In this document: in pieces, positions 1 through 64,000 of the stretch | Numbering within the stretch: position 1 is the stretch's first letter | Layout of the letters: each line of letters opens with the position of its first letter | DNA from: Synechococcus sp. | GTDB lineage: Bacteria > Cyanobacteriota > Cyanobacteriia > PCC-6307 > Cyanobiaceae | Direction: 5' to 3' | Length of the DNA: 64,000 nt | Assembly (NCBI GenBank): GCA_047285805.1 | Contig: JBJBCN010000002.1 | Span: 224,001-288,000 of the forward strand | The notes under the pieces: model-generated | Told to the model about the DNA's origin: nothing | Database searches by the model: none | The model's input: the letters and a program-made list of their open reading frames with translations, nothing else | Program-made: the position numbers and the translations under genes

Positions 1-1460
1 CAAGATCAGTAGGGCCGGGATCAGGGCGGCGCCCACCCGTTCATCACTGGCGTACTGATAAACCCGCACCGCCAGGGTGTCGAAGTCAAACGGCCGCAGA
101 GCGAAGGTAAGGGGGAGTTCCTTCACTGTGTCGACAAAGACCAGCAGGCTGCCCATGAGTAAGGGGCCCCGTAGCAGTGGCAGATGAATGCGTTGCAGCA
201 CTCCTCCCCAGCTCTGGCCGAGGGAGGTCGCGGCTTCATCAATGCTTGGCGGGATCCGCTCGAGAGCCGCGTCCAGGCCGCCTTTGGAGACCGCGAGGAA
301 GCGATCGACGTAGCCCCAAACCAGCAGCAATAACGGCGCCAGGGCCAGGGGGCCGCCGATGAGCATTAGCGCGAGGGCCAGCACGGTGCCGGGGATCGCG
401 TAGCCCAGCCCCGCCACAAAGGTCAGTCGGCGCAGGCCGGCGTTGGGGATCCAGCGTTTGGCGATGGAGAGCACGAGGCTGACGATTACCGTCAAGACGG
501 CCGCGACAATGGCCAGGCCAAAGGAGCGCAGTCCGAGTTCCAGCAGTTCGGCGCTGTCTTCGCCTTGGAGTTGGTCCCAACTGAAGGCCGCCCAGACCAA
601 GGGAAGCCCCAGGCTCAAGAGGGGTGGCGTCAGGCAAAAGACTTGGCTCAGCCAGCGTTGAGGCCCGCGCAGGCTCCAGCGCTGTTCTGGCTCACCAGAG
701 CCGCTGATGTTCCAGCAGCGGCTCCGGCGCCGCAGGGTCCGCTCGGCGCCCACCAGTAGGCCGACGATGACCAGGGCCATCAAGGCCAGGGCAACCGCGG
801 CTTGCGGATCCCCCTCCTGCTGCCAGCGCATCAGGATTCCCGAGGACAGGGTTGGGATTCCGAGCAGTTGCACCGCCCCGAGTTCATTCACGACCTCCAT
901 GCCGGTGAGGGCGACCCCTGCCCCAATCGAAGGCAGGGCCATCGGCAGGGCTACTCGCCAAAAGCTTCCCCAGGGACCGACGCCGAGGCTGCGGCAGGCT
1001 TCGAGTTGGCGCTTGCCGCTGAACGAAAAGCTCTCCGTGGAGAGCAGAAAGACATAGCTGTAGGTGCTGAGCACCATCACTGCCAGCGTTGGCCCAAAGC
1101 CGTAGATGCGCTGGCCGAAGCGACTCCCAAGGTCGATCAAGGTGGCCGCCAGCAGATAGCTGGGCGTAGCCAGGGGCAGGAGTTGAGCGATCCGCAGTAG
1201 GCGGCGTCCGGGGAACTCACAGCGAGCCGTCAGCCAGCCCGTTCCCGTTCCGAGGCCCGCGGCGAGAGCCCCAACCAGCGCAACCAAGCCCAGAGTATTG
1301 CCCACCTGGAGGGAGCCTTCATCACCAAGGTTCAGGCTCTCGAGCCCCGCGCCTCCCAGGGCAAACCAGCTCAGCCAGGCCACAGGGGCCATGGCTGCTG
1401 CACAGACCAGAAGCACCCCGACGCTGAGCAGGCTGCGCTGCGGCAGTGGTCCCCGTGCCA
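1..1460 (-). pseudogene. futB: Fe(III) ABC transporter permease FutB, decayed (frameshifts/deletions); runs off window start
   Basis: Minus-strand translation near 1-180 gives LLVFVDTVKELPLTFALRPFDFDTLAVRVYQYASDER; GYAIPGTVLALAL lies near 370-410; no continuous ORF remains. Confidence 0.85.
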
Positions 1461-1600
1461 ATCCTTTGCCTGAGGCTGCGGCGCAAAGCCTAGGGGGCAG
1501 GCATGTAATGAATGTCACAGCCGCAGGTGGCGAATGATGGCCTCCGCTCCGAGAGGCGTCCGGCCTGGGCATAGTTCGAAGACTGCGATTCGATTTGGCC

Positions 1601-2643
1601 TTGACGTTTCGTCCTTCCATCGCACCCGAGCGTCTGGCGCTCGCTGCCCTGCTGGGCGTCACGGCCGGGGCTGCGGTGCTCACCTCCTTGGCCAGGGCCA
1701 ACAGCCAAGAAATCGGGGTGTACGCGGGGCGGCTCTATAACACCGGCAAGGCCCTCTACAAGTAGTTCACCCAGAAGACCGGCATCAAGCTGAAGTTGCT
1801 CGAGGCGAAGGATGACGCCTTGATCGACCGGATCAAACGGAAGGGCGCCAACAGCCTGGCTGATTTCTTGGTGCTGGCGGATGTGGCTCGCCTGGACAAG
1901 GCTGCCGATGCCGGGCTGTTTCGTCCCAGACGCTCCGCCTCCCTCAACCGGGATGTCCCCGCGAACTTGCAGGAGTCCAAGGTGCTTTGATTTTGCTCTT
2001 TCCCGTCTGGTCCGCGTGGTGGTGGTGAACCCCAAGGTGGTCAATCCCAGCAGCATTAGCAGCTACGCCGACCTGGCGAACCCGGCCTTGAAAGGACAGC
2101 TCTGCCTGTGCAATCGCAAGAGCGTCTTCAACCAATCCCTGGTGGCCGACCAGATGATCCTCCGGGGTGACAAGGCGGCCTCCGCTTGGGTGAAGGGCAT
2201 GAGTGCCAACTTCATCCAGCCCTATTTCAGTTCGGATACGCCTTGATCCGAGAGGTCGCCAATGGCCATTGCGGGTTCGGCTTGGTCAATTCCTGTTAAG
2301 TGGCGCGGACGCTGGCCGGCGGCAACGGTGCCTCAGACCAGACGTTGGCGAATCGGGTCAAGGTTCGCTTCCCGGATCCCGCCCACGTGAACATCACCGG
2401 TGCCGGGGTGGTCAAAACCGCGAAGAATCCATAGCCGGCTCTGCGCTTGATCGAGTTCTTGGCGTAGCCCAGTGGTGGTAGCGGTTTCGCGGAAGCCAAC
2501 TATGAATTCCCGCTGCGGCGCTTTGGCATCAACGCGGGCCTGAAGCTCTTGGGAACGTTCAAGGCTGATCGGGTGTCGGCCCAGCAGAGGGTTCCAAGAA
2601 CAAGGCCGCCGTGGCTTTGTTCTTGGCCGGCGATTGGCGCTGA
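1601..2643 (+). pseudogene. futA: Fe(III)-binding periplasmic protein FutA/IdiA, decayed
   Basis: EIGVYAGRLYNTGKALYK*FTQKTGIKLKLLEAKDDALIDRI, YADLANPALKGQLCL and HVNITGAGVVK are split by several stops and frameshifts. Confidence 0.9.
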
Positions 2644-2672
2644 GTCGCTCGCCCGACAACCTGAATCCACGC

Positions 2673-2702
2673 AGCCAGCCGCCCTGCGCGGCTGGCTTTT
2701 TT
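2673..2702 (+). terminator. Rho-independent terminator after futA
   Basis: AGCCAGCCGC/GCGGCTGGCT stem followed by a T-run. Confidence 0.8.
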
Positions 2703-2742
2703 GTGGTGGCGCACACACAGCGTTTGCAGTTGACAGCTGCTA

Positions 2743-2798
2743 TTGAGAATCGCTTGCAAAAGTCCTTGTTTCTTGTTTATCTTGCGACGCATTCGCAA
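2743..2798. promoter_or_regulatory. Two Fur-box-like 17-bp dyads upstream of the Crp regulator
   Basis: TTGAGA-ATCGC-TTGCAA (2743-2759) and the perfect dyad TTGCGA-N5-TCGCAA (2782-2798), within an iron gene cluster. Confidence 0.55.
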
Positions 2799-2818
2799 CT
2801 AGCCCGTTTTCGGGTGTT

Positions 2819-3418
2819 ATGTCCTTCCGCTTCCTCCCTGATGTCCCCGCCAGTGCCGTGCGGATGCCGGTGGGTCAAACCGTCCTGCTGGATCCCCCAC
2901 GCCATGCCGGCGCGAGCTGCATCGAGGTGCTCGAGGGGATGGCCCGCGTCTACTGTCCCTGCGAGGAGACAGAGGGGATGACCTTGGCCTTTCTGCAGCC
3001 CGGCGATCAGCTGCGCACGGATCGGATCTGCACTGAGGGGGTGTGCGTGGAGGCGTTAACTCCACTGGTCTTCAGCAGTGACGCTGAGGCGGTCGGCTAC
3101 AACGGCTTCGATCCTGTCAATGAGTGGACCCTGCAGTTGCTGCGCATCCGCCACCTGGGTTCGACTGAGCAGCGCTTGCATGCTCTGTTGAGTCTGTTAG
3201 TGCATCGCCTGGGGCGCCGTTGTGGTGACTGGTGCGACCTGCCCTTCCGCCTCACCCATGACCGCATTGGTGAGTTGATCGGCGCCACGCGGGTGACGAC
3301 GACTCGGATGATCTCTAAGTTCCGTCAGGCCCAGTTGCTGGAGACCCCGGTGGGTCAGGGTGGTCTGCGCTTGGCGCCCGCCTTGGTGGATTCGGCCCCC
3401 CTGGCGGCGGGGTTCTGA
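2819..3418 (+). CDS. Crp/Fnr-family transcriptional regulator
   Basis: Cys-rich N-domain; C-terminal Crp HTH (LTHDRIGELIGATRVTTTRMISKFR). Confidence 0.9.
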   Translation: MSFRFLPDVPASAVRMPVGQTVLLDPPRHAGASCIEVLEGMARVYCPCEETEGMTLAFLQPGDQLRTDRICTEGVCVEALTPLVFSSDAEAVGYNGFDPVNEWTLQLLRIRHLGSTEQRLHALLSLLVHRLGRRCGDWCDLPFRLTHDRIGELIGATRVTTTRMISKFRQAQLLETPVGQGGLRLAPALVDSAPLAAGF

Positions 3419-3421
3419 TCG

Positions 3422-3697
3422 ATGCGCTCCATGCAGGCTTCAACTAGTGCGATCGGCTCTCTCTGCGGAGAAGCCCATGCCTTGCGTGTGCGTCTCGTCC
3501 AGATCGACGCGGATCAGCGGCGCTGCCAGGCCCCTGCCCTCTGCAGACGCCTGCGGCGGGAGTCTGAGCAGCTCATCGTGCGCTTGGCGGAGCTGGGGCG
3601 CATCGCCAGCTGGCTGCAATCGGCGCCCGTGGTAGTCGATCGCCTGAGCTTGGCGCTGTTTCAGGAGTTGTGCGGGCGGCCCTTGCCCTGCTCTTAG
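3422..3697 (+). CDS. Hypothetical protein, probably co-transcribed with the Crp regulator
   Basis: 91-aa ORF starting 3 nt after the regulator stop. Confidence 0.6.
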   Translation: MRSMQASTSAIGSLCGEAHALRVRLVQIDADQRRCQAPALCRRLRRESEQLIVRLAELGRIASWLQSAPVVVDRLSLALFQELCGRPLPCS

Positions 3698-4278
3698 GCG
3701 ACCGAGGTTGGTGCGTTCTGGCCAGCGGCCAGCTCCCCGTCGATCACGAGCAAGGCGGCGGAGTCGGAGTGGCTGAAGGCGATGCGATCGAGCAGGTGAG
3801 CGGCTTGGTTTTCCGCGTCGATCTGCCCCTGGACGATCGGATCTAGGAAGACCGTGGTGCGCACGTCACCACTGCGTTCGGCCATGGCATAGAGCTGATG
3901 CAAAGAGGCGGTCACCTCCGCTTCCATCTGGAAGATGCCACGGAAGATCTCCTCAACGCTGCTCCAGCTTTGCCGAGGGGCGAGTAGCGGTTCGAGGGCA
4001 ACGGACTGGCCCCGGGCAATCAGGTAGTCGGCAAATAGTCCGGCGTGGTGCTGTTCTTCGCTCGATTCCTGTTTCAAGAACGCGCTGAAGCCCCGCAGGC
4101 CGCGCTCGGTAAACCAGATCGCCAGGGCCCAGTAGGCGGCGCTGGACTGGCGCTCCATCGTTAGGTGCTCCTTAAGGCATTCGAGCAGGTCGGCGGCCAT
4201 GGGTTGGGCCATGGCGCGCCCGGCGGGTCCCCGGGCGATGGCTTGGTCGCTGTCTCCGCGAACGATGGATTGGGTCAT
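3694..4278 (-). CDS. ftn: Ferritin
   Basis: EHLTMERQSSAAY, EEQHHA, MEAEVT, FLDPIVQGQIDAE ferroxidase-type motifs. Confidence 0.92.
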   Translation of the reverse strand: MTQSIVRGDSDQAIARGPAGRAMAQPMAADLLECLKEHLTMERQSSAAYWALAIWFTERGLRGFSAFLKQESSEEQHHAGLFADYLIARGQSVALEPLLAPRQSWSSVEEIFRGIFQMEAEVTASLHQLYAMAERSGDVRTTVFLDPIVQGQIDAENQAAHLLDRIAFSHSDSAALLVIDGELAAGQNAPTSVA

Positions 4279-4363
4279 AGCTTGCCGCGCAGAGCTGGCT
4301 TCAAGCTAAGGAATCTGCAGGGGTGTTGCAATCCGGCCCCCACAAGCGACTTGACTTGCGCAA

Positions 4364-4380
4364 AAGAGAATCGATTGCAA
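4364..4380. promoter_or_regulatory. Fur-box-like site between ferritin and the Cys-rich micropeptide
   Basis: AAGAGA-ATCGA-TTGCAA matches the 2743-2759 motif at 14/17. Confidence 0.55.
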
Positions 4381-4419
4381 TAAGATGAACGCATTGAGAT
4401 CGAGCCCGATTCGCCCCTG

Positions 4420-4560
4420 ATGGCCCAATCCATTGGTCCTGCTTCTGATCTCCCGCTGCAGCCCCAGGGCAGGGTTCAGGCCTGCGCCAAGAAGAAGGGC
4501 TGCAAGGAGAAGAAGTGCTCGAAGTGGAAGGGCGGTAAGTGCCGCTGCGGTCGGGACTGA
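4420..4560 (+). CDS. 46-aa Cys/Lys-rich micropeptide (metallothionein-like)
   Basis: MAQSIGPASDLPLQPQGRVQACAKKKGCKEKKCSKWKGGKCRCGRD*; below the ORF-track cutoff. Confidence 0.6.
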   Translation: MAQSIGPASDLPLQPQGRVQACAKKKGCKEKKCSKWKGGKCRCGRD

Positions 4561-4579
4561 TACCTTGCGTTCCGCTGGC

Positions 4580-5357
4580 TGAGTGCAGCGGCGCTGCGGT
4601 CTTCAGGCGGGGCTTGCTGTTTCCAGGCTTCGACGCCGGTGAGCAGGTCCGAGGCCCTTATTAATTCCGAGGCCCTTATTAATAAGGAGAAGCCGCGCTG
4701 TGGGTGGCGATCGCTCAGATGCGGGGCGAGCCGTTGTCACGCAACGGCACCCACGGCTCCCCCCAGCAGTAAGGGCACGAGCAGGAGCAGGCTCGCCTGC
4801 GGCCAGTAGCCGAGGGCTGCCAGGGCGACCAGGGCATTGACGGCAATCAGCAACAGGCTGGTGCCGCCAGCCAGGGCCATGGGCAGCCCCGCGAGAAGGA
4901 CAAGGGCCGGCACGTTGGCAAAGCCGCCGCCGACACCGGTAATGCCGGTCAGGAGGCCCACCAGCAGGCCCTACAGCTCAGCGGCCCGGCGGGGACCTGG
5001 GGTCGCGCTGGCCTGACGCAGCAGCAGCAGCCAGGAGGTCAAGAGTGCCGCGGACGCAAAGACGCTGAGTTGGACGGCCTCAGGAATTAGCCCGGCTTTG
5101 ACCCAGCTGCCGCATAGGGCCGGCAGGCTCAGGAGCAGGGCTGGTCTTGGGGCGAATTGGCTGCGGTGCAGGTAGGGCCCCATGTTCGTTAGGGCCAGGA
5201 GCATGACGACGATGAGCGAGAGCGAAACGGCCTCCACGGTGGGCAGGGCGGCACCGCTCAACAACAGAGGCAGCAGCAGGATTGAGCCTCCGGCCCCGAG
5301 GACGGAGAGCAAAAAGCCGATCAGGCCGCCCCCCGGTCCCAGCAGCAGGCTGATCAC
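4580..5357 (-). pseudogene. TauE/SafE sulfite exporter, decayed
   Basis: GLIGFLLSVLGAGGSILLLP and [20 protein letters not shown] half-repeats, separated by stops. Confidence 0.85.
4648..4683. repeat. 18-bp perfect tandem duplication inside the tauE remnant
   Basis: TCCGAGGCCCTTATTAAT x2. Confidence 0.95.
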
Positions 5358-5876
5358 ATGGAGATCCGGTTCCAGGACATGACGGTAAGCAGCCGGGCCA
5401 TCCCGCTGAAGCCGCTGACGCCAGCGAAGGTCAGGCCGGCACCCACGAACCAGGTGAGGGCAATCCAGCCAGGGGCGACGGTGTTGCTCAGGATCAGCCC
5501 CAGCAGGATCAGCGATCCCGCCGCGATTTGCACCTGGCGCATCAGGGGGAGAGGGGCTTTTTTGAGCTTGCGGATGGGGACGCCAGCCCCCTGCTAGGTG
5601 GGTAGGCCTCCTTGAAGTTCGCTGAAGGGATGGGGATGGCTTTGGGCCGATCAGTTGTCCTAGGGCGCGACGGCTGCGGTTGCGGCTCTGGCAGGCCAGC
5701 ACTAGGGGGGCCTGAGGAAGGTCGGCCCGTAGCAGGCGATTCAGTGGAATGTTGAGGCTGCCGGCGATGTGGCCGCTGGCTTACTCCATTGGCTCGCGCA
5801 CGTTGATCACGCTGACGCGTTTGGCGGAGAGTTGATCGGCCAAGTCGCGGGCGCTGATCGGTTGGGAGTGGGTCAT
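5354..5876 (-). pseudogene. Rhodanese-DUF2892 (YgaP-like) membrane protein, decayed
   Basis: INVREPME*ASGHIAGSLNIPL, then [15 protein letters not shown]...[13 protein letters not shown]; stops and frameshifts. Confidence 0.85.
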
Positions 5877-5920
5877 CGGTTGGCTGGCAGTGGAAGGACG
5901 GGTGTGAAAGCCGAGGGGAA

Positions 5921-7042
5921 TCAGGTGTTAAGGGAGCCGACGAGTGGGTAGCCCTCATCGCTCCAGCGCAGAAGACCGCCGCGGAGATTGGCGACGCGCT
6001 CGAAGCCGGCCTTGAGGAGCTTTTGGGTCGCGAGGGCCGAGCGACTTCCCGCGTGGCAGACCACGACAAGGGGGCGGTCGCTCGGGAGTTCCCCCTGGCG
6101 TTGCTCGAGTTCCGGCAGCGGGATGTTCACGCTGGTTTCGATACGGCCATCCGGGCCCTCCACTTCGTCCTCTGAGCGGACGTCGAGAACTGTGACCGCG
6201 CTGCGGTGCTCCGCCAGCCAGCTGGGGGGTAGCTCGGGCAGCCCGGCGAAGCTGCGCTGAATGGGGGCCCAGTACTGGGCGGGTTGCTCCTCGCGGGGTT
6301 GGCCCGAGCGGAGATTCCCGGGGAGGGCGATCGAGATCTTGCCCGGGTGGGGGAGCTTCATGTTGGTCATGTGTCCCACGAAGTCGCGTTCATTGGCGCC
6401 TCCCCCGAGGCGCGCGTTGAAGGCTTTTTCTTCGGCGACCGAGGAGAGCGTGCGACCGGTGTAGTCGTGGCCGGGGTAGAGCAGGCAGCTGTTGGGCAGG
6501 CTGAAGATCTGCTCGGTGATCGAGCGCCACAGGGTGTGGGGGTCTCCCTGTTGGAAGTCGCAGCGGCCGCAGCCGCGAACCAGCATGGCGTCGCCGGTGA
6601 AGGCGGCGGACTGATCGTCCAGGACATAGGTGACGCAGCCGTCGGTGTGTCCGGGGGTGCTGCGCACCCCGAGATGACGTCCGCCAAAACGCACCTGATC
6701 GCCGTGCTCGAGGGGCAGGCTGACGTTTTTGGCGCGGGCCGCTTTGGCCAGGCCGATGACACAGCCGGTCGCTTGCTGAATGAGCCAGCTGCCGGTGACG
6801 TGGTCAGCGTGGGCATGCGTGTCCAAGGTGGCCACAAGGGTGATGCCCAGCTCACGAATCAAGGAGAGATCCCGCTCGTGTTGCTCAAACACCGGATCGA
6901 TCAGTACCCCTTCGCTAGAGGCGACTTCGGCAAGCAAATAGGTGTAGGTCCCGGTTGTTGCATCGAAGAGTTGGCGATGCAGCAGGGGCTGACCGCCTGC
7001 TGCATCCCGGAGCGCGATCGGGGATGGCGCGGTGGAGACCAT
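5921..7042 (-). CDS. Persulfide dioxygenase (ETHE1-like MBL fold)-rhodanese fusion
   Basis: RQLFD..T.TYTYLL, THAHADH, TPGHT, RGCGRCDFQQG, YPGHDY; C-terminal rhodanese VCHAGSRS. Confidence 0.92.
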   Translation of the reverse strand: MVSTAPSPIALRDAAGGQPLLHRQLFDATTGTYTYLLAEVASSEGVLIDPVFEQHERDLSLIRELGITLVATLDTHAHADHVTGSWLIQQATGCVIGLAKAARAKNVSLPLEHGDQVRFGGRHLGVRSTPGHTDGCVTYVLDDQSAAFTGDAMLVRGCGRCDFQQGDPHTLWRSITEQIFSLPNSCLLYPGHDYTGRTLSSVAEEKAFNARLGGGANERDFVGHMTNMKLPHPGKISIALPGNLRSGQPREEQPAQYWAPIQRSFAGLPELPPSWLAEHRSAVTVLDVRSEDEVEGPDGRIETSVNIPLPELEQRQGELPSDRPLVVVCHAGSRSALATQKLLKAGFERVANLRGGLLRWSDEGYPLVGSLNT

Positions 7043-7059
7043 GAACTCCGCTTCAGGCT

Positions 7060-7079
7060 TGTATGACTATATACGCATA
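7060..7079 (-). promoter_or_regulatory. Putative ArsR operator, copy 1
   Basis: TATGCGTATATAGTCATACA on the minus strand, 17 nt upstream of the dioxygenase start. Confidence 0.65.
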
Positions 7080-7091
7080 AAGCCTTTGGTC

Positions 7092-7697
7092 TTACGTGTC
7101 CTTCTTTTGCCCGAATGCTTGAACGACGGCGCTCTTGCCCTGGTGGAGGGGACCTTCTTCAATCCAGCGCTCGGTTTCCTGCAGTTCCAGCCAGGTCATG
7201 CCCTCGAGTTCCTCCTGGAGTTGCTTGGCTGTGATCAGGAGTTCCGGGTTCGGCGGGCCGCCGGTTGCATGGCGCAGCTGCTCCGGGGTGTAGGCCTCAA
7301 GAATCAGATGGCCGCCGGGCCTTAATGCGGCAACGGTGAGCCGGTGCACCAGGGCCCGCAGCTCTGGCTCCAGGTGCATCCAGATGGCGACGACAAGGTC
7401 GACACTTTCGGGTTCGGGCTTGAACTCCCGCAGGTCTCCGCAGACGCAGGTCAGGTTGACCCCCTGGTCTTGGGCCAGTTGCTTGGCTTTCTCAAGGCCG
7501 ACCGGGCTGAGGTCCTGGGCGGTGACGCGATGGCCCTTTTGGGCCAAGTGCACAGCGTTGCGTCCGCCTCCTTCCGCGAGGCAGAGCGCGTCGCCAGGGG
7601 GGAGCTTGGCCACTGATGCCCGCAGGAAGTCATTGGGTTCGGTTCCGTAGGCGTGCCCGCTCTCGCGGAAGCGCTGATCCCAGAACTCCTGATTCAT
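7092..7697 (-). CDS. Class I SAM-dependent methyltransferase (TehB-like)
   Basis: FWDQRF, YGTEPNDFL, LCLAEGGGRNAVHLA. Confidence 0.88.
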   Translation of the reverse strand: MNQEFWDQRFRESGHAYGTEPNDFLRASVAKLPPGDALCLAEGGGRNAVHLAQKGHRVTAQDLSPVGLEKAKQLAQDQGVNLTCVCGDLREFKPEPESVDLVVAIWMHLEPELRALVHRLTVAALRPGGHLILEAYTPEQLRHATGGPPNPELLITAKQLQEELEGMTWLELQETERWIEEGPLHQGKSAVVQAFGQKKDT

Positions 7698-7713
7698 GGC
7701 CGAGGCCAGGCAT

Positions 7714-7733
7714 AATGCGTCTATCGTCATACA
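7714..7733 (+). promoter_or_regulatory. Putative ArsR operator, copy 2
   Basis: AATGCGTCTATCGTCATACA, 17/20 identical to copy 1, between the divergent methyltransferase and arsR. Confidence 0.65.
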
Positions 7734-7759
7734 GTATTGCAATGGGCGCCGCAGGTGCA

Positions 7760-8080
7760 ATGCCCTCCCACGAGTTGCTGGAGGAGTACAGCCAGTTTTT
7801 TCGTCTGCTGAGCGAGCCGGCCCGGCTGCAGCTGCTTTGTCACCTAAAGCAGGGGCCGACCGATGTCGCCTCCTTGATTGAGGCGACGGGGTTTTCCCAA
7901 TCCCACATCAGTCGTCAGCTCGGTCAGCTCCAGCGGGCTGGGCTGGTGCGCTGCGAGCGCGAGGGCACGCGCACGATCTGGCAAGCGGATGGTGACTTGG
8001 TGGATGACCTTTGTGCGTTAGTTCAGAACCGGCTCAGGCAGAGGCTTCAGGCGCAGCTGGATCAGCTCCAGTCGGTGTAA
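7760..8080 (+). CDS. ArsR/SmtB-family repressor (BigR/SqrR-like)
   Basis: FRLLSEPARLQLLCHL...SQSHISRQLGQL; Cys in helix 2 and in the C-terminal helix; start could be 7742. Confidence 0.88.
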   Translation: MPSHELLEEYSQFFRLLSEPARLQLLCHLKQGPTDVASLIEATGFSQSHISRQLGQLQRAGLVRCEREGTRTIWQADGDLVDDLCALVQNRLRQRLQAQLDQLQSV

Positions 8081-8176
8081 ACGGTCCGTTTTCTGTTCGC
8101 AATGCTTAAGCGCCCCTTGATTTCTGTTTGATCAGCGGTAATCGACGTAGGTTGGACGCCTTCGGTAAAGGGGGCG

Positions 8177-8437
8177 ATGCAGGTCACGCACCGGTCTGAG
8201 GACAAGGTCCAGATCACGATGAGCCGCGAAGAAGTCGCGATGCTCGTCGATCTCTGCCATGCAGCAGCCTTCTCCGACCTTCTTCCTCAGCGCCGCGAGT
8301 CTCAGGTGCGGGTGCAGCGCTTCGTCTGGGATGTGCAGAACACCCTCTTTGATGCGGCCCAGTCCGTCTGGCAGTCCAAGCGTCACCTGACAATGCCGGT
8401 GGCTTCCGTTTGCCGCCGCTCCTCCGCGGCCGCCTGA
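8177..8437 (+). CDS. Hypothetical protein
   Basis: 86-aa ORF with purine-rich sequence upstream; fills the gap between neighbours. Confidence 0.65.
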   Translation: MQVTHRSEDKVQITMSREEVAMLVDLCHAAAFSDLLPQRRESQVRVQRFVWDVQNTLFDAAQSVWQSKRHLTMPVASVCRRSSAAA

Positions 8438-8440
8438 GAT

Positions 8441-9664
8441 CTAAAGCCGCGCAATCAGCAGTTCAGCGAGTGATTCCGCGCTGCTCAGCGCGCCCTCGAT
8501 GCGCCCAGAGCCGTCCCCAGCCAGGCTGTCGCCGCAGAAGCCGATGGCGCTCCCCGGGCAGAGGCGATGGCTCGGGTCTAGTCCGGGAGGGGTTGGGAAG
8601 GCGGCCCCCCAGCGCATCAGTTGTGTTTGCGCTCCCGCCAGTGGCAGCCCCGTGAGATCGATGAGGGCGTCGTGCAGGGCATCGAGCACCTGGGCCTCAG
8701 CGGCGGGCGCGGGTTTGGCCCCCAGCAGTTGGGCGGCTGAGGAGCGTGAGCCGTAGACATCGAGATGGGCCGCGGCAAAGGCCAGGCTGGATTCCGCCAC
8801 CACGACACATCGTCCATCCGCGAGTGGTTGCACGCCGATGCGGCGCAATCCCCAACGCTCCTGTGCCGTAGGGGTGCATTGCAGAAGATCCCAGGGCATG
8901 GCCAGCCAAGACCGGGCAGTCTCTTGGGGAAGGGTCGCCAGAAGGTTGCAGCTGGCTTGAGCGTCGATCGAGGCCAGCTGCGCCTGGGCGGTGCTCAGTT
9001 GGGGGTCCGCGAGCTGCTGAGCGGCATGCGCCAGCGGGATCTCTGTCCAGCCAAAGACCTGCTGCCCGCGGGGATGGGCCAGAAGAGTTCCGCTCAGTAC
9101 AAGCCAGCGGGCCTCGACAACCGCTGCCCCCGAGGCGTCCTGCAGGGTCCAGGTCACACCTGCCTTGGATCGCTCCGGCTGCAGATGGCGCACGAGTGTC
9201 CCAAAGCGTCGGTTCAGTGCTCCTACCTGTTCGGCGGCCAGATCAAGCAGCCCTGCGCAAAGCCGGTCCATTCCCCCATCGCCCTGCCAGAGGCTTCCGT
9301 CACTGAAGCCATCTGCAATGGCCGGGCCGAGGCTGCGCTGCGCATCCAGGCTCTGAATGGATCCGGTAAAGGGGCGGATTGCCCCGCGTTGCTCGAGGGC
9401 CTTGACCAGGGCCGGCAGTGTCTGGGCGCGAATGTTGAAGAGCGGTGCTCCGTGGTTGATGCGTAGGCCGTCGTCCTGCCTGGAATAGCGGGTGGCGGCC
9501 CGTCCGCCGGGTCCCCGGCCGATCTCCAGCAGGTCGATGGACCCCGGCCAGCCGCGCTGACGCAGGCTGGCGGCGAGGGCGCAACCGGATACCCCAGCGC
9601 CAACGATGGCGAGATCAACGCGCGGGGTGGGTGAGGCCAACGGGAGCGACCAGGGCATGACCAT
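8441..9664 (-). CDS. Renalase-like NAD/FAD-dependent oxidoreductase
   Basis: IVGAGVSG, GRGPGGRAATR, HGAPLF, RWGAAFP, CGD...GRIEGALSS. Confidence 0.88.
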   Translation of the reverse strand: MVMPWSLPLASPTPRVDLAIVGAGVSGCALAASLRQRGWPGSIDLLEIGRGPGGRAATRYSRQDDGLRINHGAPLFNIRAQTLPALVKALEQRGAIRPFTGSIQSLDAQRSLGPAIADGFSDGSLWQGDGGMDRLCAGLLDLAAEQVGALNRRFGTLVRHLQPERSKAGVTWTLQDASGAAVVEARWLVLSGTLLAHPRGQQVFGWTEIPLAHAAQQLADPQLSTAQAQLASIDAQASCNLLATLPQETARSWLAMPWDLLQCTPTAQERWGLRRIGVQPLADGRCVVVAESSLAFAAAHLDVYGSRSSAAQLLGAKPAPAAEAQVLDALHDALIDLTGLPLAGAQTQLMRWGAAFPTPPGLDPSHRLCPGSAIGFCGDSLAGDGSGRIEGALSSAESLAELLIARL

Positions 9665-9687
9665 GCTGGGTCTTTGCTTGGGCTGTC

Positions 9688-10188
9688 GTGGTGGCAGGAA
9701 TGGATCTATCGATCACGGCCGCGGCGTTGCTGGAAGAAGAGGGGCGCGTTCGGGCGGCAGGGACCGGGATTCAGCCGACGGATCTGCTGGGGTGCTGGCA
9801 GTTGGAGCAGGTCTGGCCGAAGGGGGAGCGCCAGGCGGCCCAGTTCTCCGGTGTCCTGCTGCGGGGGCTGGCGGCGCAATTGGAAATCCAGATGCAGGAC
9901 GGGGCGCTGCAATTGCGCAACAGCGTTCGCCTTGGCGGGGTGGAGCTGTTTTTTGAGGGCCCGGGAGCACTGAAGGGGCGTCGCCCCCTGCTGCAATTCC
10001 AGTTCCTGCGCATGGGGTTGCGTGTCGCCAGCCGGCAGTGGTGGGGCCGTGCCCTACCCGCTCCGGCTCCCCAACGGATGCCCTTCTTTGCCTTGATTCA
10101 GCGTGATCCATCCGGTTGGCTGACGGCCCGAGGCCGGGGGGGTGGCCTCGCCCAATGGCGGCTGGCTCGCCAAGATGGGCCCAGTTGA
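9688..10188 (+). CDS. Conserved hypothetical protein (PAP/fibrillin-like features)
   Basis: LLGCWQL near the N-terminus; C-terminal WLTARGRGGGLAQW. Confidence 0.65.
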   Translation: MVAGMDLSITAAALLEEEGRVRAAGTGIQPTDLLGCWQLEQVWPKGERQAAQFSGVLLRGLAAQLEIQMQDGALQLRNSVRLGGVELFFEGPGALKGRRPLLQFQFLRMGLRVASRQWWGRALPAPAPQRMPFFALIQRDPSGWLTARGRGGGLAQWRLARQDGPS

Positions 10189-10202
10189 GCGCTGGATGGG
10201 CG

Positions 10203-10466
10203 ATGGGGTGCCCCCGCTGCGGGAGCTGGTCGGTGAAATCCGACCGAAGCCTGGGAGGCCGAATGGTTTGTGGTCGCTGCGGGACACCGCTTGATGGTGT
10301 CGCCCAGCGGGGCCGTGGTCCGATGCCGAGGTTGTCGGGCATGTCCCGTCAGCCTTGGCGGCTTGGCTTGATCGTCCTGGTGGTGTTCGCCGCACTGTTC
10401 GCCGCCTGGAATCCCCGCCAGCCGGTGCCCTCCCAACGCACCCCGGCCTCCCAGGGCTTCCTCTGA
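10203..10466 (+). CDS. Small Zn-ribbon membrane protein
   Basis: CPRC...CGRC plus a C-terminal hydrophobic helix. Confidence 0.7.
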   Translation: MGCPRCGSWSVKSDRSLGGRMVCGRCGTPLDGVAQRGRGPMPRLSGMSRQPWRLGLIVLVVFAALFAAWNPRQPVPSQRTPASQGFL

Positions 10467-10503
10467 TCGGTCAGGGTGGGGCCGCTGCTGCGCCCGCTGA
10501 TCG

Positions 10504-10893
10504 ATGGCCGATGCCCCTTATTTGATCGTTCTGGCTTTGCTGGAGCAGGGAGGGGAGCTGGCGATGCCCCTGCAGGGCAAGTCCTTGCGCGAGGCCCTGC
10601 CGGCAGGCGCGGACCCCGGCGAGGTGGGGCGTCAGCAGGCCTTGGATCTCCTGGTTCGGGTCTGGCAGCGCAGCGACCAGGGCGCCTTGCGTCGTGCCGC
10701 CGCGGAGCGGAGTTTGTTGCTGGTCACGGTTCCCATTGAGTCCTTGCAGGAGCAGCTCCCCGCCCTGAAGGCCCAATGGCTGAGTGACGGCGATACCGCG
10801 TCGTTGATCGCTGCCTTGAAAGAGCTTGGAGGTGGACTCTGGTCGCTGACCATGGACCATCGCCAGCCGCTGGTGTATCAGACGCTTGGGTAG
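10504..10893 (+). CDS. Conserved hypothetical protein
   Basis: 129-aa ORF, PYLIVLALLEQ...LDLLVRVWQRSD. Confidence 0.75.
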   Translation: MADAPYLIVLALLEQGGELAMPLQGKSLREALPAGADPGEVGRQQALDLLVRVWQRSDQGALRRAAAERSLLLVTVPIESLQEQLPALKAQWLSDGDTASLIAALKELGGGLWSLTMDHRQPLVYQTLG

Positions 10894-10897
10894 ACGT

Positions 10898-11113
10898 TCA
10901 GTTGTATTCGCCGGGCACGTCGTTCTTATGGACGGTCACCCGGTCGAATTTCTTGCCTGAGACCCGTAGCAGTTCATCGCCGGAGAACTCGAAGCCCAGC
11001 TTCAGTCCGATCTGGGCGACGTCATCAGCGGTCGCGGCGGCCAGCACTTGCTGCTTTAGGGGATCATCGGCTTGCAGCCGGGCCAGGAACGCCTTGAGTT
11101 GATCGAGCGACAT
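10898..11113 (-). CDS. Nif11-like domain protein
   Basis: MSLDQLKAFL...LKQQV...DDVAQI...GFEFSGDEL. Confidence 0.85.
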   Translation of the reverse strand: MSLDQLKAFLARLQADDPLKQQVLAAATADDVAQIGLKLGFEFSGDELLRVSGKKFDRVTVHKNDVPGEYN

Positions 11114-11148
11114 GGCAGCGCCGATGGGCGCCACAGTCTCCCAGAGCC

Positions 11149-11620
11149 TCAGAGCCAGTGATGCGGGTAGTGCTCTTCTCCCGGCTGCGGGCGGCTGTAG
11201 GCCACGGCGACCAGCATCATCACGAGTGAGCCACTGAGCACGGGCATCCAGATGAACCCGGCCTGCGCCTTAAGCAGGACCCCCAGCAAGGCCACCGCCC
11301 CGGCCGGTGGATGCAGGCAACGCAGCACTTGCCCCAGCACAATGTCCACACCCATCACCCAGGGGCCATCGCCGAAAGCCATGACGCAGCTGACGCTGAC
11401 CGCGGCGGCCACGCTGTTGCCGAACACCACATTCCGCGGTTGCGCCAAGGGGCTTGATGGGTGGCCGAAGAGCAGCACCGTCGAAGCTCCGAAGGGGGCC
11501 ACGACTAGGTGGTAGTTGCTCCAGAGACTGATCAGGCTGAGGGCCCTGATCGCGAGGAGGGGCCAATCCAGGCTCCGATGACTTGCCGCTGCTGGAAGCG
11601 GGGCTGTTAGTCCCGTCCCC
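11149..11620 (-). pseudogene. HPP-family membrane protein, probably degraded at the N-terminus
   Basis: APFGASTVLLFGHPSSPLAQPRN and HPPAGAVAL; no credible start, apparent internal deletions. Confidence 0.7.
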
Positions 11621-11661
11621 GTTGACGCTCCGCCCATATCCTCTTCCAGACCATCTGCTCC

Positions 11662-12345
11662 TCAGTGCAGATAGGGATCCAGGAAGGCCAGCGGGCGATT
11701 CATGGTGGCCGAGAAGCCCAGCATCCCTGCGTCGCGGTGCTGATAGAGCAGGGCGTCGTCGGCGTCCAACAGGAAGGTGGCGCCCCGTTGGGTGATGAAG
11801 TCATCACGGGGCACGTAGGTGCGCCATTTCCCAAGCACCTCGGTCATGTTCCGCAGCCGCACCGTGGCCAGCTCAAAGGGGCGCTGGAATCCATCCCCAC
11901 CCGCCAAGCGGAAGAGCGGACTGTCGAAGCGTTGCGGTGCGGAGCGATCGCCGGCGTAACCGCGAAAGACCTCGCTCAGGGTCCCCGGAGAACCAATACC
12001 GGCGCACATCAACAGCAAACCAGGCCAAGGGCCGCCTGGGGTTTGCAGGCCGGCATAGAGGCCCAGGGCGCGATGCAGCCTCGGTTCAGCCTCCACCCTG
12101 AGATGCGCCCGGGGGAAGCCCGTGAATTGGCAGAACCGCTCAGCGCCAGCCTCATCGCCGATGCCGATCGCCAGCAGCTGGATGCTGGCTTGCTGCAGCT
12201 TGGGTAGGGCAGGGACAATGGACTGGGCGTATTCCAGTGAATCGAAATCACCGAGCTGGCTCATCAGGATGACCAGCCGTTTCGAGCCGGACTCCATCCC
12301 GGGGATCAAGCGGAGGTTGTCCAGCAGGACGTCGGGGGCGTTCAT
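11662..12345 (-). CDS. AhpC/TSA-like (peroxiredoxin-like 2) protein
   Basis: QLGDFDSLEYA, AIGIG, QRPFELATVRLRNM, TQRGATFL. Confidence 0.85.
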   Translation of the reverse strand: MNAPDVLLDNLRLIPGMESGSKRLVILMSQLGDFDSLEYAQSIVPALPKLQQASIQLLAIGIGDEAGAERFCQFTGFPRAHLRVEAEPRLHRALGLYAGLQTPGGPWPGLLLMCAGIGSPGTLSEVFRGYAGDRSAPQRFDSPLFRLAGGDGFQRPFELATVRLRNMTEVLGKWRTYVPRDDFITQRGATFLLDADDALLYQHRDAGMLGFSATMNRPLAFLDPYLH

Positions 12346-12658
12346 GGGGAGGAGACGTTCGTCTCAACGTCTCCTCAGCCTCGCTGATGGGTGGGGCGAG
12401 ATGCACCTCGCCCTTGTTGAGGCGCGTCTGACGGAGAGAGCAGCCTCAATCCAGTGATGCCATCAATCGCGGCGGCTGGCTACGACTTTTTTTGCCGTCA
12501 CGAACTGGCGAAGTCCAAAAAAATCCGCTGGTCAGCTGACCGGCGGAGGTGTGTCTCTTCGTCAAAAGCGCAGAACCTTCCTAGGAACGCGACCTGCACG
12601 GACGCCATAGGTATTCGCTTCCGCTGCAGACTGGTGCGGAATGGCCCACTCGTCCCTG

Positions 12659-13075
12659 ATGTCTCCAGAACCGGGCCGGGCGAAGCGTGTCTCGATCACC
12701 CTGCCTCCAGATCTCTACGAGCGCCTCGCGGCCTTGGCGGAGGCGGATCGTCGCTCGGTCGCCAGCTGGGCGGCGGTTCAATTGGAGTTGGCCGTCATCG
12801 AAGCGGAGGAGAAGCTCCGGCAGGGCTGCAACTTGAAAGAGCGCCTGGCGGATGAGAGCCAGCGCTTTACGGCTTGGTACCGAGATGACTCCCTCGCCGA
12901 GCGGACCGTGAGTTCACCGATTCACCACAATGTCCAACAAACGAGGCCTGGAGATGCGTCGTCAGCGGTGGCTGCTCTTGATCGCAGCACTAGCCTTGTC
13001 TCGGAAGTCTGCTGCTTTGGATCGCTGAGATGGATGTCGGGATCGAAGAGTCCCTACCCCCCCAGGCCCCAGTAG
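12659..13075 (+). CDS. Ribbon-helix-helix (CopG/Arc) protein; C-terminal part may be read-through
   Basis: KRVSITLPPDLYERLAALAEADRRSVAS. Confidence 0.7.
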   Translation: MSPEPGRAKRVSITLPPDLYERLAALAEADRRSVASWAAVQLELAVIEAEEKLRQGCNLKERLADESQRFTAWYRDDSLAERTVSSPIHHNVQQTRPGDASSAVAALDRSTSLVSEVCCFGSLRWMSGSKSPYPPRPQ

Positions 13076-13091
13076 CTGCTCCCTCCAACCC

Positions 13092-13499
13092 ATGACGTTT
13101 CTCGTCTCCCAGTTCCTCCTGGTCTTCACTCTCGGCCTGTTCCACCTGGTCGGGCCGCTGCCCGCGGATCTGGGGGTTCAAAGCGGTTCGCTTGCCCCTT
13201 GCCCCAGTCCGGCCCATTGTGCACGGGTGGATTGGGAGCAGAACGACCCCCAAGCTGCCTTGGACGCGCTGGTGCCCATCATCGCGGCCACGCCGCGCAC
13301 CGAGATCGTGGAGCAGGGCAATGGCTACCTGCACGCGACAGCCAGCAGCGCGCTCTTTGGTTTTGTTGACGATCTGGAGCTTTACGCCGACCCCAGCCGT
13401 GGCGTTCTTCAGGCCCGTTCGGTGTCGCGCCTGGGCGATTCCGACCTCGGGGTGAATGCCCGTCGCCTGCAGGCGCTAGCGGATCAGCTCAAGGATTGA
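13092..13499 (+). CDS. DUF1499 family protein
   Basis: LAPCPSPAHC, YLHATASSALFGFVDDLE, SRLGDSDLGVNARR. Confidence 0.9.
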   Translation: MTFLVSQFLLVFTLGLFHLVGPLPADLGVQSGSLAPCPSPAHCARVDWEQNDPQAALDALVPIIAATPRTEIVEQGNGYLHATASSALFGFVDDLELYADPSRGVLQARSVSRLGDSDLGVNARRLQALADQLKD

Positions 13500-14055
13500 G
13501 GCGTTCCTCGAGCCAGCCCTGCTCCCGCCGCCACCGCTGGCGTTGGTGAGGGTGGCCGGTGAGCTCCAGGAGCTCGACCTGCTCGAGCTCAATCCGCACC
13601 AGTTCAAAGCTCTCGGGTTGCGGGACCTCATCGCCGAGGGCCTCGGGGAAGTGGCCCGCGGGTTTGAAGGCGGCCCCTGGCTGGGGCCAGCCCCAGAGGC
13701 TGCGCGCTCCGGGCTGGAGTTGTTGCCAGTGGTGGGCGCGGGCGTTCTGATCGCTCGCGGCGTTCAGGCTCAGGCGATGGCCCCGCAGCCGAAATTGCGA
13801 TCTCGCCTTGGGCAGCAGCCAGCAGAGCTCAACCCTGGGTTCTCGAATGAGTTCAGCGCTTTTCTCGCTGCGGCGATCCGTCAGCAGATCCAGCTGGGCC
13901 GGGCCGCCCCAGCCACGGAAGACCAGGGTTCGCACTCGCGGCGCTCCATCGCAGCCCAGGGTGGCCAACTGCAGCCAGCGGGACTGGGGGGAACGACCCT
14001 CCCGCTGGCGGGCGCCGCGCAGCAATTGCCTCCAGGGGGGTAGGGCTTCCGTCAT
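13489..14055 (-). CDS. Pyridoxamine 5'-phosphate oxidase-related FMN-binding protein
   Basis: WLQLAT...PRVRTLVFRGW, TDRRSEK, QFRLRG. Confidence 0.88.
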   Translation of the reverse strand: MTEALPPWRQLLRGARQREGRSPQSRWLQLATLGCDGAPRVRTLVFRGWGGPAQLDLLTDRRSEKSAELIREPRVELCWLLPKARSQFRLRGHRLSLNAASDQNARAHHWQQLQPGARSLWGWPQPGAAFKPAGHFPEALGDEVPQPESFELVRIELEQVELLELTGHPHQRQRWRREQGWLEERLNP

Positions 14056-14410
14056 GCTCCTGGTTCGCAGCGGTAGCGGGCGACCTCCCCACCGCCGCGT
14101 TTGCGCTCCGCGAAGTCCGGATGGTCAGGATCGGCGGCCTGCCACCACCAGTGCCCATCCGTGTAGCTCGGGGCGCCGGCGTTGTTGGTGCGGGGCAGCT
14201 GCAGGCTGACGCTGCGCCAGGCGATCACGACAAAGGCACCGGGTACGGTTCCGCCGGCTGTGTTGGGGATCTCGGTGGCGTCCACGGCCCCTTGGTGCAG
14301 CTCCGCCGTCAACGGGTCTCCCTCGCAGACGTACCGCGCCGCATCGGCGGGCAGGGGCAGCAGCACCAGCAGCAGCGCCAATCCCAGGTTCAGCAATGCG
14401 GTCACGGCAG
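14052..14410 (-). CDS. Secreted hypothetical protein (start uncertain)
   Basis: Signal peptide (LLLVLLPLPADA), LQLPRTNNAGAPSYTDG, terminal Cys pair. Confidence 0.7.
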
Positions 14411-14437
14411 GGGCAGAGCGGTGTTCAGGATGGCGCA

Positions 14438-14848
14438 ATGAGCCTTACCCTCGTCTACGACGGCGGTTGTCCGTTTTGCCGCCACTTCGCCCTGCGAAGC
14501 GAGCTGGTCGGCGGGCTCCCCGATCTGGTGATCCGCGATGGCCGGGCTGAGGACGGGCTGCGGGCCCAGTTGAAGCAACGGGGCCTGGACCTGGCACGGG
14601 GTGCCGTCCTGCTCGAGGGAGACCAGGCCTGGCATGGGGCTGAGGCCATCGCCCAACTCTGCGGTCGGCTTCGTCCGAGCGATCCCCTTTTGGCGCTACT
14701 GCGCCAACTCTTTGCCGCACCGCCCCAGGCCAGGCGCCTCTACCCACTACTGCTTTGGGCCCGTCGTCAAGCCCTGCATTGGCAGGGGCTCTTCGAGGAC
14801 CCCGATCAATCTTCCATGGTTGATCGCCGCGGGCCCTACGGTCGTTGA
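14438..14848 (+). CDS. DCC1-like thiol-disulfide oxidoreductase (DUF393)
   Basis: LVYDGGCPFC motif. Confidence 0.85.
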   Translation: MSLTLVYDGGCPFCRHFALRSELVGGLPDLVIRDGRAEDGLRAQLKQRGLDLARGAVLLEGDQAWHGAEAIAQLCGRLRPSDPLLALLRQLFAAPPQARRLYPLLLWARRQALHWQGLFEDPDQSSMVDRRGPYGR

Positions 14849-15909
14849 ACGCCCCACGCCCAGGCATGCAAGACGTCGTCCAGGCCTATTACGGCAAGGA
14901 ACTCCAGAGCACCGCTGACCTGAAGACCAGTGCCTGCTGCGATGCCGATGCGGTGCCGGATTGGTTGAAGCCCCTGCTCAGTCGGGTCCATCCGGAAGTC
15001 AGCAGTCGCTACTATGGCTGCGGCCTGGTTTGTCCGCTGCTGCTGAAAGGCTGCCGTGTCCTTGACCTAGGCAGCGGCAGTGGTCGCGATGTCTATCTGC
15101 TCTCCCAGTTGGTGGGGGCCGGCGGCGAGGTGGTCGGTGTGGACATGACCCCAGAGCAGCTCGCGGTGGCTCGGGAGTACCTCCCCTTCCACGCCGAGCA
15201 ATTCGGTTACGCCAATGTCAGCTTCCTCGAGGGCCAGATCGAGCGTCTCGAGGAGCTCGACCTGGAGCCCGGCAGCTTTGACGTCATCGTCAGCAACTGT
15301 GTTCTGAATCTCTCCACCGACAAGCCCGCTGTCTTACGCGGCATTCAGCGGCTGCTCAAGCCCGGCGGCGAGTTCTATTTCTCTGACGTCTACGTCGATC
15401 GACGCCTGCCGGAAGCGGTGCAAAGCCATCCGGTGCTCTATGGCGAATGCCTTGGCGGCGCGCTCTACTGGAATGACTTCCTGCGGATGGCCCGCGGGGC
15501 GGCTTTCACGGATCCGCGTCTGGTGAGCGATCGGCCGCTGGAGATCACCGAGCCCCAACTAGCGGCGTTGGTGGGGGAGGCCCGCTTTTATTCGGCGACC
15601 TACCGGCTCTTCAACATCCCCGAACTCGAGGACGCCTGTGAAGACCACGGTCAGGCTGTCCTCTACCGGGGCTCCATCGACCAGGCGCCCACCCGCCTGG
15701 CGTTCGACAAACACCACAGCATCGAAGTCGACAAGGTCTTCCCGGTTTGCGGCAACACCTATCGGATGCTGTCCCAGACCCGTTTCGCCCCCCACTTCCA
15801 GTTCATTGGTAATTTCGAGCGTCACTTCGGCCTCTTTGAAGGCTGTGGTTCAGCGATTCCCTTTGATCAGGACCGTGCGGTGCGCGGAGCAGCCGCCAGC
15901 TGCTGCTGA
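14845..15909 (+). CDS. Arsenite methyltransferase-like (ArsM/AS3MT) protein; alternative ATG at 14866
   Basis: LKTSACC, YYGCG, VLDLGSGSGRD, SNCVLNL, GECLGGALY, C-terminal CC. Confidence 0.85.
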   Translation: MNAPRPGMQDVVQAYYGKELQSTADLKTSACCDADAVPDWLKPLLSRVHPEVSSRYYGCGLVCPLLLKGCRVLDLGSGSGRDVYLLSQLVGAGGEVVGVDMTPEQLAVAREYLPFHAEQFGYANVSFLEGQIERLEELDLEPGSFDVIVSNCVLNLSTDKPAVLRGIQRLLKPGGEFYFSDVYVDRRLPEAVQSHPVLYGECLGGALYWNDFLRMARGAAFTDPRLVSDRPLEITEPQLAALVGEARFYSATYRLFNIPELEDACEDHGQAVLYRGSIDQAPTRLAFDKHHSIEVDKVFPVCGNTYRMLSQTRFAPHFQFIGNFERHFGLFEGCGSAIPFDQDRAVRGAAASCC

Positions 15910-16742
15910 TGGCCGCCGCGCCGGGGCCCTTCAGCGTCAATGAGCGTTGCATTGACTGCGGCACCTGCTGGCAATTCGATCCTCTGCACTTCGCCCCCAC
16001 CGGCCGCTGCGCCGAGGTCATTCGCCAGCCCGAGGGGGCGGCGGAAACGCATCAGGCTCTGTTGGCCCTGCAGGCCTGTCCGGTGGCGGCTATCGGCACG
16101 ACAGCGGAGTTGCGGCGGCTGACCCCAAGCGATGGCTTTCCTGCTCTGGTCACCCGCCATGCAGCTGGAGAGGTCTACTACTGCGGCTGGGCGTCACGCC
16201 GCAGTTTCGGGGCCAGCAGCTGGCTCGTGGTTCGGCCCGAAGGCAACGTCCTGATCGATTCGCCCCGTTGGAGTGCTCCCTTGGCTCGGCGCATCGCTGC
16301 CTTGGGCGGGCTTGCAGCCCTGGTGTTCACCCATCGCGACGACGTGGCCGACCACCAGCGCTGGGCCAAGGCTTTTGGTTGCAGCCGTTGGATTCACCAG
16401 GCCGACGCCGATGCTGCGCCAGACACGGAGCATCGGGTCCCGGGATCCGATGCGGTCACCCTCGATGGGGCGTTGCAGTTGATTCCCTGCTCTGGCCACA
16501 CGGCTGGGTCGATGTCGGTCCTCTTGGGCGAACACCGCTCGGTGCTCTTCAGTGGTGATCACCTCTGGTGGCGCCCTGAACAAGCGGTGCTGGTGGCTTC
16601 GGAGCGTTATTGCTGGTGGGATTTCCAGGAGCAGCTCCGCTCGGTGGAGCGCTTGCAGGAGCTGGATGTGACCTGGCTGCTCCCCAGCCACGGCCACGCC
16701 CACGCGTTTGCTCCCGCTGAGTGGCGCGCCGCTGTCCAGTAG
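15909..16742 (+). CDS. Ferredoxin-MBL-fold hydrolase fusion
   Basis: CIDCGTC...CPVAAI ferredoxin motif; THRDDVADH, GHTAGS, FSGDH. Confidence 0.88.
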   Translation: MAAAPGPFSVNERCIDCGTCWQFDPLHFAPTGRCAEVIRQPEGAAETHQALLALQACPVAAIGTTAELRRLTPSDGFPALVTRHAAGEVYYCGWASRRSFGASSWLVVRPEGNVLIDSPRWSAPLARRIAALGGLAALVFTHRDDVADHQRWAKAFGCSRWIHQADADAAPDTEHRVPGSDAVTLDGALQLIPCSGHTAGSMSVLLGEHRSVLFSGDHLWWRPEQAVLVASERYCWWDFQEQLRSVERLQELDVTWLLPSHGHAHAFAPAEWRAAVQ

Positions 16743-16752
16743 ACCTTGGCCT

Positions 16753-16926
16753 TTAACCGAAAAAGCCCTTGCTGTTGAGCCAGAGCCCCAAGCCCAGCAT
16801 CGGTACGAAGACAGCTCCAGCGATCTGAAGCTTGATCCGCGTAGCCGAGGGCTCCGCCTGGACCGGCTTGGCGGCTGCTTTGGCTTTGATCTTGGCTTTG
16901 GCCACGGTCTGGTTGCTGCGTTGCAT
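16753..16926 (-). CDS. Small membrane protein
   Basis: Lys/Ala-rich N-terminus, C-terminal TM ending WLNSKGFFG. Confidence 0.6.
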   Translation of the reverse strand: MQRSNQTVAKAKIKAKAAAKPVQAEPSATRIKLQIAGAVFVPMLGLGLWLNSKGFFG

Positions 16927-16937
16927 TGCGCTCTCTT

Positions 16938-17924
16938 CTACCGGTCCGTGGCTCCTCCCCGGGAACCGATCTCCCCTGTCACCCAATAACGCACCCGCTC
17001 GGGATGGCTCTGGAGGTAGAAATCGACCGCGGTTTGGGCCGTTCCCTGATGGGCTTGCAGGAGGACCGCGGCCAGCTCCGTATCAGGAATCCGGAAGCGC
17101 GTCAGGAAGTCCGTCACCGAAGGGGCGATGGCACTGAGGTCTTGGCGGCCGACGGCGTGGATCCATTCCGTCCCCCCAAAGGCCCGTTTGGGATCCTCAA
17201 GAAAGCGCAGCTTGTAGCGGGCGAACATCCAGTGGGGCGTCCAGCTGGTGACGATCAGCCAACGCTGCTCACGGATGGCCTGGTCCAGCACAGCAGTCAT
17301 CGCGGCACTGCTGGAGGCCATGAGGCGCATGTCCCCAAGGCCGTAGTCCTTCAGGGCGACTTGGGAGAGTTGATTGAGGCCTGAGCCGGGATCGATTCCC
17401 TGAACGTGGTTGTTGAAGCGTGCGGCGACCGAGGGTTGGCGCAAGTCGGCGATGCTCCTGAGGACTTGGGGGTCGACATAGTCTGGGACGACCCAGCCCA
17501 AGCGACCGGAGTACATCGGACCGAGGTCCAGGACCCGATCCCGGACCCGCTTCCAGTAGTCCTGATGGGTCAAGGGCAACCAGGCCATCAACATCAAATC
17601 CAGATCGCCTCGGGCCACGGAGGCGTATTGGATGCCGATGTCGGCCAGCACCCGCTCCACAGGCCAATCGAGGTGGGTCTCAATCAGCTGCTTGGCCATC
17701 AGGCTGATGACTTCGGCATCCGCCCAGGGCGACCAGCCCAGGCGCAAGGGGCGACGTGAGACTCCCCCTCCCGTTGGCTGCGCTGGAGGACCAGACCCTG
17801 TCTGGCTGGGCTCAGGCGCCCCTGGGCGCCGGCTCAACTGGACCATGCTGGCCAGGGACAGTCCGGCGACCCCCAGTCCTGCGGTGAGTGCCGCACGCCG
17901 CGTCAGCCGTGGTGCGTCACTCAT
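16938..17924 (-). CDS. proX: Glycine betaine ABC transporter substrate-binding protein
   Basis: WSPWAD, AWLPLTH, GIDPGSG, WTPHWMF; twin-Arg N-terminus. Confidence 0.92.
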   Translation of the reverse strand: MSDAPRLTRRAALTAGLGVAGLSLASMVQLSRRPGAPEPSQTGSGPPAQPTGGGVSRRPLRLGWSPWADAEVISLMAKQLIETHLDWPVERVLADIGIQYASVARGDLDLMLMAWLPLTHQDYWKRVRDRVLDLGPMYSGRLGWVVPDYVDPQVLRSIADLRQPSVAARFNNHVQGIDPGSGLNQLSQVALKDYGLGDMRLMASSSAAMTAVLDQAIREQRWLIVTSWTPHWMFARYKLRFLEDPKRAFGGTEWIHAVGRQDLSAIAPSVTDFLTRFRIPDTELAAVLLQAHQGTAQTAVDFYLQSHPERVRYWVTGEIGSRGGATDR

Positions 17925-18793
17925 TGGCCTCTCCTCCAATGGCTGGGGGAAAGTCCTTGGCTTAGGCGGTCCAGGATCACCGCCAAGATCACCACGGCGA
18001 TGCCGCCTTCAAAGCCGAGCCCCACATCGAGCTGCTGGATGCCACGCAGCACCACATCACCCAAGCCACCACCGCCAATCATCGAGGTGATCACCACCAT
18101 CGAGAGGGCCAACATGATCGTCTGGTTGATACCGCTCATCACGGTGGGCAAGGCGTTCGGGAGCTGCACCATCCAAAGCAGTTGAAGATCCGTGCAGCCA
18201 AAGGAGCGGCCCGCCTCCACCAAATCAGCCGGCACCTGGCGAATCCCCAGGTGGGTCAGCCGGACGACCGGAGGCATCGCGAAAATCAACGTGGCGATGA
18301 TCGCGGGAACGGCTCCCGTGCTGAAGAGCATCACCGCCGGGATCAAATAGACAAAAGCCGGCATGGTCTGCATGAGGTCCAGCGCCGGGCGTAGCAGTCG
18401 CCAAATCCAGAGCTGACGCGTTCCCAGAACACCGAGGGGAAATCCCAGCAGCAGAGCCAAGAGGGAGGAGGCCAGCACTAGGGCCAGGGTGTCCACCATG
18501 GGATCCCACAGCCCCAGGGCTAAGACAAGGTTCAAGCCCAGCAGGCTGAAGAGGGCAAAGCCACCGCCGACCAGGCGCCATCCCGCAAGGGCAACCCCCA
18601 CGGCAAACAGCCAGGGTGCCGGCAGGGCCAGGCTCCAGCCCAGTGCGCTCGCCAAGGTCTGGATGCCCTGTTGAACAACACCAAACAATCCCTGGCCATG
18701 GTTGAGCAACCACTCCACCGCGGCATCAACGCTCTGGCCGACGGGCCCGGCCTGCTCAAGGCTTGCGATGAGAGGTGAGAAGGAGCAGCTCAT
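17921..18793 (-). CDS. proW: Glycine betaine ABC transporter permease
   Basis: LDLMQTMPAFVYLIP, EAGRSFG, GINQTIMLALSMVV. Confidence 0.93.
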   Translation of the reverse strand: MSCSFSPLIASLEQAGPVGQSVDAAVEWLLNHGQGLFGVVQQGIQTLASALGWSLALPAPWLFAVGVALAGWRLVGGGFALFSLLGLNLVLALGLWDPMVDTLALVLASSLLALLLGFPLGVLGTRQLWIWRLLRPALDLMQTMPAFVYLIPAVMLFSTGAVPAIIATLIFAMPPVVRLTHLGIRQVPADLVEAGRSFGCTDLQLLWMVQLPNALPTVMSGINQTIMLALSMVVITSMIGGGGLGDVVLRGIQQLDVGLGFEGGIAVVILAVILDRLSQGLSPSHWRRGQ

Positions 18794-19863
18794 CAGACAC
18801 CCTCCCGCAGGGTCTCCAGCAGCCGCCGGGGCGTGACAACACCCAGCAGCCGCTTCTGGTGATCAAGAACCGGAGTAGGCCATGGGTTCCGAGCGACGGC
18901 GGGGATGGCGTCGTTGACCAGAGATTTGGACTCAAGCGCGCCTGTGGCTTCGGCCTGGATCCACCCGTCCTGGGGGCTAAGGATCCCCAGGAATTGCCCC
19001 GATGGGTTCAGGGCGAAACACAGCTGCTGATGGCCCCGGTCCGCGGGATCTGCCCCATCGGGCAGGACCAGGGTCTGAGTGCAGGGCTCGCGGATCTGCT
19101 CGAGGTTCAGGACGGAACCCCGGTCGACGCCCTTGAAGAAGGCTCGAACCTCGTGGCTGGCTGGCGCCGTGAGCAGCTCTAGGGGAGTCCCGCATTGGAG
19201 GACCTGCCCCGATTGCATTAGCGCGACGCGATCGCCAATGCGAATGGCCTCATCGAGGTCATGGGAGATGAAGACCACCGTGCGTCGCTGTTCCGCCTGC
19301 AGATCCAGCAGAAGGTCCTGCATGTCCCTGCGGATCAGGGGATCGAGGGCGGAGAAGGCCTCATCCATCAACAGGATGGGGGGATCGAGTGCCAGGGCCC
19401 GGGCCAAGCCCACCCGTTGCTGCATGCCCCCGGAGAGTTGCGCCGGTTTCAGGTGCTGCTGCTGTCCTAGACCTACGCGCTCCAGTGCCCTTTTGGCCGG
19501 AGCCAACCGCTTGGCCCTGGGCAGCCCTGCGACTTCGAGCCCAAAGGCCGCATTGTCGAGAACGCTCCGCTGGGGGAAGAGCGCGAACGATTGGAACACC
19601 ATGGCCATGGCTTGCCGGCGCAGGCGGTTGAGTTCGCGTTTGGAGAGGTCGGACAGGTTCTGACCGCGGACTGCGACGGATCCCGAGCTGGGTTGGATCA
19701 GTCCATTAATCATCCGCAACAGGGTCGATTTGCCTGAGCCAGAGAGGCCCATGACTACAAAAACTTCGCCCGGTTCGATCGCTAGGGATACCTGCTGGAC
19801 GGCGGCAGCGGATTGGCCTGGGAATTGTTTGGAGAGGGCGTCGAGCGTGATCGCTGAAGACAC
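18793..19863 (-). CDS. proV: Glycine betaine ABC transporter ATPase
   Basis: GLSGSGKST, LSGGMQQRVGLARAL, MDEAFSALDPLIR; GTG start inferred. Confidence 0.93.
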   Translation of the reverse strand: MSSAITLDALSKQFPGQSAAAVQQVSLAIEPGEVFVVMGLSGSGKSTLLRMINGLIQPSSGSVAVRGQNLSDLSKRELNRLRRQAMAMVFQSFALFPQRSVLDNAAFGLEVAGLPRAKRLAPAKRALERVGLGQQQHLKPAQLSGGMQQRVGLARALALDPPILLMDEAFSALDPLIRRDMQDLLLDLQAEQRRTVVFISHDLDEAIRIGDRVALMQSGQVLQCGTPLELLTAPASHEVRAFFKGVDRGSVLNLEQIREPCTQTLVLPDGADPADRGHQQLCFALNPSGQFLGILSPQDGWIQAEATGALESKSLVNDAIPAVARNPWPTPVLDHQKRLLGVVTPRRLLETLREGV

Positions 19864-20183
19864 GGTTCTCCGACCCACTTTTTTAAACGCTAGCCATGCA
19901 TGAGTAGGAGCGCAGGTGTGACCCATGAACTTAGGTCTTTAGCAAGTTCAAACATTTGCTCGGATGGCCTTTGCTCACTTTGATGTCGGCGACAGCAGGA
20001 CACGTGTGTTTTGCAACAGGGCCCGCTTTGCGCTGACAGCCATGGTGCTCATCGATAGGTTGCGGCCATGGCGCACTTCATGGCTTTGTGACGTGTGTCC
20101 GGAGGCCTCTTTTGAGGTGATCCCCCCAGCCCTCTTGCTGAGCTCTGAACGGTCTGCGTCTGTCAGTGGCTCCCCCGGTTTGA

Positions 20184-21056
20184 ATGACGACATCTCATCG
20201 CACCAAGACCTCGGCGGCCCATCGGCCCAAGTCCGCGGGGGCGAAGGATGAACAGCGTTTCGGTGCGGTCCCCGAAGCCGTTCGGGAGACCGATCACTAT
20301 CAACAGGAATACATCGAGCAATTTGCAGATCGTTGGGACCGGCTGATTGATTGGGAGGCCAGAGCCCAGGCTGAAGGTGATTTTTATATCCGCATCCTGC
20401 GGGAGCATGGTGCGAAATCGGTACTCGATGTCGCCACGGGGACAGGCTTCCACTCGATTCGACTCCTGCAGGAGGGGTTCGATGTGGTCAGCGCCGACGG
20501 CAGTCCCAACATGTTGGCGCGGGCATTTCGTAATGCTCGCGACCGCAACCAGCTGTTGAGGACGGCCCAGGCCGATTGGCGATTTTTGAACCGTGATATT
20601 CACGGAACATTCGATGCGGTGATTTGCCTGGGTAACTCGTTCACCCATCTCTTTCGCGAGAAGGATCGTCGTAAATCCCTGGCTGAGTACTACGCCGTCT
20701 TGAAGCACAATGGTCTTCTGATTCTTGACCACCGCAACTACGACCGCCTCTTAGAAGGTGGTGCCGCGGTGAAGCAAGGCAAGGGAACGGTGTATTGCGG
20801 AGAAGATGTTTCCGTGAGCCCTGATTGTGTCGATGAGGGCTTGGCACGCTTTCGCTACGCCTTCAGTGATGGAAGCACTTTCCACCTGAATATGTTCCCG
20901 CTCCGCTATGGCTATGTGCGCCGACTGATGCGGGAAGTTGGCTTTCAAAAGATCACCAGCTACGGGGACTATCAGCGCAGCAAGGACGATCCCGATTTCT
21001 ACGCCCATGTCGCCCATAAGGCCTACGAGACCGATGGCGATACGACGGTGATCTAG
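20184..21056 (+). CDS. bsmA: Glycine/sarcosine N-methyltransferase (GSMT)
   Basis: TDHYQQEY, WDRLIDW, VLDVATGTGFHS, CLGNSFTHLF, LDHRNYD. Confidence 0.93.
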   Translation: MTTSHRTKTSAAHRPKSAGAKDEQRFGAVPEAVRETDHYQQEYIEQFADRWDRLIDWEARAQAEGDFYIRILREHGAKSVLDVATGTGFHSIRLLQEGFDVVSADGSPNMLARAFRNARDRNQLLRTAQADWRFLNRDIHGTFDAVICLGNSFTHLFREKDRRKSLAEYYAVLKHNGLLILDHRNYDRLLEGGAAVKQGKGTVYCGEDVSVSPDCVDEGLARFRYAFSDGSTFHLNMFPLRYGYVRRLMREVGFQKITSYGDYQRSKDDPDFYAHVAHKAYETDGDTTVI

Positions 21057-21058
21057 TC

Positions 21059-21910
21059 ATGACTCAGACGCACTTCTCCGCCTCAGAGCGCACCGCTTCG
21101 GACTACTACGACAGCGCCGATGCTGATTGTTTCTATGAAGAGATTTGGGGCGGTGAAGACATTCACATCGGCCTTTACGCTTCCGAGACCGAAGCCATCG
21201 CATCGGCCAGCCAGCGTACGGTCAACGCCTTAATCGCCTTGATTGGCACCCTCCCGCGCGGGGCCACGGTCGTTGATTTGGGTTCGGGATATGGCGGTGC
21301 TGCCCGGCGCCTCGCCAAGGAGTTCGGGGCCCATGTCGAGGCGATCAATATCTCGGCCGTTGAAAACGCCCGGCACCGTCGGCTCAACCAGAGTGCCGGA
21401 TTGCAGGACCAAATCCAGGTGCACGATGCCTCCTTTGAGGACGTTCCCCTGCCCTCAGGCTGTGCGGATGTGGTCTGGAGTCAGGACGCGATCCTGCACT
21501 CCGGCAACCGTCAGCAGGTCCTCCAGGAGGCGGCGCGGTTGTTGAAGCCAGGCGGTGTGATGGTCCTCACGGATCCGATGGCCGCCGATGGGGTGGATAC
21601 AGGTTCCCTGAGCGCGATCCTCGACCGCATTCACCTGCCCGACATGGGATCACCGGATCGCTATCTAGCCTGGGCCAGTCAGGCCGGCTTGGTCCGTGAG
21701 GTCTGGCAGGACCAGACGGCGATGTTGATTCGCCATTACGGCCGCGTCCGCGAGGAGCTTCTGCGCCGAGAGCAGGAGTTGAAGACCAAGATCAGCCAGG
21801 AGTACCTCCAGCGGATGGCCGCTGGCTTGGGTCATTGGATTGATGGTGGACGCCAGGGACGTCTGAGTTGGGGGCTGATGCGCTTCCGCAAGCCTCTGCA
21901 GGAGGCCTAA
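21059..21910 (+). CDS. bsmB: Sarcosine/dimethylglycine N-methyltransferase (SDMT)
   Basis: YYDSADAD.FY..IWGGEDIHIGLY, DLGSGYGG, WSQDAILH. Confidence 0.93.
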   Translation: MTQTHFSASERTASDYYDSADADCFYEEIWGGEDIHIGLYASETEAIASASQRTVNALIALIGTLPRGATVVDLGSGYGGAARRLAKEFGAHVEAINISAVENARHRRLNQSAGLQDQIQVHDASFEDVPLPSGCADVVWSQDAILHSGNRQQVLQEAARLLKPGGVMVLTDPMAADGVDTGSLSAILDRIHLPDMGSPDRYLAWASQAGLVREVWQDQTAMLIRHYGRVREELLRREQELKTKISQEYLQRMAAGLGHWIDGGRQGRLSWGLMRFRKPLQEA

Positions 21911-22035
21911 TGGAATCCTTCGCCGGTGCGGTTGTGATTTTTGTGGTGGGCGGTGTCGTCACCTTGGCGACCACCGTGATGGTGATTCAGGGCCATCTCC
22001 ATTGGCGCGGCCGTGACCCGTGGGGGGAGGGCTAA
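21910..22035 (+). CDS. 41-aa single-TM micropeptide
   Basis: MESFAGAVVIFVVGGVVTLATTVMVIQGHLHWRGRDPWGEG*; TAATG overlap with sdmt; ends 3 nt before the SSS gene. Confidence 0.7.
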   Translation: MESFAGAVVIFVVGGVVTLATTVMVIQGHLHWRGRDPWGEG

Positions 22036-22038
22036 GCC

Positions 22039-23478
22039 ATGGCGTTCGCTCCCATGCTTGCTGTGCAGCCGTTCTTGGCCCCAGGCCTTGCCTGGGCCCT
22101 GGTGGTCATCTTCTCGGTGCTCTGGATCGCACTCGGGGTGTCCTGGGGGCAGCGCGGCTCTGGTGATGCCGATGACTACATGTTGGCCGGCCGCAACATC
22201 GGTTTGGCCCTTAGCACCGCAACCTTGATGGCGTCCTGGGTGACCGGCAACACCACTTTGTTGGCGCCGGAGTTTGGTTATCGGAACGGCCTCTGGGGAA
22301 TGTTCAGTTACGCCCTGGCCGGTCTGGGCTTGGTCCTGTTTGCGCCATTGGCCCTACGGATCAAACACCTGATGCCCAAGGGGCGCACCAGCGGTGACTT
22401 CATTCGCCTCCGCTACGGCCGCGCGACCTGGTGGGTCTTCATGGTGATCACCGCCATCTACACCCTCGGTTTCCTGATGACCCAGGCGATGGGAGCGGGG
22501 ATCCTGCTGGAGGCCCTTTCGGGTTTTGACTACCGCCTAGGGATGGTCGTAGTGATTGGCGTCTCGACGATCTATACCCTCTATGGCGGGATGCGCGCCG
22601 TTGTGGGAACGGACTTCATTCAGTCCCTCTTGATAATGGGGCTGCTGGTTTTGGTTGCCGTGTTGGCGCTGCAGCAGTTCCCGGTTCCTGAGCTCCATCG
22701 CGCTTTGGTCGAGGAACATCCGGAGCGGCTGAATTTGCTTTTGCCGGCGGGTTTGTTGATTGCTTGGAACTCCGCCCTCTTCTCTATGGGCGAGGTCTTC
22801 CACAACAACATATGGTGGTCAAGGGTATTCTCCAGTCGTGCCTCCGTCGTCTTTAGCTCGTTCGTGCTCGGCGGCTTGGCATGGATGACGGTGCCTTTGG
22901 TGACTGGCTCCATCGGCCTGGTGGCGTTGGCTCAGTCGGTGGATTTGCCCCAGGTGAACATGCTGTTCCCGGTTGTGGCCTCCCAGTTGCTTGGGGCGGG
23001 GGGTGCGGCCTTGGTCTTTGTGGTCGTCTTTGCCTCGTTGACCTCAACATTGGATTCGCTATTGGCTTCGACGGCGGATTTGGTAGCCGAAGACGTGGTC
23101 TTCAAGCTGCTGAATCCCAATTTGAGTGATGCCCAATTGCGGCAGGCCACGCGCCTTGTGGTTCTGGGGTTGGGGCTTTTGACCTTGCTGCTGTCGTGGC
23201 CGCGCCTGGATTCCTTGGCGTCCGTTCTCTTCTTCACCGGTGCCCTTGTGGCTTCCACGATCTGGCCGGTGGCCTACGGCCTCTATTGGCGCAGTGCGAA
23301 CCGGTGGGCCGCCATTGCCGCGATGGTCTCCGGCAGTGCCGTGGGCCTGGCTGCGTATGTCCTGATCGCGCCCTACTGCGCGGCGTTGCTCTCCGCAGCG
23401 GTCTCGGCGGCGGTGATGGCTGTGGGCACTCAGTTTCAGCCCGAGCGCTTCAACTGGCTCACCTTGAAGGAGGGATAA
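22039..23478 (+). CDS. Sodium:solute symporter (SSS) family transporter
   Basis: YMLAGRN, YTLYGGMRAVVGTDFIQ, ASLTSTLDSLL; many TM helices. Confidence 0.92.
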   Translation: MAFAPMLAVQPFLAPGLAWALVVIFSVLWIALGVSWGQRGSGDADDYMLAGRNIGLALSTATLMASWVTGNTTLLAPEFGYRNGLWGMFSYALAGLGLVLFAPLALRIKHLMPKGRTSGDFIRLRYGRATWWVFMVITAIYTLGFLMTQAMGAGILLEALSGFDYRLGMVVVIGVSTIYTLYGGMRAVVGTDFIQSLLIMGLLVLVAVLALQQFPVPELHRALVEEHPERLNLLLPAGLLIAWNSALFSMGEVFHNNIWWSRVFSSRASVVFSSFVLGGLAWMTVPLVTGSIGLVALAQSVDLPQVNMLFPVVASQLLGAGGAALVFVVVFASLTSTLDSLLASTADLVAEDVVFKLLNPNLSDAQLRQATRLVVLGLGLLTLLLSWPRLDSLASVLFFTGALVASTIWPVAYGLYWRSANRWAAIAAMVSGSAVGLAAYVLIAPYCAALLSAAVSAAVMAVGTQFQPERFNWLTLKEG

Positions 23479-23481
23479 GTC

Positions 23482-23706
23482 ATGGCACGGTTTCGGATGA
23501 CAACCCGCTGGGCCCTCACCCTTGCCCTGTTGGCTGTGCTGATGCCTGTGGCCAGGGCGGGAGAAGCGAGCGCGCCACCGCGCTGGTTGGCAGATCTTCC
23601 ATTGCTGCAGGTTTTGATCTACGGAAGCGTTGCGGGCTTGGCTCTTTCGGTGCTGATCCTGTTGATCCTTTGGTGGAAAGAGTGGAGGCGCGGTGATGTT
23701 TGGTGA
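23482..23706 (+). CDS. Small membrane protein downstream of SSS
   Basis: 74 aa, signal-like N-terminus plus TM, ends WWKEWRRGDVW; GGAG upstream. Confidence 0.7.
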   Translation: MARFRMTTRWALTLALLAVLMPVARAGEASAPPRWLADLPLLQVLIYGSVAGLALSVLILLILWWKEWRRGDVW

Positions 23707-23876
23707 TCTCTAAGACTTTATAAATTCGTTGCTTGCACTTTCTTGAACCTCTGGCTAGTAATCGAGAAGGCAGGAGCAACTGAACCAAGCTTCACCGCTG
23801 TCCTCGCAGAGGCACTTCTTTTGACTGCGCTTATCAGGAGTCCTTCTCCCTGATGTCTCAGGTCTGATTTCCCGAA

Positions 23877-24992
23877 ATGGTCATCTCTTCTCCCTCTTCT
23901 CATCTTGTCTCAGAACGCTCTATGCGTTTCAAGCCGATGGGGCCAGATGTCTACGGGGCGACTTCTCCTAAGGACCTTCTTTTAGCGATTGAAGAAGATG
24001 GTGATGCACTTCATGACTTGGCCGACCAGCACGTAATATCTGTCCAACCATTCAAGGCGAATACACTGCTTCAATTGTTCCGTCTAGCCGCGAAATACGA
24101 GAGCAATCCTGAGCGCTATACCTCACATAATACACCCCTAAAAGGCAAGATTCTTATAAATGCTTTTTATGAGCCTAGTACGCGTACAAGGCTGTCGTTT
24201 GATAGCGCTTGGCATCGCCTGGGTGGCGACTCTATTAATATAACAGACCGAAGTACAACTGGCTTGGCCAAGGGTGAGTCTTATGAAGATGTTGCGCATA
24301 TGTTTAATAATTATGGCGACTGTATTGTTCTTAGGGACGGAGACTCGAGCGCTGTCTATTCGATGGCGGATACTCTTCGCATTCCGATTATTAACGCAGG
24401 TAATGGGATTGATGAACACCCCACTCAGGCAATGGCCGACCTCTATACGATTCTAAAGTGGAGGCCTTCTTTGGTTGCTTCTGAGGTCTCTCCTGGAGAG
24501 CGGGTGAGAATCGGAGTCGTTGGAATCCCAAGTCGTATGCGAACTGTCCGCTCGCTTCTGCGGATTCTTGTTAAATTTCCTCAAATTGTTGAGGAGCTTG
24601 TGCTTATACATGACCCTGCCAAAAACGCTGCCGAGGAATTGTTCGACCCCGGGCAATTGGAGGAGTTACAGCAGGTTGGAGTCAATGTGCGTTGCACCGG
24701 AGATCTTCAGGGTGAAATCCCTGGGCTTGATGTCATCTATATCAATGCAATCGCTTGGGTGGGTGATAGTTATGAGGTGCATGGTCATTCCTTCCGTCTG
24801 ACCAGAGATCTGCCGTACAAGCCAAATGCAATTGTTCTGCACCCTCTGGCTCGAGGCCCGGAGCTGAGCACCTGCCTCGATAACACCCCCCACAACTGGT
24901 ATTTCAGTCAGGCCCGGGGTGCGGTCTTCCTGCGGATGGCTCTGCTCACCTGCATGGTGGATCGCACCAACCGGGTCATGGATGTGATCTGA
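23877..24992 (+). CDS. Aspartate/ornithine carbamoyltransferase-family protein (PyrB-like, divergent acceptor site)
   Basis: FYEPSTRTRLSF, KGES, INAGNG..EHPTQ, HPLAR; lacks the PyrB TRVQKER motif. Confidence 0.9.
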   Translation: MVISSPSSHLVSERSMRFKPMGPDVYGATSPKDLLLAIEEDGDALHDLADQHVISVQPFKANTLLQLFRLAAKYESNPERYTSHNTPLKGKILINAFYEPSTRTRLSFDSAWHRLGGDSINITDRSTTGLAKGESYEDVAHMFNNYGDCIVLRDGDSSAVYSMADTLRIPIINAGNGIDEHPTQAMADLYTILKWRPSLVASEVSPGERVRIGVVGIPSRMRTVRSLLRILVKFPQIVEELVLIHDPAKNAAEELFDPGQLEELQQVGVNVRCTGDLQGEIPGLDVIYINAIAWVGDSYEVHGHSFRLTRDLPYKPNAIVLHPLARGPELSTCLDNTPHNWYFSQARGAVFLRMALLTCMVDRTNRVMDVI

Positions 24993-25004
24993 GGAGGAAC
25001 GCGT

Positions 25005-27053
25005 ATGTGTGGAATCGGCGGTGTCTTCAGCACCACGGCGGATCAAGCCGTTGATCCCCAGCTTCTGGTCAACATGGCCGCGATCCAGGAGCATCGCGGT
25101 CCCGATGGTTTTGGCTATCGCACAGTCGATGGATGCGGAGTGGGCTTCTGCCATGCCCGCCTGTCGATCATTGACCTCAATGAGACCAGGGCACGCCAAC
25201 CGTTCTTAAGCGGAGAGCCGGGGTCGGGTGCGCGGGTCCTGATGGCCCACAACGGCGAGTTCTATGACTTCCAGCGGATTCGCGCCGACCTGACGGCCCG
25301 CGGTGTTCGCTTCAGCAGCAAGAGCGATTCCGAAATCCTGCTGCGCCTCTACCAACAGCAGGGCTTGCAGGCGACCCTGCCGCAACTGCGCGGTGAATTC
25401 GCCTTCGCGCTTTATGACGAGGCCGGAGATACGTTGCATCTCGTCCGGGATCGTTTCGGTATCAAGCCCCAGTACTGGACGATCACTCCCCAGGGCTTGG
25501 TCTTCGGTTCAGAGCTGAAGGTGTTGTTTGCCCATCCGGCGGTGGAGCGCCGCTTCACCTCGGAAGGGCTCTTCCATCAGTTGATGCAAACCATGGTCCC
25601 CGGAACCACCGCCTTTGAGGGGATCCGTCAGGTGCCGCCCGGTCACGGCATCAGCGTGCGCCGCCGCAACGGCAGCCTGCAGGTCGAGACCTGGAAGTAC
25701 TGGGATATGGACTTCCCCCGCCAGGGCGAGCGGGACAGCAGCAAGACCGAGTCCGACCACATCGATGCGATTCGTGCGGCGCTGCTCGAAGCGGTGGAGC
25801 TGCGGATGGTCGCCGATGTGCCCGTGGGTTGTTACCTCTCGGGAGGCATCGACAGTTGCTCCATCCTCGGCCTGGCCGCCGCCGTCAGCCAGAGCCCGGT
25901 CAAGGCGTTCACCATTGGTTTCGATGACGCCCGCTACGACGAGTCGCCGATCGCCAAGGAGATGGCCGACGCCACGGCGGCCGAGCAGGACGTGATGCGT
26001 CTCTCGGGTAGGGAGCTCTACGGCTGGATGGAGCGCACCCTCTGGCACACCGAGCGGACGATCTACAACACCTTGGCGGTGGCGAAATTCCTGATGAGCC
26101 GCCATGTCAACCAGGTCAACTACAAGGTGGTGATGACTGGGGAGGGCTCCGATGAGCTCTTCGGTGGCTATCCGGCCTTCCGACGCGACATGTTCCTGCA
26201 CGGTCTCCAGGACCTGCCTGAGCAGGACCGTCAGGCCTGGGAGGACTTGTTGCAGCAGTCCAATGCCCTGGTGCAGGGGGCAATGTTGGCGGCGGATCAA
26301 GTGGATGATCCGGACCTCGATGCGGTCGTTGGTTTCACCCCCAGTTGTCTCCAGCCCTGGTTGGCCTGCGCGCCGCTGGTGCCGGCCCTGCTCGCGGATG
26401 CCCATCGCGAGGCCCTCTCGGGCTATTCCCCGGGCAAGGCCATTGCCAAGACCTTGGATGCGGAACAACTCGAGGGACGCCACGCCCTCGATAAGGCCCA
26501 GTACGTCTGGATCAAGACGATGTTGGAGGGCCAAATCCTGACCTGGGGCGGTGACCGGGTCGATATGGCGAATTCCATGGAGGCGCGTCCGGCCTTCTTG
26601 GATCACCATCTGGCCGCGGCGGCGGTTCAGGTGCCGCCGGAGTTGCGGATTAAGGGGAAGACGGAGAAGTACGTCCTGCGGGAGGCCATGGCCGGTCTGC
26701 TGCCGGAGGTGCTCTACAAGCGCGAGAAATTTGCCTTCATGGCCCCGCCGGCCCATACCGAGCTCGAGAAGTGGGAGCAGATGAAGCAGCTGGCGAACGA
26801 CTATCTCAGTGATGAGGCGATCGAAGCCGCGGGACTGCTCAGCGTGGATGGCGTTCGGGCCCTCTTCGCCCGCCATGGCGACCCGGCGACCACCGATGCC
26901 GATCGGGTGCAGATGGACGCCATGATCAACCATCTTCTCGGCGCGCAGATGCTGCACAGGATGTTCATTGCCGCGGACGTGCCGGCACAGGCCCGGGCCA
27001 AGGCCGATGCCCTGGGTTGGCATCCCGCTCGGGAGGCTGCTGCCGTTTGCTGA
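25005..27053 (+). CDS. asnB: AsnB-family glutamine-dependent amidotransferase
   Basis: MCGI, HRGPDG, HNGEFY, LSGGIDS, GEGSDELFGGY; GAGGAGG RBS. Confidence 0.93.
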   Translation: MCGIGGVFSTTADQAVDPQLLVNMAAIQEHRGPDGFGYRTVDGCGVGFCHARLSIIDLNETRARQPFLSGEPGSGARVLMAHNGEFYDFQRIRADLTARGVRFSSKSDSEILLRLYQQQGLQATLPQLRGEFAFALYDEAGDTLHLVRDRFGIKPQYWTITPQGLVFGSELKVLFAHPAVERRFTSEGLFHQLMQTMVPGTTAFEGIRQVPPGHGISVRRRNGSLQVETWKYWDMDFPRQGERDSSKTESDHIDAIRAALLEAVELRMVADVPVGCYLSGGIDSCSILGLAAAVSQSPVKAFTIGFDDARYDESPIAKEMADATAAEQDVMRLSGRELYGWMERTLWHTERTIYNTLAVAKFLMSRHVNQVNYKVVMTGEGSDELFGGYPAFRRDMFLHGLQDLPEQDRQAWEDLLQQSNALVQGAMLAADQVDDPDLDAVVGFTPSCLQPWLACAPLVPALLADAHREALSGYSPGKAIAKTLDAEQLEGRHALDKAQYVWIKTMLEGQILTWGGDRVDMANSMEARPAFLDHHLAAAAVQVPPELRIKGKTEKYVLREAMAGLLPEVLYKREKFAFMAPPAHTELEKWEQMKQLANDYLSDEAIEAAGLLSVDGVRALFARHGDPATTDADRVQMDAMINHLLGAQMLHRMFIAADVPAQARAKADALGWHPAREAAAVC

Positions 27054-27143
27054 TGTTCAGCCCGTAATGGTCACAACCGTTACGGGAGCTCTGGGAGCTC
27101 TCCTCGATCGTGGGGGTGCTCTGTTAGATGTGAAGGTCTGAGG

Positions 27144-28424
27144 TTGGTTCTCTCTGCCCCGGGCGTTGGTACCCACACCACGACTGCACAGCGTCGGCCT
27201 ACTCCTAATGCGATGCGCCTGCTGGCGTCCCTGGAGGCCATGGCCGAGGTGGGACTGCAGCCCGATGGTTCGATCTGTCGCCGGGGCTTCACGGCTGAAG
27301 ACCGTCAGGGCCGCGAACGACTGAGTGAATGGATGATTGATGCCGGCCTGAGCCTGCGCATCGATGCCGCTGGCAATTTAATTGGCAGGCTTGAGGGTTC
27401 GGCCCCCAGCCTTCCAGCCCTCGTCACCGGCTCGCATCTCGACACGGTCCCAACGGGGGGGCGCTACGACGGCACCCTCGGTGTCTTGGCGGGCCTGGAA
27501 TTGGTTCGCGCGCTTCAGGACGCCTCGCTCCAGCTCCGCCACCCCTTTGAGTTGATCGTCTTTGCCGACGAGGAGTCCACGATGGTGGGCTGCAAGGGCA
27601 TGGCCGGCACCGCCAGCGCTGACCCCAGCGACTACACCACCAGCAACGGTGTGCCGATTGAGCGAAACCTGGCGCGTCTCGGGGGGGATTGGGACCGGCT
27701 TGCCAGCGCCGCCCGCAGTGATGACGCAATTGCAGCCTTCATCGAACTGCATGTGGAGCAGGGGGCCGTACTCGAGTGGCGTGGAGACAGCATTGGTGTT
27801 GTTCAGGGCGTCGTTGGCCAACGCCGTTTCACGATCCGCGTGCGCGGTCAGGCGAATCACGCCGGCACCACGCCGATGGATCAGCGTCAGGACGCTCTGG
27901 TGGCGGCAGCGCAGGTGGTCTTAGCCGTCCAGGCCCTCGCCCTGGATCATCCCGGTGATCCCGTGGCCACGGTCGGTAAGTTTGAGGTCTGGCCGAATGC
28001 CGCCAACGTCGTGCCTGGCGAGGTGCAGTGCAGCGTCGACCTGCGCGATCTCGACCCCGAGGTGTTGTCCGCATTAACCACAGAGCTGCAGCGGCGGCTG
28101 GCTGCCATCGCGGAGTCGAGCGGATGCCGCGTGACGATGGAGCCCCAGTTTTCGGTCGACCCCACCCCTGCCGCTCCGTCGCTGATGGACGCGATCGAGG
28201 CCGCTGCGATGGAGCTGGGCTTCTCGTACAGTACGTTGCCGAGCCGCGCTAGCCACGACGCCCAAGAAATGGGTCGTCGCTGGCCGATGGGGATGGTCTT
28301 TGTCCCCAGCCACCGTGGCTTGAGCCATTCCTCAGCCGAGTTCACAAGCTTGGAGCAGTGTGTGGCTGGGACGGCGGTGCTGCTATCGGCGTTCCTGCGG
28401 CTGGACGCGCAACTTCAGGGATGA
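27144..28424 (+). CDS. M20 N-carbamoyl-L-amino acid amidohydrolase (HyuC/AmaB/PydC-like); start uncertain
   Basis: GSHLDTVPTGGRYDG, DEES, ELHVEQG, ANHAGTTPM, SRASHDAQ, GLSH. Confidence 0.92.
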   Translation: MVLSAPGVGTHTTTAQRRPTPNAMRLLASLEAMAEVGLQPDGSICRRGFTAEDRQGRERLSEWMIDAGLSLRIDAAGNLIGRLEGSAPSLPALVTGSHLDTVPTGGRYDGTLGVLAGLELVRALQDASLQLRHPFELIVFADEESTMVGCKGMAGTASADPSDYTTSNGVPIERNLARLGGDWDRLASAARSDDAIAAFIELHVEQGAVLEWRGDSIGVVQGVVGQRRFTIRVRGQANHAGTTPMDQRQDALVAAAQVVLAVQALALDHPGDPVATVGKFEVWPNAANVVPGEVQCSVDLRDLDPEVLSALTTELQRRLAAIAESSGCRVTMEPQFSVDPTPAAPSLMDAIEAAAMELGFSYSTLPSRASHDAQEMGRRWPMGMVFVPSHRGLSHSSAEFTSLEQCVAGTAVLLSAFLRLDAQLQG

Positions 28425-29140
28425 CTTTCTCGATCCTGGCGCGTGACCCCTCCAATGGGCGCTTCGGTGTGGCCGTCGCCACCTGCCATCTCGCGGTTGG
28501 CTCAACCGTGCCCCACATCCGTTCCGGTGTCGGTGCCGTGGCGACCCAGGCCCATGCGAACCCTTACCTCGGGATCTGTGGCTTGGAGCGGATGGAGCAG
28601 AACCGCGATGCCGAGTCGGTCCTGGCGAGCCTGCTGCGGGACGACCCCCAAATCGAGCACCGCCAACTGCACCTGATTGACGCCTGCGGCCGCACAGCGG
28701 GTTGGACCGGTCGGGCCTGCGGCCCCTACGCCGGCCATCGCTGTCATGCGGATCTGGCTGTGGCGGGAAACTTCCTCGCGGGTGAGGCTGTGCTGCTGGC
28801 GATGGAGGAGGCCTTCCTCTTGAGCGACCCCTCCTGGAAGTTGGGGCGACGCCTGCTCACGGCCCTTCAGGCCGGTGAGCAGGCCGGCGGCGATCGACGC
28901 TCCCCGCATGCCACTTCGGCGGCCCTGCAGGTCAGCGGTGAGGCGGCTTTCCCGCTGTTGGATCTGCGGGTGGACTTTGAGGACTGCGCGGTCGCATCCT
29001 TGACCCTGCTCTATGCGCGGAGTCAGCAACTTTGGGTCCAGCAATGGAGGGACGCCTTCGCCGAACTCCCGAATCCAGCGAGTCGTGCGATGAACCGGAC
29101 AGTCACCCCGTTGGTGAGGGATGACCCTTCGGTGGCTTAG
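28421..29140 (+). CDS. DUF1028 Ntn-hydrolase-family protein
   Basis: MTFSILARDP...FGVAVAT...GAVATQ, GNFL, GGDRR, DLRVD; ATGA overlap with the hydrolase gene. Confidence 0.9.
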   Translation: MTFSILARDPSNGRFGVAVATCHLAVGSTVPHIRSGVGAVATQAHANPYLGICGLERMEQNRDAESVLASLLRDDPQIEHRQLHLIDACGRTAGWTGRACGPYAGHRCHADLAVAGNFLAGEAVLLAMEEAFLLSDPSWKLGRRLLTALQAGEQAGGDRRSPHATSAALQVSGEAAFPLLDLRVDFEDCAVASLTLLYARSQQLWVQQWRDAFAELPNPASRAMNRTVTPLVRDDPSVA

Positions 29141-29919
29141 CTGATCAGGTCACGAATGACCCGGGCCCATCCCTCGCCATGGGCAGCGGGGGCCAAGAGA
29201 TAGCGCTTCTGCTCAAGGGCGCGGTGGAAAGCGGGGTGCGGGCCATCCGGCCCCGGAACAACGACGGCTACATCGGCGGCCTCCAGCAAAGGGATGTCGT
29301 TGGGGGAGTCCCCCAGCCCGAGCACCCGTGGCTTCGGGCCGCCGAGCCGTTCCTTTAGCCGTAACAACGCATCTCCTTTGCTCACTTCGGGCCCCAGCAG
29401 ATGCCCCATGCGGTTGCCTTGCACCACACTCAAACCAAGAGAGGAGGCCAGGGCGGGTAGGCGTTTCCTCCCTTCCGCGGTTGGGGGGACAAAAGGGACA
29501 CTCCAGCAGCGTCGCTGGGCTTGGGCGAGGGCTTCACCACCGAGGCCCAAGAGACGCTTCCCCTCGCTTTCGCTGAGCTCCTCCAGGGCCACGAGCCGTT
29601 CACCCAGGAGCGCCTCCAAGGCATCCAGCTGTGGCCTCAAGTGGCTGTGGTGGATGCCGAGGGCCTCTTCCCACTCCTCACCGCGGGCGTCTTCGCCATG
29701 GATGGCTCCACCGTTTTCGACGATGAAGGGATCACGAAGGCCAGCAGCGTCCCGAAAGCCCCGGACCTCTTCCGCGGTTTTGCTCGTGCAGGGGATCACT
29801 GGGATCTGTTGCTTCTGCAGCCAGCGGAGGGTCGTGCGGGCCGGCTCCCAGCTGTAGCTGTGATCCAGCAACGTCCCATCCAGGTCGGTGACGATCCACC
29901 AGGTGTTGTGACGTGTCAT
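29137..29919 (-). CDS. gpgP: Glucosyl/mannosyl-3-phosphoglycerate phosphatase (HAD IIB)
   Basis: TDLDGTLLD, CTSKT, ENGG, GDSPND. Confidence 0.88.
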   Translation of the reverse strand: MTRHNTWWIVTDLDGTLLDHSYSWEPARTTLRWLQKQQIPVIPCTSKTAEEVRGFRDAAGLRDPFIVENGGAIHGEDARGEEWEEALGIHHSHLRPQLDALEALLGERLVALEELSESEGKRLLGLGGEALAQAQRRCWSVPFVPPTAEGRKRLPALASSLGLSVVQGNRMGHLLGPEVSKGDALLRLKERLGGPKPRVLGLGDSPNDIPLLEAADVAVVVPGPDGPHPAFHRALEQKRYLLAPAAHGEGWARVIRDLIS

Positions 29920-31652
29920 CGGCTGCTGATCCAATAGACGCCAAAGGGTTCCAGCTCCAGTTGGCGCTTGGCCTTGACCGTTCCAGCTGGATTGAGGTGA
30001 TCGATCCATTCCGGTGGAGAGGACTCACCCCATAGCGATGCCAACACGAGTGATTGGCGCGTGGCGCTGAAGTTGTGGATAGCCCACAGACGGGCTGGGC
30101 CGAGGCCACGCTCGAGGATCACCAAATCGGAGCGTCCGCTACTGAGCACCCGCATCGGGGAGTCAGGGTCTAGGGCTGAGAGGTTGCCCCGTTTTCCCAT
30201 GGCGAACTGCAGCTGGGCAATGTTGCTGCTGGCGGCCTGGCCAGGGTCCTGGAGTTGGAGCTGCAGGGCTCTGGCGTTGAACTTTGGTCGATTCAAGTCC
30301 CTGCGATGGCCGCTGCTGTGGAAGCGGGCCGTGTCGTTGGGGGCGGCCAGCAGGGCGGGTAGATAAAAGGCAGGAACCCCCGGCAGGGCCAGCTTGAAGC
30401 GCTGGCTGAGCAGAAAACGCTCCTGCTGCAATCGCTGTGGATCCCGACCGGCATCGGCCATAGCGCTCCACCAGCTGATGTTGATTTCGTAGGGGGCCTC
30501 GGTCCCATCACTGAGGCGGCGGTGGCTGATCAAGCCGCCCCGTTGTTCACAGCCCGCCAGGAGGTGGTGAAGGCGCGGCTGATCCATCAGCCCCTCCAGT
30601 GGCCGCAGACCGACACCGTCATGGCTGGCGCTGAAGTTCAGCAGGTTGGTCCCCTTGGGTAGATCCGGCCAACCGGCCAGCCAGCGGTTGAGGAGATCGC
30701 AGCGCTCGCTCTGGCAGGCCTCGAGCAGCAGCGGGGGCAGGGGGAAGTTGTAGGCCAGGTGTGCTTCCCGACCGGATCGCAGATAGGAGAGGTTTTCCTC
30801 CTCCGGGACGTTCGTCTCAGTCACCACGGCCCCCTCAGGGGCTTGGTCCTCCTGCAGCAGTCGTAGCACTTCGACGATGGCGTGGGCTTGGGGCCGGTGA
30901 ATGCAGCTCGTGAAAGGTTCCTTCCAGACGTATCCCACGGCGTCCAGCCGCAACCAGCCGACGCCGTGGCGGAAGAGGCGTTGCATCAGGTGGGCGAAAT
31001 GACGCAGCACCTCGGGCTCCTGCCAGTTCAGGTCTATTTGGTCTGGGCCGAAGGTGGTCCAGACCTGCTTGCGGCCGGCCAGGGGACTGATCAAGGGCGA
31101 GCTGCGGGGCCGAACGACTTCCGACCAGCAGGGATCGGGGCTGGCCTGCAGGATGCAGGAGCTTCCGGGGTCAGTGTCTTGGAGGCATTGGTGCACCCAG
31201 GGGTGCGAAGCCGAGACGTGGTTCAGGACAAGGTCCGCCATGAGGAGACGTCCACGGCTCAAGGCCTCGAGGTCTTCCCAATCACCAAAGCGTGGCTCGA
31301 GCTCCTCGTGGCTGGAGATGGCAAAGCCCCCGTCGCTGCTGGATCGCAAAAAGGGCAGCACATGGACGATGGAGGAGAGGGCGCGGAGCGGGCCATCCAA
31401 CAGTGCTTTCAGCAGGGGAAGGCTGGTGCGATCAGCATCGATGACCGAATCGGCGTAGCAGATCAGCACACAGGTCGCATTGCACCAGGGCCGCTGCGGC
31501 TGGGTGTGCATCTGCGCACCGATTCGGCCGGACTGCAGCAAATGAGACGACAAGCTTTCGATGTCGTTTGAAGACTGCCCTGGGTAAAGACCGCCAAGCA
31601 ACAGTTCCAGCTGTTTCTGCCGGTCGAACCCAACCACCAGCACTCCCATCAC
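29916..31652 (-). CDS. GH13 sucrose/glucosylglycerate phosphorylase-like protein
   Basis: HVLPF..SSDGGF, DLVLNH, WTTFGPDQIDLN, RLDAVGYVWK, ETNVP, SHDG. Confidence 0.9.
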   Translation of the reverse strand: MMGVLVVGFDRQKQLELLLGGLYPGQSSNDIESLSSHLLQSGRIGAQMHTQPQRPWCNATCVLICYADSVIDADRTSLPLLKALLDGPLRALSSIVHVLPFLRSSSDGGFAISSHEELEPRFGDWEDLEALSRGRLLMADLVLNHVSASHPWVHQCLQDTDPGSSCILQASPDPCWSEVVRPRSSPLISPLAGRKQVWTTFGPDQIDLNWQEPEVLRHFAHLMQRLFRHGVGWLRLDAVGYVWKEPFTSCIHRPQAHAIVEVLRLLQEDQAPEGAVVTETNVPEEENLSYLRSGREAHLAYNFPLPPLLLEACQSERCDLLNRWLAGWPDLPKGTNLLNFSASHDGVGLRPLEGLMDQPRLHHLLAGCEQRGGLISHRRLSDGTEAPYEINISWWSAMADAGRDPQRLQQERFLLSQRFKLALPGVPAFYLPALLAAPNDTARFHSSGHRRDLNRPKFNARALQLQLQDPGQAASSNIAQLQFAMGKRGNLSALDPDSPMRVLSSGRSDLVILERGLGPARLWAIHNFSATRQSLVLASLWGESSPPEWIDHLNPAGTVKAKRQLELEPFGVYWISSR

Positions 31653-31705
31653 TCCCCCCAGATATCGGGCAGCTGGCTGATGAGTGTTGTCGCATTGATT
31701 ACTGC

Positions 31706-32971
31706 ATGGACTTCCAGCAAGGACTAATCACTACGGTTCATGACTACGGCTTCTCGGGGGCGGACCCGCAGTTATTCCATCAGCAGTTGCATGATCGGCC
31801 GACGGCTCTGCTGCTCCCCTGCTTGATGGAGGAGTTCCGCCGTCCGGCATTGCGCCTGATCCGCGAGGTCTTGTCCGGGTTGGAAGGACTGCAGTCGCTA
31901 GTCATCGCCCTGGCGGCGGATTCCGTGGAAGAGGTCTTGGAGGCCGAGGCGTTCTGGGCGGAGATGCCATTCCCCGTGCATGTGCACTGGACCAACGGCC
32001 CGGCGGTGATCGAGCTCCTGCAGTCCGTGAAGTCCCTGGGCCTCGATGTGTTGGTTCCCCCTGGCAAGGGCTGGGCCGTTTGGCAGGGCCTGGGGGTGGC
32101 CTGCCGAGAGGCTGAAGTCGTTGGTCTCTTTGACGCTGACATCCGGACGTTCTCACCGGCTTACCCCCAGCGGATGCTCCAACCCCTGTTGGATCGCTCG
32201 ACGGGTGTGGCCTACGTCAAAGCCTTTTACAGCCGGTTGTCTCTAGAAACCCATGCCCTTCAGGGCCGGGCGACCCGCTTGTTTGTAGCGCCCCTGCTGA
32301 GCAGCCTGGAGCAGATCGTTGGTCCTCTGCCCTATCTGCGCTATCTCCAGTCGTTCCGCTACCCCCTCGCGGGGGAGTTCGCCTTCACGACTGATCTGGC
32401 GATGAACCTGCGAATTCCCTGCGATTGGGGTTTGGAGATCGGCCTGCTGTCGGAGGTCTACCGCCATGTCGCCATTAGCCGAATTGCCCAGGTGGATCTT
32501 GGGGTGTTTGACCACAAGCACAAGGCCCTTGGCAACGCCCCCGACCAGGGGCTCAAGCGGATGGCCAGCGAAATTTTGCGGACGGTCCTGCGGGGCTTGA
32601 TGGAGCACGAAGGCTGCAACTTGCTCAGCGAGCAACTTCCCACCCTGGAAGCGCTCTACCGCCGGGTGGGCCAAGATCGGGTCAGGCAGTTCGGACTGGA
32701 TTCCGCCATTAATGGCCTCCCCCATGACCGCCATGGCGAGGAACTGGCTGTTCAGGACTTTGCGCAGCTACTACGTCCGGCGATCAAGGATCTGATGGAC
32801 AGGCCATCGGTTCAGCAACTGCCCAGCTGGTCTCGGGTGCTCAGCTGTAGCCAGGATCTCCAGCAAGGCCTGGCCGCGGCGGGGCAGTGCCGATTAGCAG
32901 GACGTAACGCTGACTACGTCACCCTCCCATCGGATACGGCTCAATTGGGGGAGTCATTCGTCGCTGCATGA
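31706..32971 (+). CDS. gpgS: Glucosyl-3-phosphoglycerate synthase
   Basis: MDFQQGLITT, GKGWAVW, FDADI, KAFYSR, QGRATRLFV, FRYPLAGEF, DWGLEIG, DHKH. Confidence 0.88.
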   Translation: MDFQQGLITTVHDYGFSGADPQLFHQQLHDRPTALLLPCLMEEFRRPALRLIREVLSGLEGLQSLVIALAADSVEEVLEAEAFWAEMPFPVHVHWTNGPAVIELLQSVKSLGLDVLVPPGKGWAVWQGLGVACREAEVVGLFDADIRTFSPAYPQRMLQPLLDRSTGVAYVKAFYSRLSLETHALQGRATRLFVAPLLSSLEQIVGPLPYLRYLQSFRYPLAGEFAFTTDLAMNLRIPCDWGLEIGLLSEVYRHVAISRIAQVDLGVFDHKHKALGNAPDQGLKRMASEILRTVLRGLMEHEGCNLLSEQLPTLEALYRRVGQDRVRQFGLDSAINGLPHDRHGEELAVQDFAQLLRPAIKDLMDRPSVQQLPSWSRVLSCSQDLQQGLAAAGQCRLAGRNADYVTLPSDTAQLGESFVAA

Positions 32972-33144
32972 CGGGTCCGATTCAGATGTCCGCCGCGTCC
33001 ACCCCGCCCCAGGTCAAGCTCCACTATTGGAACAATGGCGGGGCCCAGAGCGTGGTGGTCCCCCTTGATGAAGAGGTCCAGCGCCACCGCCTGCTGCTCT
33101 CGAACGGAGCGGTCCTGCTGAAGCGTGAGTTGATAGCTGCTTGA
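32968..33144 (+). CDS. 58-aa hypothetical protein coupled to gpgS
   Basis: ATGA overlap with gpgS; MTGPIQMSAASTPPQVKLHYWNNGG...RELIAA*; ends at a terminator hairpin. Confidence 0.5.
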   Translation: MTGPIQMSAASTPPQVKLHYWNNGGAQSVVVPLDEEVQRHRLLLSNGAVLLKRELIAA

Positions 33145-33145
33145 C

Positions 33146-33238
33146 AAAAAAAAGCCCCGCCTAAGGCAGGGCTTTTCGGGATTCGGTTCAAGGGTGTGAC
33201 CTTGTTTCCACGCCTTTGGGCGAATCCACTCCTCACAC
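33146..33238 (-). ncRNA. yfr2: Yfr2-family sRNA
   Basis: 5' GTGTGAGGAGT, GGAAACA motif, GGATTCG/CGAATCC stem, terminator with U-run. Confidence 0.8.
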
Positions 33239-33257
33239 AACTCAACAGTCGCCAGTC

Positions 33258-33276
33258 AACTGGCACAGTGCCAGTT
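33258..33276. promoter_or_regulatory. Perfect 19-bp palindrome in the yfr2 promoter region
   Basis: AACTGGCAC-A-GTGCCAGTT. Confidence 0.65.
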
Positions 33277-33356
33277 CTTTGTAACCAGTTGTTCAACCGC
33301 ACAGCTGCTGGACAGGGGGGCTTCGTGGTGCAACCCGTGGAAACATTCCATTTCAA

Positions 33357-33409
33357 CTTCACACGACAACGAGCCCCGTCGCCAAGAGGGGGCTCGTTGT
33401 CGTGTGAAG
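33357..33409. repeat. 21-bp perfect inverted repeat with an 11-nt loop
   Basis: CTTCACACGACAACGAGCCCC / GGGGCTCGTTGTCGTGTGAAG. Confidence 0.92.
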
Positions 33410-33416
33410 CGCCCAT

Positions 33417-33468
33417 AAAAAACCCCGCCTGAAGCGGGGCCGGTTGGTGTGAGGAATGGTGCACCCAT
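33417..33468 (-). ncRNA. Yfr1/Yfr10-like sRNA
   Basis: ATGGGTGCACC-ATTCCTCACAC-CAACC then CCCCGC/GCGGGG terminator and U-run; one mismatch to the Yfr1 motif ACTCCTCACAC. Confidence 0.72.
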
Positions 33469-33746
33469 GCAGGTAGACCATGACGCCGGCATGAGCCAGT
33501 GGAGCGCTGATGGCCGCTGTTCCACCTCGGCGTTACTTCTGCTCTAGCCAGGACCGTGGCATTTGGCAGCTAGTTGCTGACCACCAATATATCGACCGCG
33601 ACCCATGGGACCCATCCGTGAGATTGGATATTTATGGGGGTTTTTGCTCTCTCCTGAGAAAAACCAGTTCGGCGTTCGGCTACTGGTCTGACAGCGGCGG
33701 CTGTAACGGACAGGCTGAATGCAGGTGGTGAATGGTCTGAGGGCTG

Positions 33747-34646
33747 ATGGATTTGAGCCAGGTTTTGAAGCAGTGCCATCACCTCGCCCAGACCTATCGG
33801 ATCCACGACGGCGGTGGATTCAAGCTGGTGCAGGTCGACCCTGGCGACACCCAGGACCTCCTCGCCGACAAGAAGGCTGCTCGCGAGGCACTGGAGCAGG
33901 GGGTGGAGCTGCTCTCTGAGCTACAGCAGCGGCTCTATGCCCAGAACAAATGGTCGGTCCTGCTGGTCTTTCAAGCGATGGATGCTGCGGGGAAAGACGG
34001 CACGATCAAGCACGTCATGAGTGGCGTGAACCCACAGGGCTGCCAGGTGTCGTCCTTTAAGGAGCCCTCAGCCTTGGACCTGGATCACGATTACCTCTGG
34101 CGGGCGAACCAATGCCTGCCGGAGCGCGGGCTGATTGGCATCTTTAACCGCAGTTATTACGAGGAGACTTTGGTGGTTCGGGTGCACCCCGAACTATTGG
34201 CGAAGCAGTCTCTTCCGCCTGAGCTGGTGGGGCCAAAACTGTGGAAACAGCGTTTCGAGGATATCCGGCATTACGAGCGCTATCTGAGTCGCAACGGGGT
34301 CGTTGTTCTGAAGTTCTTCTTACACCTCTCCAAGCAGGAGCAAAAACGGCGATTTCTGCAGCGCTTGGAGCGGCCTGAGAAGAACTGGAAGTTCTCAGCG
34401 GCGGACATCCGCGAGCGGGGGTTCTGGGACGACTACATGCGGGCCTACGAGGAGATGATTCAAGAGACAGCGACGGCCCACGCCCCTTGGTATGTCGTGC
34501 CAGCGGATCACAAGTGGTTCACCCGTTTGGTGGTCGCAGCGGCCGTGATTGAGCGCCTCAATGGGCTCGATCTCCGCTACCCCGAGTTCAGCGCTGAGGC
34601 CCGGCAGGCCTTGGCCAAGGCCCACGCCCAACTGCTGGCCGAGTGA
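33747..34646 (+). CDS. ppk2: Polyphosphate kinase 2 family protein
   Basis: FQAMDAAGKDGTIKHV, FNRSYYE, KFFLHLS, WKFSAAD, APWYVVPADHKW. Confidence 0.92.
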   Translation: MDLSQVLKQCHHLAQTYRIHDGGGFKLVQVDPGDTQDLLADKKAAREALEQGVELLSELQQRLYAQNKWSVLLVFQAMDAAGKDGTIKHVMSGVNPQGCQVSSFKEPSALDLDHDYLWRANQCLPERGLIGIFNRSYYEETLVVRVHPELLAKQSLPPELVGPKLWKQRFEDIRHYERYLSRNGVVVLKFFLHLSKQEQKRRFLQRLERPEKNWKFSAADIRERGFWDDYMRAYEEMIQETATAHAPWYVVPADHKWFTRLVVAAAVIERLNGLDLRYPEFSAEARQALAKAHAQLLAE

Positions 34647-34740
34647 GGACGTCATTTGTAGTAGCGATCCGCTGACAGAGCGGCTGCTGGGCCAGGGAAG
34701 TCGGAGACGATGGTTCTCAACGCCAACTGGGTCCAGATCC

Positions 34741-35769
34741 GTGACGCAACGCAACTCCAACGACAAGAGCAGCAACCAGCGTCCCCTCGGCTGGATCCGG
34801 GATCTGATCCCCTCAGGGATCAAGCAAAAGATCAAGCAGACGGTCCCTGTGATTGCTCCACCGCCGACCGACCAGATCGATGTGGTAGAGAGCCTCAGCG
34901 AGGGGGCCACTCACGTGGTCTTCCTGCCCCGCGACCCCCAGTGGGCCTATTGCTTCTGGTCGATCAGTGCTACGGATCGCAAGAGCGCCCAGCGCGCTGG
35001 GGCCACCCAGCTCTGCATCCGCCTGGCAGATGTCACTGGCTTGGCTGCCGAGCAAACCCATCCCCACACCCTCCAGGAGTTGGTGGTGGACGCCAGCTCC
35101 AGCGAGTGGTTCATGCCCGTTCCCCTCGACTGCCGTGACTACCGGGTCGAGTTGGGCTACAGGCTGCGCTCCGGCGGCTGGTATTCCCTAGCTTTCTCGG
35201 CGGTCGCCCATGTACCGGGGATGGAGCCCTCCAATAGCATCGCTGATGCCTTTGTGCCCTTCTCCCTGGAGACCGGCTCTACGGCTGCACCAAGTGCGGC
35301 CGCCGCTCCCGCGAGCGTCGGCGGTGTCCAACACGAGCATCACTACCAGCGGGCGACACTCCCCACCCGCAGCCGCAGAGTCGGTTCGGAGGTGCTCCAC
35401 GAGTACGGCCTCAACGGTTCTGGCCCCCTGAATGATTCCGGCGTTGGTGTCTGGGCGAGCGGCCGCACCGAATCCGGCATGGGTGCCATGCGGGAGCGCT
35501 CCTTCTGGCTGGTGGCTGACGCTGAGTTGACCGTTTACGGGGCGACGGATCCTTCCGCGAGCCTTTTCATTGGTGACGAGAAGGTTCAGCTCGACCGGGA
35601 CGGGAGCTTCCGCATCCATGTCCCCTTCTGCGATGGCGAGCAGCTCTATCCCGTGCGCGCGATCGCGGCGGATGGTGAGCAGGAGCGCTCCATCTCGATG
35701 GAGTTCGAGCGGCGCACCCCCCATGCTCGGGTGAATACCGCGGCGGAGGCCCAGGCCGAGTGGTTCTAG
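34741..35769 (+). CDS. DUF4912-domain protein (GTG start inferred)
   Basis: VFLPRDPQWAYCFW, YRVELGY, FWLVADAELTVYGATDP. Confidence 0.85.
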   Translation: MTQRNSNDKSSNQRPLGWIRDLIPSGIKQKIKQTVPVIAPPPTDQIDVVESLSEGATHVVFLPRDPQWAYCFWSISATDRKSAQRAGATQLCIRLADVTGLAAEQTHPHTLQELVVDASSSEWFMPVPLDCRDYRVELGYRLRSGGWYSLAFSAVAHVPGMEPSNSIADAFVPFSLETGSTAAPSAAAAPASVGGVQHEHHYQRATLPTRSRRVGSEVLHEYGLNGSGPLNDSGVGVWASGRTESGMGAMRERSFWLVADAELTVYGATDPSASLFIGDEKVQLDRDGSFRIHVPFCDGEQLYPVRAIAADGEQERSISMEFERRTPHARVNTAAEAQAEWF

Positions 35770-35891
35770 GCGGATGAGGGCACTCTGAGGAGTCGGCCAA
35801 CCCTTTGGGGACCCTGCTTTTCGACAGGTGTCGGATTCTCTCGCTGCACTCCCTGGCGGTGCTAAAAAAATCCAGTTCTGATTGCTCCGGA

Positions 35892-36020
35892 ATGGACTAC
35901 CTCGTGCTTGCCTCCGCCGTTGCTCCCCGAGGCGTTCCCGTGATCCTGCCCGCCATCGGTGGTGCCGGCCTGATTGCTCTGCTGGTCTTCTTCCTTTCTC
36001 AAGCTTCAGCGAAGAGCTGA
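35892..36020 (+). CDS. Single-TM micropeptide
   Basis: MDYLVLASAVAPRGVPVILPAIGGAGLIALLVFFLSQASAKS. Confidence 0.5.
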   Translation: MDYLVLASAVAPRGVPVILPAIGGAGLIALLVFFLSQASAKS

Positions 36021-36042
36021 GCGACGCATGAAGCCGAAACGC

Positions 36043-36324
36043 TCACTCCTGCGTTGCGTCTTCTTCGTGGGTGATTCCAACCGGTTCCGTGAAGGTCAGC
36101 ACGCAGTAGTAGCGCGTATTGCTGTAGCCGATCTCGACGTCATCGCATTTGCTGTTGGTGACGACAGCCCCTTTGGGCAGTTTCCCCATCGCGTCTTGCC
36201 AGGCCTGTTGACGGCTCAGGGGAGATTGGGCAGAGACCGATCCTTCTGCGGCTAGCCCCTGCGCTGAGAATCCGAGCAGTGCGGCAGCGGCCAGGGCCGT
36301 GCTGCAGTGGCGCCAACCGTTCAT
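36043..36324 (-). CDS. Small secreted protein
   Basis: Signal peptide plus a Cys pair. Confidence 0.65.
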   Translation of the reverse strand: MNGWRHCSTALAAAALLGFSAQGLAAEGSVSAQSPLSRQQAWQDAMGKLPKGAVVTNSKCDDVEIGYSNTRYYCVLTFTEPVGITHEEDATQE

Positions 36325-36330
36325 TGAAGT

Positions 36331-36612
36331 TCAGCGGCTCTCCCCAGACATAGCCACGGACGACTCCAGTCCGTTGATCCAGCGGCGGCCGGAGGGAACC
36401 AGAGACCGTTCCACCTCGAGCCAGGGGAACCCACCCTGACTGCAGTTGACGTCTTCCGCCATCCCATAGCCCAGCCCGTCGTGGACCTCTTCGAGGGCCT
36501 GGGGGAAGCTCAGCTTTTTGATTGAGGCGTAGATCCGCGCGATGGCGTTGATCTCACCCGGGGTGCTGCTCCCGGTGGCGTACCGCTCCCGAAGCGCTTG
36601 TGCGGAATGCAT
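36331..36612 (-). CDS. Hypothetical protein
   Basis: 93-aa ORF in a same-strand run. Confidence 0.55.
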   Translation of the reverse strand: MHSAQALRERYATGSSTPGEINAIARIYASIKKLSFPQALEEVHDGLGYGMAEDVNCSQGGFPWLEVERSLVPSGRRWINGLESSVAMSGESR

Positions 36613-36658
36613 GGCTTGGCCTTCCCCTCTACCCCTAGGCTGGCAGCTGATCACGGGG

Positions 36659-37003
36659 CTAGGTCGGATTTAGGGCCCGACATTCGAAAATCGTTTCCTT
36701 CAGGCTGAGGTGATCGCGATCGATCGATCCGTTCCCCTGCATGGTGAGGCTGAGGCGTGATTCCAACCCCAGCAGAGCTGTGTAGCAGCGCAATTCGGTA
36801 GCTGCATCTGCGCGGTTCTTCAGTTGATGGGAGAGGCCCATTGCGGTGCTGCAGTCTGCGCGGGCGGTGCCGTTGAAGCAGCGAATGGCAGCTTGTTGCA
36901 GTCCCGCCATGGACTGGGCGTGGGCGGCTGGCGCCGCCAGCACGGCAAGGCTGAGCAGGGACCAGCGACAGTTCAACGGGGGCGGGGCCGGTAAGTTGAC
37001 CAT
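36659..37003 (-). CDS. Secreted Cys-containing hypothetical protein
   Basis: Signal peptide (LAVLAAPAAHA), four Cys in the mature part. Confidence 0.65.
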   Translation of the reverse strand: MVNLPAPPPLNCRWSLLSLAVLAAPAAHAQSMAGLQQAAIRCFNGTARADCSTAMGLSHQLKNRADAATELRCYTALLGLESRLSLTMQGNGSIDRDHLSLKETIFECRALNPT

Positions 37004-37008
37004 AAAGA

Positions 37009-37310
37009 AGCCGGTCCATGTTGGAACCGGCTCTAGAAATGTTGAATTGTGTTCGGAGCTGCCGAGGGAGGTCACCTGGGGCCAGATGTCCAGGTGTGGG
37101 GCGGTTGTCTCCAGGAGGCACCTGAGGTGGTGCAGGTCGGAGTGTCCAGCTGCGGGGCAGAGGACCCACCCACGGTTTCGAAAGACTTGTGGAGCAGGGG
37201 CCTTCAGTCAGCTCGCTCCTGGGTTCTGGCGGGGTGGAGTGTCGTCCATCAACGCCTCCAAGATCGATGTCATCAGCATCGGCCTGCTTTGGAGAAGGCG
37301 CAATGGGACT
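37009..37310. ncRNA. Structured dispersed element, copy A
   Basis: Blocks GGAGCTGCCGAG, CACCTGGGGCC, TGGAGCAGGGGCCTTCAGTCA, GGTGGAGTGTCG, GCAATGGGACT shared with copies B and C. Confidence 0.6.
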
Positions 37311-37326
37311 GAATACTCAAATTCCC

Positions 37327-37512
37327 CTACTGGATCTCTTCTGTTTGGTCGTGCTGCCAGCGGGTCAAGGTGGCGGGCGAGAACTTATGGCCATGCTTGC
37401 GGGCAATGGCGGCCACGCAGCTGTTGTTCTCGCCGCACTTGACGAGTTCACGCTGCATGGTTGCGTTGCCTTTGGCTTTACGCATGAAAAGTTCAAGTTG
37501 ATGTCTTGACAT
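37327..37512 (-). CDS. Nif11-like domain protein
   Basis: MSRHQLELFM...MQREL...VAAIARKHGHKFS. Confidence 0.8.
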   Translation of the reverse strand: MSRHQLELFMRKAKGNATMQRELVKCGENNSCVAAIARKHGHKFSPATLTRWQHDQTEEIQ

Positions 37513-37663
37513 GGCGATTTCCATGGAAAGAACGCCCCATCGCTAGCGACTGATTGGCCGTCAAGATCCAGAGTTCAGGTTCTCTTTGCGTTCCCAAGAT
37601 GTGCTTATTGTTCTCTTTATTCAGAGGAAAAAAATCACCTACTCAGCCCCATTCGTTAGGGTC

Positions 37664-38023
37664 ATGCCCATGAACGTTTCTCCTCGTTCGGCGACTCTTC
37701 TGGGTGGTTGCGTCGCTGCTCTGACCTTGATCAGCGGAGCTGTTTCCGCGGCTGAGCGGGACCCCTATGCCCAGTTCATGAGGCATTACGAGCTGGTCTT
37801 GAAAGCCCAGAACTCAGGCGACCTCTACAGCCTGTGCCTCTCCATGCAGGCGATGGATGGACTGTTGATCGAACACTTCGCTGTCTTTGAACAGCGAGAT
37901 CCCAGTACCGACTGGATGGAGGTGCGTGCCTCCTACAAGCCTGTTCTCGATGAGCAGTGCGGCCAGGTCAGCGTCCCACCTAAGGCAACCCCCAAGGCGC
38001 CAAAGGATGATCCGCAGACCTAG
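37664..38023 (+). CDS. Secreted hypothetical protein
   Basis: Signal peptide; 119 aa. Confidence 0.65.
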   Translation: MPMNVSPRSATLLGGCVAALTLISGAVSAAERDPYAQFMRHYELVLKAQNSGDLYSLCLSMQAMDGLLIEHFAVFEQRDPSTDWMEVRASYKPVLDEQCGQVSVPPKATPKAPKDDPQT

Positions 38024-38026
38024 GGC

Positions 38027-38251
38027 TTAGTCCTCGGATTGCAGAAAGCGAGGGGCGAAGCGCCAAGCCAGTACAACCGTGGCGAGGCCATAGCCCACAA
38101 AGGTGGTCGCTTGTCCGAAGCTGCCTGTGGCGTAAAGCTCGCGCTCCAGAAGGAGGTAGTCCATCACGGACGCCACTGTTCCCCAGAGGATGACCCAGCC
38201 CGAGACGTAGGCGACCCCTTTGAGCGTGCGTTCCATGCTCACCACATCCAC
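38027..38251 (-). CDS. Two-TM small protein
   Basis: WVILWGTVASVMDY.LL...GQATTF. Confidence 0.7.
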   Translation of the reverse strand: MDVVSMERTLKGVAYVSGWVILWGTVASVMDYLLLERELYATGSFGQATTFVGYGLATVVLAWRFAPRFLQSED

Positions 38252-38433
38252 TCATCGGGGGACGGGATCCCACTTTCGCGGCGCACCCGATCGATCCGTT
38301 CGATAGCGCGTTGTTGTTCCTCGATCTTGCTCATCCAAGGACGGATCCGATTGGCCGCTTTGCTTGCATCCAGGGCAGAGGGCAGCCTGGTCAGTTTGTA
38401 GCTGGCCCCTTTGTGGGTGGTGGTCTCCGTCAT
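38239..38433 (-). CDS. Hypothetical protein
   Basis: MTETTTHKG...GIPSPDEWMW. Confidence 0.55.
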   Translation of the reverse strand: MTETTTHKGASYKLTRLPSALDASKAANRIRPWMSKIEEQQRAIERIDRVRRESGIPSPDEWMW

Positions 38434-38437
38434 CGGG

Positions 38438-38572
38438 CTATCGGTTGAGCCACAGCTTGATCGCGACCGTGGCCGCCGCAATGGCCAGGATCCAGTAAAG
38501 CCAGGTCAGGTTGAGCACCGTCGCCAGCACCAGGCCGATCACAAAGAAGACCAGAAATCGGCCCAGGGTCAT
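38438..38572 (-). CDS. 44-aa hydrophobic micropeptide
   Basis: MTLGRFLVFFVIGLVLATVLNLTWLYWILAIAAATVAIKLWLNR*. Confidence 0.55.
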   Translation of the reverse strand: MTLGRFLVFFVIGLVLATVLNLTWLYWILAIAAATVAIKLWLNR

Positions 38573-38735
38573 ATCGGCAGCAGTCTGTTGCTCTGTGGAG
38601 AGACCCTAACGCACTGTGTCCGTTGCTCTTTCAGCGATAGCAACCGCCAAAAACAAGTGTAAATGCCTAAGAGCAAACCGGTTTGTTGCTCAGCTTGAGC
38701 AAAGATCTGCTGTCGTCGTGATTTCCTAACCCGTC

Positions 38736-39179
38736 TTGGTGGTGGTGGTGGGCCCCGTAGGCCTCACCCTGGCTCTGGCCCTGCGTAAGCAGGACATCGT
38801 GGTCAGTCTCGTGGATCGGCCTCCCCAGCCCCGCGATCGCTCCAAGGCCCTGGTGATCTGGCCGCGCACCCTTGATCTGACGTGCCGCGCCCCCAGCGGG
38901 GAGACCCGCTTGCATGAACTGCTGAGGAGCGGTCGCTTGGTGCTGTTGTCCGTGGGCACCCCTCTACCGCCGCTTGATCCGTCCCTAGTGCGCGATTGGT
39001 TGGTGCCAGCCGTGGCGGCGCCCCAGTCGAGCTATCGGGCGGGCTGGGTCTATCTGATTAGGCAGGAGGCCTACCCCTTTAGCTGTGCCCCGAGCGCGGA
39101 GCGGGAGCGTCTGCTGGCGGTCTGGGAGGCGAGGCGTTGGGGTTGTTCGACGACTTGCATCAAAGAGTGGAAGATTTGA
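38736..39179 (+). pseudogene. FAD-dependent monooxygenase remnant with a large internal deletion
   Basis: N-terminal GPVGLTLALAL...SKALVIWPRTLD joined directly to C-terminal RLHELL...VYLIR. Confidence 0.75.
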
Positions 39180-39239
39180 TTAAGCCCGAAGATCGAATAT
39201 TCGCGTTTGGTCAGTTTTGGGTTGATCAGCAAAAACAAC

Positions 39240-40262
39240 ATGTTCTGGCCTTTCCGGACTGCCTCCTCTATCGGTGTCGATCTGGGGACTGCGAACACCC
39301 TGATGTATGTCTCAGGTAAGGGAATCGTGCTCGATGAACCCTCCGTGGTCGCTCTTGATTTAGAGAGAGGCATCCCACTGGAGGTGGGAGAAGGCGCAAA
39401 ACGCATGATCGGCAAAACCCCGAAAGCGATTCAGGCGATTCGTCCCCTGCGTGATGGCGTCATTGCTGATTACGCCGCCGCCGAGCTCATGATTCAAACC
39501 TTCATGCGTCGCGGCAATTCCGGCAAATCCACCGCCCCTCGGATGGTGGTGGGCATCCCGAGCAGCATCACGGATGTGGAGCGCCGGGCGGTCCGTGAAG
39601 CCGGCATCACCGGCTCCAAAGAGGTTTACCTGATCGATGAAACCGTGGCTGCCGCCATCGGCGCTGGCCTGCCGATCACCGAGCCCGTCGGCAGCATGAT
39701 CGTCGACATCGGCGGTGGCACCACCGACGTCGCTGTGCTGAGCCTCGGCTCTCCCGTGGAGAGCGAATCAATCCGGATTGCCGGCGATGAAATAACCGAG
39801 AGCATCTCCGATTACATCAAAAAGACCTATGGCCTGGTGATCGGTGAAGCCACTGCCGAGCAGGTCAAGATCAGCATTGGCTCTGCTCATGCCAATGCCC
39901 GCAATGACGATCTCCACATGGAGCTGAGCGGTTTCAACAACCGCACCGGATTGCCCGAAAGCATCACCGTCACCGCTGGTGAAATCCGCGAGGCGATTCA
40001 GCAGCCCCTGGGCGCCATCGTTGACACGATTAAGCGTGTCCTGGAGAACACTCCCCCTGAGCTCGCCACCGACGTTCACGCCCGCGGAATCGTGCTGGTC
40101 GGCGGCGGTGCCTTGATCCCCGGGATCAGTGATCTGATCACGGAATCAACCGGCATTTTCACCATCGTTGCCGATGACCCCCTCCACTGCGTCGTCAATG
40201 GCTGCGGTCAGGTGGTCGACGACTGGAGGAACCTCAAGCGCTGCACCAGCGCTGACGTCTGA
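39240..40262 (+). CDS. mreB: MreB/Mbl-family actin-like protein, without mreC/mreD
   Basis: GVDLGTANT, EPSVVA, RPLRDGVIAD, TDVERRAV, DIGGGTT, LVGGGAL. Confidence 0.93.
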   Translation: MFWPFRTASSIGVDLGTANTLMYVSGKGIVLDEPSVVALDLERGIPLEVGEGAKRMIGKTPKAIQAIRPLRDGVIADYAAAELMIQTFMRRGNSGKSTAPRMVVGIPSSITDVERRAVREAGITGSKEVYLIDETVAAAIGAGLPITEPVGSMIVDIGGGTTDVAVLSLGSPVESESIRIAGDEITESISDYIKKTYGLVIGEATAEQVKISIGSAHANARNDDLHMELSGFNNRTGLPESITVTAGEIREAIQQPLGAIVDTIKRVLENTPPELATDVHARGIVLVGGGALIPGISDLITESTGIFTIVADDPLHCVVNGCGQVVDDWRNLKRCTSADV

Positions 40263-40286
40263 GCTCCACCTCGGCCTTAATCCATC

Positions 40287-40312
40287 ACCCCGGGTGAGAC
40301 CCCGGGTTTTTT
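40287..40312 (+). terminator. Terminator after mreB
   Basis: ACCCCGGG-TGAGA-CCCCGGGT plus T-run. Confidence 0.65.
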
Positions 40313-40317
40313 GTTGC

Positions 40318-40488
40318 TCAGCTGGCTTTGGCGATGGCGAGCAGGGCCAGCAACTTGTCTTCCAGCTGGTTGATACGGCTCCATTGCGCGGTGCCCATCG
40401 TGCTGGGTGCCAGCTCAGCGCGCAGGTCATCTAACAGGCTCAAGCTTTCTTGGGTGGTCAGCTGGAGCGACGTCGTCTTGATCTTCAT
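40318..40488 (-). CDS. Small hypothetical protein
   Basis: MKIKTTSLQLTTQESLSLLDDL... Confidence 0.55.
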   Translation of the reverse strand: MKIKTTSLQLTTQESLSLLDDLRAELAPSTMGTAQWSRINQLEDKLLALLAIAKAS

Positions 40489-40533
40489 CAAGGATCCGCA
40501 GTCGAGCCCATCAAACAAGGCCCGAAGGCGCCG

Positions 40534-40740
40534 TCAAGGGCGGCTGGTCCGGCAGCGCTCCACACTGTTCTCCTCATGCCAATAGAGCAGGGCATTGGCG
40601 CGATGCAATCCACTGACGGTTTGGCAGGTCCCTGAGGCCCAGCAGACCCGGTAATCGCCATCAGGGAGGGCTTCAATCGTGGATCCCTTCGGAGTGATCA
40701 CCAGGACTCGTTCTGGATTGATCGCACAACGCTCCATCAT
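40534..40740 (-). CDS. Small protein, GSTI-YRVC family
   Basis: GSTIEALPDGDYRVCWASGTCQTVSGL; paralog at 52937. Confidence 0.65.
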   Translation of the reverse strand: MMERCAINPERVLVITPKGSTIEALPDGDYRVCWASGTCQTVSGLHRANALLYWHEENSVERCRTSRP

Positions 40741-40928
40741 CTCGTTCTTTCGTCGGTGCCCGGTGAGGCAAAAGCCCCTGGGTGGTCCGAGGGCCATCGC
40801 TGGCAGAGTTTCGGGTTCTGCCCCTGCCACCGCTCAGTCATGGCTCAGATCGCCTGGCTTTGGCAAGACTCGGCTGGACCAGCTTTTTTCGCCTGCGCGA
40901 GGTATTTAGACAGTGTTAGGCCTGGTTC

Positions 40929-41252
40929 ATGGACCAGATCCAACGACCAGAATTCCATACTGTGCTATCGACGCTGCGCCAGAGTTTTGCTGGTGATCGC
41001 GGTGTCGGCCGGGCCTTTTGGGAGAAGGGGCTGATCGAGCGCGTGGAATCCCATGCGCTCACGCCCCATCGACTCAAGGAGGCCTGCGGCTTGGTGCGCT
41101 CCTACGACTGGGCCGAGCGCTATGTCCTCGGGGCATCTGATTTGCACGAGGCCTGGAGTCGCTCCCTGGAAGTGCTGACCGCCACTAACAATCTCCTGGC
41201 CTGGGCCTCGGAGTTGGGCTTGATCTATTCCCGTTCCGCAAGTGCGGATTGA
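40929..41252 (+). CDS. Hypothetical protein
   Basis: 107-aa ATG ORF. Confidence 0.6.
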   Translation: MDQIQRPEFHTVLSTLRQSFAGDRGVGRAFWEKGLIERVESHALTPHRLKEACGLVRSYDWAERYVLGASDLHEAWSRSLEVLTATNNLLAWASELGLIYSRSASAD

Positions 41253-41271
41253 GGACAACCCTGGACGCCCG

Positions 41272-41469
41272 CTATAGCGTTGAACGCCACTCGTGAAGTA
41301 ACTGGTAGCGCCACTCGGGCCGAATCAGCTCACTACGGAAGACCGCAAAGTGATGCTGGGGGTAATCCGCCTGGGCGCGGACCCTGGCCTGTTGCCGGCT
41401 CTCAGCGATCACGTGAAAGCGACCGAAGTCGGCCGGGCCTGCGTGAAAGACCTCGTAGATGTGGTTCAT
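41272..41469 (-). CDS. Small protein, AExRQQA family
   Basis: YEVFHAGPADFGRFHVIAESRQQARVRA; paralog at 42888. Confidence 0.65.
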   Translation of the reverse strand: MNHIYEVFHAGPADFGRFHVIAESRQQARVRAQADYPQHHFAVFRSELIRPEWRYQLLHEWRSTL

Positions 41470-41524
41470 GACGCCAGTGCCTCTATCTCAGGACTAGCAA
41501 CTCGAGCAGGATGGTGTCAGTGCT

Positions 41525-41740
41525 TCAGCTGAGGTACCAATGCAGCACTGACATCACTTGACCGGCCGGGCCGTAGCCAGTGAGACACTCGCCAATCAGC
41601 GCAGCCGCGAACCCCAGCATGGCGACGCGGCCGTTGAGCTGCTCGACGCCAGCCAAGGCTGAGACGTCCCAAGGACGTTGGGACGTCATGCTCTTGCCGA
41701 AGGACTCGACGGGTTCGTAGCGGAACTCCTGCTTGTTCAT
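41525..41740 (-). CDS. hli: High-light-inducible protein
   Basis: EQLNGRVAMLGFAAALIGE chlorophyll-binding motif. Confidence 0.9.
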   Translation of the reverse strand: MNKQEFRYEPVESFGKSMTSQRPWDVSALAGVEQLNGRVAMLGFAAALIGECLTGYGPAGQVMSVLHWYLS

Positions 41741-41759
41741 CGCGAGCGGGTTGGGCTGA

Positions 41760-41996
41760 TCAGAAGCAGAAGGGAAGGTACTGGGTATGGCAGCTTGCGT
41801 AGCCGTCGACCAGGGGGCCCAGGCCGATCTGATGCGCGATGCCTTGGCCGGTGAGTCCTTCGGTGATGATCCCGATCACGATGCCGAGCATCGCCATCCG
41901 GCCGTTGAAACGTTCAACCTTTTGGAGCTGTTCCTGGTGAATTTGCTCTTCGGCGCGGTTCTTGCACCACTGGTCGGTGACTTGATTGGTGTTCAT
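41760..41996 (-). CDS. hli: High-light-inducible protein
   Basis: ERFNGRMAMLGIVIGIITEGLTGQG. Confidence 0.9.
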   Translation of the reverse strand: MNTNQVTDQWCKNRAEEQIHQEQLQKVERFNGRMAMLGIVIGIITEGLTGQGIAHQIGLGPLVDGYASCHTQYLPFCF

Positions 41997-42070
41997 GACT
42001 GTTGGGGAGCGGGTTTGAGCAAGGAGGCGGCTATCCAGCCGGCGAAGAGAAGCAGTGCGGTCAGCGCCAT
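41993..42070 (-). CDS. 25-aa hydrophobic micropeptide
   Basis: MALTALLLFAGWIAASLLKPAPQQS*; ATGA overlap with hli. Confidence 0.5.
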   Translation of the reverse strand: MALTALLLFAGWIAASLLKPAPQQS

Positions 42071-42072
42071 GG

Positions 42073-42189
42073 TTATTTGCGGGTGGGGCCCAGATCGCTG
42101 GGGCGGGAGAGGACGAACACCACTCCGGCGGTGAGGAGAGTCCCCATCACAACCATTGCTGTGATGGCCATCCCGTAGTCGGCTTCCAT
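42073..42189 (-). CDS. 38-aa single-TM micropeptide
   Basis: MEADYGMAITAMVVMGTLLTAGVVFVLSRPSDLGPTRK*. Confidence 0.55.
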   Translation of the reverse strand: MEADYGMAITAMVVMGTLLTAGVVFVLSRPSDLGPTRK

Positions 42190-42202
42190 GGCTGTGTTGC
42201 GA

Positions 42203-42231
42203 AACGTAAAGCAACTGTAACCGTATGTAAC
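42203..42231 (-). promoter_or_regulatory. HLR1 (RpaB) site and -10 element of the hli operon
   Basis: GTTACATA-CG-GTTACAGT direct repeat followed by TACGTT. Confidence 0.72.
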
Positions 42232-42287
42232 TACCTTGGCAAGTGGTTGGGATTGCTCGGCTGTCCCGCTAGGCGCGTCGGCGCGCT

Positions 42288-42689
42288 GTGTTCCGCTTCC
42301 TGTTCAACCTGCTCTGGTTTGTCCTGGGCGGATTGGTCATGGGCCTGGGTTGGTGGCTCGCCGGTCTCCTCTGCGCGATCAGCGTTGTCGGCTTGCCCTG
42401 GGCCAGCTCCTGCTTCGTGATTGGTAATTTCTACTTTTGGCCCTTCGGTCAAGAGGCGATCTCACGCCATGCCCTGACCGGCTGCCGCGATTGGGACACG
42501 GGTTCTTTGGGGACGCTCGGGAATGTGATTTGGTTCCTTGTGGCTGCCTGGTAGCTTGCGACCGGTGACCTGACCTCAGCCTTGGCCAGCTTCCTCACGG
42601 TGGTGGGGATTCCCTTTGGTCTGCAGCACATCAAGTTGGCCCAGATTGCGGTGGCTCCGGTCGGGATGATGGTCGTCTCCAATCCTTGA
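42288..42689 (+). pseudogene. yccF: YccF-domain membrane protein with an in-frame stop at 42552
   Basis: FNLLWFVLGG...WPFG; GNVIWFLVAAW*...TVVGIPFGLQHIKLA. Confidence 0.85.
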
Positions 42690-42887
42690 GCAAGATTCAT
42701 CGCAGAGGTATGCCTCAGCAGTCCTGCGACTCCCCTGATTAATTCAATGGGATCGGTCAGTAGGAGCACGGGGACAGGGTCTGGTCCCAATTCCTGGCGA
42801 TGCGCGTTGGCCTCGTTTTCCGCATGCAGGGTTTCTCTGCCATTTTGCGGTGGCGTGGCTAGGACGAGGGTCCACCCTTCACTCGTC

Positions 42888-43124
42888 ATGCTTCGGCGGT
42901 ATCAGGTCTGGAGTTGCAACGCAGACGCCGTTGGCCCGCGCTCGGTGCAGGCGGAAAACCGTCAGCAAGCACTGGTGCAGGCCCGTCGCTTCCAGCCGGG
43001 TGAGGCCTTGGTGGTGGTGGATGCGGAGCTGATGGAGCTAGCGCACCCGGTCGCTCGTGAAGGCGGCCACCATCCAGGCCAAGAGGCTCAACACGGCGGC
43101 TCCAAAGGCCAAAAAGGCCAATAA
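42888..43124 (+). CDS. Small protein, AExRQQA family
   Basis: YQVWSCNADAVGPRSVQAENRQQALVQA. Confidence 0.6.
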   Translation: MLRRYQVWSCNADAVGPRSVQAENRQQALVQARRFQPGEALVVVDAELMELAHPVAREGGHHPGQEAQHGGSKGQKGQ

Positions 43125-43159
43125 AACGTGTTCCATAAATCCCTTCTAGGACGTGCGCC

Positions 43160-43628
43160 CATGAAGCGTTGCTCGTGGCTAACTCTTCTAGCCCTGGCCT
43201 GCCTCTGCGCCAGCCTTCCATTGGCGGTCAAGGCCCACGACGGCCATGGGGCAGCGGCCCTGGGCGTTGAGGTGACGGAACTCGCCAGCTCCAGCAAGGA
43301 GTGGGATGGCCGAACCCTGCCCCGTTATCCAGATGGTCAACCCCAGGTCAAGGTCCTTCGCATCACGATCCCGGCTGGGGTTCGTCTGCCTCTGCATTGG
43401 CATCCCGTGATCAATGCCGCCTTGGTGCTCAAGGGGGGTTTGGCCCTGGAGTTGGTCGACGGTTCCAGTCGCACCTTTCGCGAGGGTGAAGCCTTAATCG
43501 AGGTGGTGAACACCATCCATACCGGCCGTGCCCTGGGGACGCAGCCGGTAGAGCTCGTGGTCTTCTACGCGGGTGTCGAGGGCTCCCCTACAACGGTCTT
43601 GACGACAACGGCCAAGCCCCCGCGCTAG
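43160..43628 (+). CDS. Secreted cupin-domain protein
   Basis: Signal peptide; LPLHWHPVINA..VLKG, EVVNTIHTG, VVFYAG. Confidence 0.88.
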
Positions 43629-43832
43629 CGCCTGGGTTGCTTGCTGCTTGATGCCACATCAGCAGGGTCGCGAACTCGCGGTTGGCGCGATCGCGGTCGC
43701 TGGCGCACTGCTGGCGAAGCCAAGCACAGCGGGCCAGGTGCGCCAAATCGGAGGCTGAAAGGCTGATGGGGAGTCCTTGCAACCCTGTCAGCTTGTCAGA
43801 TCTGAGCGGTAGTCGCCCTGTCGGTTGGCGTT

Positions 43833-44015
43833 TTGACCAGGCAGGATGCAGTTGTTGCGGCTAAGCCGGTGAAAGAGATCAGTCTTTGGGAGTGGCTCCT
43901 GCGCGCCTCCGCGAGGATCGCGGCTCTGTCTGGCGTCATTGGTCTGCTGATCTGGCTGACCTGGGTGATGCTCGACGTTAAGAACATGCAGTCGGGATTC
44001 ACCCTCCCCTACTGA
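43833..44015 (+). CDS. Small single-TM protein
   Basis: IWLTWVMLDVKNMQSGFTLPY. Confidence 0.6.
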   Translation: MTRQDAVVAAKPVKEISLWEWLLRASARIAALSGVIGLLIWLTWVMLDVKNMQSGFTLPY

Positions 44016-44142
44016 AGGGGTGCTGACGGTGCAGGGTGTCTTCCTCCGCGCAGCGCCGTGGCGCTCCGCCAGCCCTGTGATCCTGGCCTCGGCTTGAGCT
44101 CGGGCAGCGTGTTTGTTGCTACAAGCAGACCTTTAAAAAAGC

Positions 44143-44915
44143 TTAGGTCTTGGACCAGCGGCTGGGGTCACGCCTGATCGGCAGCCGTCTAGGCGATGAG
44201 GTCTGTAGGAGTTCGGCGCTGATTGTGCTGCAGATGGAATCCATGGTCACGCAGAAGCTGCTGTTGTCCTGATCAAACGGGCCTTCGACGCAGGCCCCGA
44301 GCCGCTTGGCGGTGATGAAGCTCAGAAAGAGGACGGACCCCCGTTCAGGGGGCGTCGCGGCTGGCAAAGTTTGCGAAGAGGACATAGCCGTAGACCCAGT
44401 AGATCAGGCGGATGAAGACGTCGTAGGTCGGTGGTAGGGGTGGGGTTGCGAATCAGCTGCAGGCCGCCCAGGGCCTTTCTCAATCGTTGATGACGCCCCG
44501 GCTGTAGAGGCCCCCCACCAGTGGCGCCCGATGTTTCAGGCTCTGCTGGAGGGTGATGTCTTCGGCCAGTCCAAGGCTGCGCGTCAGTGCATCGACGTGG
44601 GCCCCGGCGTCGCTGCGCCAGAGCCCCGCAGTTCAAAGTTCAGTACCCAGCCCTGCAGAACCTGGAGTGCGACGAGCTCCTGTTATTGCTTGCGGCAGTG
44701 CTCATGGCCGCCGATCAGGGTCTGCAATGTGTCGCGCCACTGCCGAGCCTCGTTGGTGATGGCCCCCCAGAGCACCCGTGCTTCCCACCAACGGTTGATC
44801 GCATGGGTGTTCCGAAAGCCCACGAAGATCGAGAGCGCGATGCCCAGCATGGAGAGGCCGGACTCATCGATGATCGAGAGGTCTTGGGCCTGGGGATCGC
44901 TGGGCTGGTTAGATC
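44143..44915 (-). pseudogene. Bestrophin (YneE-like) anion channel, decayed
   Basis: LGIALSIFVGFRNTHAINRWWEARVLWG, GGLQLIRNP, VEGPF...MDSIC; stops and frameshifts. Confidence 0.85.
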
Positions 44916-44940
44916 ATCCTTCCCCTGCTGCAGCTCGACC

Positions 44941-45102
44941 ATGTCTGATTGGACGCCGACTCCGGAGCAGCGCGACGGCGTGATCGTGCGCACGTTGGAG
45001 TTTTTTCGCGATGAGTGCGATGAGCTGCAGCAGGAGCTGGGTTGCCCGCGGCCCTTTATCGCTGACTTGCTCACGGCCCTGGCTCAGACCTACGCCGACT
45101 GA
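44941..45102 (+). CDS. Small hypothetical protein
   Basis: MSDWTPTPEQRDG...ELGCPRPFIADLL. Confidence 0.6.
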   Translation: MSDWTPTPEQRDGVIVRTLEFFRDECDELQQELGCPRPFIADLLTALAQTYAD

Positions 45103-45175
45103 ACTGCCCCCCATCTGGGGGTAGGCCACCCGCTGAAGGCGGATTGAGAGTGGCTCCATCAGCGGACGGGAGGGC

Positions 45176-45421
45176 GTGATGCAAGCCCTGAATAACCCGG
45201 CAGTGACCGAACCGGCGCGCGGCGATTGCCTGGGTTCCACCTGCATGCAATGGACCGCAAGCGGCGAGCTCTCTGAGCTCGATCTGCATCGTGTGATGGA
45301 TCTTCTGGCTCGAGTTGACGAGAACATAGACGCGATCCAGAACACTCTCCGACGCGCGAGAACGCCCGTACTATTTCGCTGGGTTGACAGTGCCTGCTTC
45401 CCTCTTGGTGCGCGTCGGTGA
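45176..45421 (+). CDS. Small hypothetical protein
   Basis: CLGSTCMQWTASGELSELDL. Confidence 0.55.
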   Translation: MMQALNNPAVTEPARGDCLGSTCMQWTASGELSELDLHRVMDLLARVDENIDAIQNTLRRARTPVLFRWVDSACFPLGARR

Positions 45422-45638
45422 TGTGGTGCTGGTGGAGCCGCCTGAGCATTACTGGTGGGTCGGCCAGGTGATTCGCCGCGAAGGCGGGGACAATGGCAAC
45501 AGCTTTTTTCAGATCGTCTGCGTGGACACGGGGGTGAATCCAGCGGTGAATTCCAACGGCGTCACTGGCGTTTCAAGCCTTCCTCGTCTCACGCCTGATA
45601 AGCAGCCTGATCCTGGTTCCGGCCCTCTTCGCTGCTAA
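45384..45638 (+). CDS. DUF3104-like protein
   Basis: VRVGDVVLV...WWVGQVI..EGG...FFQIVCVDTG. Confidence 0.7.
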   Translation: MTVPASLLVRVGDVVLVEPPEHYWWVGQVIRREGGDNGNSFFQIVCVDTGVNPAVNSNGVTGVSSLPRLTPDKQPDPGSGPLRC

Positions 45639-45773
45639 TTAGGTCACCAGGTGGGTGGCGAAGTTGATGGCCAGCCAGGCCGCGGTCAGGGCAACCACGA
45701 GGGGCAGAACACCTTTGATGGTCTCAAGGACCTCTTGGCGTAGGTGCTCGCGTTGCTCGGGGGAGCTGGTCAT
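45639..45773 (-). CDS. 44-aa single-TM protein
   Basis: MTSSPEQREHLRQEVLETIKGVLPLVVALTAAWLAINFATHLVT. Confidence 0.55.
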   Translation of the reverse strand: MTSSPEQREHLRQEVLETIKGVLPLVVALTAAWLAINFATHLVT

Positions 45774-45844
45774 GGAGGCCTGGGGGGAGGAGCACCCCAG
45801 GCCTAAAAGCGACAACGGCGCTTTGGCATGAGTACGAACACGGG

Positions 45845-45982
45845 TCAGCCGAGGGCCAGCAGCGGTTGGCCGACACCGGCAAAGAGGATTGCGGTAACTC
45901 CGCCTACGAGAGGTCCGGCGAGGGATTCCCACGAGAAGATTCGGAAGGGGGCTGGGTTGCTCTTGCGTTCCGGAGTGGTCAC
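45845..45982 (-). CDS. 45-aa single-TM protein (GTG start)
   Basis: VTTPERKSNPAPFRIFSWESLAGPLVGGVTAILFAGVGQPLLALG*. Confidence 0.45.
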   Translation of the reverse strand: MTTPERKSNPAPFRIFSWESLAGPLVGGVTAILFAGVGQPLLALG

Positions 45983-46077
45983 GGTGGTGTAAAAAAACGA
46001 CCTCAGAATCGGCAGCCTGTGGTCATGAAACGGTTGTGCTGATCACCGTTTTCTGGGATTGAGCACATTCACCTACG

Positions 46078-46222
46078 TAACAAACCCTCCAGCGTTCGGC
46101 GGGAGCGCTGGAGGGTTGTTGTTGGGGGCCTCAAGGGGGGCGGCCCCCGTTTGGAGCGCGGGTTGGTACTCGACCGCCTCCAAAACCGTTATGGCTCTGC
46201 GTCTGGGCGAGGAGCCATAGGC
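46078..46222 (-). ncRNA. Candidate four-hairpin sRNA
   Basis: Four abutting stems; the last is AACCCTCCAGCG/CGCTGGAGGGTT followed by TGTT. Confidence 0.45.
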
Positions 46223-46235
46223 ATATTGACCGATT

Positions 46236-46497
46236 CAAAAGATGCCGAGTGTCTTCTTTTTGCAGTAGCCCGTTTCAATGTTCATCCAGCCGGAACGGCA
46301 GAGTTTGCCGTTGGTGGGCGCCACTTCGTAGTAAACGGGTGAGACGCAATGGCTCCCGAGATCATTGACGTAGCTAAGCGGACTTTGGGTCTGCCCAGCC
46401 CCTTCGGAATTCGTTTCTGGGCCCAGTTCGGGCCAGCGGAACTGAGGGCAAGCACCCGCAGGGCTCTGGTGCTCAGGCTGAGGGACGCGCGCGTCAC
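46236..46497 (-). pseudogene. Small secreted Cys-repeat protein, frameshifted
   Basis: AQKRIPK [fs] PLSYVNDLGSHCVSPVYYEVAPTNGKLCRSGWMNIETGYC [fs] KKTLGIF*. Confidence 0.6.
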
Positions 46498-46521
46498 GGG
46501 CCCGGGTCGACTGGGATCAAA

Positions 46522-48240
46522 CTAGGAAGCCTGCTCGGATCTGGCCGCAAGCTGATGGCTGTGGGCGCACTGCAGCGCCTCGAGTCGGGTCAGGCAGACC
46601 TCCACGCCGATGAAGCGGGTGATGGCGAGCCGTCCGAGTCGTTCCCGGTAGCGCTCCTGGGGGACCGCGATGATCACCCGCCGTCCTTGGCGGGTGGCAT
46701 CGCGGCAGACCGCGTCGATGGCAAGGGAGGCCGTGATCCCCAGATGGGAGACGGCCGTGAGATCGAGGATCAAGGTGGCATAGGCAGCGCTTTCCTGGAG
46801 GAGCTGCGTCAGGTAGCGGCTGGCGCCAAAGCTCAGCGGGCCCGCCAGGTTTAAGAGCGCAAGTTCACTGCCAGCCTCCCGCAGCAGCGCTTGCTCCTCG
46901 CCAGCAAGCTTCAGTGCGTTTGGATCTCCATCTCCGCCAGCGATCCGTTGGCTGCTTTTTTGCAGGGCATCGGCCTGGTCCTTAATAGTGATCACGTTGG
47001 CCAGCGAGACCCCGATCACCACGGCGGTGACCAGGTCCCAGAAGACCGTGAGCAAGAGGACTAGCCACATCAGACCCGTGGCTTTCCAGGAGAGGCGTGG
47101 GGCGCGCTTGAGGAAGCTCCAGTCGACGATCTCCAGGCCCACATGCAGCAGGATTCCGCCCAGAACGGCTAAGGGGATGCCGGCCGCGAAGGGGCCCGCC
47201 CCCAGGGTCACGATCAGCAGGGCCAGCGAGTGCACCATCCCCGAGAGCGGTGTCCGTCCACCGGCCTGCACATTGGTTACGGTTCGCATCGTTGCGCCCG
47301 CTCCGGGGAGGCCACCGACTAGGGCGGCTGCCATGTTGCCGAGGCCCTGTCCGATCAGTTCACGATCGGACCGGTGTTGGGTTCGGGTGATGTTGTCGGC
47401 CACCAGGGAGGTGAGCAGCGAGTCAATCGAGCCCAGGACAGCGAGGGTGATCGCATAACCGCCTAGCAAGCGGAGGTCCTCGAAGCGCAGCTCCGGCCAG
47501 CGCAGGGTCGGCAGGCCCTGGGGAATGGCCCCGAGGCGGGGCAGGGATCCCTCCGGCAGCAGGGTGCTGAGAGCCGAGATCACGACCAAGGCCACTAGCG
47601 GTGCGGGGATCCAGCGGTTCAAGCGCCGGGGGTAGGTGCGAATGAGGGCAAAGGTCAGGCAGCCAATCAGCAGAGCCAGGCCGTTCAGGTTGGCGAGCTG
47701 AGCGGGGAGCGCCCCCAGGATCTGGGGGATGGTGCCCTTGAGGTTGATCCCCAGCAGGACCGGCAGCTGCAGCACAACCACGATCACGCCGATCCCCGAC
47801 ATGAAGCCGGAGATCACGGAATAGGGCATCTGCACGATGTATTGCCCAAGGCGGAAGACCCCGAAGAGAACCTGCAGTGCTCCGGCCAACAGCGCCACCG
47901 TGAAGGCCACCGCCAGGCCTGCCTCCGGGCCATAGCGACCGACCAGTGCCGTAATAACCGCGGCCATGATCACGGTCATCGGGCCGGTGGGGCCCGAGAC
48001 CTGGGAGGGGGTGCCGCCGAGGGGGGCGGCGATGAAGCTCAGGACAATCGCGCCCCAGAGGCCGGCGATGGCGCCGGCCCCTGAGGTCAAGCCAAAGGCC
48101 ATGGCCAGGGGCAACGCCACAACGGCGGTCGTGATGCCGCCGGTGATGTCTCCGCGCCAGTTCTTCAGCCAGGGGTGGCTCCAGGTCCGACTGAGTCGCC
48201 AGGCCTTGGACTCGGGGGGCTCGCGGAAAGGAGAGCGCAT
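46522..48240 (-). CDS. SulP-family anion transporter with STAS domain (BicA-like)
   Basis: GDITGGITTAVVALPLAMAFG, SGPTGPMTV, GSIDSLLTSLVADN, GAGATMRT, GPLSFG. Confidence 0.92.
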   Translation of the reverse strand: MRSPFREPPESKAWRLSRTWSHPWLKNWRGDITGGITTAVVALPLAMAFGLTSGAGAIAGLWGAIVLSFIAAPLGGTPSQVSGPTGPMTVIMAAVITALVGRYGPEAGLAVAFTVALLAGALQVLFGVFRLGQYIVQMPYSVISGFMSGIGVIVVVLQLPVLLGINLKGTIPQILGALPAQLANLNGLALLIGCLTFALIRTYPRRLNRWIPAPLVALVVISALSTLLPEGSLPRLGAIPQGLPTLRWPELRFEDLRLLGGYAITLAVLGSIDSLLTSLVADNITRTQHRSDRELIGQGLGNMAAALVGGLPGAGATMRTVTNVQAGGRTPLSGMVHSLALLIVTLGAGPFAAGIPLAVLGGILLHVGLEIVDWSFLKRAPRLSWKATGLMWLVLLLTVFWDLVTAVVIGVSLANVITIKDQADALQKSSQRIAGGDGDPNALKLAGEEQALLREAGSELALLNLAGPLSFGASRYLTQLLQESAAYATLILDLTAVSHLGITASLAIDAVCRDATRQGRRVIIAVPQERYRERLGRLAITRFIGVEVCLTRLEALQCAHSHQLAARSEQAS

Positions 48241-48429
48241 GCTGCAGCCGTTGTCAGCTCCCTTCAGGATGCCGAGGGTGGCCTCGCTGTCAGCCGTTTC
48301 GCAAACCGTTGTTGGGTGGGGGCCAGGATCAGCAAAGAGAGGCCCCCGAGTTGGAGAGCGGGCACAAGGCGATCGCTTCCAGCAATGTTATGACGCCGAG
48401 CCATTGGCCCTCGTCATGAGTGGAAATGC

Positions 48430-48645
48430 TTAATGGCCGTCGCGGTTCACGCTGCCGCGGGGCGGCATGGGGCGTTTGCGAATCGTCAGCGGGCGATTGC
48501 CGAACTGCCGCCGGGCCAAGGTGAAGGCGTGCCCCTCGCTAAAAGCAATCAGGTGCAGTTCTGAATCCCCATCGGGGAAGTGAACGGTGAGATCAAAACA
48601 GGGCAAAACAGATGCCGATCGGACACATCTCCACTTCGTAGCCAT
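48430..48645 (-). CDS. Small hypothetical protein
   Basis: 71-aa ORF in a same-strand run. Confidence 0.5.
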   Translation of the reverse strand: MATKWRCVRSASVLPCFDLTVHFPDGDSELHLIAFSEGHAFTLARRQFGNRPLTIRKRPMPPRGSVNRDGH

Positions 48646-48664
48646 GGGGGCAGGCTGGCGTCAG

Positions 48665-48907
48665 CTATTCCGGGACTTCGCTCTCTTTCTGGTGGCGTGG
48701 CTCATAGCCCTGGGCTTCCGCCAAGTAGCGCAACCAGACCTGGCTCTTGCGATCGGGCATCCCGGCTGCACCGATCAGGCCGAGGGGGCCAAAGATCAGC
48801 CCGGCCCAAAACCATCGGGCACCTCGCCTGGCTTTGGCCCGGGCGATGGACGCAGAGATGAAGCCGCAGGGCAGGCAGACCATCAGGAAACCGATCACGT
48901 AGCCCAT
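48665..48907 (-). CDS. Small membrane protein
   Basis: IARAKAR...WFWAGLIFGPLGLI. Confidence 0.7.
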   Translation of the reverse strand: MGYVIGFLMVCLPCGFISASIARAKARRGARWFWAGLIFGPLGLIGAAGMPDRKSQVWLRYLAEAQGYEPRHQKESEVPE

Positions 48908-48966
48908 GGCTGAATCTGTTACTGCTTCTCTCTTAGCAACAGTTCCTGGACGCGATCCCAGGAGGC

Positions 48967-49179
48967 TTGGATAAATCGAGCGCTGAGGGCCTGATCCCAG
49001 TACTGCAGAGCGGTCGGGTGGAGCTCTCTGCTTTGGCGTTCGCTTTTGTGGCGTTGCAGATCTATTGGCTGACTGCCATCAGTCGCCGCCGGCGTCTGGC
49101 GCAGCAGTTGCCGAAGCAGGAGTTTCTCCAGGTGCTCGAGCGGATTTGGATGCAGCGATCGCCTACTGATCGCTCCTGA
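48967..49179 (+). CDS. Small membrane protein
   Basis: ELSALAFAFVALQIYWL...LERIW. Confidence 0.55.
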   Translation: MDKSSAEGLIPVLQSGRVELSALAFAFVALQIYWLTAISRRRRLAQQLPKQEFLQVLERIWMQRSPTDRS

Positions 49180-49438
49180 TGGCACAGGTCAGGGCGCAGG
49201 CGTGCTGGTCCTCGACCATGCGCCTGAGCTCGTGATCCCGCAGCAACTGCATCAGCTGGGTTCCTCCCATGCCGCCGATGGCCGTTCCTGTTTGTTTACT
49301 CACCCATGCGCCCGCCGATTGCAGGTCGGGGAAGTGCTCGGGGCACAGCCGCATCAGGCGACCTGCCAAGCCTGTGCTGATCCAGCGCTCATGGGCTGAG
49401 CGTTTGACCTGCTCCTGGATGTATTCGGCCATCGACAT
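49163..49438 (-). CDS. Hypothetical protein
   Basis: 91-aa ATG ORF. Confidence 0.55.
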   Translation of the reverse strand: MSMAEYIQEQVKRSAHERWISTGLAGRLMRLCPEHFPDLQSAGAWVSKQTGTAIGGMGGTQLMQLLRDHELRRMVEDQHACALTCAIRSDQ

Positions 49439-49559
49439 GTGGAGCAGCCGGAGACGAGGATTGGAAACTCACCTCTTGCCTCCGGCCTAATCGGCTCCCG
49501 CAGGGCGCGGCCAGGGAATTAATACCTATTTCTTTTGCTTTCCTTCCAAATCTCCCTGT

Positions 49560-49814
49560 TCAAGTCTGCGCGTGGTTGGCCCCCGCGTGGTTCGGGAAGG
49601 GGTGGGTGCTGCTGTGGTCTCCGCCTTCGCCGTAGTGCTCCAGGTAGGAGAGCCCCACGGTGCGCAACATCATTCCGCAGGCGTGCCGGTCGGCGCCGTG
49701 CTGCTGCTGCCAGCGCTCTACAAGGGCGATGACGTCTTGATAGCCGTTCTTGAGGAAGTCCTCGGTTGGTTCCCAGGGCACGATCCTGTTGCTGTTGGGA
49801 GACGATGTCCACAC
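49560..49814 (-). CDS. Hypothetical protein
   Basis: WEPTEDFLKNGYQDVIALVERWQQQHG. Confidence 0.5.
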   Translation of the reverse strand: MWTSSPNSNRIVPWEPTEDFLKNGYQDVIALVERWQQQHGADRHACGMMLRTVGLSYLEHYGEGGDHSSTHPFPNHAGANHAQT

Positions 49815-49862
49815 AGCTTCTCAGTAATTTCCGAGGGCTGCTTGTCTTGTCATGAGCTGTGG

Positions 49863-50093
49863 TCAGGCCGCCCCTGGGCACCAGCCCACCTGGCGTTCGC
49901 GCCGGGTGAGCGAATGTCTGCGCTTTTTAGTGAGGTGTTCGCCTTGGCCGCGCTGCTTGGACTGAAGCTTGCATCCGAGCAGGGTTCGGCAATGGGCGTC
50001 GCTTCCGTAGGTGAAGTGTTTAGAGGTGATACAAACTCGCCCTGAGCAGGATGCCCGCAGCAGCTTGGCCTCCATGAATTTCCAGTTATCCAT
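49863..50093 (-). CDS. Cys-rich small protein, possibly degenerate
   Basis: VCITSKHFTYGSDAHCRTLLGC...GEHL...VGWCP. Confidence 0.55.
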   Translation of the reverse strand: MDNWKFMEAKLLRASCSGRVCITSKHFTYGSDAHCRTLLGCKLQSKQRGQGEHLTKKRRHSLTRRERQVGWCPGAA

Positions 50094-51153
50094 GCGCTTA
50101 TTGCATGGTACTCCTGTACTGCAGTTGGTTGGAGGTCAGTGCAGGCCCTCGGCTGGTGTGGGATCTCTGATTTCTGCAGTGACGGCAACAGTTAGGGCTC
50201 GCCGTTCCCGTGATAGTTCTGCCAGAAGACCAGGCCCCATGCTTCGCATGTTGACGTTTACGGCCAGCCTCATGGTGCTGAAAACGGCGATGGAGCTCTG
50301 GCTGGCTGAATCGCTCCTCCGCTCGAGCCCGTCTCCCCGTTCCTTGGCTTAGTACGGGGCCAGCGCTGCAAAGAGCTCCCGGATGGAGTCCAGGTCCAGA
50401 TCCGTGTTGATCAGGACCGAGGTTTCGAAGACCTCCTGGAAATCGCTGAGGCGTTGCCGAATCTCCTCTTCGCTTCCTTCCCAGGGCATGGGAGCCTTTG
50501 ATTGAGCTTGGTTATCCCGTGACAGGACCCTCCAGAACGCCAGCAAGCACTGTTGGCCTGGTTTAAAGGGCGTTTCGCCGAGGGATCAGGGGTGGTCGGA
50601 GGCGATTCCTTTGAGCTCCTGCCAGTTGGCGTGGCTGCTGAGTTGCGCATCAACGCTGGTGAGCGCCTGCAGAAAGTTTTCTTCTGACATGACCCCCAAC
50701 GCCGATCTCTTTCATGCTGGCAGCATGACCACGTCCGAGACGATCCTGCGGATCGCTTCGCTGTCGTCTCAGCGTTGTGTGCGGTGGCACTGGCGCTCCT
50801 CTCTCGCCGGCTGTTTGGCGTCGTCCATGACACGCTCTTGGCGATGTCGTTCCGCCCGGCTTTGGCAGTCCAGCAACAAACCCCCCAGGGGCAGGTGGTA
50901 GAGCGCGCACTGGAAGGTTGTTGATGGGGCACGTTGCACCGCACCCCTGATGAGGACGGTCCGTGACGTCGAGCCGTCTCCACTTCAGTCATGGCTCAAG
51001 CGCGGACGGAGCGGCAAGGGGGCTTTTCAGCTGGGTCACAATCTGAGGATTGCCGTTGATCGCGTCCTTGGTGCCCTATTCAGGAACCCGTGTTCAGGAA
51101 ACGCCGCTGGGTCTGAGTTACCGCATCGTCTACCAACGGCGTGGTGGTCTGCC

Positions 51154-51466
51154 GATGGATTGGTTGGATACCGCAGGCGATCCCCTGGAGGGGCTCGATC
51201 GCCTGCGGGCCCAGGAGGATTCGGCCAGGTTCTTGGCCCAGAAACGCAACACCTTCACCCGTTTTCTGCGAGCGTTTATCGCTGTCCTCCTGGTGGTGTT
51301 CAGCTTCAGTCCAGGGGCCTCACCTTGGATGTTGACCATCGGCCTGCTGATCTACCTGGAGATCGCGATCAAGTCCAAGGAGCGGGTTGGTCTCTACAAA
51401 GGAATCGCTCGTCATATCGAGCAGAGGCTGTTCGCGATCGATCAAGCCAGCCAGTCGGATCCTTGA
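51154..51466 (+). CDS. Two-TM hypothetical protein (start approximate)
   Basis: MDWLDTAGDP...FIAVLLVVF...LTIGLLIYLEIAI. Confidence 0.55.
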
Positions 51467-51505
51467 CCCGCAGCCCCTAAGGTCGCGGGAGTTTGATCGG
51501 GATTC

Positions 51506-51730
51506 ATGGGTCTGCAATTGCACTCCGCTGAGTTCCTGCATGACGACGGGCTTACCTACTGCATCAAGCGTGAATCTCTGGACCAGGACTTCACGATTTA
51601 CGAGAAGCGCTGTGAGGAATGGGTGGATAGCGGCTTGGATCAGGCGGTTAAAGACCTCAACTTCGCCGAGTTCAAGCGCTTGGGGCTGCTGATCAAGCGG
51701 ATCATGGATCAGGACAACTGGATTGCCTGA
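51506..51730 (+). CDS. Small hypothetical protein
   Basis: 74-aa ATG ORF with GC-rich third positions. Confidence 0.7.
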   Translation: MGLQLHSAEFLHDDGLTYCIKRESLDQDFTIYEKRCEEWVDSGLDQAVKDLNFAEFKRLGLLIKRIMDQDNWIA

Positions 51731-51745
51731 TCGCCCCAAGACTGA

Positions 51746-52123
51746 GCCCGCCCCTCCCGGATGGAAGAGACGGCCTAACGCGCTCGTTCATGCATGGGAT
51801 GCACCCGTTTCGTAAGGGAACGAAAGAAGGGGGCGGAGCCGCTGAGGAAGGACACCTGGGGCCAGGTGTCCAGGTGTAGAGCAGTGGTACTCCTTGGGGC
51901 ACCTGTGGCGGTGCAGATGGAGTGCCGACAGCTCAAACGCTCATGTTTGTTTGATCTGACGGGCCGCTCACGGTTTGAGAAGACTGTTGGAGCAGGCGCC
52001 TTCAGTCAGCTCGCTCCTGACATCTGGTTGGGTGGAGTGTCGGCCATCAGAGGCGTCTCCGATCTCTATGGCCATAGCTTCGGCCAGACCGAGGGGAGGC
52101 AATTGGACTTAATGCCCATTGCC
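51746..52123. ncRNA. Structured dispersed element, copy B
   Basis: Same blocks as copies A and C; ATGGAAGAGACGGCCTA hairpin shared with C. Confidence 0.6.
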
Positions 52124-52351
52124 CCGGAGGCGAAACCATCCAAGAGAGATTGGTTGCACGCCAAACGCCCGCGTAAGCGACCACTCCCGCTCTGGCTGCG
52201 TTGGCTGTCTCTCTGGAGCCTGCGCCTGATCAACATCGCTCTGGTGGGGCTGACCACCTGCGGCTTGGGCTGGGTCTGGCTGGCGATGTACCTCTACTAC
52301 GAATCGTTTAAGCAGAGGCACCTGCCGGCTTCGGGAGAGCGTCGTCGATAG
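52112..52351 (+). CDS. Basic/hydrophobic small membrane protein
   Basis: LWLRWLSLWSLRLINIALVGLTTCGLGWVWLAMYLYY. Confidence 0.5.
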   Translation: MPIAPEAKPSKRDWLHAKRPRKRPLPLWLRWLSLWSLRLINIALVGLTTCGLGWVWLAMYLYYESFKQRHLPASGERRR

Positions 52352-52433
52352 TCGTTGTACTTGTGAAGTGTTGTTGTCCTCAGTACGTACTCCGGCGGGC
52401 GCTCGTGATTGATTCGGGCAAACACTGCTTGCC

Positions 52434-52697
52434 ATGATTGAAACCCACGTGCTCACCTTCTCGATCAACAAGCCGTTTGAGGAGTGGGTCGCCACCTATG
52501 ACTCCTCGGCGCCGCTTCAAGAGGCCGCAGGGATCAAGAGCCTGTTTCGTGGGGTGAGCAAAGACGACCCCACCAAGGTCTGCGCCGTGATGCGGGCTGA
52601 AGCTGGGGTGATGGAGGAGTTCATCGCAGGCAATGCCGCGATGATTGCTTCTTCTGGTCACATCCTGGAGAGCACGGTAAGTCAGGTCTTCCTCTGA
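52434..52697 (+). CDS. DUF3764-like protein
   Basis: MIETHVLTFSINKPFEEW...GIKSLFRGVSKDDPTKV...IASSGHILEST. Confidence 0.8.
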   Translation: MIETHVLTFSINKPFEEWVATYDSSAPLQEAAGIKSLFRGVSKDDPTKVCAVMRAEAGVMEEFIAGNAAMIASSGHILESTVSQVFL

Positions 52698-52936
52698 GGA
52701 AGGTGACTGGAGGCCGCGGACCCCTTAGATGCATTTCACGCTGGCTTTCGGCTGCCATGCAGCGACCAGGTCATCGTTGGCTTGGCACTGCTGCATGTTC
52801 GCCTGCGGTACTTTCTCGAGGGAGGCCGTGGTCCGATGGGGCGAGTAGGTCGCCCAGGCGATGATCAGCCATGTGATTGGCTCGCTGGAGACTCCAGCGT
52901 TTGCGGAATCCTGGTAGTCAGGGAGGTGGATTGCGT

Positions 52937-53116
52937 CTAGTGGTGCCAGGCAACCGGGTTGCGGCATTCTTGCTCCTTCACGGCTTCATAGGCCTGCCAA
53001 AGTCCTTCGACTTCAGCGCATTTGAGGTTGCGGTCGCAGACGCGATAGCGACCGTTGCCAACCGCATCAATCGTGGAGCCGCGGCAGGTGCGGCAGATCC
53101 GCTTGGGCTCGGCCAT
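52937..53116 (-). CDS. 59-aa protein, GSTI-YRVC family
   Basis: MAEPKRICRTCRGSTIDAVGNGRYRVCDRNLKCAEVEGLWQAYEAV...; below the ORF-track cutoff. Confidence 0.65.
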   Translation of the reverse strand: MAEPKRICRTCRGSTIDAVGNGRYRVCDRNLKCAEVEGLWQAYEAVKEQECRNPVAWHH

Positions 53117-53215
53117 TTGTTTACGGCATGAAGAACGTTCCTAGGGACAATCTTTTCCGTATGGTCAGCAGTATTTCGAGGCTTCACAGACGCCGCTGAT
53201 TGCATTGCGCTGAAT

Positions 53216-53344
53216 TCAGCTGGCGTGGATCGAATAGAGCGTGATCCCCATCGCCTTGAGGATGAAGTAGCCCGTGAAGCCGAGCACATTCAGACCGATC
53301 ACAAAGGCCCAGACGCCCCACGGTTGTTGCTGATCAAGCTTCAT
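53216..53344 (-). CDS. 42-aa TM micropeptide
   Basis: MKLDQQQPWGVWAFVIGLNVLGFTGYFILKAMGITLYSIHAS*; GAGGGG RBS. Confidence 0.6.
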   Translation of the reverse strand: MKLDQQQPWGVWAFVIGLNVLGFTGYFILKAMGITLYSIHAS

Positions 53345-53487
53345 TCCCCTCGCACCGGCTGGGGTCAGTGTGTCTCGAAGCCAATATCGCCCTCACCGGG
53401 CGCCGGTGGGGAGTGTTGGTTGGGGAGCCGGAATCTGGCCCCCCGTATCGGACAACGGGGGAATGCACTCGCCCGCCACCTCAGTTG

Positions 53488-53730
53488 TTATGGCCCAGGG
53501 GCTTCTTCGGTGTCAACGCAGGGTGCCGTTGGTCGTAATGGGTCCGGTTGACCTTCGGTGATGGCCACGGAACGGTGGTAGATGGCGCTGGACCGATCGC
53601 CCGCTGATTCCATTGCCCGGCGCATGGACCACCAGTACTGAAGCGTTTCTGCCTCGGTCCACTCGGGAGTTTGAAGGTCACCCATGGACTCAACCGAGGC
53701 GGCAGCCGAGATTGATTGTCCCTTCATCAA
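53488..53730 (-). CDS. Small hypothetical protein
   Basis: YWWSMRRAMESAGDRSSAIYHRSVAITEGQPDPL. Confidence 0.65.
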   Translation of the reverse strand: MMKGQSISAAASVESMGDLQTPEWTEAETLQYWWSMRRAMESAGDRSSAIYHRSVAITEGQPDPLRPTAPCVDTEEAPGP

Positions 53731-53926
53731 GCAGGCGCCCCAGCCGTAGGGCTACTGCGGCCTCGTGGCGATTAAACGAGCCCTGATGGGAGGCAATCCA
53801 AGACACCTCGGCCTCGGTGAGCACCCCTGTGGCCATGGAGCTTAAGAAGACAGCGCCGAGAGACATGAGAGACCTGTAACGAAGTCTTTACATTCTGTCT
53901 GGCGCGGCTCGGGGCTGCGAGCGATC

Positions 53927-54076
53927 TCAGTAGCTGTTCTGCTTTAGAGCCGAAAAGCGCGACGTGCCCTCCCAAGGGGCCGGCATCGCTTTGTCGCGCG
54001 GTTTGCCGGCGTTCTGCATTTGCAGTGCGGCAGCACCAGCGGCGTAGCAGGCGGCGAAAACGGCGATGAACCCCAT
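53927..54076 (-). CDS. 49-aa micropeptide
   Basis: MGFIAVFAACYAAGAAALQMQNAGKPRDKAMPAPWEGTSRFSALKQNSY*. Confidence 0.5.
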   Translation of the reverse strand: MGFIAVFAACYAAGAAALQMQNAGKPRDKAMPAPWEGTSRFSALKQNSY

Positions 54077-54401
54077 GGCTGTTTAGTAGTTGTCAAAGGC
54101 TCTCTGAAGCGGTCCGGGTAGCGCGTTCGCCTCGAACCGTTTGGGTGCTTTGGGTATTTCTGCTCAGGGTGACTGCTGCGTCCCCCCCCCCTATCTGGGG
54201 CGATCGCAAGCTCCGCGCGCGCAAGGAGGCTGACTGCGCCGCCGAGAGGCGGGGACTGCAGGCCATTTCTCCTTTGCAGTTGGTCGGTTGAGGGGGATTT
54301 TTCTGGGAATGCCATCGCTTCAGGTTGCCTTCGTCATCCCAAAGTTTTTCTGTTGATTGATCTGAAAGGACTCCGCGCAGTCAACCTTGAGCATCTACTA
54401 G

Positions 54402-54620
54402 ATGCAGCGGGCCACTTACACCATCGAGCTCCTCACACCTCAGGGCTGGAGTTGCGCTGAGGCCCATGAGCAGCGCGAGCTCGCCGAGATGCAAGCGATG
54501 CTGAAGAGCAAAGCGGATGGGCAGACCTGTCGGATCACTTCGCCCGAGCTGAGAACGCTTTGCCTTTTTACGAAGCAGCGCGCGCGTTGTTGGGAGCTGG
54601 ATCAGCCGACCATGGCCTAA
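54402..54620 (+). CDS. Small hypothetical protein
   Basis: YTIELLTPQGW...AMLKSKADGQTCRI. Confidence 0.65.
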   Translation: MQRATYTIELLTPQGWSCAEAHEQRELAEMQAMLKSKADGQTCRITSPELRTLCLFTKQRARCWELDQPTMA

Positions 54621-54621
54621 T

Positions 54622-54919
54622 GGGTAGGCCGCCCCCCCCCGCATGGAAGAGACGGCCTACCTCGCTCGCGTATGGGGCAACTGCTAAGGACAAGAGTCGA
54701 ATGGGCCTGGAGCTGCTGAGCGCAACACCTGTGGCCGGGCCTCCAAGTGGAGGCCCATCCGTTCTGCCACGGGTGGATGAGAAAACGCCGTGGAGCAGGG
54801 GGCTTCCGTCACGTGCTTCGTTGGTCTTCTGAGGTGGCGTGTCGTTCAATACGCTTCCATCACCGCTGCATCCACCATCGTTCGTATCGAGGGGGCAATC
54901 GGACTTCATGCCTATTGCC
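54622..54919. ncRNA. Structured dispersed element, copy C
   Basis: GGAGCTGCTGAG, CACCTGTGGCC, TGGAGCAGGGGGCTTCCGTCA, GGTGGCGTGTCG, GGCAATCGGACTTCATGCCTATTGCC. Confidence 0.58.
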
Positions 54920-55387
54920 TTGGCGGCTGAGCCATCTGAAAGTGGAACGTTGGTCCGTTCTTTGTGTCTTCGCTCCAATAGAGGCGGTATGGCTGTCCCA
55001 TGTAAGAACAAGTTCCGCGCGTTCTGGAATCGCTTCAAAAGCAACCTCAAGACGAATCGCTATCCGGTCGTGCTTGGTGAGGCCGGATCGGCGCGCCGAG
55101 CGGCCGAGGTCGAACGGATGACCCGGAAGCAGACGCCTCCCATCGACATCCGTTAATGGGGCCGCTTGCCAGGGCCAGAGCGGTTGAGGCTTTTTCTTCT
55201 TTGAAAATATATGCCGATTGAGATCGGCAGTGTTGGATATAGCTAGCGAGCTCTTTGTAGTCAATCTGTCAACTATTGATCGCAGATTGGCTGCAAAGCT
55301 GAGATAAAAAGTGGCTCTCTGATTGCTGTTAGTCGGCGTCTCCATGTCGGGAGGGTTTGCTTCCAGAGCCTTCTCTCTTGTTCTCCG

Positions 55388-55992
55388 ATGTTGAAATTTG
55401 TTCTTCCACTGGCAAGTTGGGATTGGCCTATGGACCTGCCCTGTTTGTTCCTCCCCATGGCGGGCCGCGCTTGGCCGTTTGCGCTGTCAGCAGCGGCTTT
55501 GTTCGCTCCAATACCTTGCTGCCCCTCGGCGGCATCAAGGTGATCGACAACCCCGTCCCTCGTAACCTGGAGAACCTCTCGGGTTGGTCCCGTGAGCAGC
55601 TCCAGGCTGGTCTCCAGCAGGAGTACAGCGTGGATGTGGCCGCTGTGGCTCGCTTCCTGTATTCCCCCAAAGGTGAGCAGTTCCTGAAAAAGAGCATTCA
55701 GGAGGACAACTACACCCCCTACTACAGCCAGCAGAACAGCCTGCAGGCCGTTCGTAGCGCCATCATCCTCGACTCCGCCGACGGCAAGCTATCGAGCTTC
55801 GGGCTGATGAAGCAGCTCCCCACCGACCAGCGCCTCCAGGGCTCGATGAAGGTCTGTGATGTCAATAGCATCGAGAACAGCCAGCAGGCCACCTCGCTGC
55901 TCAGCTGGTATGTGAACACCCCGGCTTGCATCGCGGCTTACACCGCCGAAGCTCCCGAGCGGGTCCGGCAGTCCGTTCGCGGCCTCTGGTGA
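55388..55992 (+). pseudogene. DUF1400-like secreted protein; N-terminus appears frameshifted
   Basis: VDVAAVARFLYSPKGEQFL...AVRSAIILDSADGKLS; the ATG and signal-like start at 55388 is out of frame with the body. Confidence 0.6.
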
Positions 55993-56097
55993 GATCGAGC
56001 TCAACCTTGAGCCAAAAAGCGCCCTTGCGAACCCGCTTTTTGCCAAAAAAGCGGGTTCTGGCGGCAGACCTAGTGCCATTGCCGCTACAAAGAAGTT

Positions 56098-56376
56098 ATG
56101 AAAAGACTTTTGGGATTGCTGTTCTGTGCGATGGTGTTCCCGCCAGTGCAGGCTTTGGCCAATCAATCGGCCAATCAGGACCTTGGTGATGGGCGCGTAA
56201 TGACCCATAAAGGCGCTGTGGTTTTAGTTGTTACCAAGCAAGGGGCCTATCAGTACTGCTACGTGAATCCGATTGCTCCGGTCTTGGCGGAGGGCAGACT
56301 GAACATCGATTGCACCGACGACAACCCGCTCGGTCTCGGAGGCTTTGAGCACCGGCTTGTTCCTCCATCCCCCTAG
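56098..56376 (+). CDS. Small secreted protein
   Basis: MKRLLGLLFCAMVFPPVQALA signal peptide, Cys pair. Confidence 0.65.
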   Translation: MKRLLGLLFCAMVFPPVQALANQSANQDLGDGRVMTHKGAVVLVVTKQGAYQYCYVNPIAPVLAEGRLNIDCTDDNPLGLGGFEHRLVPPSP

Positions 56377-56464
56377 TCATTGGCATTAGGTAGACGTACC
56401 GATTGCAACGTCGATTGGGCCCAGCACCATATATGCTCGGGATACTCCGATGGGTAGGGAGATC

Positions 56465-56495
56465 AAACCCCTGGACTTAGCGCCAAGGGTTTTTT
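56465..56495 (+). terminator. Probable terminator
   Basis: AAACCCCTGG...CCAAGGGTTT plus T-run. Confidence 0.55.
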
Positions 56496-56582
56496 CCTTC
56501 AATCCAGGCTAATGGAGTTTATGATCGAGTCAGGTATAAGAAAGCCCTGATCGATCAGGGATGTGAGCAAGTTAGATGGGTC

Positions 56583-56747
56583 TTACTTCTGGTAGGTATT
56601 CCCTCGGTAGGTAAGGTGAATTGTTGTTGCAGACACTTCTGCCACACGTGCGTTGTATACGTTGCGGCGATAGGTCAACTCAACAGGAACTTTGTCTTGG
56701 ACAGAGGATTTCTGGGTATAGGAATTACCCATGTAGGTGAGTTGCAT
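56583..56747 (-). CDS. DUF4278-type small protein
   Basis: Three LTY(M/R)(G/R)NxY repeats: LTYMGNSY, LTYRRNVY, LTYRGNTY. Confidence 0.85.
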   Translation of the reverse strand: MQLTYMGNSYTQKSSVQDKVPVELTYRRNVYNARVAEVSATTIHLTYRGNTYQK

Positions 56748-56765
56748 GATGAGTTCACGGGTTGG

Positions 56766-56823
56766 CCCGAGTCCCCGTTCCATGACTCAGGTGTACTGCA
56801 CCTTGAGATGATCAAGGCGAACG
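56766..56823 (-). promoter_or_regulatory. Downstream-peptide (glutamine-II) riboswitch
   Basis: CGTTCGCCTTGA...TCAAGGTGCAGT...GAGTCATGGAACGGGGACTC directly upstream of the DUF4278-type ORF. Confidence 0.88.
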
Positions 56824-56987
56824 TTTGTGGCCAGTGCCAATGCATTTATATCGGTCGAAAAGGCCAATGGAGAGTTCGCGCTGTTACTTAGCGTTGTATT
56901 TCAGAAAGCCTTTAGATTGTCTTTGTCTGGATTTGTCGTGCTCCTTGGTCGTTCCGGTCAGGGTGGGTCTTCTCGAATGAATTCTGA

Positions 56988-57230
56988 TTAGCGCGTTTTC
57001 TCTCTCTTAAACGTGTAGCAGCCCCCGTGGTAACCCGTGAAGGGTTGGGAGTAGGTCACCAGCTCCCAGCCGTCGTCTCCCAGTTCGTTCATGACGCCAG
57101 CAAGCGTGATGTCAGGCCGGGGCCGCGACCTGAAGATGATTTGCCGTTGATCAAGCCACAGTTCCTCGATTTCTCCGGTCCAGCTTTTGCCGCGTGGGAT
57201 AAATCGCAGTTGCGTGTACTCCCACTTCAT
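56988..57230 (-). CDS. DUF4177-like small protein
   Basis: MKWEY...NELGDDGWELV...YTFKR. Confidence 0.75.
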   Translation of the reverse strand: MKWEYTQLRFIPRGKSWTGEIEELWLDQRQIIFRSRPRPDITLAGVMNELGDDGWELVTYSQPFTGYHGGCYTFKREKTR

Positions 57231-57510
57231 GGCCGATCTAAGGGAACAAGGGTTGGCATCCTCTCACTCCCGGCTGAATGGTCAGTCCTCGCTAGTCCTG
57301 GCCTCCCCCCGAACTGTCATCCATCCCCCGTCTAACCAGGGTCTGAGTGACCCAGAGCAGACCAAGAAACAGTGAGGCAACCAGAAGCAGGGTCATGGAC
57401 GAGACAGGTTTCCCGTCCATGTTGGCCGTAGGTATCGGCGCTCTCCTGGGAAAGGCCGGCAAACGGGATGAAACCGGTTCCGAGACCGCTGGTTTCCGAG
57501 GTTCGGTTCT

Positions 57511-57912
57511 TTATGGCTCCACATTCTGGATGTTTAACAGCGTTTTCCCATCGGCACTTACCGCCACCTCTGTCAGGAGGGTTGCTGGTGCTCCTTCAAC
57601 CTGCCAGCCCGGGGGGCCGCCGCTGAATTTGAAGACAAAGCCCAACGCATCAGCTTGGAGTAAACAGCGTTGCCGGACCAGCGTGGTCGAAAACATGCAG
57701 GCTTCAGGGGTGTAGTTGTTCAGACCGCCGTTCAAGCTGATGGCCTTCGTTCGAGCCAGGTTCATTGCCCGTTGAAGGGATGGACCTTGTTTCTGCATCT
57801 GCTCGATCTTGTCGAAGGTCTGCTGGACGCTCTGGGCAAAGGCAGGGCTGAAGGCGCTCACGCCCACCGCGAACGCAGCGAATGATCCAAGGGCACAACG
57901 AGCTGTACGCAT
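57511..57912 (-). CDS. Secreted conserved hypothetical protein
   Basis: Signal peptide; RAMNLARTKAISLNGGLNNY.P..CM, F.FSGGPPGWQ. Confidence 0.8.
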   Translation of the reverse strand: MRTARCALGSFAAFAVGVSAFSPAFAQSVQQTFDKIEQMQKQGPSLQRAMNLARTKAISLNGGLNNYTPEACMFSTTLVRQRCLLQADALGFVFKFSGGPPGWQVEGAPATLLTEVAVSADGKTLLNIQNVEP

Positions 57913-58027
57913 CTCAGGACTCCTACAAGACGTCACAGGGAAACTCTGGGGTGCTCACGGGTTCAACGCAAGTGGAGTTGCTCACCACTTCAGGGCATGC
58001 CATGCGCCCTGGGTTCATCATTGAGAG

Positions 58028-58219
58028 ATGACCATTGGCATCAACACACGCCCCACGGACGAAGAGCTGGCGAGCTGGATGCCCAACACGCCGCATTCGA
58101 GGTGGGCACAAGAAGGACATCGAGGTCCCCGCACCAATGGAAACTACCCCATCTGCCGCTGTGACCTTTGCGCGAAGCTTCGGCGCGATTTTTGGGAGCA
58201 GCAGTCCTGGATCCCGTAG
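58028..58219 (+). CDS. Small Cys-containing protein
   Basis: ICRCDLC motif. Confidence 0.55.
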   Translation: MTIGINTRPTDEELASWMPNTPHSRWAQEGHRGPRTNGNYPICRCDLCAKLRRDFWEQQSWIP

Positions 58220-58221
58220 GA

Positions 58222-58509
58222 CTAGGCCGCGAGGTCGTCGTGTTTGTGCCGTCGGCGACGCGCTCGGCGTGGACGGCCAGTGGCTTCTTGTTTGAGGTAG
58301 ACCTTCTGGCCGTTGGCATTGATCCGGTAGAGGCCACCGCGCGGACCCTTTTGGATGGGACCTTGATTGCCGGCCTGAATGGCTCGCTTTGTTCTCTTTG
58401 CCAGTAGGCCAGACGGATCCGTCAACGCGGGCTTTTGATCATTGAGCCAACCAATGGCCTTCAGAAGCTTGGTGAGTGACGAGCGACCTGGCACTGCGCA
58501 AAAGCTCAT
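58222..58509 (-). CDS. Small protein with a PBCV basic-adaptor-like motif
   Basis: IQKGPRGGLYRINANGQKVYL. Confidence 0.55.
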   Translation of the reverse strand: MSFCAVPGRSSLTKLLKAIGWLNDQKPALTDPSGLLAKRTKRAIQAGNQGPIQKGPRGGLYRINANGQKVYLKQEATGRPRRARRRRHKHDDLAA

Positions 58510-58545
58510 GAATTAAGTGTCCAGTGACGTCAACCACTGATTCGT

Positions 58546-58785
58546 TCACTTGTGGCACTTGGCCCGGAAGCGGTTCGAGTTGCTGGTGGCTTCGTGTTTG
58601 GTTTTGCGTCCACTGACGCGCTTGCGCCACATCCTGAACGACGAGGCTTTCATCGACTGACGCATCAGTTCCACCACCTCCTGTTCAGAGAGTCCAAATT
58701 GGTAATGGATGGCCTCAAAGGTGGTGCGGTCCTCCCATGCCATCTCGATGATGCGGTCGAGTTCGCTCGGTTCAAAACTACGCAT
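58546..58785 (-). CDS. TIGR03643/DUF2805 family protein
   Basis: DRIIEMAWEDRTTFEAI..QFGL.E..V..LMR...SSFRMWRKRVSGR.TKH. Confidence 0.9.
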   Translation of the reverse strand: MRSFEPSELDRIIEMAWEDRTTFEAIHYQFGLSEQEVVELMRQSMKASSFRMWRKRVSGRKTKHEATSNSNRFRAKCHK

Positions 58786-58788
58786 CGC

Positions 58789-60048
58789 CTAGCGCCCAGT
58801 TGCGGTGACCAGGAGGCCGTTGCGTGGCGTGGGGCTGGGCACCAGCTGGAGCGACAGATCTTGACCAGGTGCCAGCTGCAACTGAACCTGCCGCAGTAGG
58901 CCAGCGGTCATCAGTCGGATTTCGAGTTCGGCGAGGGCTTTCCCCAGGCAGACCCGTTCCCCGCCACCAAAGGGGAGCAGAGTTTGCTCAAAGGATCCAT
59001 CGAGATGCCGCTGCGGCTTGAACTTCGCCAGATCGGTTCCGCCGCTGGTTCCTGATGGCGTGAGGGCTACCTGGATCACGCTCTTCTCAGGAACGGCGAC
59101 TCCGGCCAGCTCGATGGGGTGCAGGCTGCGGCGGAAGAAGCCCCCTACCGGGGGTGTTTGCCGCATCACTTCCAGCACGGTGGCATCGAGCTTTTGCGAT
59201 TGCGGTGCTGTGGTCGCTGGCCATGGGCCGCTGATCAGATCGCTCTGCAGCCAATCCAGCACCTCGGGATGCAGGAGTAGCGCGCGGAAGAGACAGCTCA
59301 GCGAGGAGGCCGTGGTTTCGTAGCCAGCAAAGAGCAACAGCAGCAGTTGCTCGGCCAGATCGTCGTCATCCAGGGGAATGCCGGTTTCATCGAGGCCGCC
59401 ACTGATCAGATCCAGGCCACCTTGATTGCTGCCGGCTTTCAAGACCGTCTTGATGCGGTTCAGGAGGCGCTGGCGAGCGGCCATGGCTTTGGCAAATGGT
59501 GTCCCTGGGATCGCCAAGGGAATGGAGAACAGAGCCTTCGTCCAGATCTCAAAGTCTGCAAAGAGCGCCTCGCGGCTGCCTTGATCAAGCCCCAGCACCG
59601 CAGTGGCGATCACCGTGAAGGCGAAGCGGCGCATCCGCCCGGCCAAGGGGATGGGGCCGTCGGATGCCTTGAGCTCCTCAGCGACCTCATCCACCAGCGC
59701 CGTGATCGATGGGGTGTAGCGCGCGAGGGCTGCGCTGGAGAACAGTTGACCGACTACGCGCCGCCGCGCTTTATGGCCGGCTCCGTTGCGGTTGGCGAGT
59801 GATCGGCTGCCCAGCAGCTGTTTCACGCTCTCCGGCCACCAGCCCTCTAGCGATTCGCCCTGGCTGAAGAGATTGCTGATCGCCCGCTCACCGCGGATGA
59901 ACACGATTGGCTGGGCCAAGAGTTTGGTGGCGAAGACATCTCCATAGGTTTCAAAACGCCGTTGGGCGAAGCTCGGATCGCTGAAGAAATCAAGGGTCTC
60001 CTTCAGGCCGCTCACCGCGCCGGTATTGGGCAGAGGCTTGGCAGGCAT
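58789..60048 (-). CDS. Cytochrome P450
   Basis: AGYETT (I-helix), EVMR (ExxR), FGGGERVCLG heme motif. Confidence 0.93.
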   Translation of the reverse strand: MPAKPLPNTGAVSGLKETLDFFSDPSFAQRRFETYGDVFATKLLAQPIVFIRGERAISNLFSQGESLEGWWPESVKQLLGSRSLANRNGAGHKARRRVVGQLFSSAALARYTPSITALVDEVAEELKASDGPIPLAGRMRRFAFTVIATAVLGLDQGSREALFADFEIWTKALFSIPLAIPGTPFAKAMAARQRLLNRIKTVLKAGSNQGGLDLISGGLDETGIPLDDDDLAEQLLLLLFAGYETTASSLSCLFRALLLHPEVLDWLQSDLISGPWPATTAPQSQKLDATVLEVMRQTPPVGGFFRRSLHPIELAGVAVPEKSVIQVALTPSGTSGGTDLAKFKPQRHLDGSFEQTLLPFGGGERVCLGKALAELEIRLMTAGLLRQVQLQLAPGQDLSLQLVPSPTPRNGLLVTATGR

Positions 60049-60533
60049 GAACCCAGGCACGTGGAGGCGGTCAACTTATCGACTTCACTTGGGCTCTGAA
60101 CCGACGTCAGACGACCCGCAGCTTTTCTGTTGTAGATTTTACTGAGATGTTGCATGGCCCTGAGGGACTGGGCTTTTTGCCGTTCGCCCGTAAGCGCCCT
60201 TCATGGATTGTATGGGGCGAACGTGCGACTCGCCCCGGTGAGCCGGTGCCGTGACGAAGAAATCGGCTCTATCCTTTTATCGTGCAAAGGAAATAGCAGT
60301 GCCAGAAGGTTATCGCAATTGACACATTTGGAGTGCAGAATTTCCCCTGAGAGTGATTCTCGAAACTATTCTTTTGCTAAATGTTGGTCGTTCTGGCTTG
60401 CAGGTTTGTCTCGGTCGCGTCTCGTTTGTGCGGTAATTGGCTTTGTCCGAGGTGAGTAGACGTACCGATGGCAATGGCTGCAAGCCCCGGAACCATGACG
60501 AAATCTGGGATGAATCCTGGGTAGGGAACCCTT

Positions 60534-60563
60534 AAATCGCGGAGAGGCCACCGCGGTTTTTTT
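60534..60563 (+). terminator. Probable terminator
   Basis: AAATCGCGG...CCGCGGTTT plus T-run. Confidence 0.55.
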
Positions 60564-60567
60564 ATGT

Positions 60568-60792
60568 CTATGGAGCGCTAGGTCTCTTCAGTCGGCAGCA
60601 GTTTCCGTACTCATCTACAGGGAACTCATGCAGTACATCTCGGCTGTGTCCAGATACGATTCTGTAACTCCGTCCGGAAGCCCAGCATCTGGCTTTTGTT
60701 GTGGTGTAAGCGCTCCACCAGGCATGCCTTACCACCTCGTCAATCCATATCTGATTTGCCGCATCAAAACGCTGAACAATGATCATTGTCAC
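60568..60792 (-). CDS. Small hypothetical protein
   Basis: IIVQRFDAANQIW...SGRSYRIVS. Confidence 0.55.
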   Translation of the reverse strand: MTMIIVQRFDAANQIWIDEVVRHAWWSAYTTTKARCWASGRSYRIVSGHSRDVLHEFPVDEYGNCCRLKRPSAP

Positions 60793-61437
60793 AGCTCACG
60801 ATGAACAATTGTAGATTCTCCTGTGTGCTCGGCGGCTTCAAGCCTTTTAAAGGCTGACTTCGGGATCGCTATACGTTCTGTAGGATTAAGGTGACTTTTG
60901 CTTTCATTAAGCTCTTCTGAGTACCGCATCGCTGTGACTGTTCTACGCCCTCGGATGCTTCCGGGAGTTAAATTCCTAAGGCAAGCTGATTGTTGCGTGG
61001 GATACATCATTTACATTGAATGGCTTCGATTGGGTTTGAGGGGGGATTCGAAGGCGTATCACAATTCTTTTTGGAGATCTGATGGTTCAAGCCTTTCGTC
61101 TGCTTTCTAATCGCGGATATTGATGTCCCATCTAGTTTGAAATCAGGAGAAATTAGCGATCCAGGAGCAATGGCTACCAAAAACAGTGTGATCACCAAGA
61201 CATGGTCGGTTAGCACGACTGTTTCTCGACTTATCTGCGAGAGTGTTTAAACGAACGTTGTCATCTCGACGTGACCAAGTTCCACAAAGATCAATCCAAG
61301 CCGACTGGTTACACGCTGGACCGCTGGGATCTGCACGGTGTTCCTTGCGGCTGTGCCGACTACATCGCTGAGTACGAGATCTTGCGCATGATGCAGCTTG
61401 CTCAAGAGCAGAAGTTTTTGAGGAGTCCATCCTGAGC

Positions 61438-61690
61438 ATGGACAGCGAAGAAGGTTCCGAGTGGGGGACTATGGCGGCGATCGCCGGCAGCTCTACGCTT
61501 CCATCGCTTTTCCTGCAGGTTGGCGTAGGCGACGCAGTTCTGGTGGAGCTGCATGAAGGTGGCTGGTGGGTGGGTCAGGTCATACATCCGAAGGCGGGGC
61601 AAGGTGCAGCGCTAACTCCTTCTTTCGGATCACCGACGTGGATACCTGAGCAGTGCGCACCGTGAACCCCAATTCGTGACCAGAATTGTC
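61438..61690 (+). pseudogene. DUF3104-like gene, frameshifted
   Basis: FLQVGVGDAVLV...WWVGQVIH; the second half (FRITDVDT*AVRTVN) is in another frame. Confidence 0.7.
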
Positions 61691-62031
61691 TGCAATTGGT
61701 ATTGCGAGCTACCTCTGGCCGCCTCTGAGGCTTCATCGCACGCGGAAGTCACCAAATAAGGACCTCTCAGGCCCCCTTAGGGGCTCATCGCAAGGTTGAG
61801 CTGAGCTTTCTTGGCCGGGCTAGCTGAAGCTGTGAAAGCACCAGTTCACCATGGATCTGTCGTCACTTTGCCGGATTTAGACGTGGCAAGACGGCTCTTG
61901 TTTCTTCCAAGGACCTTCCTTGATCACGGCAACCATCGCTCATAGGAGCAGTGCGATGAGAGTGCGGCTTTTTAGTCTTTCCATCAACCTCCTCTTGCAT
62001 ACCTCTGATTTCGCCCTGGTTGGTGACGGGA

Positions 62032-62850
62032 TCAGCTGCGACCAACAATCACAGGCGGAGTACCTGAGCCAATCCCAGGTACAACCTGGGTTTGCCCGTC
62101 CCATTTGTCGAGAAACAGCTTGTAAAGCACTTTTTCGTTAAGTCCTTTGTTTAGGGTTTCGAACTTTATGGCTTCTTGCTCTGCAATCTTTACTTCAGTC
62201 TCAGCGCGAAGGAGTTGCTGCTCAGCTATTTGTTTTTGTTCGATTGCGGAACGATACTCTTCAGCAATCTTAAGGCCAGTTAGATCGAGACCTTTTACTG
62301 ATACGTAATCAAACTTCTGAAGCTCATTCGCAATGCTGTCTTCAACAATGGAAGAGATTGTATTCCAGTCAGTTGCGATCTCAACCAACTCGTACTTCGA
62401 AAATACAGACTTCAGTGCCTTAAGCAGAGAAGGTTGAATGATCCGAGAGTAAATTCCATCATCGCCAATTGAAATCGTGCTGTAGATCCTTGGCGCTTCC
62501 TCTGTTTTGACTGCATATTTAATCGTGGCTGTCGCTTCAATGACCTGCAGATCCTTTGTAAGCGTTGAAAAAGCCTCAGGCTTCACCTGGGTCCGCACAT
62601 TAAAGAAATGACTGGTCTGGATGAGGGGGATCTTGAGATTGAGACCAGGCAGTCTTGGCTGGCTGCTAACTTTCCCTAGTGTAGTGATTACAGCGACTTG
62701 ACCTGCAGGAACGACAAACACGGCGCTTAGCAAAAGAATTGCCGCTGCGAAAATACCAATAACTGCAAGTGGCAGGCCGTTTTCGGTATTTCCAGGAGTG
62801 ATGTTTTGCATAGGTCTCTTGATTTGAACAGATACTGGAGTGAACGCCAC
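62032..62850 (-). CDS. Prohibitin/SPFH (Band 7) protein
   Basis: VVPAGQVAVITTLGKV, PGLNLKIP, TKDLQ, AIEQKQIAEQ, KWDG. Confidence 0.92.
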   Translation of the reverse strand: MAFTPVSVQIKRPMQNITPGNTENGLPLAVIGIFAAAILLLSAVFVVPAGQVAVITTLGKVSSQPRLPGLNLKIPLIQTSHFFNVRTQVKPEAFSTLTKDLQVIEATATIKYAVKTEEAPRIYSTISIGDDGIYSRIIQPSLLKALKSVFSKYELVEIATDWNTISSIVEDSIANELQKFDYVSVKGLDLTGLKIAEEYRSAIEQKQIAEQQLLRAETEVKIAEQEAIKFETLNKGLNEKVLYKLFLDKWDGQTQVVPGIGSGTPPVIVGRS

Positions 62851-62961
62851 TGAGATGTGGGTGACCGGCCCAGGTTGTTACGGATCGATGTGCTCAGAAT
62901 TCTGTTTGACTGAGTCCTGAAAGCTTGGCTAATCCCAGTGAAAGATGGTGAGGTCTTGACT

Positions 62962-63168
62962 TTAGAAAGAGGATGTGGACTCCAGTGAAGAAGCAAGTTT
63001 CATCCGGCGCTCCTCTGCCTCCAAGAAGTCGCCCCACATGCCGAGCAGGAAGCTCAAGGTGTTCAAGGCTTGCACTTGCTCCTTCGACCCTGGTGCTGTC
63101 TCCTTGAAGTTCATCAGCATCATGTCTGCAACATTCCTCTGCTCTTTGCATCGAGAGTCAATGGTCAT
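62962..63168 (-). CDS. Small hypothetical protein
   Basis: MTIDSRCKEQRNVADMM...LSFLLGMWGDFL. Confidence 0.7.
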   Translation of the reverse strand: MTIDSRCKEQRNVADMMLMNFKETAPGSKEQVQALNTLSFLLGMWGDFLEAEERRMKLASSLESTSSF

Positions 63169-63170
63169 GC

Positions 63171-63413
63171 TCAGCTCTCCGACGAAGCAGCGCCTTTCAG
63201 CTCGCTGAAGCTCACTGCCCACAAGTCCTCTGTTGTGACCTCGCCGTGTTCGTTCAAGAGCTCTGGGTGCACTGTCCGTAATCCTGTGCGGTCGGTTTGG
63301 CGAGCCATGGACGAAGCCGCAGGACTGCCCGCTAGTCGCATCATTCGGAAGGCCTGGGCGAGTAGAACGACTAAAATTGCTGCGTAAGCAAGAGGAAAGA
63401 GAACCCCAAACAT
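63171..63413 (-). CDS. DUF2973-like protein
   Basis: N-terminal TM; DRTGLRTVHPELLNEHGEVTTEDL. Confidence 0.78.
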   Translation of the reverse strand: MFGVLFPLAYAAILVVLLAQAFRMMRLAGSPAASSMARQTDRTGLRTVHPELLNEHGEVTTEDLWAVSFSELKGAASSES

Positions 63414-63700
63414 CAGAGGTATCTACGAGACGTTAAGAAACGTTAACAGATGCTTCTTGCCTGGCGTGGGCGCGTCCCTGGGCAAATTGCTGAACCCACT
63501 TCATTCGCTCACCATTACTCCGGTTTCCCATGACTGGTTTCAATTTGCTGGCATGAGCCGACCAGAACCACTGGCTGTCGTGCTGGTCGGCTCCCAATGG
63601 CTCCAGTCGTGCGGAAGGGGCTAGTCAAATATCGATTTCATCTGGGCTCTGGTGCTGACATGCGCTCGAAGAGAGTTACCACTTGAACTAGCCGTTGAAC

Positions 63701-63940
63701 TCAGTAGTCGTCTCCGTATTTAACCGAAGACGAAGCATCCATCAGCTCGACAGTGGTCTGGTAGCCGTTTTGAAGGGTGACTTCATGTTGGACGGCAACG
63801 TCATGAGGTGCCTCGATGTCAAGTTCTGACACCGTAATCCAGCTGAAGCCCTTGCCAAAGGTGTTGTCTGGGTTGACCACATACCAGTGACAAGCCCTGT
63901 CGGGAACAGCAACGGAACACTTTTTTAGTCGTTGTCCCAC
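63701..63940 (-). CDS. Conserved hypothetical protein (start uncertain)
   Basis: CHWYVVNPDNTFGKGFSW...YQTTVELM. Confidence 0.6.
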   Translation of the reverse strand: MGQRLKKCSVAVPDRACHWYVVNPDNTFGKGFSWITVSELDIEAPHDVAVQHEVTLQNGYQTTVELMDASSSVKYGDDY

Positions 63941-64000
63941 TGAGGGACTTGAACAAAGGACAGTGCGGCAAAAACAACGCGCAAGAAGCCGGACAGCTTT

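Follow-up and report, generated by a model that had tools for sequence, protein, structure and literature searches.

The open reading frame at positions 23877 to 24992 (+) of the 64,000-nucleotide Synechococcus sequence analysed here, referred to as the window, encodes a carbamoyltransferase with the aspartate transcarbamylase (ATCase) fold that, judged from its motifs and gene neighbours, is a member of a published marine subgroup of pseudo-ATCases and not an ATCase. Its acceptor is predicted, with good support, to be an amino acid other than aspartate, with weak residual activity on aspartate being possible. We consider it somewhat better than an even bet (a probability of roughly 0.55) that the enzyme carbamoylates glutamine or glutamate and that the AsnB-like amidotransferase encoded directly downstream completes N-carbamoyl-L-glutamine 1-amide (CGA). 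The gene cluster and its surroundings are as follows:

16938..21910: left flank, a ProXWV-type betaine ABC transporter (-) and two glycine-betaine methyltransferases (+); a lineage-specific adjacency
22039..23478 (+): sodium:solute symporter, DUR3-like; closest solved relative the urea-proton symporter DUR3 (E 4.5e-29, against 5e-9 for the next family)
23497..23706 (+): small hydrophobic ORF of 69 aa (74 aa from 23482), with no Pfam match
23707..24750: low-GC divergent segment, recognised by GC and identity to congeners, covering the promoter and 5' four-fifths of the carbamoyltransferase gene
23877..24992 (+): carbamoyltransferase with ATCase fold, without R229/Q231 (marine pseudo-ATCase, pyrB2), from profile, sequence and fold matches
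25005..27053 (+): AsnB-like glutamine-dependent amidotransferase with N-terminal Cys2 and SGGIDS loop
27213..28424 (+): M20 N-carbamoyl-amino-acid hydrolase (carbamoylase), from a profile match
28421..29140 (+): DUF1028 protein starting Met-Thr, its ATG overlapping the carbamoylase stop
29137..32971: right flank, a GpgP-like phosphatase, a sucrose-phosphorylase-like protein and a GpgS-like synthase; a lineage-specific adjacency

The carbamoyltransferase ORF is an intact frame of 371 aa, with a possible alternative start at the ATG at 23922, and contains both Pfam transcarbamylase domains behind a family-specific N-terminal extension of about 45 aa. ATCases are its best solved relatives both by sequence and by fold; the AlphaFold model (pLDDT 87, pTM 0.88) gave only ATCases among the top Foldseek matches listed (E about 1e-23, TM 0.71-0.77). 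To map residues, the protein was aligned with HMMER to the ATCase chains of E. coli, Pyrococcus and a plant source and read against the active-site table of PMC4581275. In the carbamoyl-phosphate site, S101-T-R-T104 corresponds to ATCase S52-T55, T128 and K132 to S80* and K84* (the T128 match coming from the ungapped Pyrococcus alignment, the E. coli alignment being gapped at this residue), R153 to R105, and H181/Q184 to H134/Q137. The alpha-carboxylate ligands are likewise intact, as R222 (R167) and K132 (K84*), and all features of the aspartate and ornithine transcarbamylase superfamily are present: SxRT, the beta4 Arg, HPxQ, HxLx, the 80s-loop residues and the two-domain fold. At the side-chain end of the site, Y288-I-N-A-I-A-W294 aligns with Y226-M-T-R-V-Q-K232, placing A291 at R229 and A293 at Q231, while G-I-P replaces the ATCase G-D-L and H322-P-L-A325 corresponds to H265-P-L-P268, with a change of P268 to alanine.

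The first-pass annotation of this ORF had paired YMTRVQKER with YINAIAWVG by eye and read GDL as changed to GIP, and the HMMER alignment upholds both. Its further observations, that the carbamoyl-phosphate motifs and the alpha-carboxylate Arg are kept and that the ornithine motifs SMG and HCLP are absent, were borne out, the first two across the family and the third by comparison with the genome's own argF, which has both motifs. The change of P268 to alanine and the N-terminal extension go beyond that annotation, which named no acceptor. The checks it proposed gave an ATCase fold in the predicted structure, no R229/Q231 equivalents in the sequence alignment to E. coli PyrB, and a canonical pyrB elsewhere in the genome. 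The conclusion it drew, a different amino-acid acceptor, agrees with the family-wide loss of the clamp, the sub-cut-off profile scores and the presence of canonical pyrB and argF in the same genome, and is retained here as a prediction.

Conservation was assessed in 254 distinct homologues, drawn from both homologue searches and the cluster members (256 sequences, from which the amidotransferase and one fragment were removed), with the family delimited down to about 58% identity. Each carbamoyl-phosphate residue is kept in 253-254 of the 254, and R222 and K132 are each kept in all of them. None has R at position 291 or Q at position 293; the clamp is replaced by an invariant-type motif, N-A/S-I-A-W, and P218, M221, R222, N290, I292, W294 and HPLAR are invariant. 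Such invariance suggests a conserved new specificity motif rather than decay. The genome encodes three PF02729 proteins, namely this carbamoyltransferase, ArgF (SMG/HCLP) and PyrB (RLQKER). A NodU/CmcH-type carbamoyltransferase (PF02543) is also encoded in the same genome (G000:C3:369412-370446).

The carbamoyltransferase scores below all NCBIfam ATCase and OTCase cut-offs (TIGR00670, 192.9 against 236.95; PRK00856, 180.2 against 263), and membership of PyrB was rejected on these equivalog scores and on the absence of the 240s-loop RxQxER motif from 254/254 homologues. Ornithine, putrescine, N-acyl-ornithine and YgeW transcarbamylases were set aside for want of a DxxxSMG loop and HCLP, with scores far under their cut-offs, and DPTCase/DBTCase (abTCase) for the missing HDLP motif, the homologues having HPLA in 254/254. 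Ureidoglycine carbamoyltransferase was rejected by the lack of H(T/S)LP and by the lack of a carbamate kinase over cut-off in all five genomes tested. A pseudogene does not fit the intact frame or the substitution pattern to congeners (pN 0.09-0.11 against pS 0.84-0.90).

Paralogues of this kind were named pseudo-ATCases by Barba, Dutoit, Legrain & Labedan in 2013 (PMC4016543), with HPLA and AIA/AIS/SIA among the tabulated motifs. The marine subgroup described there includes Rhodopirellula, Nitrosococcus, Synechococcus WH 8102 and Kangiella, has the same STRT, HPTQ, HPLA and AIA motifs (Table 1 of PMC4016543) as the window enzyme, and has its genes placed between a Na+ symporter and an 'asparaginase', beside a carbamoylase. 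The window copy carries HPLA and AIA and shows the same order of Na+ symporter, enzyme, asparagine-related gene and carbamoylase, with the canonical pyrB elsewhere; the partner termed an asparaginase in PMC4016543 is, however, an AsnB-like synthetase in the window. The group labels of that paper appear to be swapped, the HPLA/AIA group being '1' in Table 1 and the marine group '3' in the text, because PMC4581275 gives H(T/S)LP for the Rubrobacter enzyme. The enzyme assayed in PMC4016543 is that of Rubrobacter. The motif loss is already in print, having been tabulated in 2013, and the pathway assignment would be the new part. Doré et al. (bioRxiv 10.1101/2022.08.17.504260; Doré 2023) describe asnB-pyrB2-pydC as a niche-linked cluster (ProCAG_007/SynCAG_003) that is commonest in warm waters poor in N and P, and propose an alternative pyrimidine route for it. 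A literature search, with theses and most subscription journals outside its scope, found no assay of this carbamoyltransferase type, no link between it and CGA, and no genes for CGA.

The amidotransferase gene starts 12 nt downstream of the carbamoyltransferase gene and its product has an intact Cys2 and ATP loop; it scores over the broad TIGR01536 cut-off and under those for true AsnB (255 against 499) and for the amidotransferase of the osmolyte NAGGN (288 against 570). The small hydrophobic ORF, whose 3' end is alignable in relatives, may encode an accessory subunit of the symporter. The DUF1028 protein, which we take to be an Ntn-hydrolase, may serve as an amidase. The flanking genes to the right are read as glucosylglycerate genes, with the sucrose-phosphorylase-like and GpgS-like proteins scoring under their cut-offs; the betaine/glucosylglycerate adjacency occurs in 1/80 related loci, and betaine genes in four of eight congeners. 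Further left, a methyltransferase (arsenite-methyltransferase-like by eye, with Cys-rich ends) lies at 14845-16742, its stop abutting a ferredoxin/metallo-beta-lactamase-like ORF. GC content at 54000-64000 is 0.50-0.59, against 0.62-0.65 in the left half of the window, a possible island.

Among 80 related loci the amidotransferase adjoins the carbamoyltransferase in 77 (three loci end at the carbamoyltransferase gene and one hit is inverted at a contig end); of the 80, 65 have the carbamoylase, 53 have DUF1028 and 49 have the symporter, many loci being incomplete. Of 301 genomes sampled from the window's family, 64 carry the carbamoyltransferase and the same 64 carry the amidotransferase, and in the family of Ectothiorhodospira mobilis each occurs in 49 of 55 genomes, with both in 48. 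In G055, the only such genome seen, the two core genes are about 700 kb apart on one contig (C4:1598416-1599471 and C4:2304941-2306953). Two complete copies of the gene pair, with differing affinities, are present in G220 (C1:1682796 and C1:2535827).

The 20 Ectothiorhodospiraceae loci follow the order MarR (18), carbamoylase, isochorismatase-family hydrolase (19), symporter (6), carbamoyltransferase and amidotransferase (18); the genes nearby include sucrose synthase (12), MscS (5) and a BCCT carrier (4). The isochorismatase-type enzyme and DUF1028 are never found together in 45 loci, a mutual exclusion that would fit one shared amidase role and that is confounded with taxonomy. In 3-4 of 16 cyanobacterial loci the cluster lies between molybdenum-cofactor and urease genes. 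A gene resembling carB (carbamoyl-phosphate synthase large subunit) by eye lies about 5-7 kb or less from the cluster at the left end of six Cyanobium-type loci (L057, L058, L061, L064, L072 and L074) and also in Aliikangiella (L033:28-1077). In 11 gammaproteobacterial loci (L033, L063, L065, L071, L080, L113 and L119-L123) the cluster is preceded by a protein of 120-150 aa that has a likely signal peptide and a membrane anchor at its C-terminus; the one member scanned had no Pfam or NCBIfam match.

Association with salt was examined using the unlinked glucosylglycerol synthase gene ggpS (TIGR02398) as the marker, in a cross-table compiled from genome lists. In the 301-genome family sample the carbamoyltransferase is present in 60/101 ggpS-positive and 4/200 ggpS-negative genomes; within the window's own genus the figures are 8/9 and 0/17, and in a second mixed genus 12/13 and 0/12. 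That the enzyme tracks ggpS speaks for a role in salt adaptation and for CGA, with the reservation that ggpS marks marine lineages, so that salt is confounded with other marine traits and related genomes are not independent.

A link to nitrogen is suggested by the GTA-N8-TAC palindrome, presumably the NtcA-type consensus, which occurs upstream of the carbamoyltransferase in 18/68 cyanobacterial loci in its strict form and 48/68 in a relaxed form, about two dozen of the 68 being near-identical Prochlorococcus copies; the background is 2.9% (strict) and 9.2% (relaxed) of 2,651 windows. In several Synechococcus and Cyanobium lineages whose spacers align poorly, the box turns up again 200-260 nt ahead of codon 27. 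Examples among the picocyanobacteria are L001:7849, L015:7857, L027:7813, L074:7829 and L031:7942, and an A-rich tract often follows the box after 20-35 nt. At three Prochlorococcus loci checked, the only standard start codon comes 21 nt after the end of the box, a position that would fit repression, with synthesis only when nitrogen is plentiful. Upstream of the symporter there is no enrichment (strict, 0/30). A control within the genome was partly passed: no strict GTA-N8-TAC lies within 450 nt upstream of glnA, urtA and amt1 (distances counted from the start of the model match), and a relaxed one is found in two of the three. The genome has 31 extended NtcA-type sites, of which 29 were fetched and 26 downstream ORFs scanned, the only nitrogen-like targets among these being a cyanase, an MFS transporter encoded next to a MobA-like gene, and a sigma factor. 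Two extended palindromes lie inside the window, at 32904-32917 and 61699-61712. A promoter scan gave no sigma-70 sites, and terminators were no better than chance. In an RNA screen of 15 runs the shares were 0.10 or less; at 85% identity or more, 25-29 of 30 bins are covered by contigs from four metatranscriptome runs, such contigs showing neither transcription nor its level.

Carbamoyl transfer, ATP-dependent amidation, uptake and two decapping hydrolases together are, by analogy with NAGGN, the layout of a neutral solute that would be both made and recycled. To our knowledge, CGA is the one N-carbamoyl amino acid amide known as a solute. Its carbamoyl group masks the alpha-amino group and its amide the alpha-carboxyl (PMC1224877), and that these two caps match the two activities encoded side by side argues for CGA as the product. 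In the first step, an acceptor with a free alpha-carboxylate would be carbamoylated before amidation, because the equivalents of R167 and K84 are kept. The Arg-to-Ala and Gln-to-Ala changes would open a deeper, uncharged pocket, and the loss of Arg229 would fit a longer neutral side chain such as that of glutamine. The AsnB-like enzyme would then use ATP and glutamine to amidate the 1-carboxylate, and the 5-carboxylate too if the acceptor is glutamate. The DUR3-like symporter would re-import the ureido compound, and the carbamoylase and DUF1028, the latter replaced by the isochorismatase-family hydrolase in Ectothiorhodospiraceae, would strip both caps for recovery of the nitrogen. With four nitrogens per molecule, CGA could be osmolyte and nitrogen reserve both.

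CGA has been reported from Ectothiorhodospira marismortui (PMC1224877, PMC7824335, PMC3857566), a species that NCBI files under E. mobilis. There are exactly three PF02729 genes in the draft assembly of E. mobilis DSM 237; they encode ArgF, PyrB and an enzyme of the pseudo-ATCase type with the same YINAIAWVG and HPLARG motifs, whose gene adjoins an amidotransferase gene. Three proteins labelled E. mobilis match at 90% identity or more, two of them with no strain given, so that the match to the CGA producer is one of species. No NodU/CmcH-type carbamoyltransferase was matched in the DSM 237 draft or in the four Ectothiorhodospiraceae genomes tested. That the CGA-producing species has this enzyme as its only spare transcarbamylase favours CGA, as do the coupling of the two core genes, the lack of a carbamate kinase over the cut-off in five of five genomes, and the osmolyte-related genes found nearby in two groups that are not related: those for betaine and glucosylglycerate in the window, and sucrose synthase, MscS and BCCT genes in Ectothiorhodospiraceae.

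Several observations argue against CGA. The operon is very widespread, whereas PMC3857566 describes CGA as a minor solute found in one organism only. Waters depleted in N and P, where the cluster is commonest, are an odd place for an osmolyte with four nitrogens, and the urease/molybdenum-cofactor neighbours and NtcA-type box tie the cluster to nitrogen rather than salt. The betaine/glucosylglycerate adjacency is rare, and the separation of the two core genes in G055 also counts against the proposal. The new pocket residues (Met, Ala, Ala, Trp and one Asn) would accept a hydrophobic side chain too. The same two-step anabolism could act on another acceptor (Asn, Ala, Met, Leu or the like). Its product would then be an N-carbamoyl amino acid amide not yet described, used as solute or nitrogen store, with CGA coming from other genes or as a side product. 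This explanation, which we consider unlikely, is favoured by the small or hydrophobic nature of the pocket substitutions, by the report of CGA from a single organism, and by the four further full-length AsnB-like genes of E. mobilis; however, that species lacks a further spare transcarbamylase and a NodU-type enzyme from which the carbamoyl group of CGA could come, and the uniform active-site motifs of the 254 homologues suggest one substrate.

Nitrogen scavenging is a catabolic alternative, in which the symporter would import an environmental ureido compound and the enzyme, activated through NtcA, would run backwards by phosphorolysis like ureidoglycine carbamoyltransferase. The DUR3-like transporter, the two hydrolases, the NtcA-type box, the proximity to urease in some Synechococcus, the enrichment in N-poor water (Doré et al.) and the catabolic nature of the characterised sister subgroup (PMC4016543) all fit such a function, but the partner that is almost always present is an amide synthetase that consumes ATP and depends on glutamine, the transporter is found in 49/80 loci (many incomplete) and is missing beside the Prochlorococcus copies, and the carbamoylase would render phosphorolysis redundant. 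The Prochlorococcus box position would also fit repression better than activation, and the lack of a carbamate kinase in 5/5 genomes disfavours an energy-yielding phosphorolysis, leaving scavenging improbable. We regard as very improbable a second ATCase in an alternative pyrimidine route, as suggested by Doré et al. and implied by public labels that read aspartate carbamoyltransferase; the closest solved sequences and folds are ATCases, yet the RxQxER that PMC4581275 (Shi et al.) gives for all known ATCases is absent from every homologue, the scores fall under the cut-offs (193 vs 237 and 180 vs 263), a canonical pyrB is present, and there is no dihydroorotase among the annotated neighbours.

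The copy in the window is atypical in its upstream part. A sharply bounded segment at about 23,700-24,750 has 42-54% GC and is 35-83% identical to the congeners G127, G062 and G338 (mostly 66-78% in the gene), against mostly 82-98% in the flanks; of the four congeners compared, G150 alone shares the segment, at 83-94%. The GC3 of the carbamoyltransferase gene is 0.50, against 0.81-0.82 in G127, G062 and G338, and ranks in the bottom 5% among 887 long ORFs from the genome, while synonymous divergence to G338 is 0.90 in the carbamoyltransferase and 0.20 in the amidotransferase, with pN near 0.1. In a tree limited to the homologues found in this analysis, the carbamoyltransferases of the window and G150 form, on a longer stem, the sister group (100/99) of those from the three congeners; a quick tree of the amidotransferase groups the window, G150 and G338. 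The strict box is present at the same offset in G127, G062 and G338 and in neither the window nor G150, and the catalytic and pocket residues of this copy are unchanged. The simplest reading of these patterns is that promoter and gene were exchanged in place for those of an unsampled relative, a replacement that would likely have removed the NtcA-type box; locally faster, AT-biased change could also have produced the segment. A search of viral contigs (70 pattern matches, of which none was confirmed) and of plasmids gave no mobile donor.

The fuller picture that follows is tentative, and one we would sooner doubt than accept in its entirety. The enzyme would be the first L-glutamine N-carbamoyltransferase. 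CGA would be made, re-imported and recycled by many marine Synechococcus, Cyanobium and some Prochlorococcus, and by soda-lake and marine Gammaproteobacteria, as a four-nitrogen osmolyte and reserve switched by NtcA with nitrogen supply; the lineage of the window, its NtcA-controlled promoter swapped out, may have placed the pathway under salt control within an osmolyte supercluster. If so, CGA would be an unrecognised organic-nitrogen currency of the surface ocean. The CGA assignment would add a new acceptor specificity to the transcarbamylases, would explain a niche-defining picocyanobacterial cluster now read as a pyrimidine route, and would relabel about 1,500 or more proteins, many annotated as aspartate carbamoyltransferase; at least 1,463 hits at E <= 1e-80 were obtained among 8,000 candidates scored. 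CGA has reportedly been known since 1991, from Galinski and Oren, and the gap in its genes, open since then, would be closed.

Compared with known systems, the carbamoyltransferase resembles PyrB (EC 2.1.3.2) in its fold (TM 0.71-0.77), its carbamoyl-phosphate site, and the conserved K84*, R167 and E50. It differs in the absence of R229, Q231 and R234, in the changes of D162 to a hydrophobic residue, G166 to Met and P268 to Ala, in a shorter 240s loop modelled as a beta-hairpin, in the N-terminal extension of about 45 aa, and in its gene context. Rxyl_2847, the ureidoglycine carbamoyltransferase of Rubrobacter xylanophilus, is likewise a paralogue resembling ATCase in which the R167 equivalent persists and RxQ is gone, but it carries H(T/S)LP, is catabolic, and lies in a purine-catabolism context with carbamate kinase and allantoinase. 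The NAGGN pathway uses the amidotransferase AsnO together with Ngg. The window amidotransferase was rejected as a NAGGN enzyme, scoring 288.4 against the TIGR03104 cut-off of 570.1 in a conserved cluster without an acetyltransferase or ligase. The likeness lies in the osmolyte, which is neutral, derives from glutamine and has its two charged ends masked, in the formation of the C-terminal amide by an AsnB-like enzyme, and in a hydrolase gene alongside; NAGGN is an acetyl-capped dipeptide, whereas the product proposed here would bear a carbamoyl cap.

Follow-up and report, generated by a model that had tools for sequence, protein, structure and literature searches.

The 64,000 bp stretch of Synechococcus sp. 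DNA analysed here (the window) carries three related intergenic sequences, copies A, B and C, and the question that they raise is what they encode, from which strand, and with what function. An earlier note had described three homologous copies that share ordered blocks, and this was confirmed in the places that it gave, the block TGGAGCAGG..CTTC being present with a gap of 3 nt rather than 2. Its suggestion of a multicopy structured RNA gene was also borne out, with eight copies in the genome and a covarying folded domain.

Organisation of the three copies and strand of transcription

Each copy is a self-contained gene with a promoter, an RNA of 245–325 nt and a terminal hairpin, and the RNA is very probably transcribed from the minus strand. 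The features, including Shine-Dalgarno (SD) sequences, are as follows.

37003–37268, minus strand: copy A, predicted transcript of 266 nt (start at 37268 placed from the -10 box)
37300–37324, minus strand: copy A, promoter palindrome, degenerate
37275–37280, minus strand: copy A, -10 box GATGCT
37208–37259, minus strand: copy A, SD GGAGG (37255–37259) and micro-ORF (37249–37208) encoding MDDTPPRQNPGAS, then a stop codon
37055–37219, minus strand: copy A, folded core, helices P2–P9
37003–37034, minus strand: copy A, terminator hairpin with U-rich tail
51745–52069, minus strand: copy B, predicted transcript of 325 nt
52098–52123, minus strand: copy B, promoter palindrome GCAAT-N14-ATTGC at -29 to -54 (start placed from the -10 box)
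52076–52081, minus strand: copy B, -10 box GAAGCT
52006–52060, minus strand: copy B, SD GGAG (52057–52060) and micro-ORF (52047–52006) encoding MADTPPNQMSGAS, then a stop codon
51835–52017, minus strand: copy B, folded core, helices P2–P9
51745–51777, minus strand: copy B, terminal G+C-rich hairpin with G.U pairs on the minus strand and a poor U tail
54622–54867, minus strand: copy C, predicted transcript of 246 nt, decaying
54895–54918, minus strand: copy C, promoter palindrome
54874–54879, minus strand: copy C, -10 box GATGGT

Copy C is decaying: its SD is altered to GGAAG with a UUG start at 54849, the stop codon is lost by a 1 nt deletion and the frame continues for 93 codons, and about 70 nt of the core (P7–P9) are deleted. 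It thus constitutes a natural deletion variant.

The RNA had previously been placed on the plus strand, and its reassignment follows from the -10 box, the terminator tails, the wobble pairs of helix P9 and the reading frame, all of which are on the minus strand. Once the ends had been corrected, z scores for the minus-strand folds were -2.98 (A) and -3.28 (B), compared with +0.11 (A) and -2.53 (B) for the plus-strand stretches. The wobble cells of P9 are 15 G.U and 1 A.C on the minus strand, and the best hairpin is followed by a U-rich tail in 56 of 67 copies, with an A-rich lead in 21. Counting G.U against A.C over all helices was uninformative as a strand test, the whole 60-pair model having 102 G.U and 124 A.C and no G.U excess. 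RNAalifold gives a lower energy for the plus strand, and on that strand the end of P3 has one pair compatible with U.G; the invariant A of this pair is the final base of the stop codon.

The GCAAT..ATTGC block is the promoter and lies outside the RNA. Of 71 upstream regions, 64 are fitted best by a 14 nt spacer between its halves, and some genomes have copies without the left half. The element boundaries first proposed therefore move, since GCAATNGGACT belongs to this palindrome, and the putative stems CGATG/CATCG and TGGCC/GGCCA straddle the predicted start and -10 box. A consensus scanner reported neither promoter nor terminator at the predicted sites, and a search for a regulon sharing the palindrome yielded no clear further targets, the best outside site being C2:1367640. 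In two of four metatranscriptome runs the contig word depth is 5e3–4e5 on the element and at most a few hundred on its flanks, and in the other two the excess is only a few-fold; these depths come from contigs, in which paralogs and relatives are added together and neither the strand nor the ends can be seen. Contigs pile up at 51810–52055 in copy B, and the palindrome region is outside the abundant RNA.

A conserved folded domain

The folded domain is 165–185 nt long and covarying, with nested helices and invariant loops. Both sides have changed at 27 of 45 pairs, and 86% of the cells are paired compared with 33–41% for slid partners. The stretches UGCUCCA and GGCCCCAG are single-stranded and invariant, and the tail from the core to the 3' hairpin is variable. 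The long-range GGAGC/GCTCC pairing in the earlier note is real, with compensatory change in 14 of 40 rows, and a 3' CCUCC offers the SD a pairing partner in some copies. The other stems proposed there fared less well: GCGGTTG/CAGCTGC and GAGCAGT/ACAGCTC are not covarying counterparts, and the GNRA stem lacks conservation between copies. Helices P1a (SD with ORF) and P5 (UCCA/UGGA) were left out of the final model, as variation breaks their pairs without compensation. A hairpin CCUGG/CCAGG from single-sequence folding is less well kept than CCUG/CAGG, and an alternative fold is possible because both are without compensatory change. Complementarity to the invariant 10-mers within the genome occurs only at chance-like counts. 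Mimicry of a T-box, the tRNA-Pro 3' end or tmRNA, suggested by resemblances, was rejected, as the key bases are not conserved in A+T-rich copies and there is no Rfam match.

An SD-led micro-ORF at the 5' end

The 5' part of the RNA contains an SD about 10 nt from the 5' end, an AUG or UUG start, and an ORF of 7–14 codons with the motif M-x-D-T-P-P. The SD, a start 4–10 nt on and D/E-x-P-P are found in all 67 analysable copies, with D in 66 (E in one), T in 64, and each of the two prolines in 67. Codon positions 1 and 2 have entropies of 0–0.19 bit and position 3 of 0.39–1.61 bit; a second GACAC-U-CC motif, which lies untranslated in the core, shows variation at every position. In a set of new loci from 14 further genomes the ORF is present at 30 of 36 anchored loci, with the first Pro codon CCA in 13, CCC in 15 and CCG in 2 (manual count). 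As a control, only 6 of 8459 GGAG-plus-start sites in the genome give the motif, and all six are within this RNA; outside the bacterial family the SD and DTPP pattern turns up as isolated matches, about as often as a reversed-pattern control. The absence of a common frame noted previously holds for the plus strand and not for the minus strand, on which A and B share a 13-codon frame, and the RNA is not strictly non-coding as had been supposed. The comparison shows that the micro-ORF is selected as a reading frame, and we consider it very probable that it is translated. The invariant bases at the 5' end are explained by the conserved SD-led ORF.

The ORF usually ends within the outer helix of the folded domain, with the stop codon in P3. 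In 61 of 66 copies the start and the P3 stop are separated by 39 or 42 nt, and the five copies at 38 or 40 nt all stop earlier. Early stops are also present in 14 of the 61 in-frame copies, which means that the ORF need not extend to P3. Outer helix P2 starts 12 nt past the second Pro codon in 53 of 67 copies, 11 nt in 9 and 14 nt in 4. The peptides are hydrophilic, with 7–14 residues and a free tail. There are exceptions: in L210 and L212, two copies of one genome, the frame runs on into the core over 31 codons, two diverged copies (L196, L208) have lost DTPP and kept the 13-codon frame, and one locus (L100, in one genome) retains the promoter and an MTEDTPP ORF without a core that can be recognised.

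Range of the family and its likely identity with Yfr103

Using an HMM of the three copies, the eight copies in the source genome were each found at an E of 1e-39 or better, with the next match at 1.2. The family is present in 198 of 250 related genomes, including A+T-rich genomes of 1.7–2.0 Mb, and in at least 28 genera of the bacterial family; these and all other counts include kin, which are not independent. It was not found in genus g25 (0 of 23; genomes of 1.6–1.7 Mb), and 138 genomes outside the bacterial family gave one weak match (L072), rejected as a true copy as it is partial and lacks the motifs. A phage origin was rejected, as there was no match among 50,697 phage records and none of 78 IMG/VR matches to a 15-mer is a full copy, two being marginal.

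Many copies sit in islands. Two pairs in the genome are near-identical (B/F and D/H), and copy B is 97% identical from -83 to +333 to another copy elsewhere in the genome; the duplicated unit takes in the promoter, and its ends differ from one pair to the other. A TCTTGG repeat is on both sides of B and F and is absent at orthologs, one genome has a 450 bp tandem triplication, and one relative retains the promoter of C with the body missing. Copy positions are kept among close relatives. The earlier proposal of a non-autonomous mobile RNA is unsupported in view of these positions and of the promoter within the duplicated unit, and a leader role finds no common downstream gene: 65 neighbours fall into 56 clusters, with 37 on the opposite strand.

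No Rfam 15 family reaches the gathering threshold over the window, in line with the earlier note, which recognised none, and in 51600–55100 the matches at E<10 are limited to two at chance level. Although absent from Rfam, the family is very probably Yfr103, matched by its published description: the palindrome is similarly placed, and size, copy number, range, extreme abundance and, in part, the island neighbours correspond (PMC5069720). The element was thus not unrecognised, and the claim of discovery falls because the RNA family is already published. As described in the Yfr103 section of Hou et al. 2016 (PMC5069720), who credit it to Voigt et al. 2014, Yfr103 has 7 copies (Yfr103a–g, NC_007516.1) of 290–328 nt (Yfr103b 326, e 291, d 292) with an imperfect palindrome at -29 to -58, is found in marine Synechococcus and some (low-light) Prochlorococcus, and in Red Sea water accounts for 55.2% of the primary-transcript reads attributed to Synechococcus CC9605. 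Here there are 8 copies, of which B (325 nt) is similar in size and A (266 nt) and C (246 nt, with its deletion) are shorter; the palindrome is at -29 to -54 of the inferred start in B, and abundance is high in two of four marine metatranscriptomes, on contigs with paralogs summed. In both cases two same-strand copies are separated by about 2.8–2.9 kb, and a YRVCD-type small ORF lies in the interval, here between C and B (the motif recurs at two other places in the genome) and there with Syn_n011 between Yfr103b and e. An SPFH gene is near the copies here and near Yfr103e/b, but on the other side. The range is alike, with ecotypes here judged from genome size and GC, but wider than published, with at least 28 genera.

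The published account calls the function enigmatic and the RNA non-coding with conserved structure (PMC5069720), in contrast to the SD-led ORF seen here; neither that section nor the spreadsheet lists such an ORF. No report of an SD-led ORF in Yfr103 was found in the literature searched, relative to which the predicted micro-ORF and its stop codon within the outer helix are new.

Possible function and alternatives

In the mechanism that we favour, at a probability of roughly 45%, a ribosome on the micro-ORF would shield the RNA and gate the folded domain, coupling it to the state of translation. The ribosome would initiate at the SD and slow at Pro-Pro as its leading edge meets P2, and by shielding the 5' end could account for the abundance of the RNA. 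A ribosome finishing the ORF would open only P2 and P3, halted before the inner core, and ribosome traffic would set how long the folded domain lasts and whether it is open or closed. This domain may act in trans on a putative partner, and the RNA would be a reporter of translation capacity (EF-P or prolyl-tRNA), not a regulator of the gene next to it. Precedents are that 5'-proximal SD-like sequences and stalled ribosomes stabilise RNAs (PMC7509114), and that Pro-codon leader ORFs sense EF-P via RNA refolding (PMC6460261). A strong arrest is doubtful because Thr ahead of a proline run is the weakest stalling context in E. coli (PMC4176338).

Other systems share parts of this arrangement, as far as the cited sections describe them. 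RNAIII and SgrS/SgrT combine a small ORF and a structured RNA on one transcript, although their peptides are longer and of fixed length, unlike the 7–14 residues, free tail and in-helix stop here (cited in PMC2518516). Yfr8/Yfr9 of Prochlorococcus MED4, compared by description only, are 290 nt, structured and island-borne with a peptide ORF on one strand, but the ORF is of 44 aa and they form a sense-antisense pair in high-light strains, in contrast to the 0 of 23 for this family in the 1.6–1.7 Mb genus g25 (PMC2518516). The C/U-rich CUCC-type motifs recall Yfr1/Yfr10 (Cyano-1), whereas here there is no Rfam match, codons make up the first motif, and the second is helix-paired (PMC6778093).

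It is conceivable, if fairly unlikely, that the RNA serves as the mRNA of a free micro-peptide, which would bind a protein through its M-x-D-T-P-P head, the folded domain being a stabilising or regulated 3' UTR. Conservation of Asp and Thr as amino acids, besides the prolines, is consistent with this, as are the weak stalling context of TPP (PMC4176338) and retention at L100 of promoter and ORF with no recognisable core; however, the peptide length varies with a free tail, a 165–185 nt domain with invariant unpaired bases far exceeds the needs of a UTR, and L196 and L208 keep the 13-codon frame after loss of DTPP. We are similarly doubtful of a plain trans-acting structured RNA or protein sponge in which SD and ORF form a constitutive, non-sensing 5' shield or an accident. 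It would accord with the published non-coding designation (PMC5069720), with the invariant single-stranded UGCUCCA and GGCCCCAG, and with the ability of an SD alone to stabilise RNAs (PMC7509114), but a shield needs only the SD, and neither D-T-P-P with synonymous variation, the fixed P2 spacing nor the stop in P3.

Type I toxin-antitoxin systems comprise a hydrophobic peptide and a conserved antisense RNA. That the unit is selfish or mobile, as such an mRNA or a non-autonomous element, is improbable: the many island copies, the near-identical pairs, the tandem triplication, the pairing of SD with 3' CCUCC in some copies and a weak antisense start for Yfr103g (PMC5069720) could be read this way, but the peptide is short and hydrophilic, the antisense start has 14 reads against 146,261 (PMC5069720), positions are kept in close relatives with the promoter inside the duplicated unit, and no copy was found in the phage collections. 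A cis-acting, Pro-sensing attenuator controlling read-through into the next gene is highly improbable. Its model, mgtL/mgtP, likewise has a short Pro-containing ORF overlapping helices, whose translation speed could switch the fold, and here too a Pro-Pro leader ORF overlaps helices and is followed by a terminator; but mgtL/mgtP control a downstream operon (PMC6460261), whereas here there is no common downstream gene and most neighbours are convergent, a conserved antiterminator was not seen, the 3' tail is variable, and the RNA has a large, conserved folded domain. An undescribed plus-strand RNA from GGAGC to GCAATNGGACT is barely credible, since the strand symmetry of Watson-Crick helices, the lower consensus energy and the one U.G pair at P3 are outweighed by the minus-strand -10 box, terminator tails, P9 wobbles and ORF, by the role of that P3 adenine in the stop codon, and by the position of the palindrome outside the abundant RNA.

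A further reading, which we consider unlikely, is that Yfr103 is a ribosome-parking RNA: the micro-ORF would load a 70S ribosome, Pro-Pro and a helix at the entry channel would hold it, the folded domain would contact the ribosome or a translation factor, and an RNA that ranks among the most abundant in ocean picocyanobacteria would store or meter ribosomes with light and temperature. If true, it would be a kind of RNA without a described counterpart in the literature searched.

The helix model, the wider range and copy C supply an alignment on which a first Rfam entry for the family could be built. The conserved SD-led ORF would move Yfr103 from the class of non-coding to that of translated RNAs, and the question of its function reduces to four sites: the SD, the start, Pro-Pro and the stop.

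Identity, strand and ends of the RNA

The earlier note described three homologous copies (A, B and C) of an unrecognised, structured plus-strand element with ordered blocks. Both the homology and the block order were found and a check against Rfam returned no family for the element, but the RNA lies on the opposite strand and its features match those of published Yfr103. The element is real and very probably belongs to a known RNA family. The relevant features of the window are:

33174-33242, minus strand: Cyano-1 RNA (Rfam)
37003-37268, minus strand: copy A, predicted Yfr103-family RNA gene
37327-37524, minus strand: 65-aa Nif11-domain ORF; its end lies immediately upstream of the copy A promoter
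39207-40262, plus strand: MreB/Mbl gene, bordering the small-ORF region
51745-52069, minus strand: copy B, predicted Yfr103-family RNA gene
52937-53116, minus strand: 59-aa ORF with the motif YRVCD..C..V.G.W.A and without a Pfam match; the genome has two relatives at other places, one of them close to another copy
54622-54867, minus strand: copy C, predicted Yfr103-family RNA gene
56766-56826, minus strand: Glutamine-II riboswitch (Rfam), overlapping a DUF4278 ORF (56583-56783) at its 5' end

PPK2, sulfate permease, P450 and SPFH genes are also present. The Cyano-1 and Glutamine-II matches, together with a genome size of 2.37 Mb, suggest that the host is a picocyanobacterium.

A profile built from A, B and C finds eight copies in the 2.37-Mb genome, each with E of 1e-39 or better (the next match has E 1.2), and a sequence-only model agrees on these eight. 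A search with copy B gives matches in 198 of the 250 other family genomes and in 28 of 36 genera, with none in g25 (0/23 genomes) or g21 (0/7); among 138 genomes outside the family, a single one yielded a weak, partial match in which the motifs are absent. In the sections of Hou et al. (2016; PMC5069720) covered here, Synechococcus CC9605 is described as carrying seven Yfr103 paralogs, 290-328 nt in length, which account for 55.2% of its primary-transcript reads. Homologs are given there for marine Synechococcus and for low-light Prochlorococcus; the structure is conserved, an imperfect palindrome occupies positions -29 to -58, and the function is termed enigmatic. Here there are eight paralogs, B is 325 nt long with its palindrome at -29 to -54, and range and abundance agree. 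The starts of Yfr103b and Yfr103e are separated by 2874 nt on the same strand, and a small YRVCD-type ORF lies in the interval (PMC5069720). Those of C and B, likewise on a common strand, are separated by 2798 nt, and this interval also holds a YRVCD-type ORF, one of three in the genome, two of which are near copies. An SPFH gene is near both pairs, although on the other side. Shared features, as distinct from alignment to a named Yfr103 sequence, thus make it very probable that the family is Yfr103.

Four lines of evidence assign the RNA to the minus strand: a terminator-like hairpin with its U tail, the promoter layout, folding z-scores, and an excess of G.U pairs in helix P9. A G+C hairpin with a U-rich tail lies left of the core in most copies (best hairpin in 66/67), with at least four U following it in 56 of 67 copies and at least four A preceding it in 21, as raw counts without a shuffled control; the tails of B and C are poor. 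Right of the core is GCAAT-N14-ATTGC, for which a 14-nt spacer is the best fit in 64/71; its right half supplies a -35-like TTGC, after which come a -10 box of the GAnnnT type and a conserved start region, CAUC. A+T-rich genomes retain the palindrome, and mutations in its left half are uncompensated, as would be expected of a DNA site. With ends so set, minus-strand folding gives z of -2.98 for A and -3.28 for B, and the minus strand folds better than the plus in 7/8 copies. In P9, 15 cells are G.U and one is A.C, whereas the same count over all helices is uninformative. RNAalifold favours the G-rich plus strand, and a consensus scanner found neither promoter nor terminator at the predicted sites; even so, we regard a plus-strand RNA as extremely improbable.

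Most copies have a second conserved element ~75-95 nt upstream of the start, C/A-rich and then nAnnnT, which could be another -10 box or a binding site; the duplication that produced B and its near-identical paralog F starts there. The top promoter-profile match outside the copies (G000:C2:1367617-1367665, in the genome studied) is a related palindrome that has a GATGGT box after it but no Yfr103 body.

In two of four marine metatranscriptomes, summed contig depth is 5e3-4e5 across 51810-52055 and at most a few hundred in the remainder of the compared region (51400-52600), palindrome included. In the remaining two the excess is only a few-fold. These contigs stem from relatives and paralogs, and they reveal neither the strand nor the precise ends of the RNA.

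The folded domain

In a set of 40 copies with mutual similarity <88%, 86% of cells pair under a nested model of eight helices, and 27/45 pairs have changes on both sides. No shuffle of 500 reaches this level and slid partners pair at 33-41%, although these controls flatter the model because it was derived from the same, related sequences. UGCUCCA and GGCCCCAG are invariant in this set and partly unpaired. Among 65 scored copies, P2 is GAAGC/GCUUC in 40, GGAGC/GCUCC in 19 and GCAGC/GCUGC in one. Copy C lacks ~70 nt (P7-P9), a deletion common to genome G023 and not found in G103; G045 keeps the promoter side and has lost the body. One locus (L091, G088:C1:2266500-2270500) has three tandem 450-bp copies of the whole cassette, 99.6-99.8% identical, reflecting recent amplification or an assembly artefact.

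A conserved micro-ORF at the 5' end

GGAGG or a close variant is found ~10 nt from the predicted 5' end. From 74 anchored stretches 67 were analysed; the seven left out were, as judged by inspection, copy C, a divergent partial copy and five anchors that were spurious or duplicates. A start codon follows the Shine-Dalgarno (SD) sequence by 4-10 nt in 67/67 (AUG 60, UUG 7), opening a frame of 7-14 codons that begins M-x-(x)-D-T-P-P (D 66/E 1, T 64, P 67, P 67); A encodes MDDTPPRQNPGAS and B MADTPPNQMSGAS. Variation in these codons is nearly confined to third positions, and in the two shifted frames amino-acid entropy is tenfold higher. The letters GACAC-U-CC recur in the untranslated core, where they vary at every position. 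Genome-wide, 6 of 8459 GGAG-plus-start sites yield the motif, every one in a Yfr103-family RNA.

The invariant U.A of helix P3 is the ORF stop codon, in frame in 61 copies by script and in L070 by inspection; the five out-of-frame copies all stop earlier, as do 14 of the 61. In a fresh set of 39 loci from 14 further genomes, 36 were anchorable and 30 of these have the SD-led motif, 28 stopping at or before P3 and two, from one genome, reading on for 31 codons. Of the other six, three are 5'-partial and three, read partly by eye, retain a frame of 13 codons in which the SD or Pro-Pro has changed. In copy C the SD is mutated and the stop absent, a sequence state consistent with decay. In L210 and L212, paralogs from a single genome, the same 2-nt deletion allows the ORF to continue into the folded domain. 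At L100 (160-290), a promoter, an SD and an MTEDTPP ORF of 18 codons are present, but no folded domain can be recognised after them.

A possible role for translation

The reading frame overlaps the outer helices in a fixed arrangement: P2 begins 12 nt past the second Pro codon in 53/67 copies, and 11 or 14 nt past it in 13. We suggest, at a probability of roughly 0.45, that Yfr103 is a ribosome-gated folded domain acting in trans under translation-state control. Slowing at Pro-Pro would bring the leading edge of the ribosome to P2, presumably where its footprint size would place it. Completing the ORF would open only P2 and P3, the stop barring the ribosome from the inner core, and ribosome loading near the RNA 5' end would protect that end, for which there is precedent (PMC7509114, in part). 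The state of translation would thereby set the lifetime and fold of the trans-acting domain, as leaders with Pro codons do in cis (PMC6460261, in the portion covered). According to the relevant part of PMC4176338, stalling is weak where Thr precedes prolines, which is a weak point of the proposed slowing, and the mechanism is also weakened because early stops are common.

Comparison shows that the reading frame is under selection and that the folded domain is conserved. Two other readings, a free peptide as the product and a simple sponge or sRNA whose shield is passive, we consider unlikely, and equally so. The family has spread as a promoter-RNA-terminator DNA cassette; that it is a selfish unit seems improbable. 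A cis attenuator is less plausible still, no shared downstream gene being found among the copies' neighbours.

The micro-ORF was not found in the literature covered on Yfr103 or its peptide starts, nor in the Hou et al. (2016) spreadsheet, and the parts covered of PMC12873609, PMC6596454 and PMC7368042 hold nothing about Yfr103-family RNA, although an earlier description may exist elsewhere. What is apparently new for this known family, with no description found, is a conserved micro-ORF, predicted to be translated and joined to the outer helices of the RNA.
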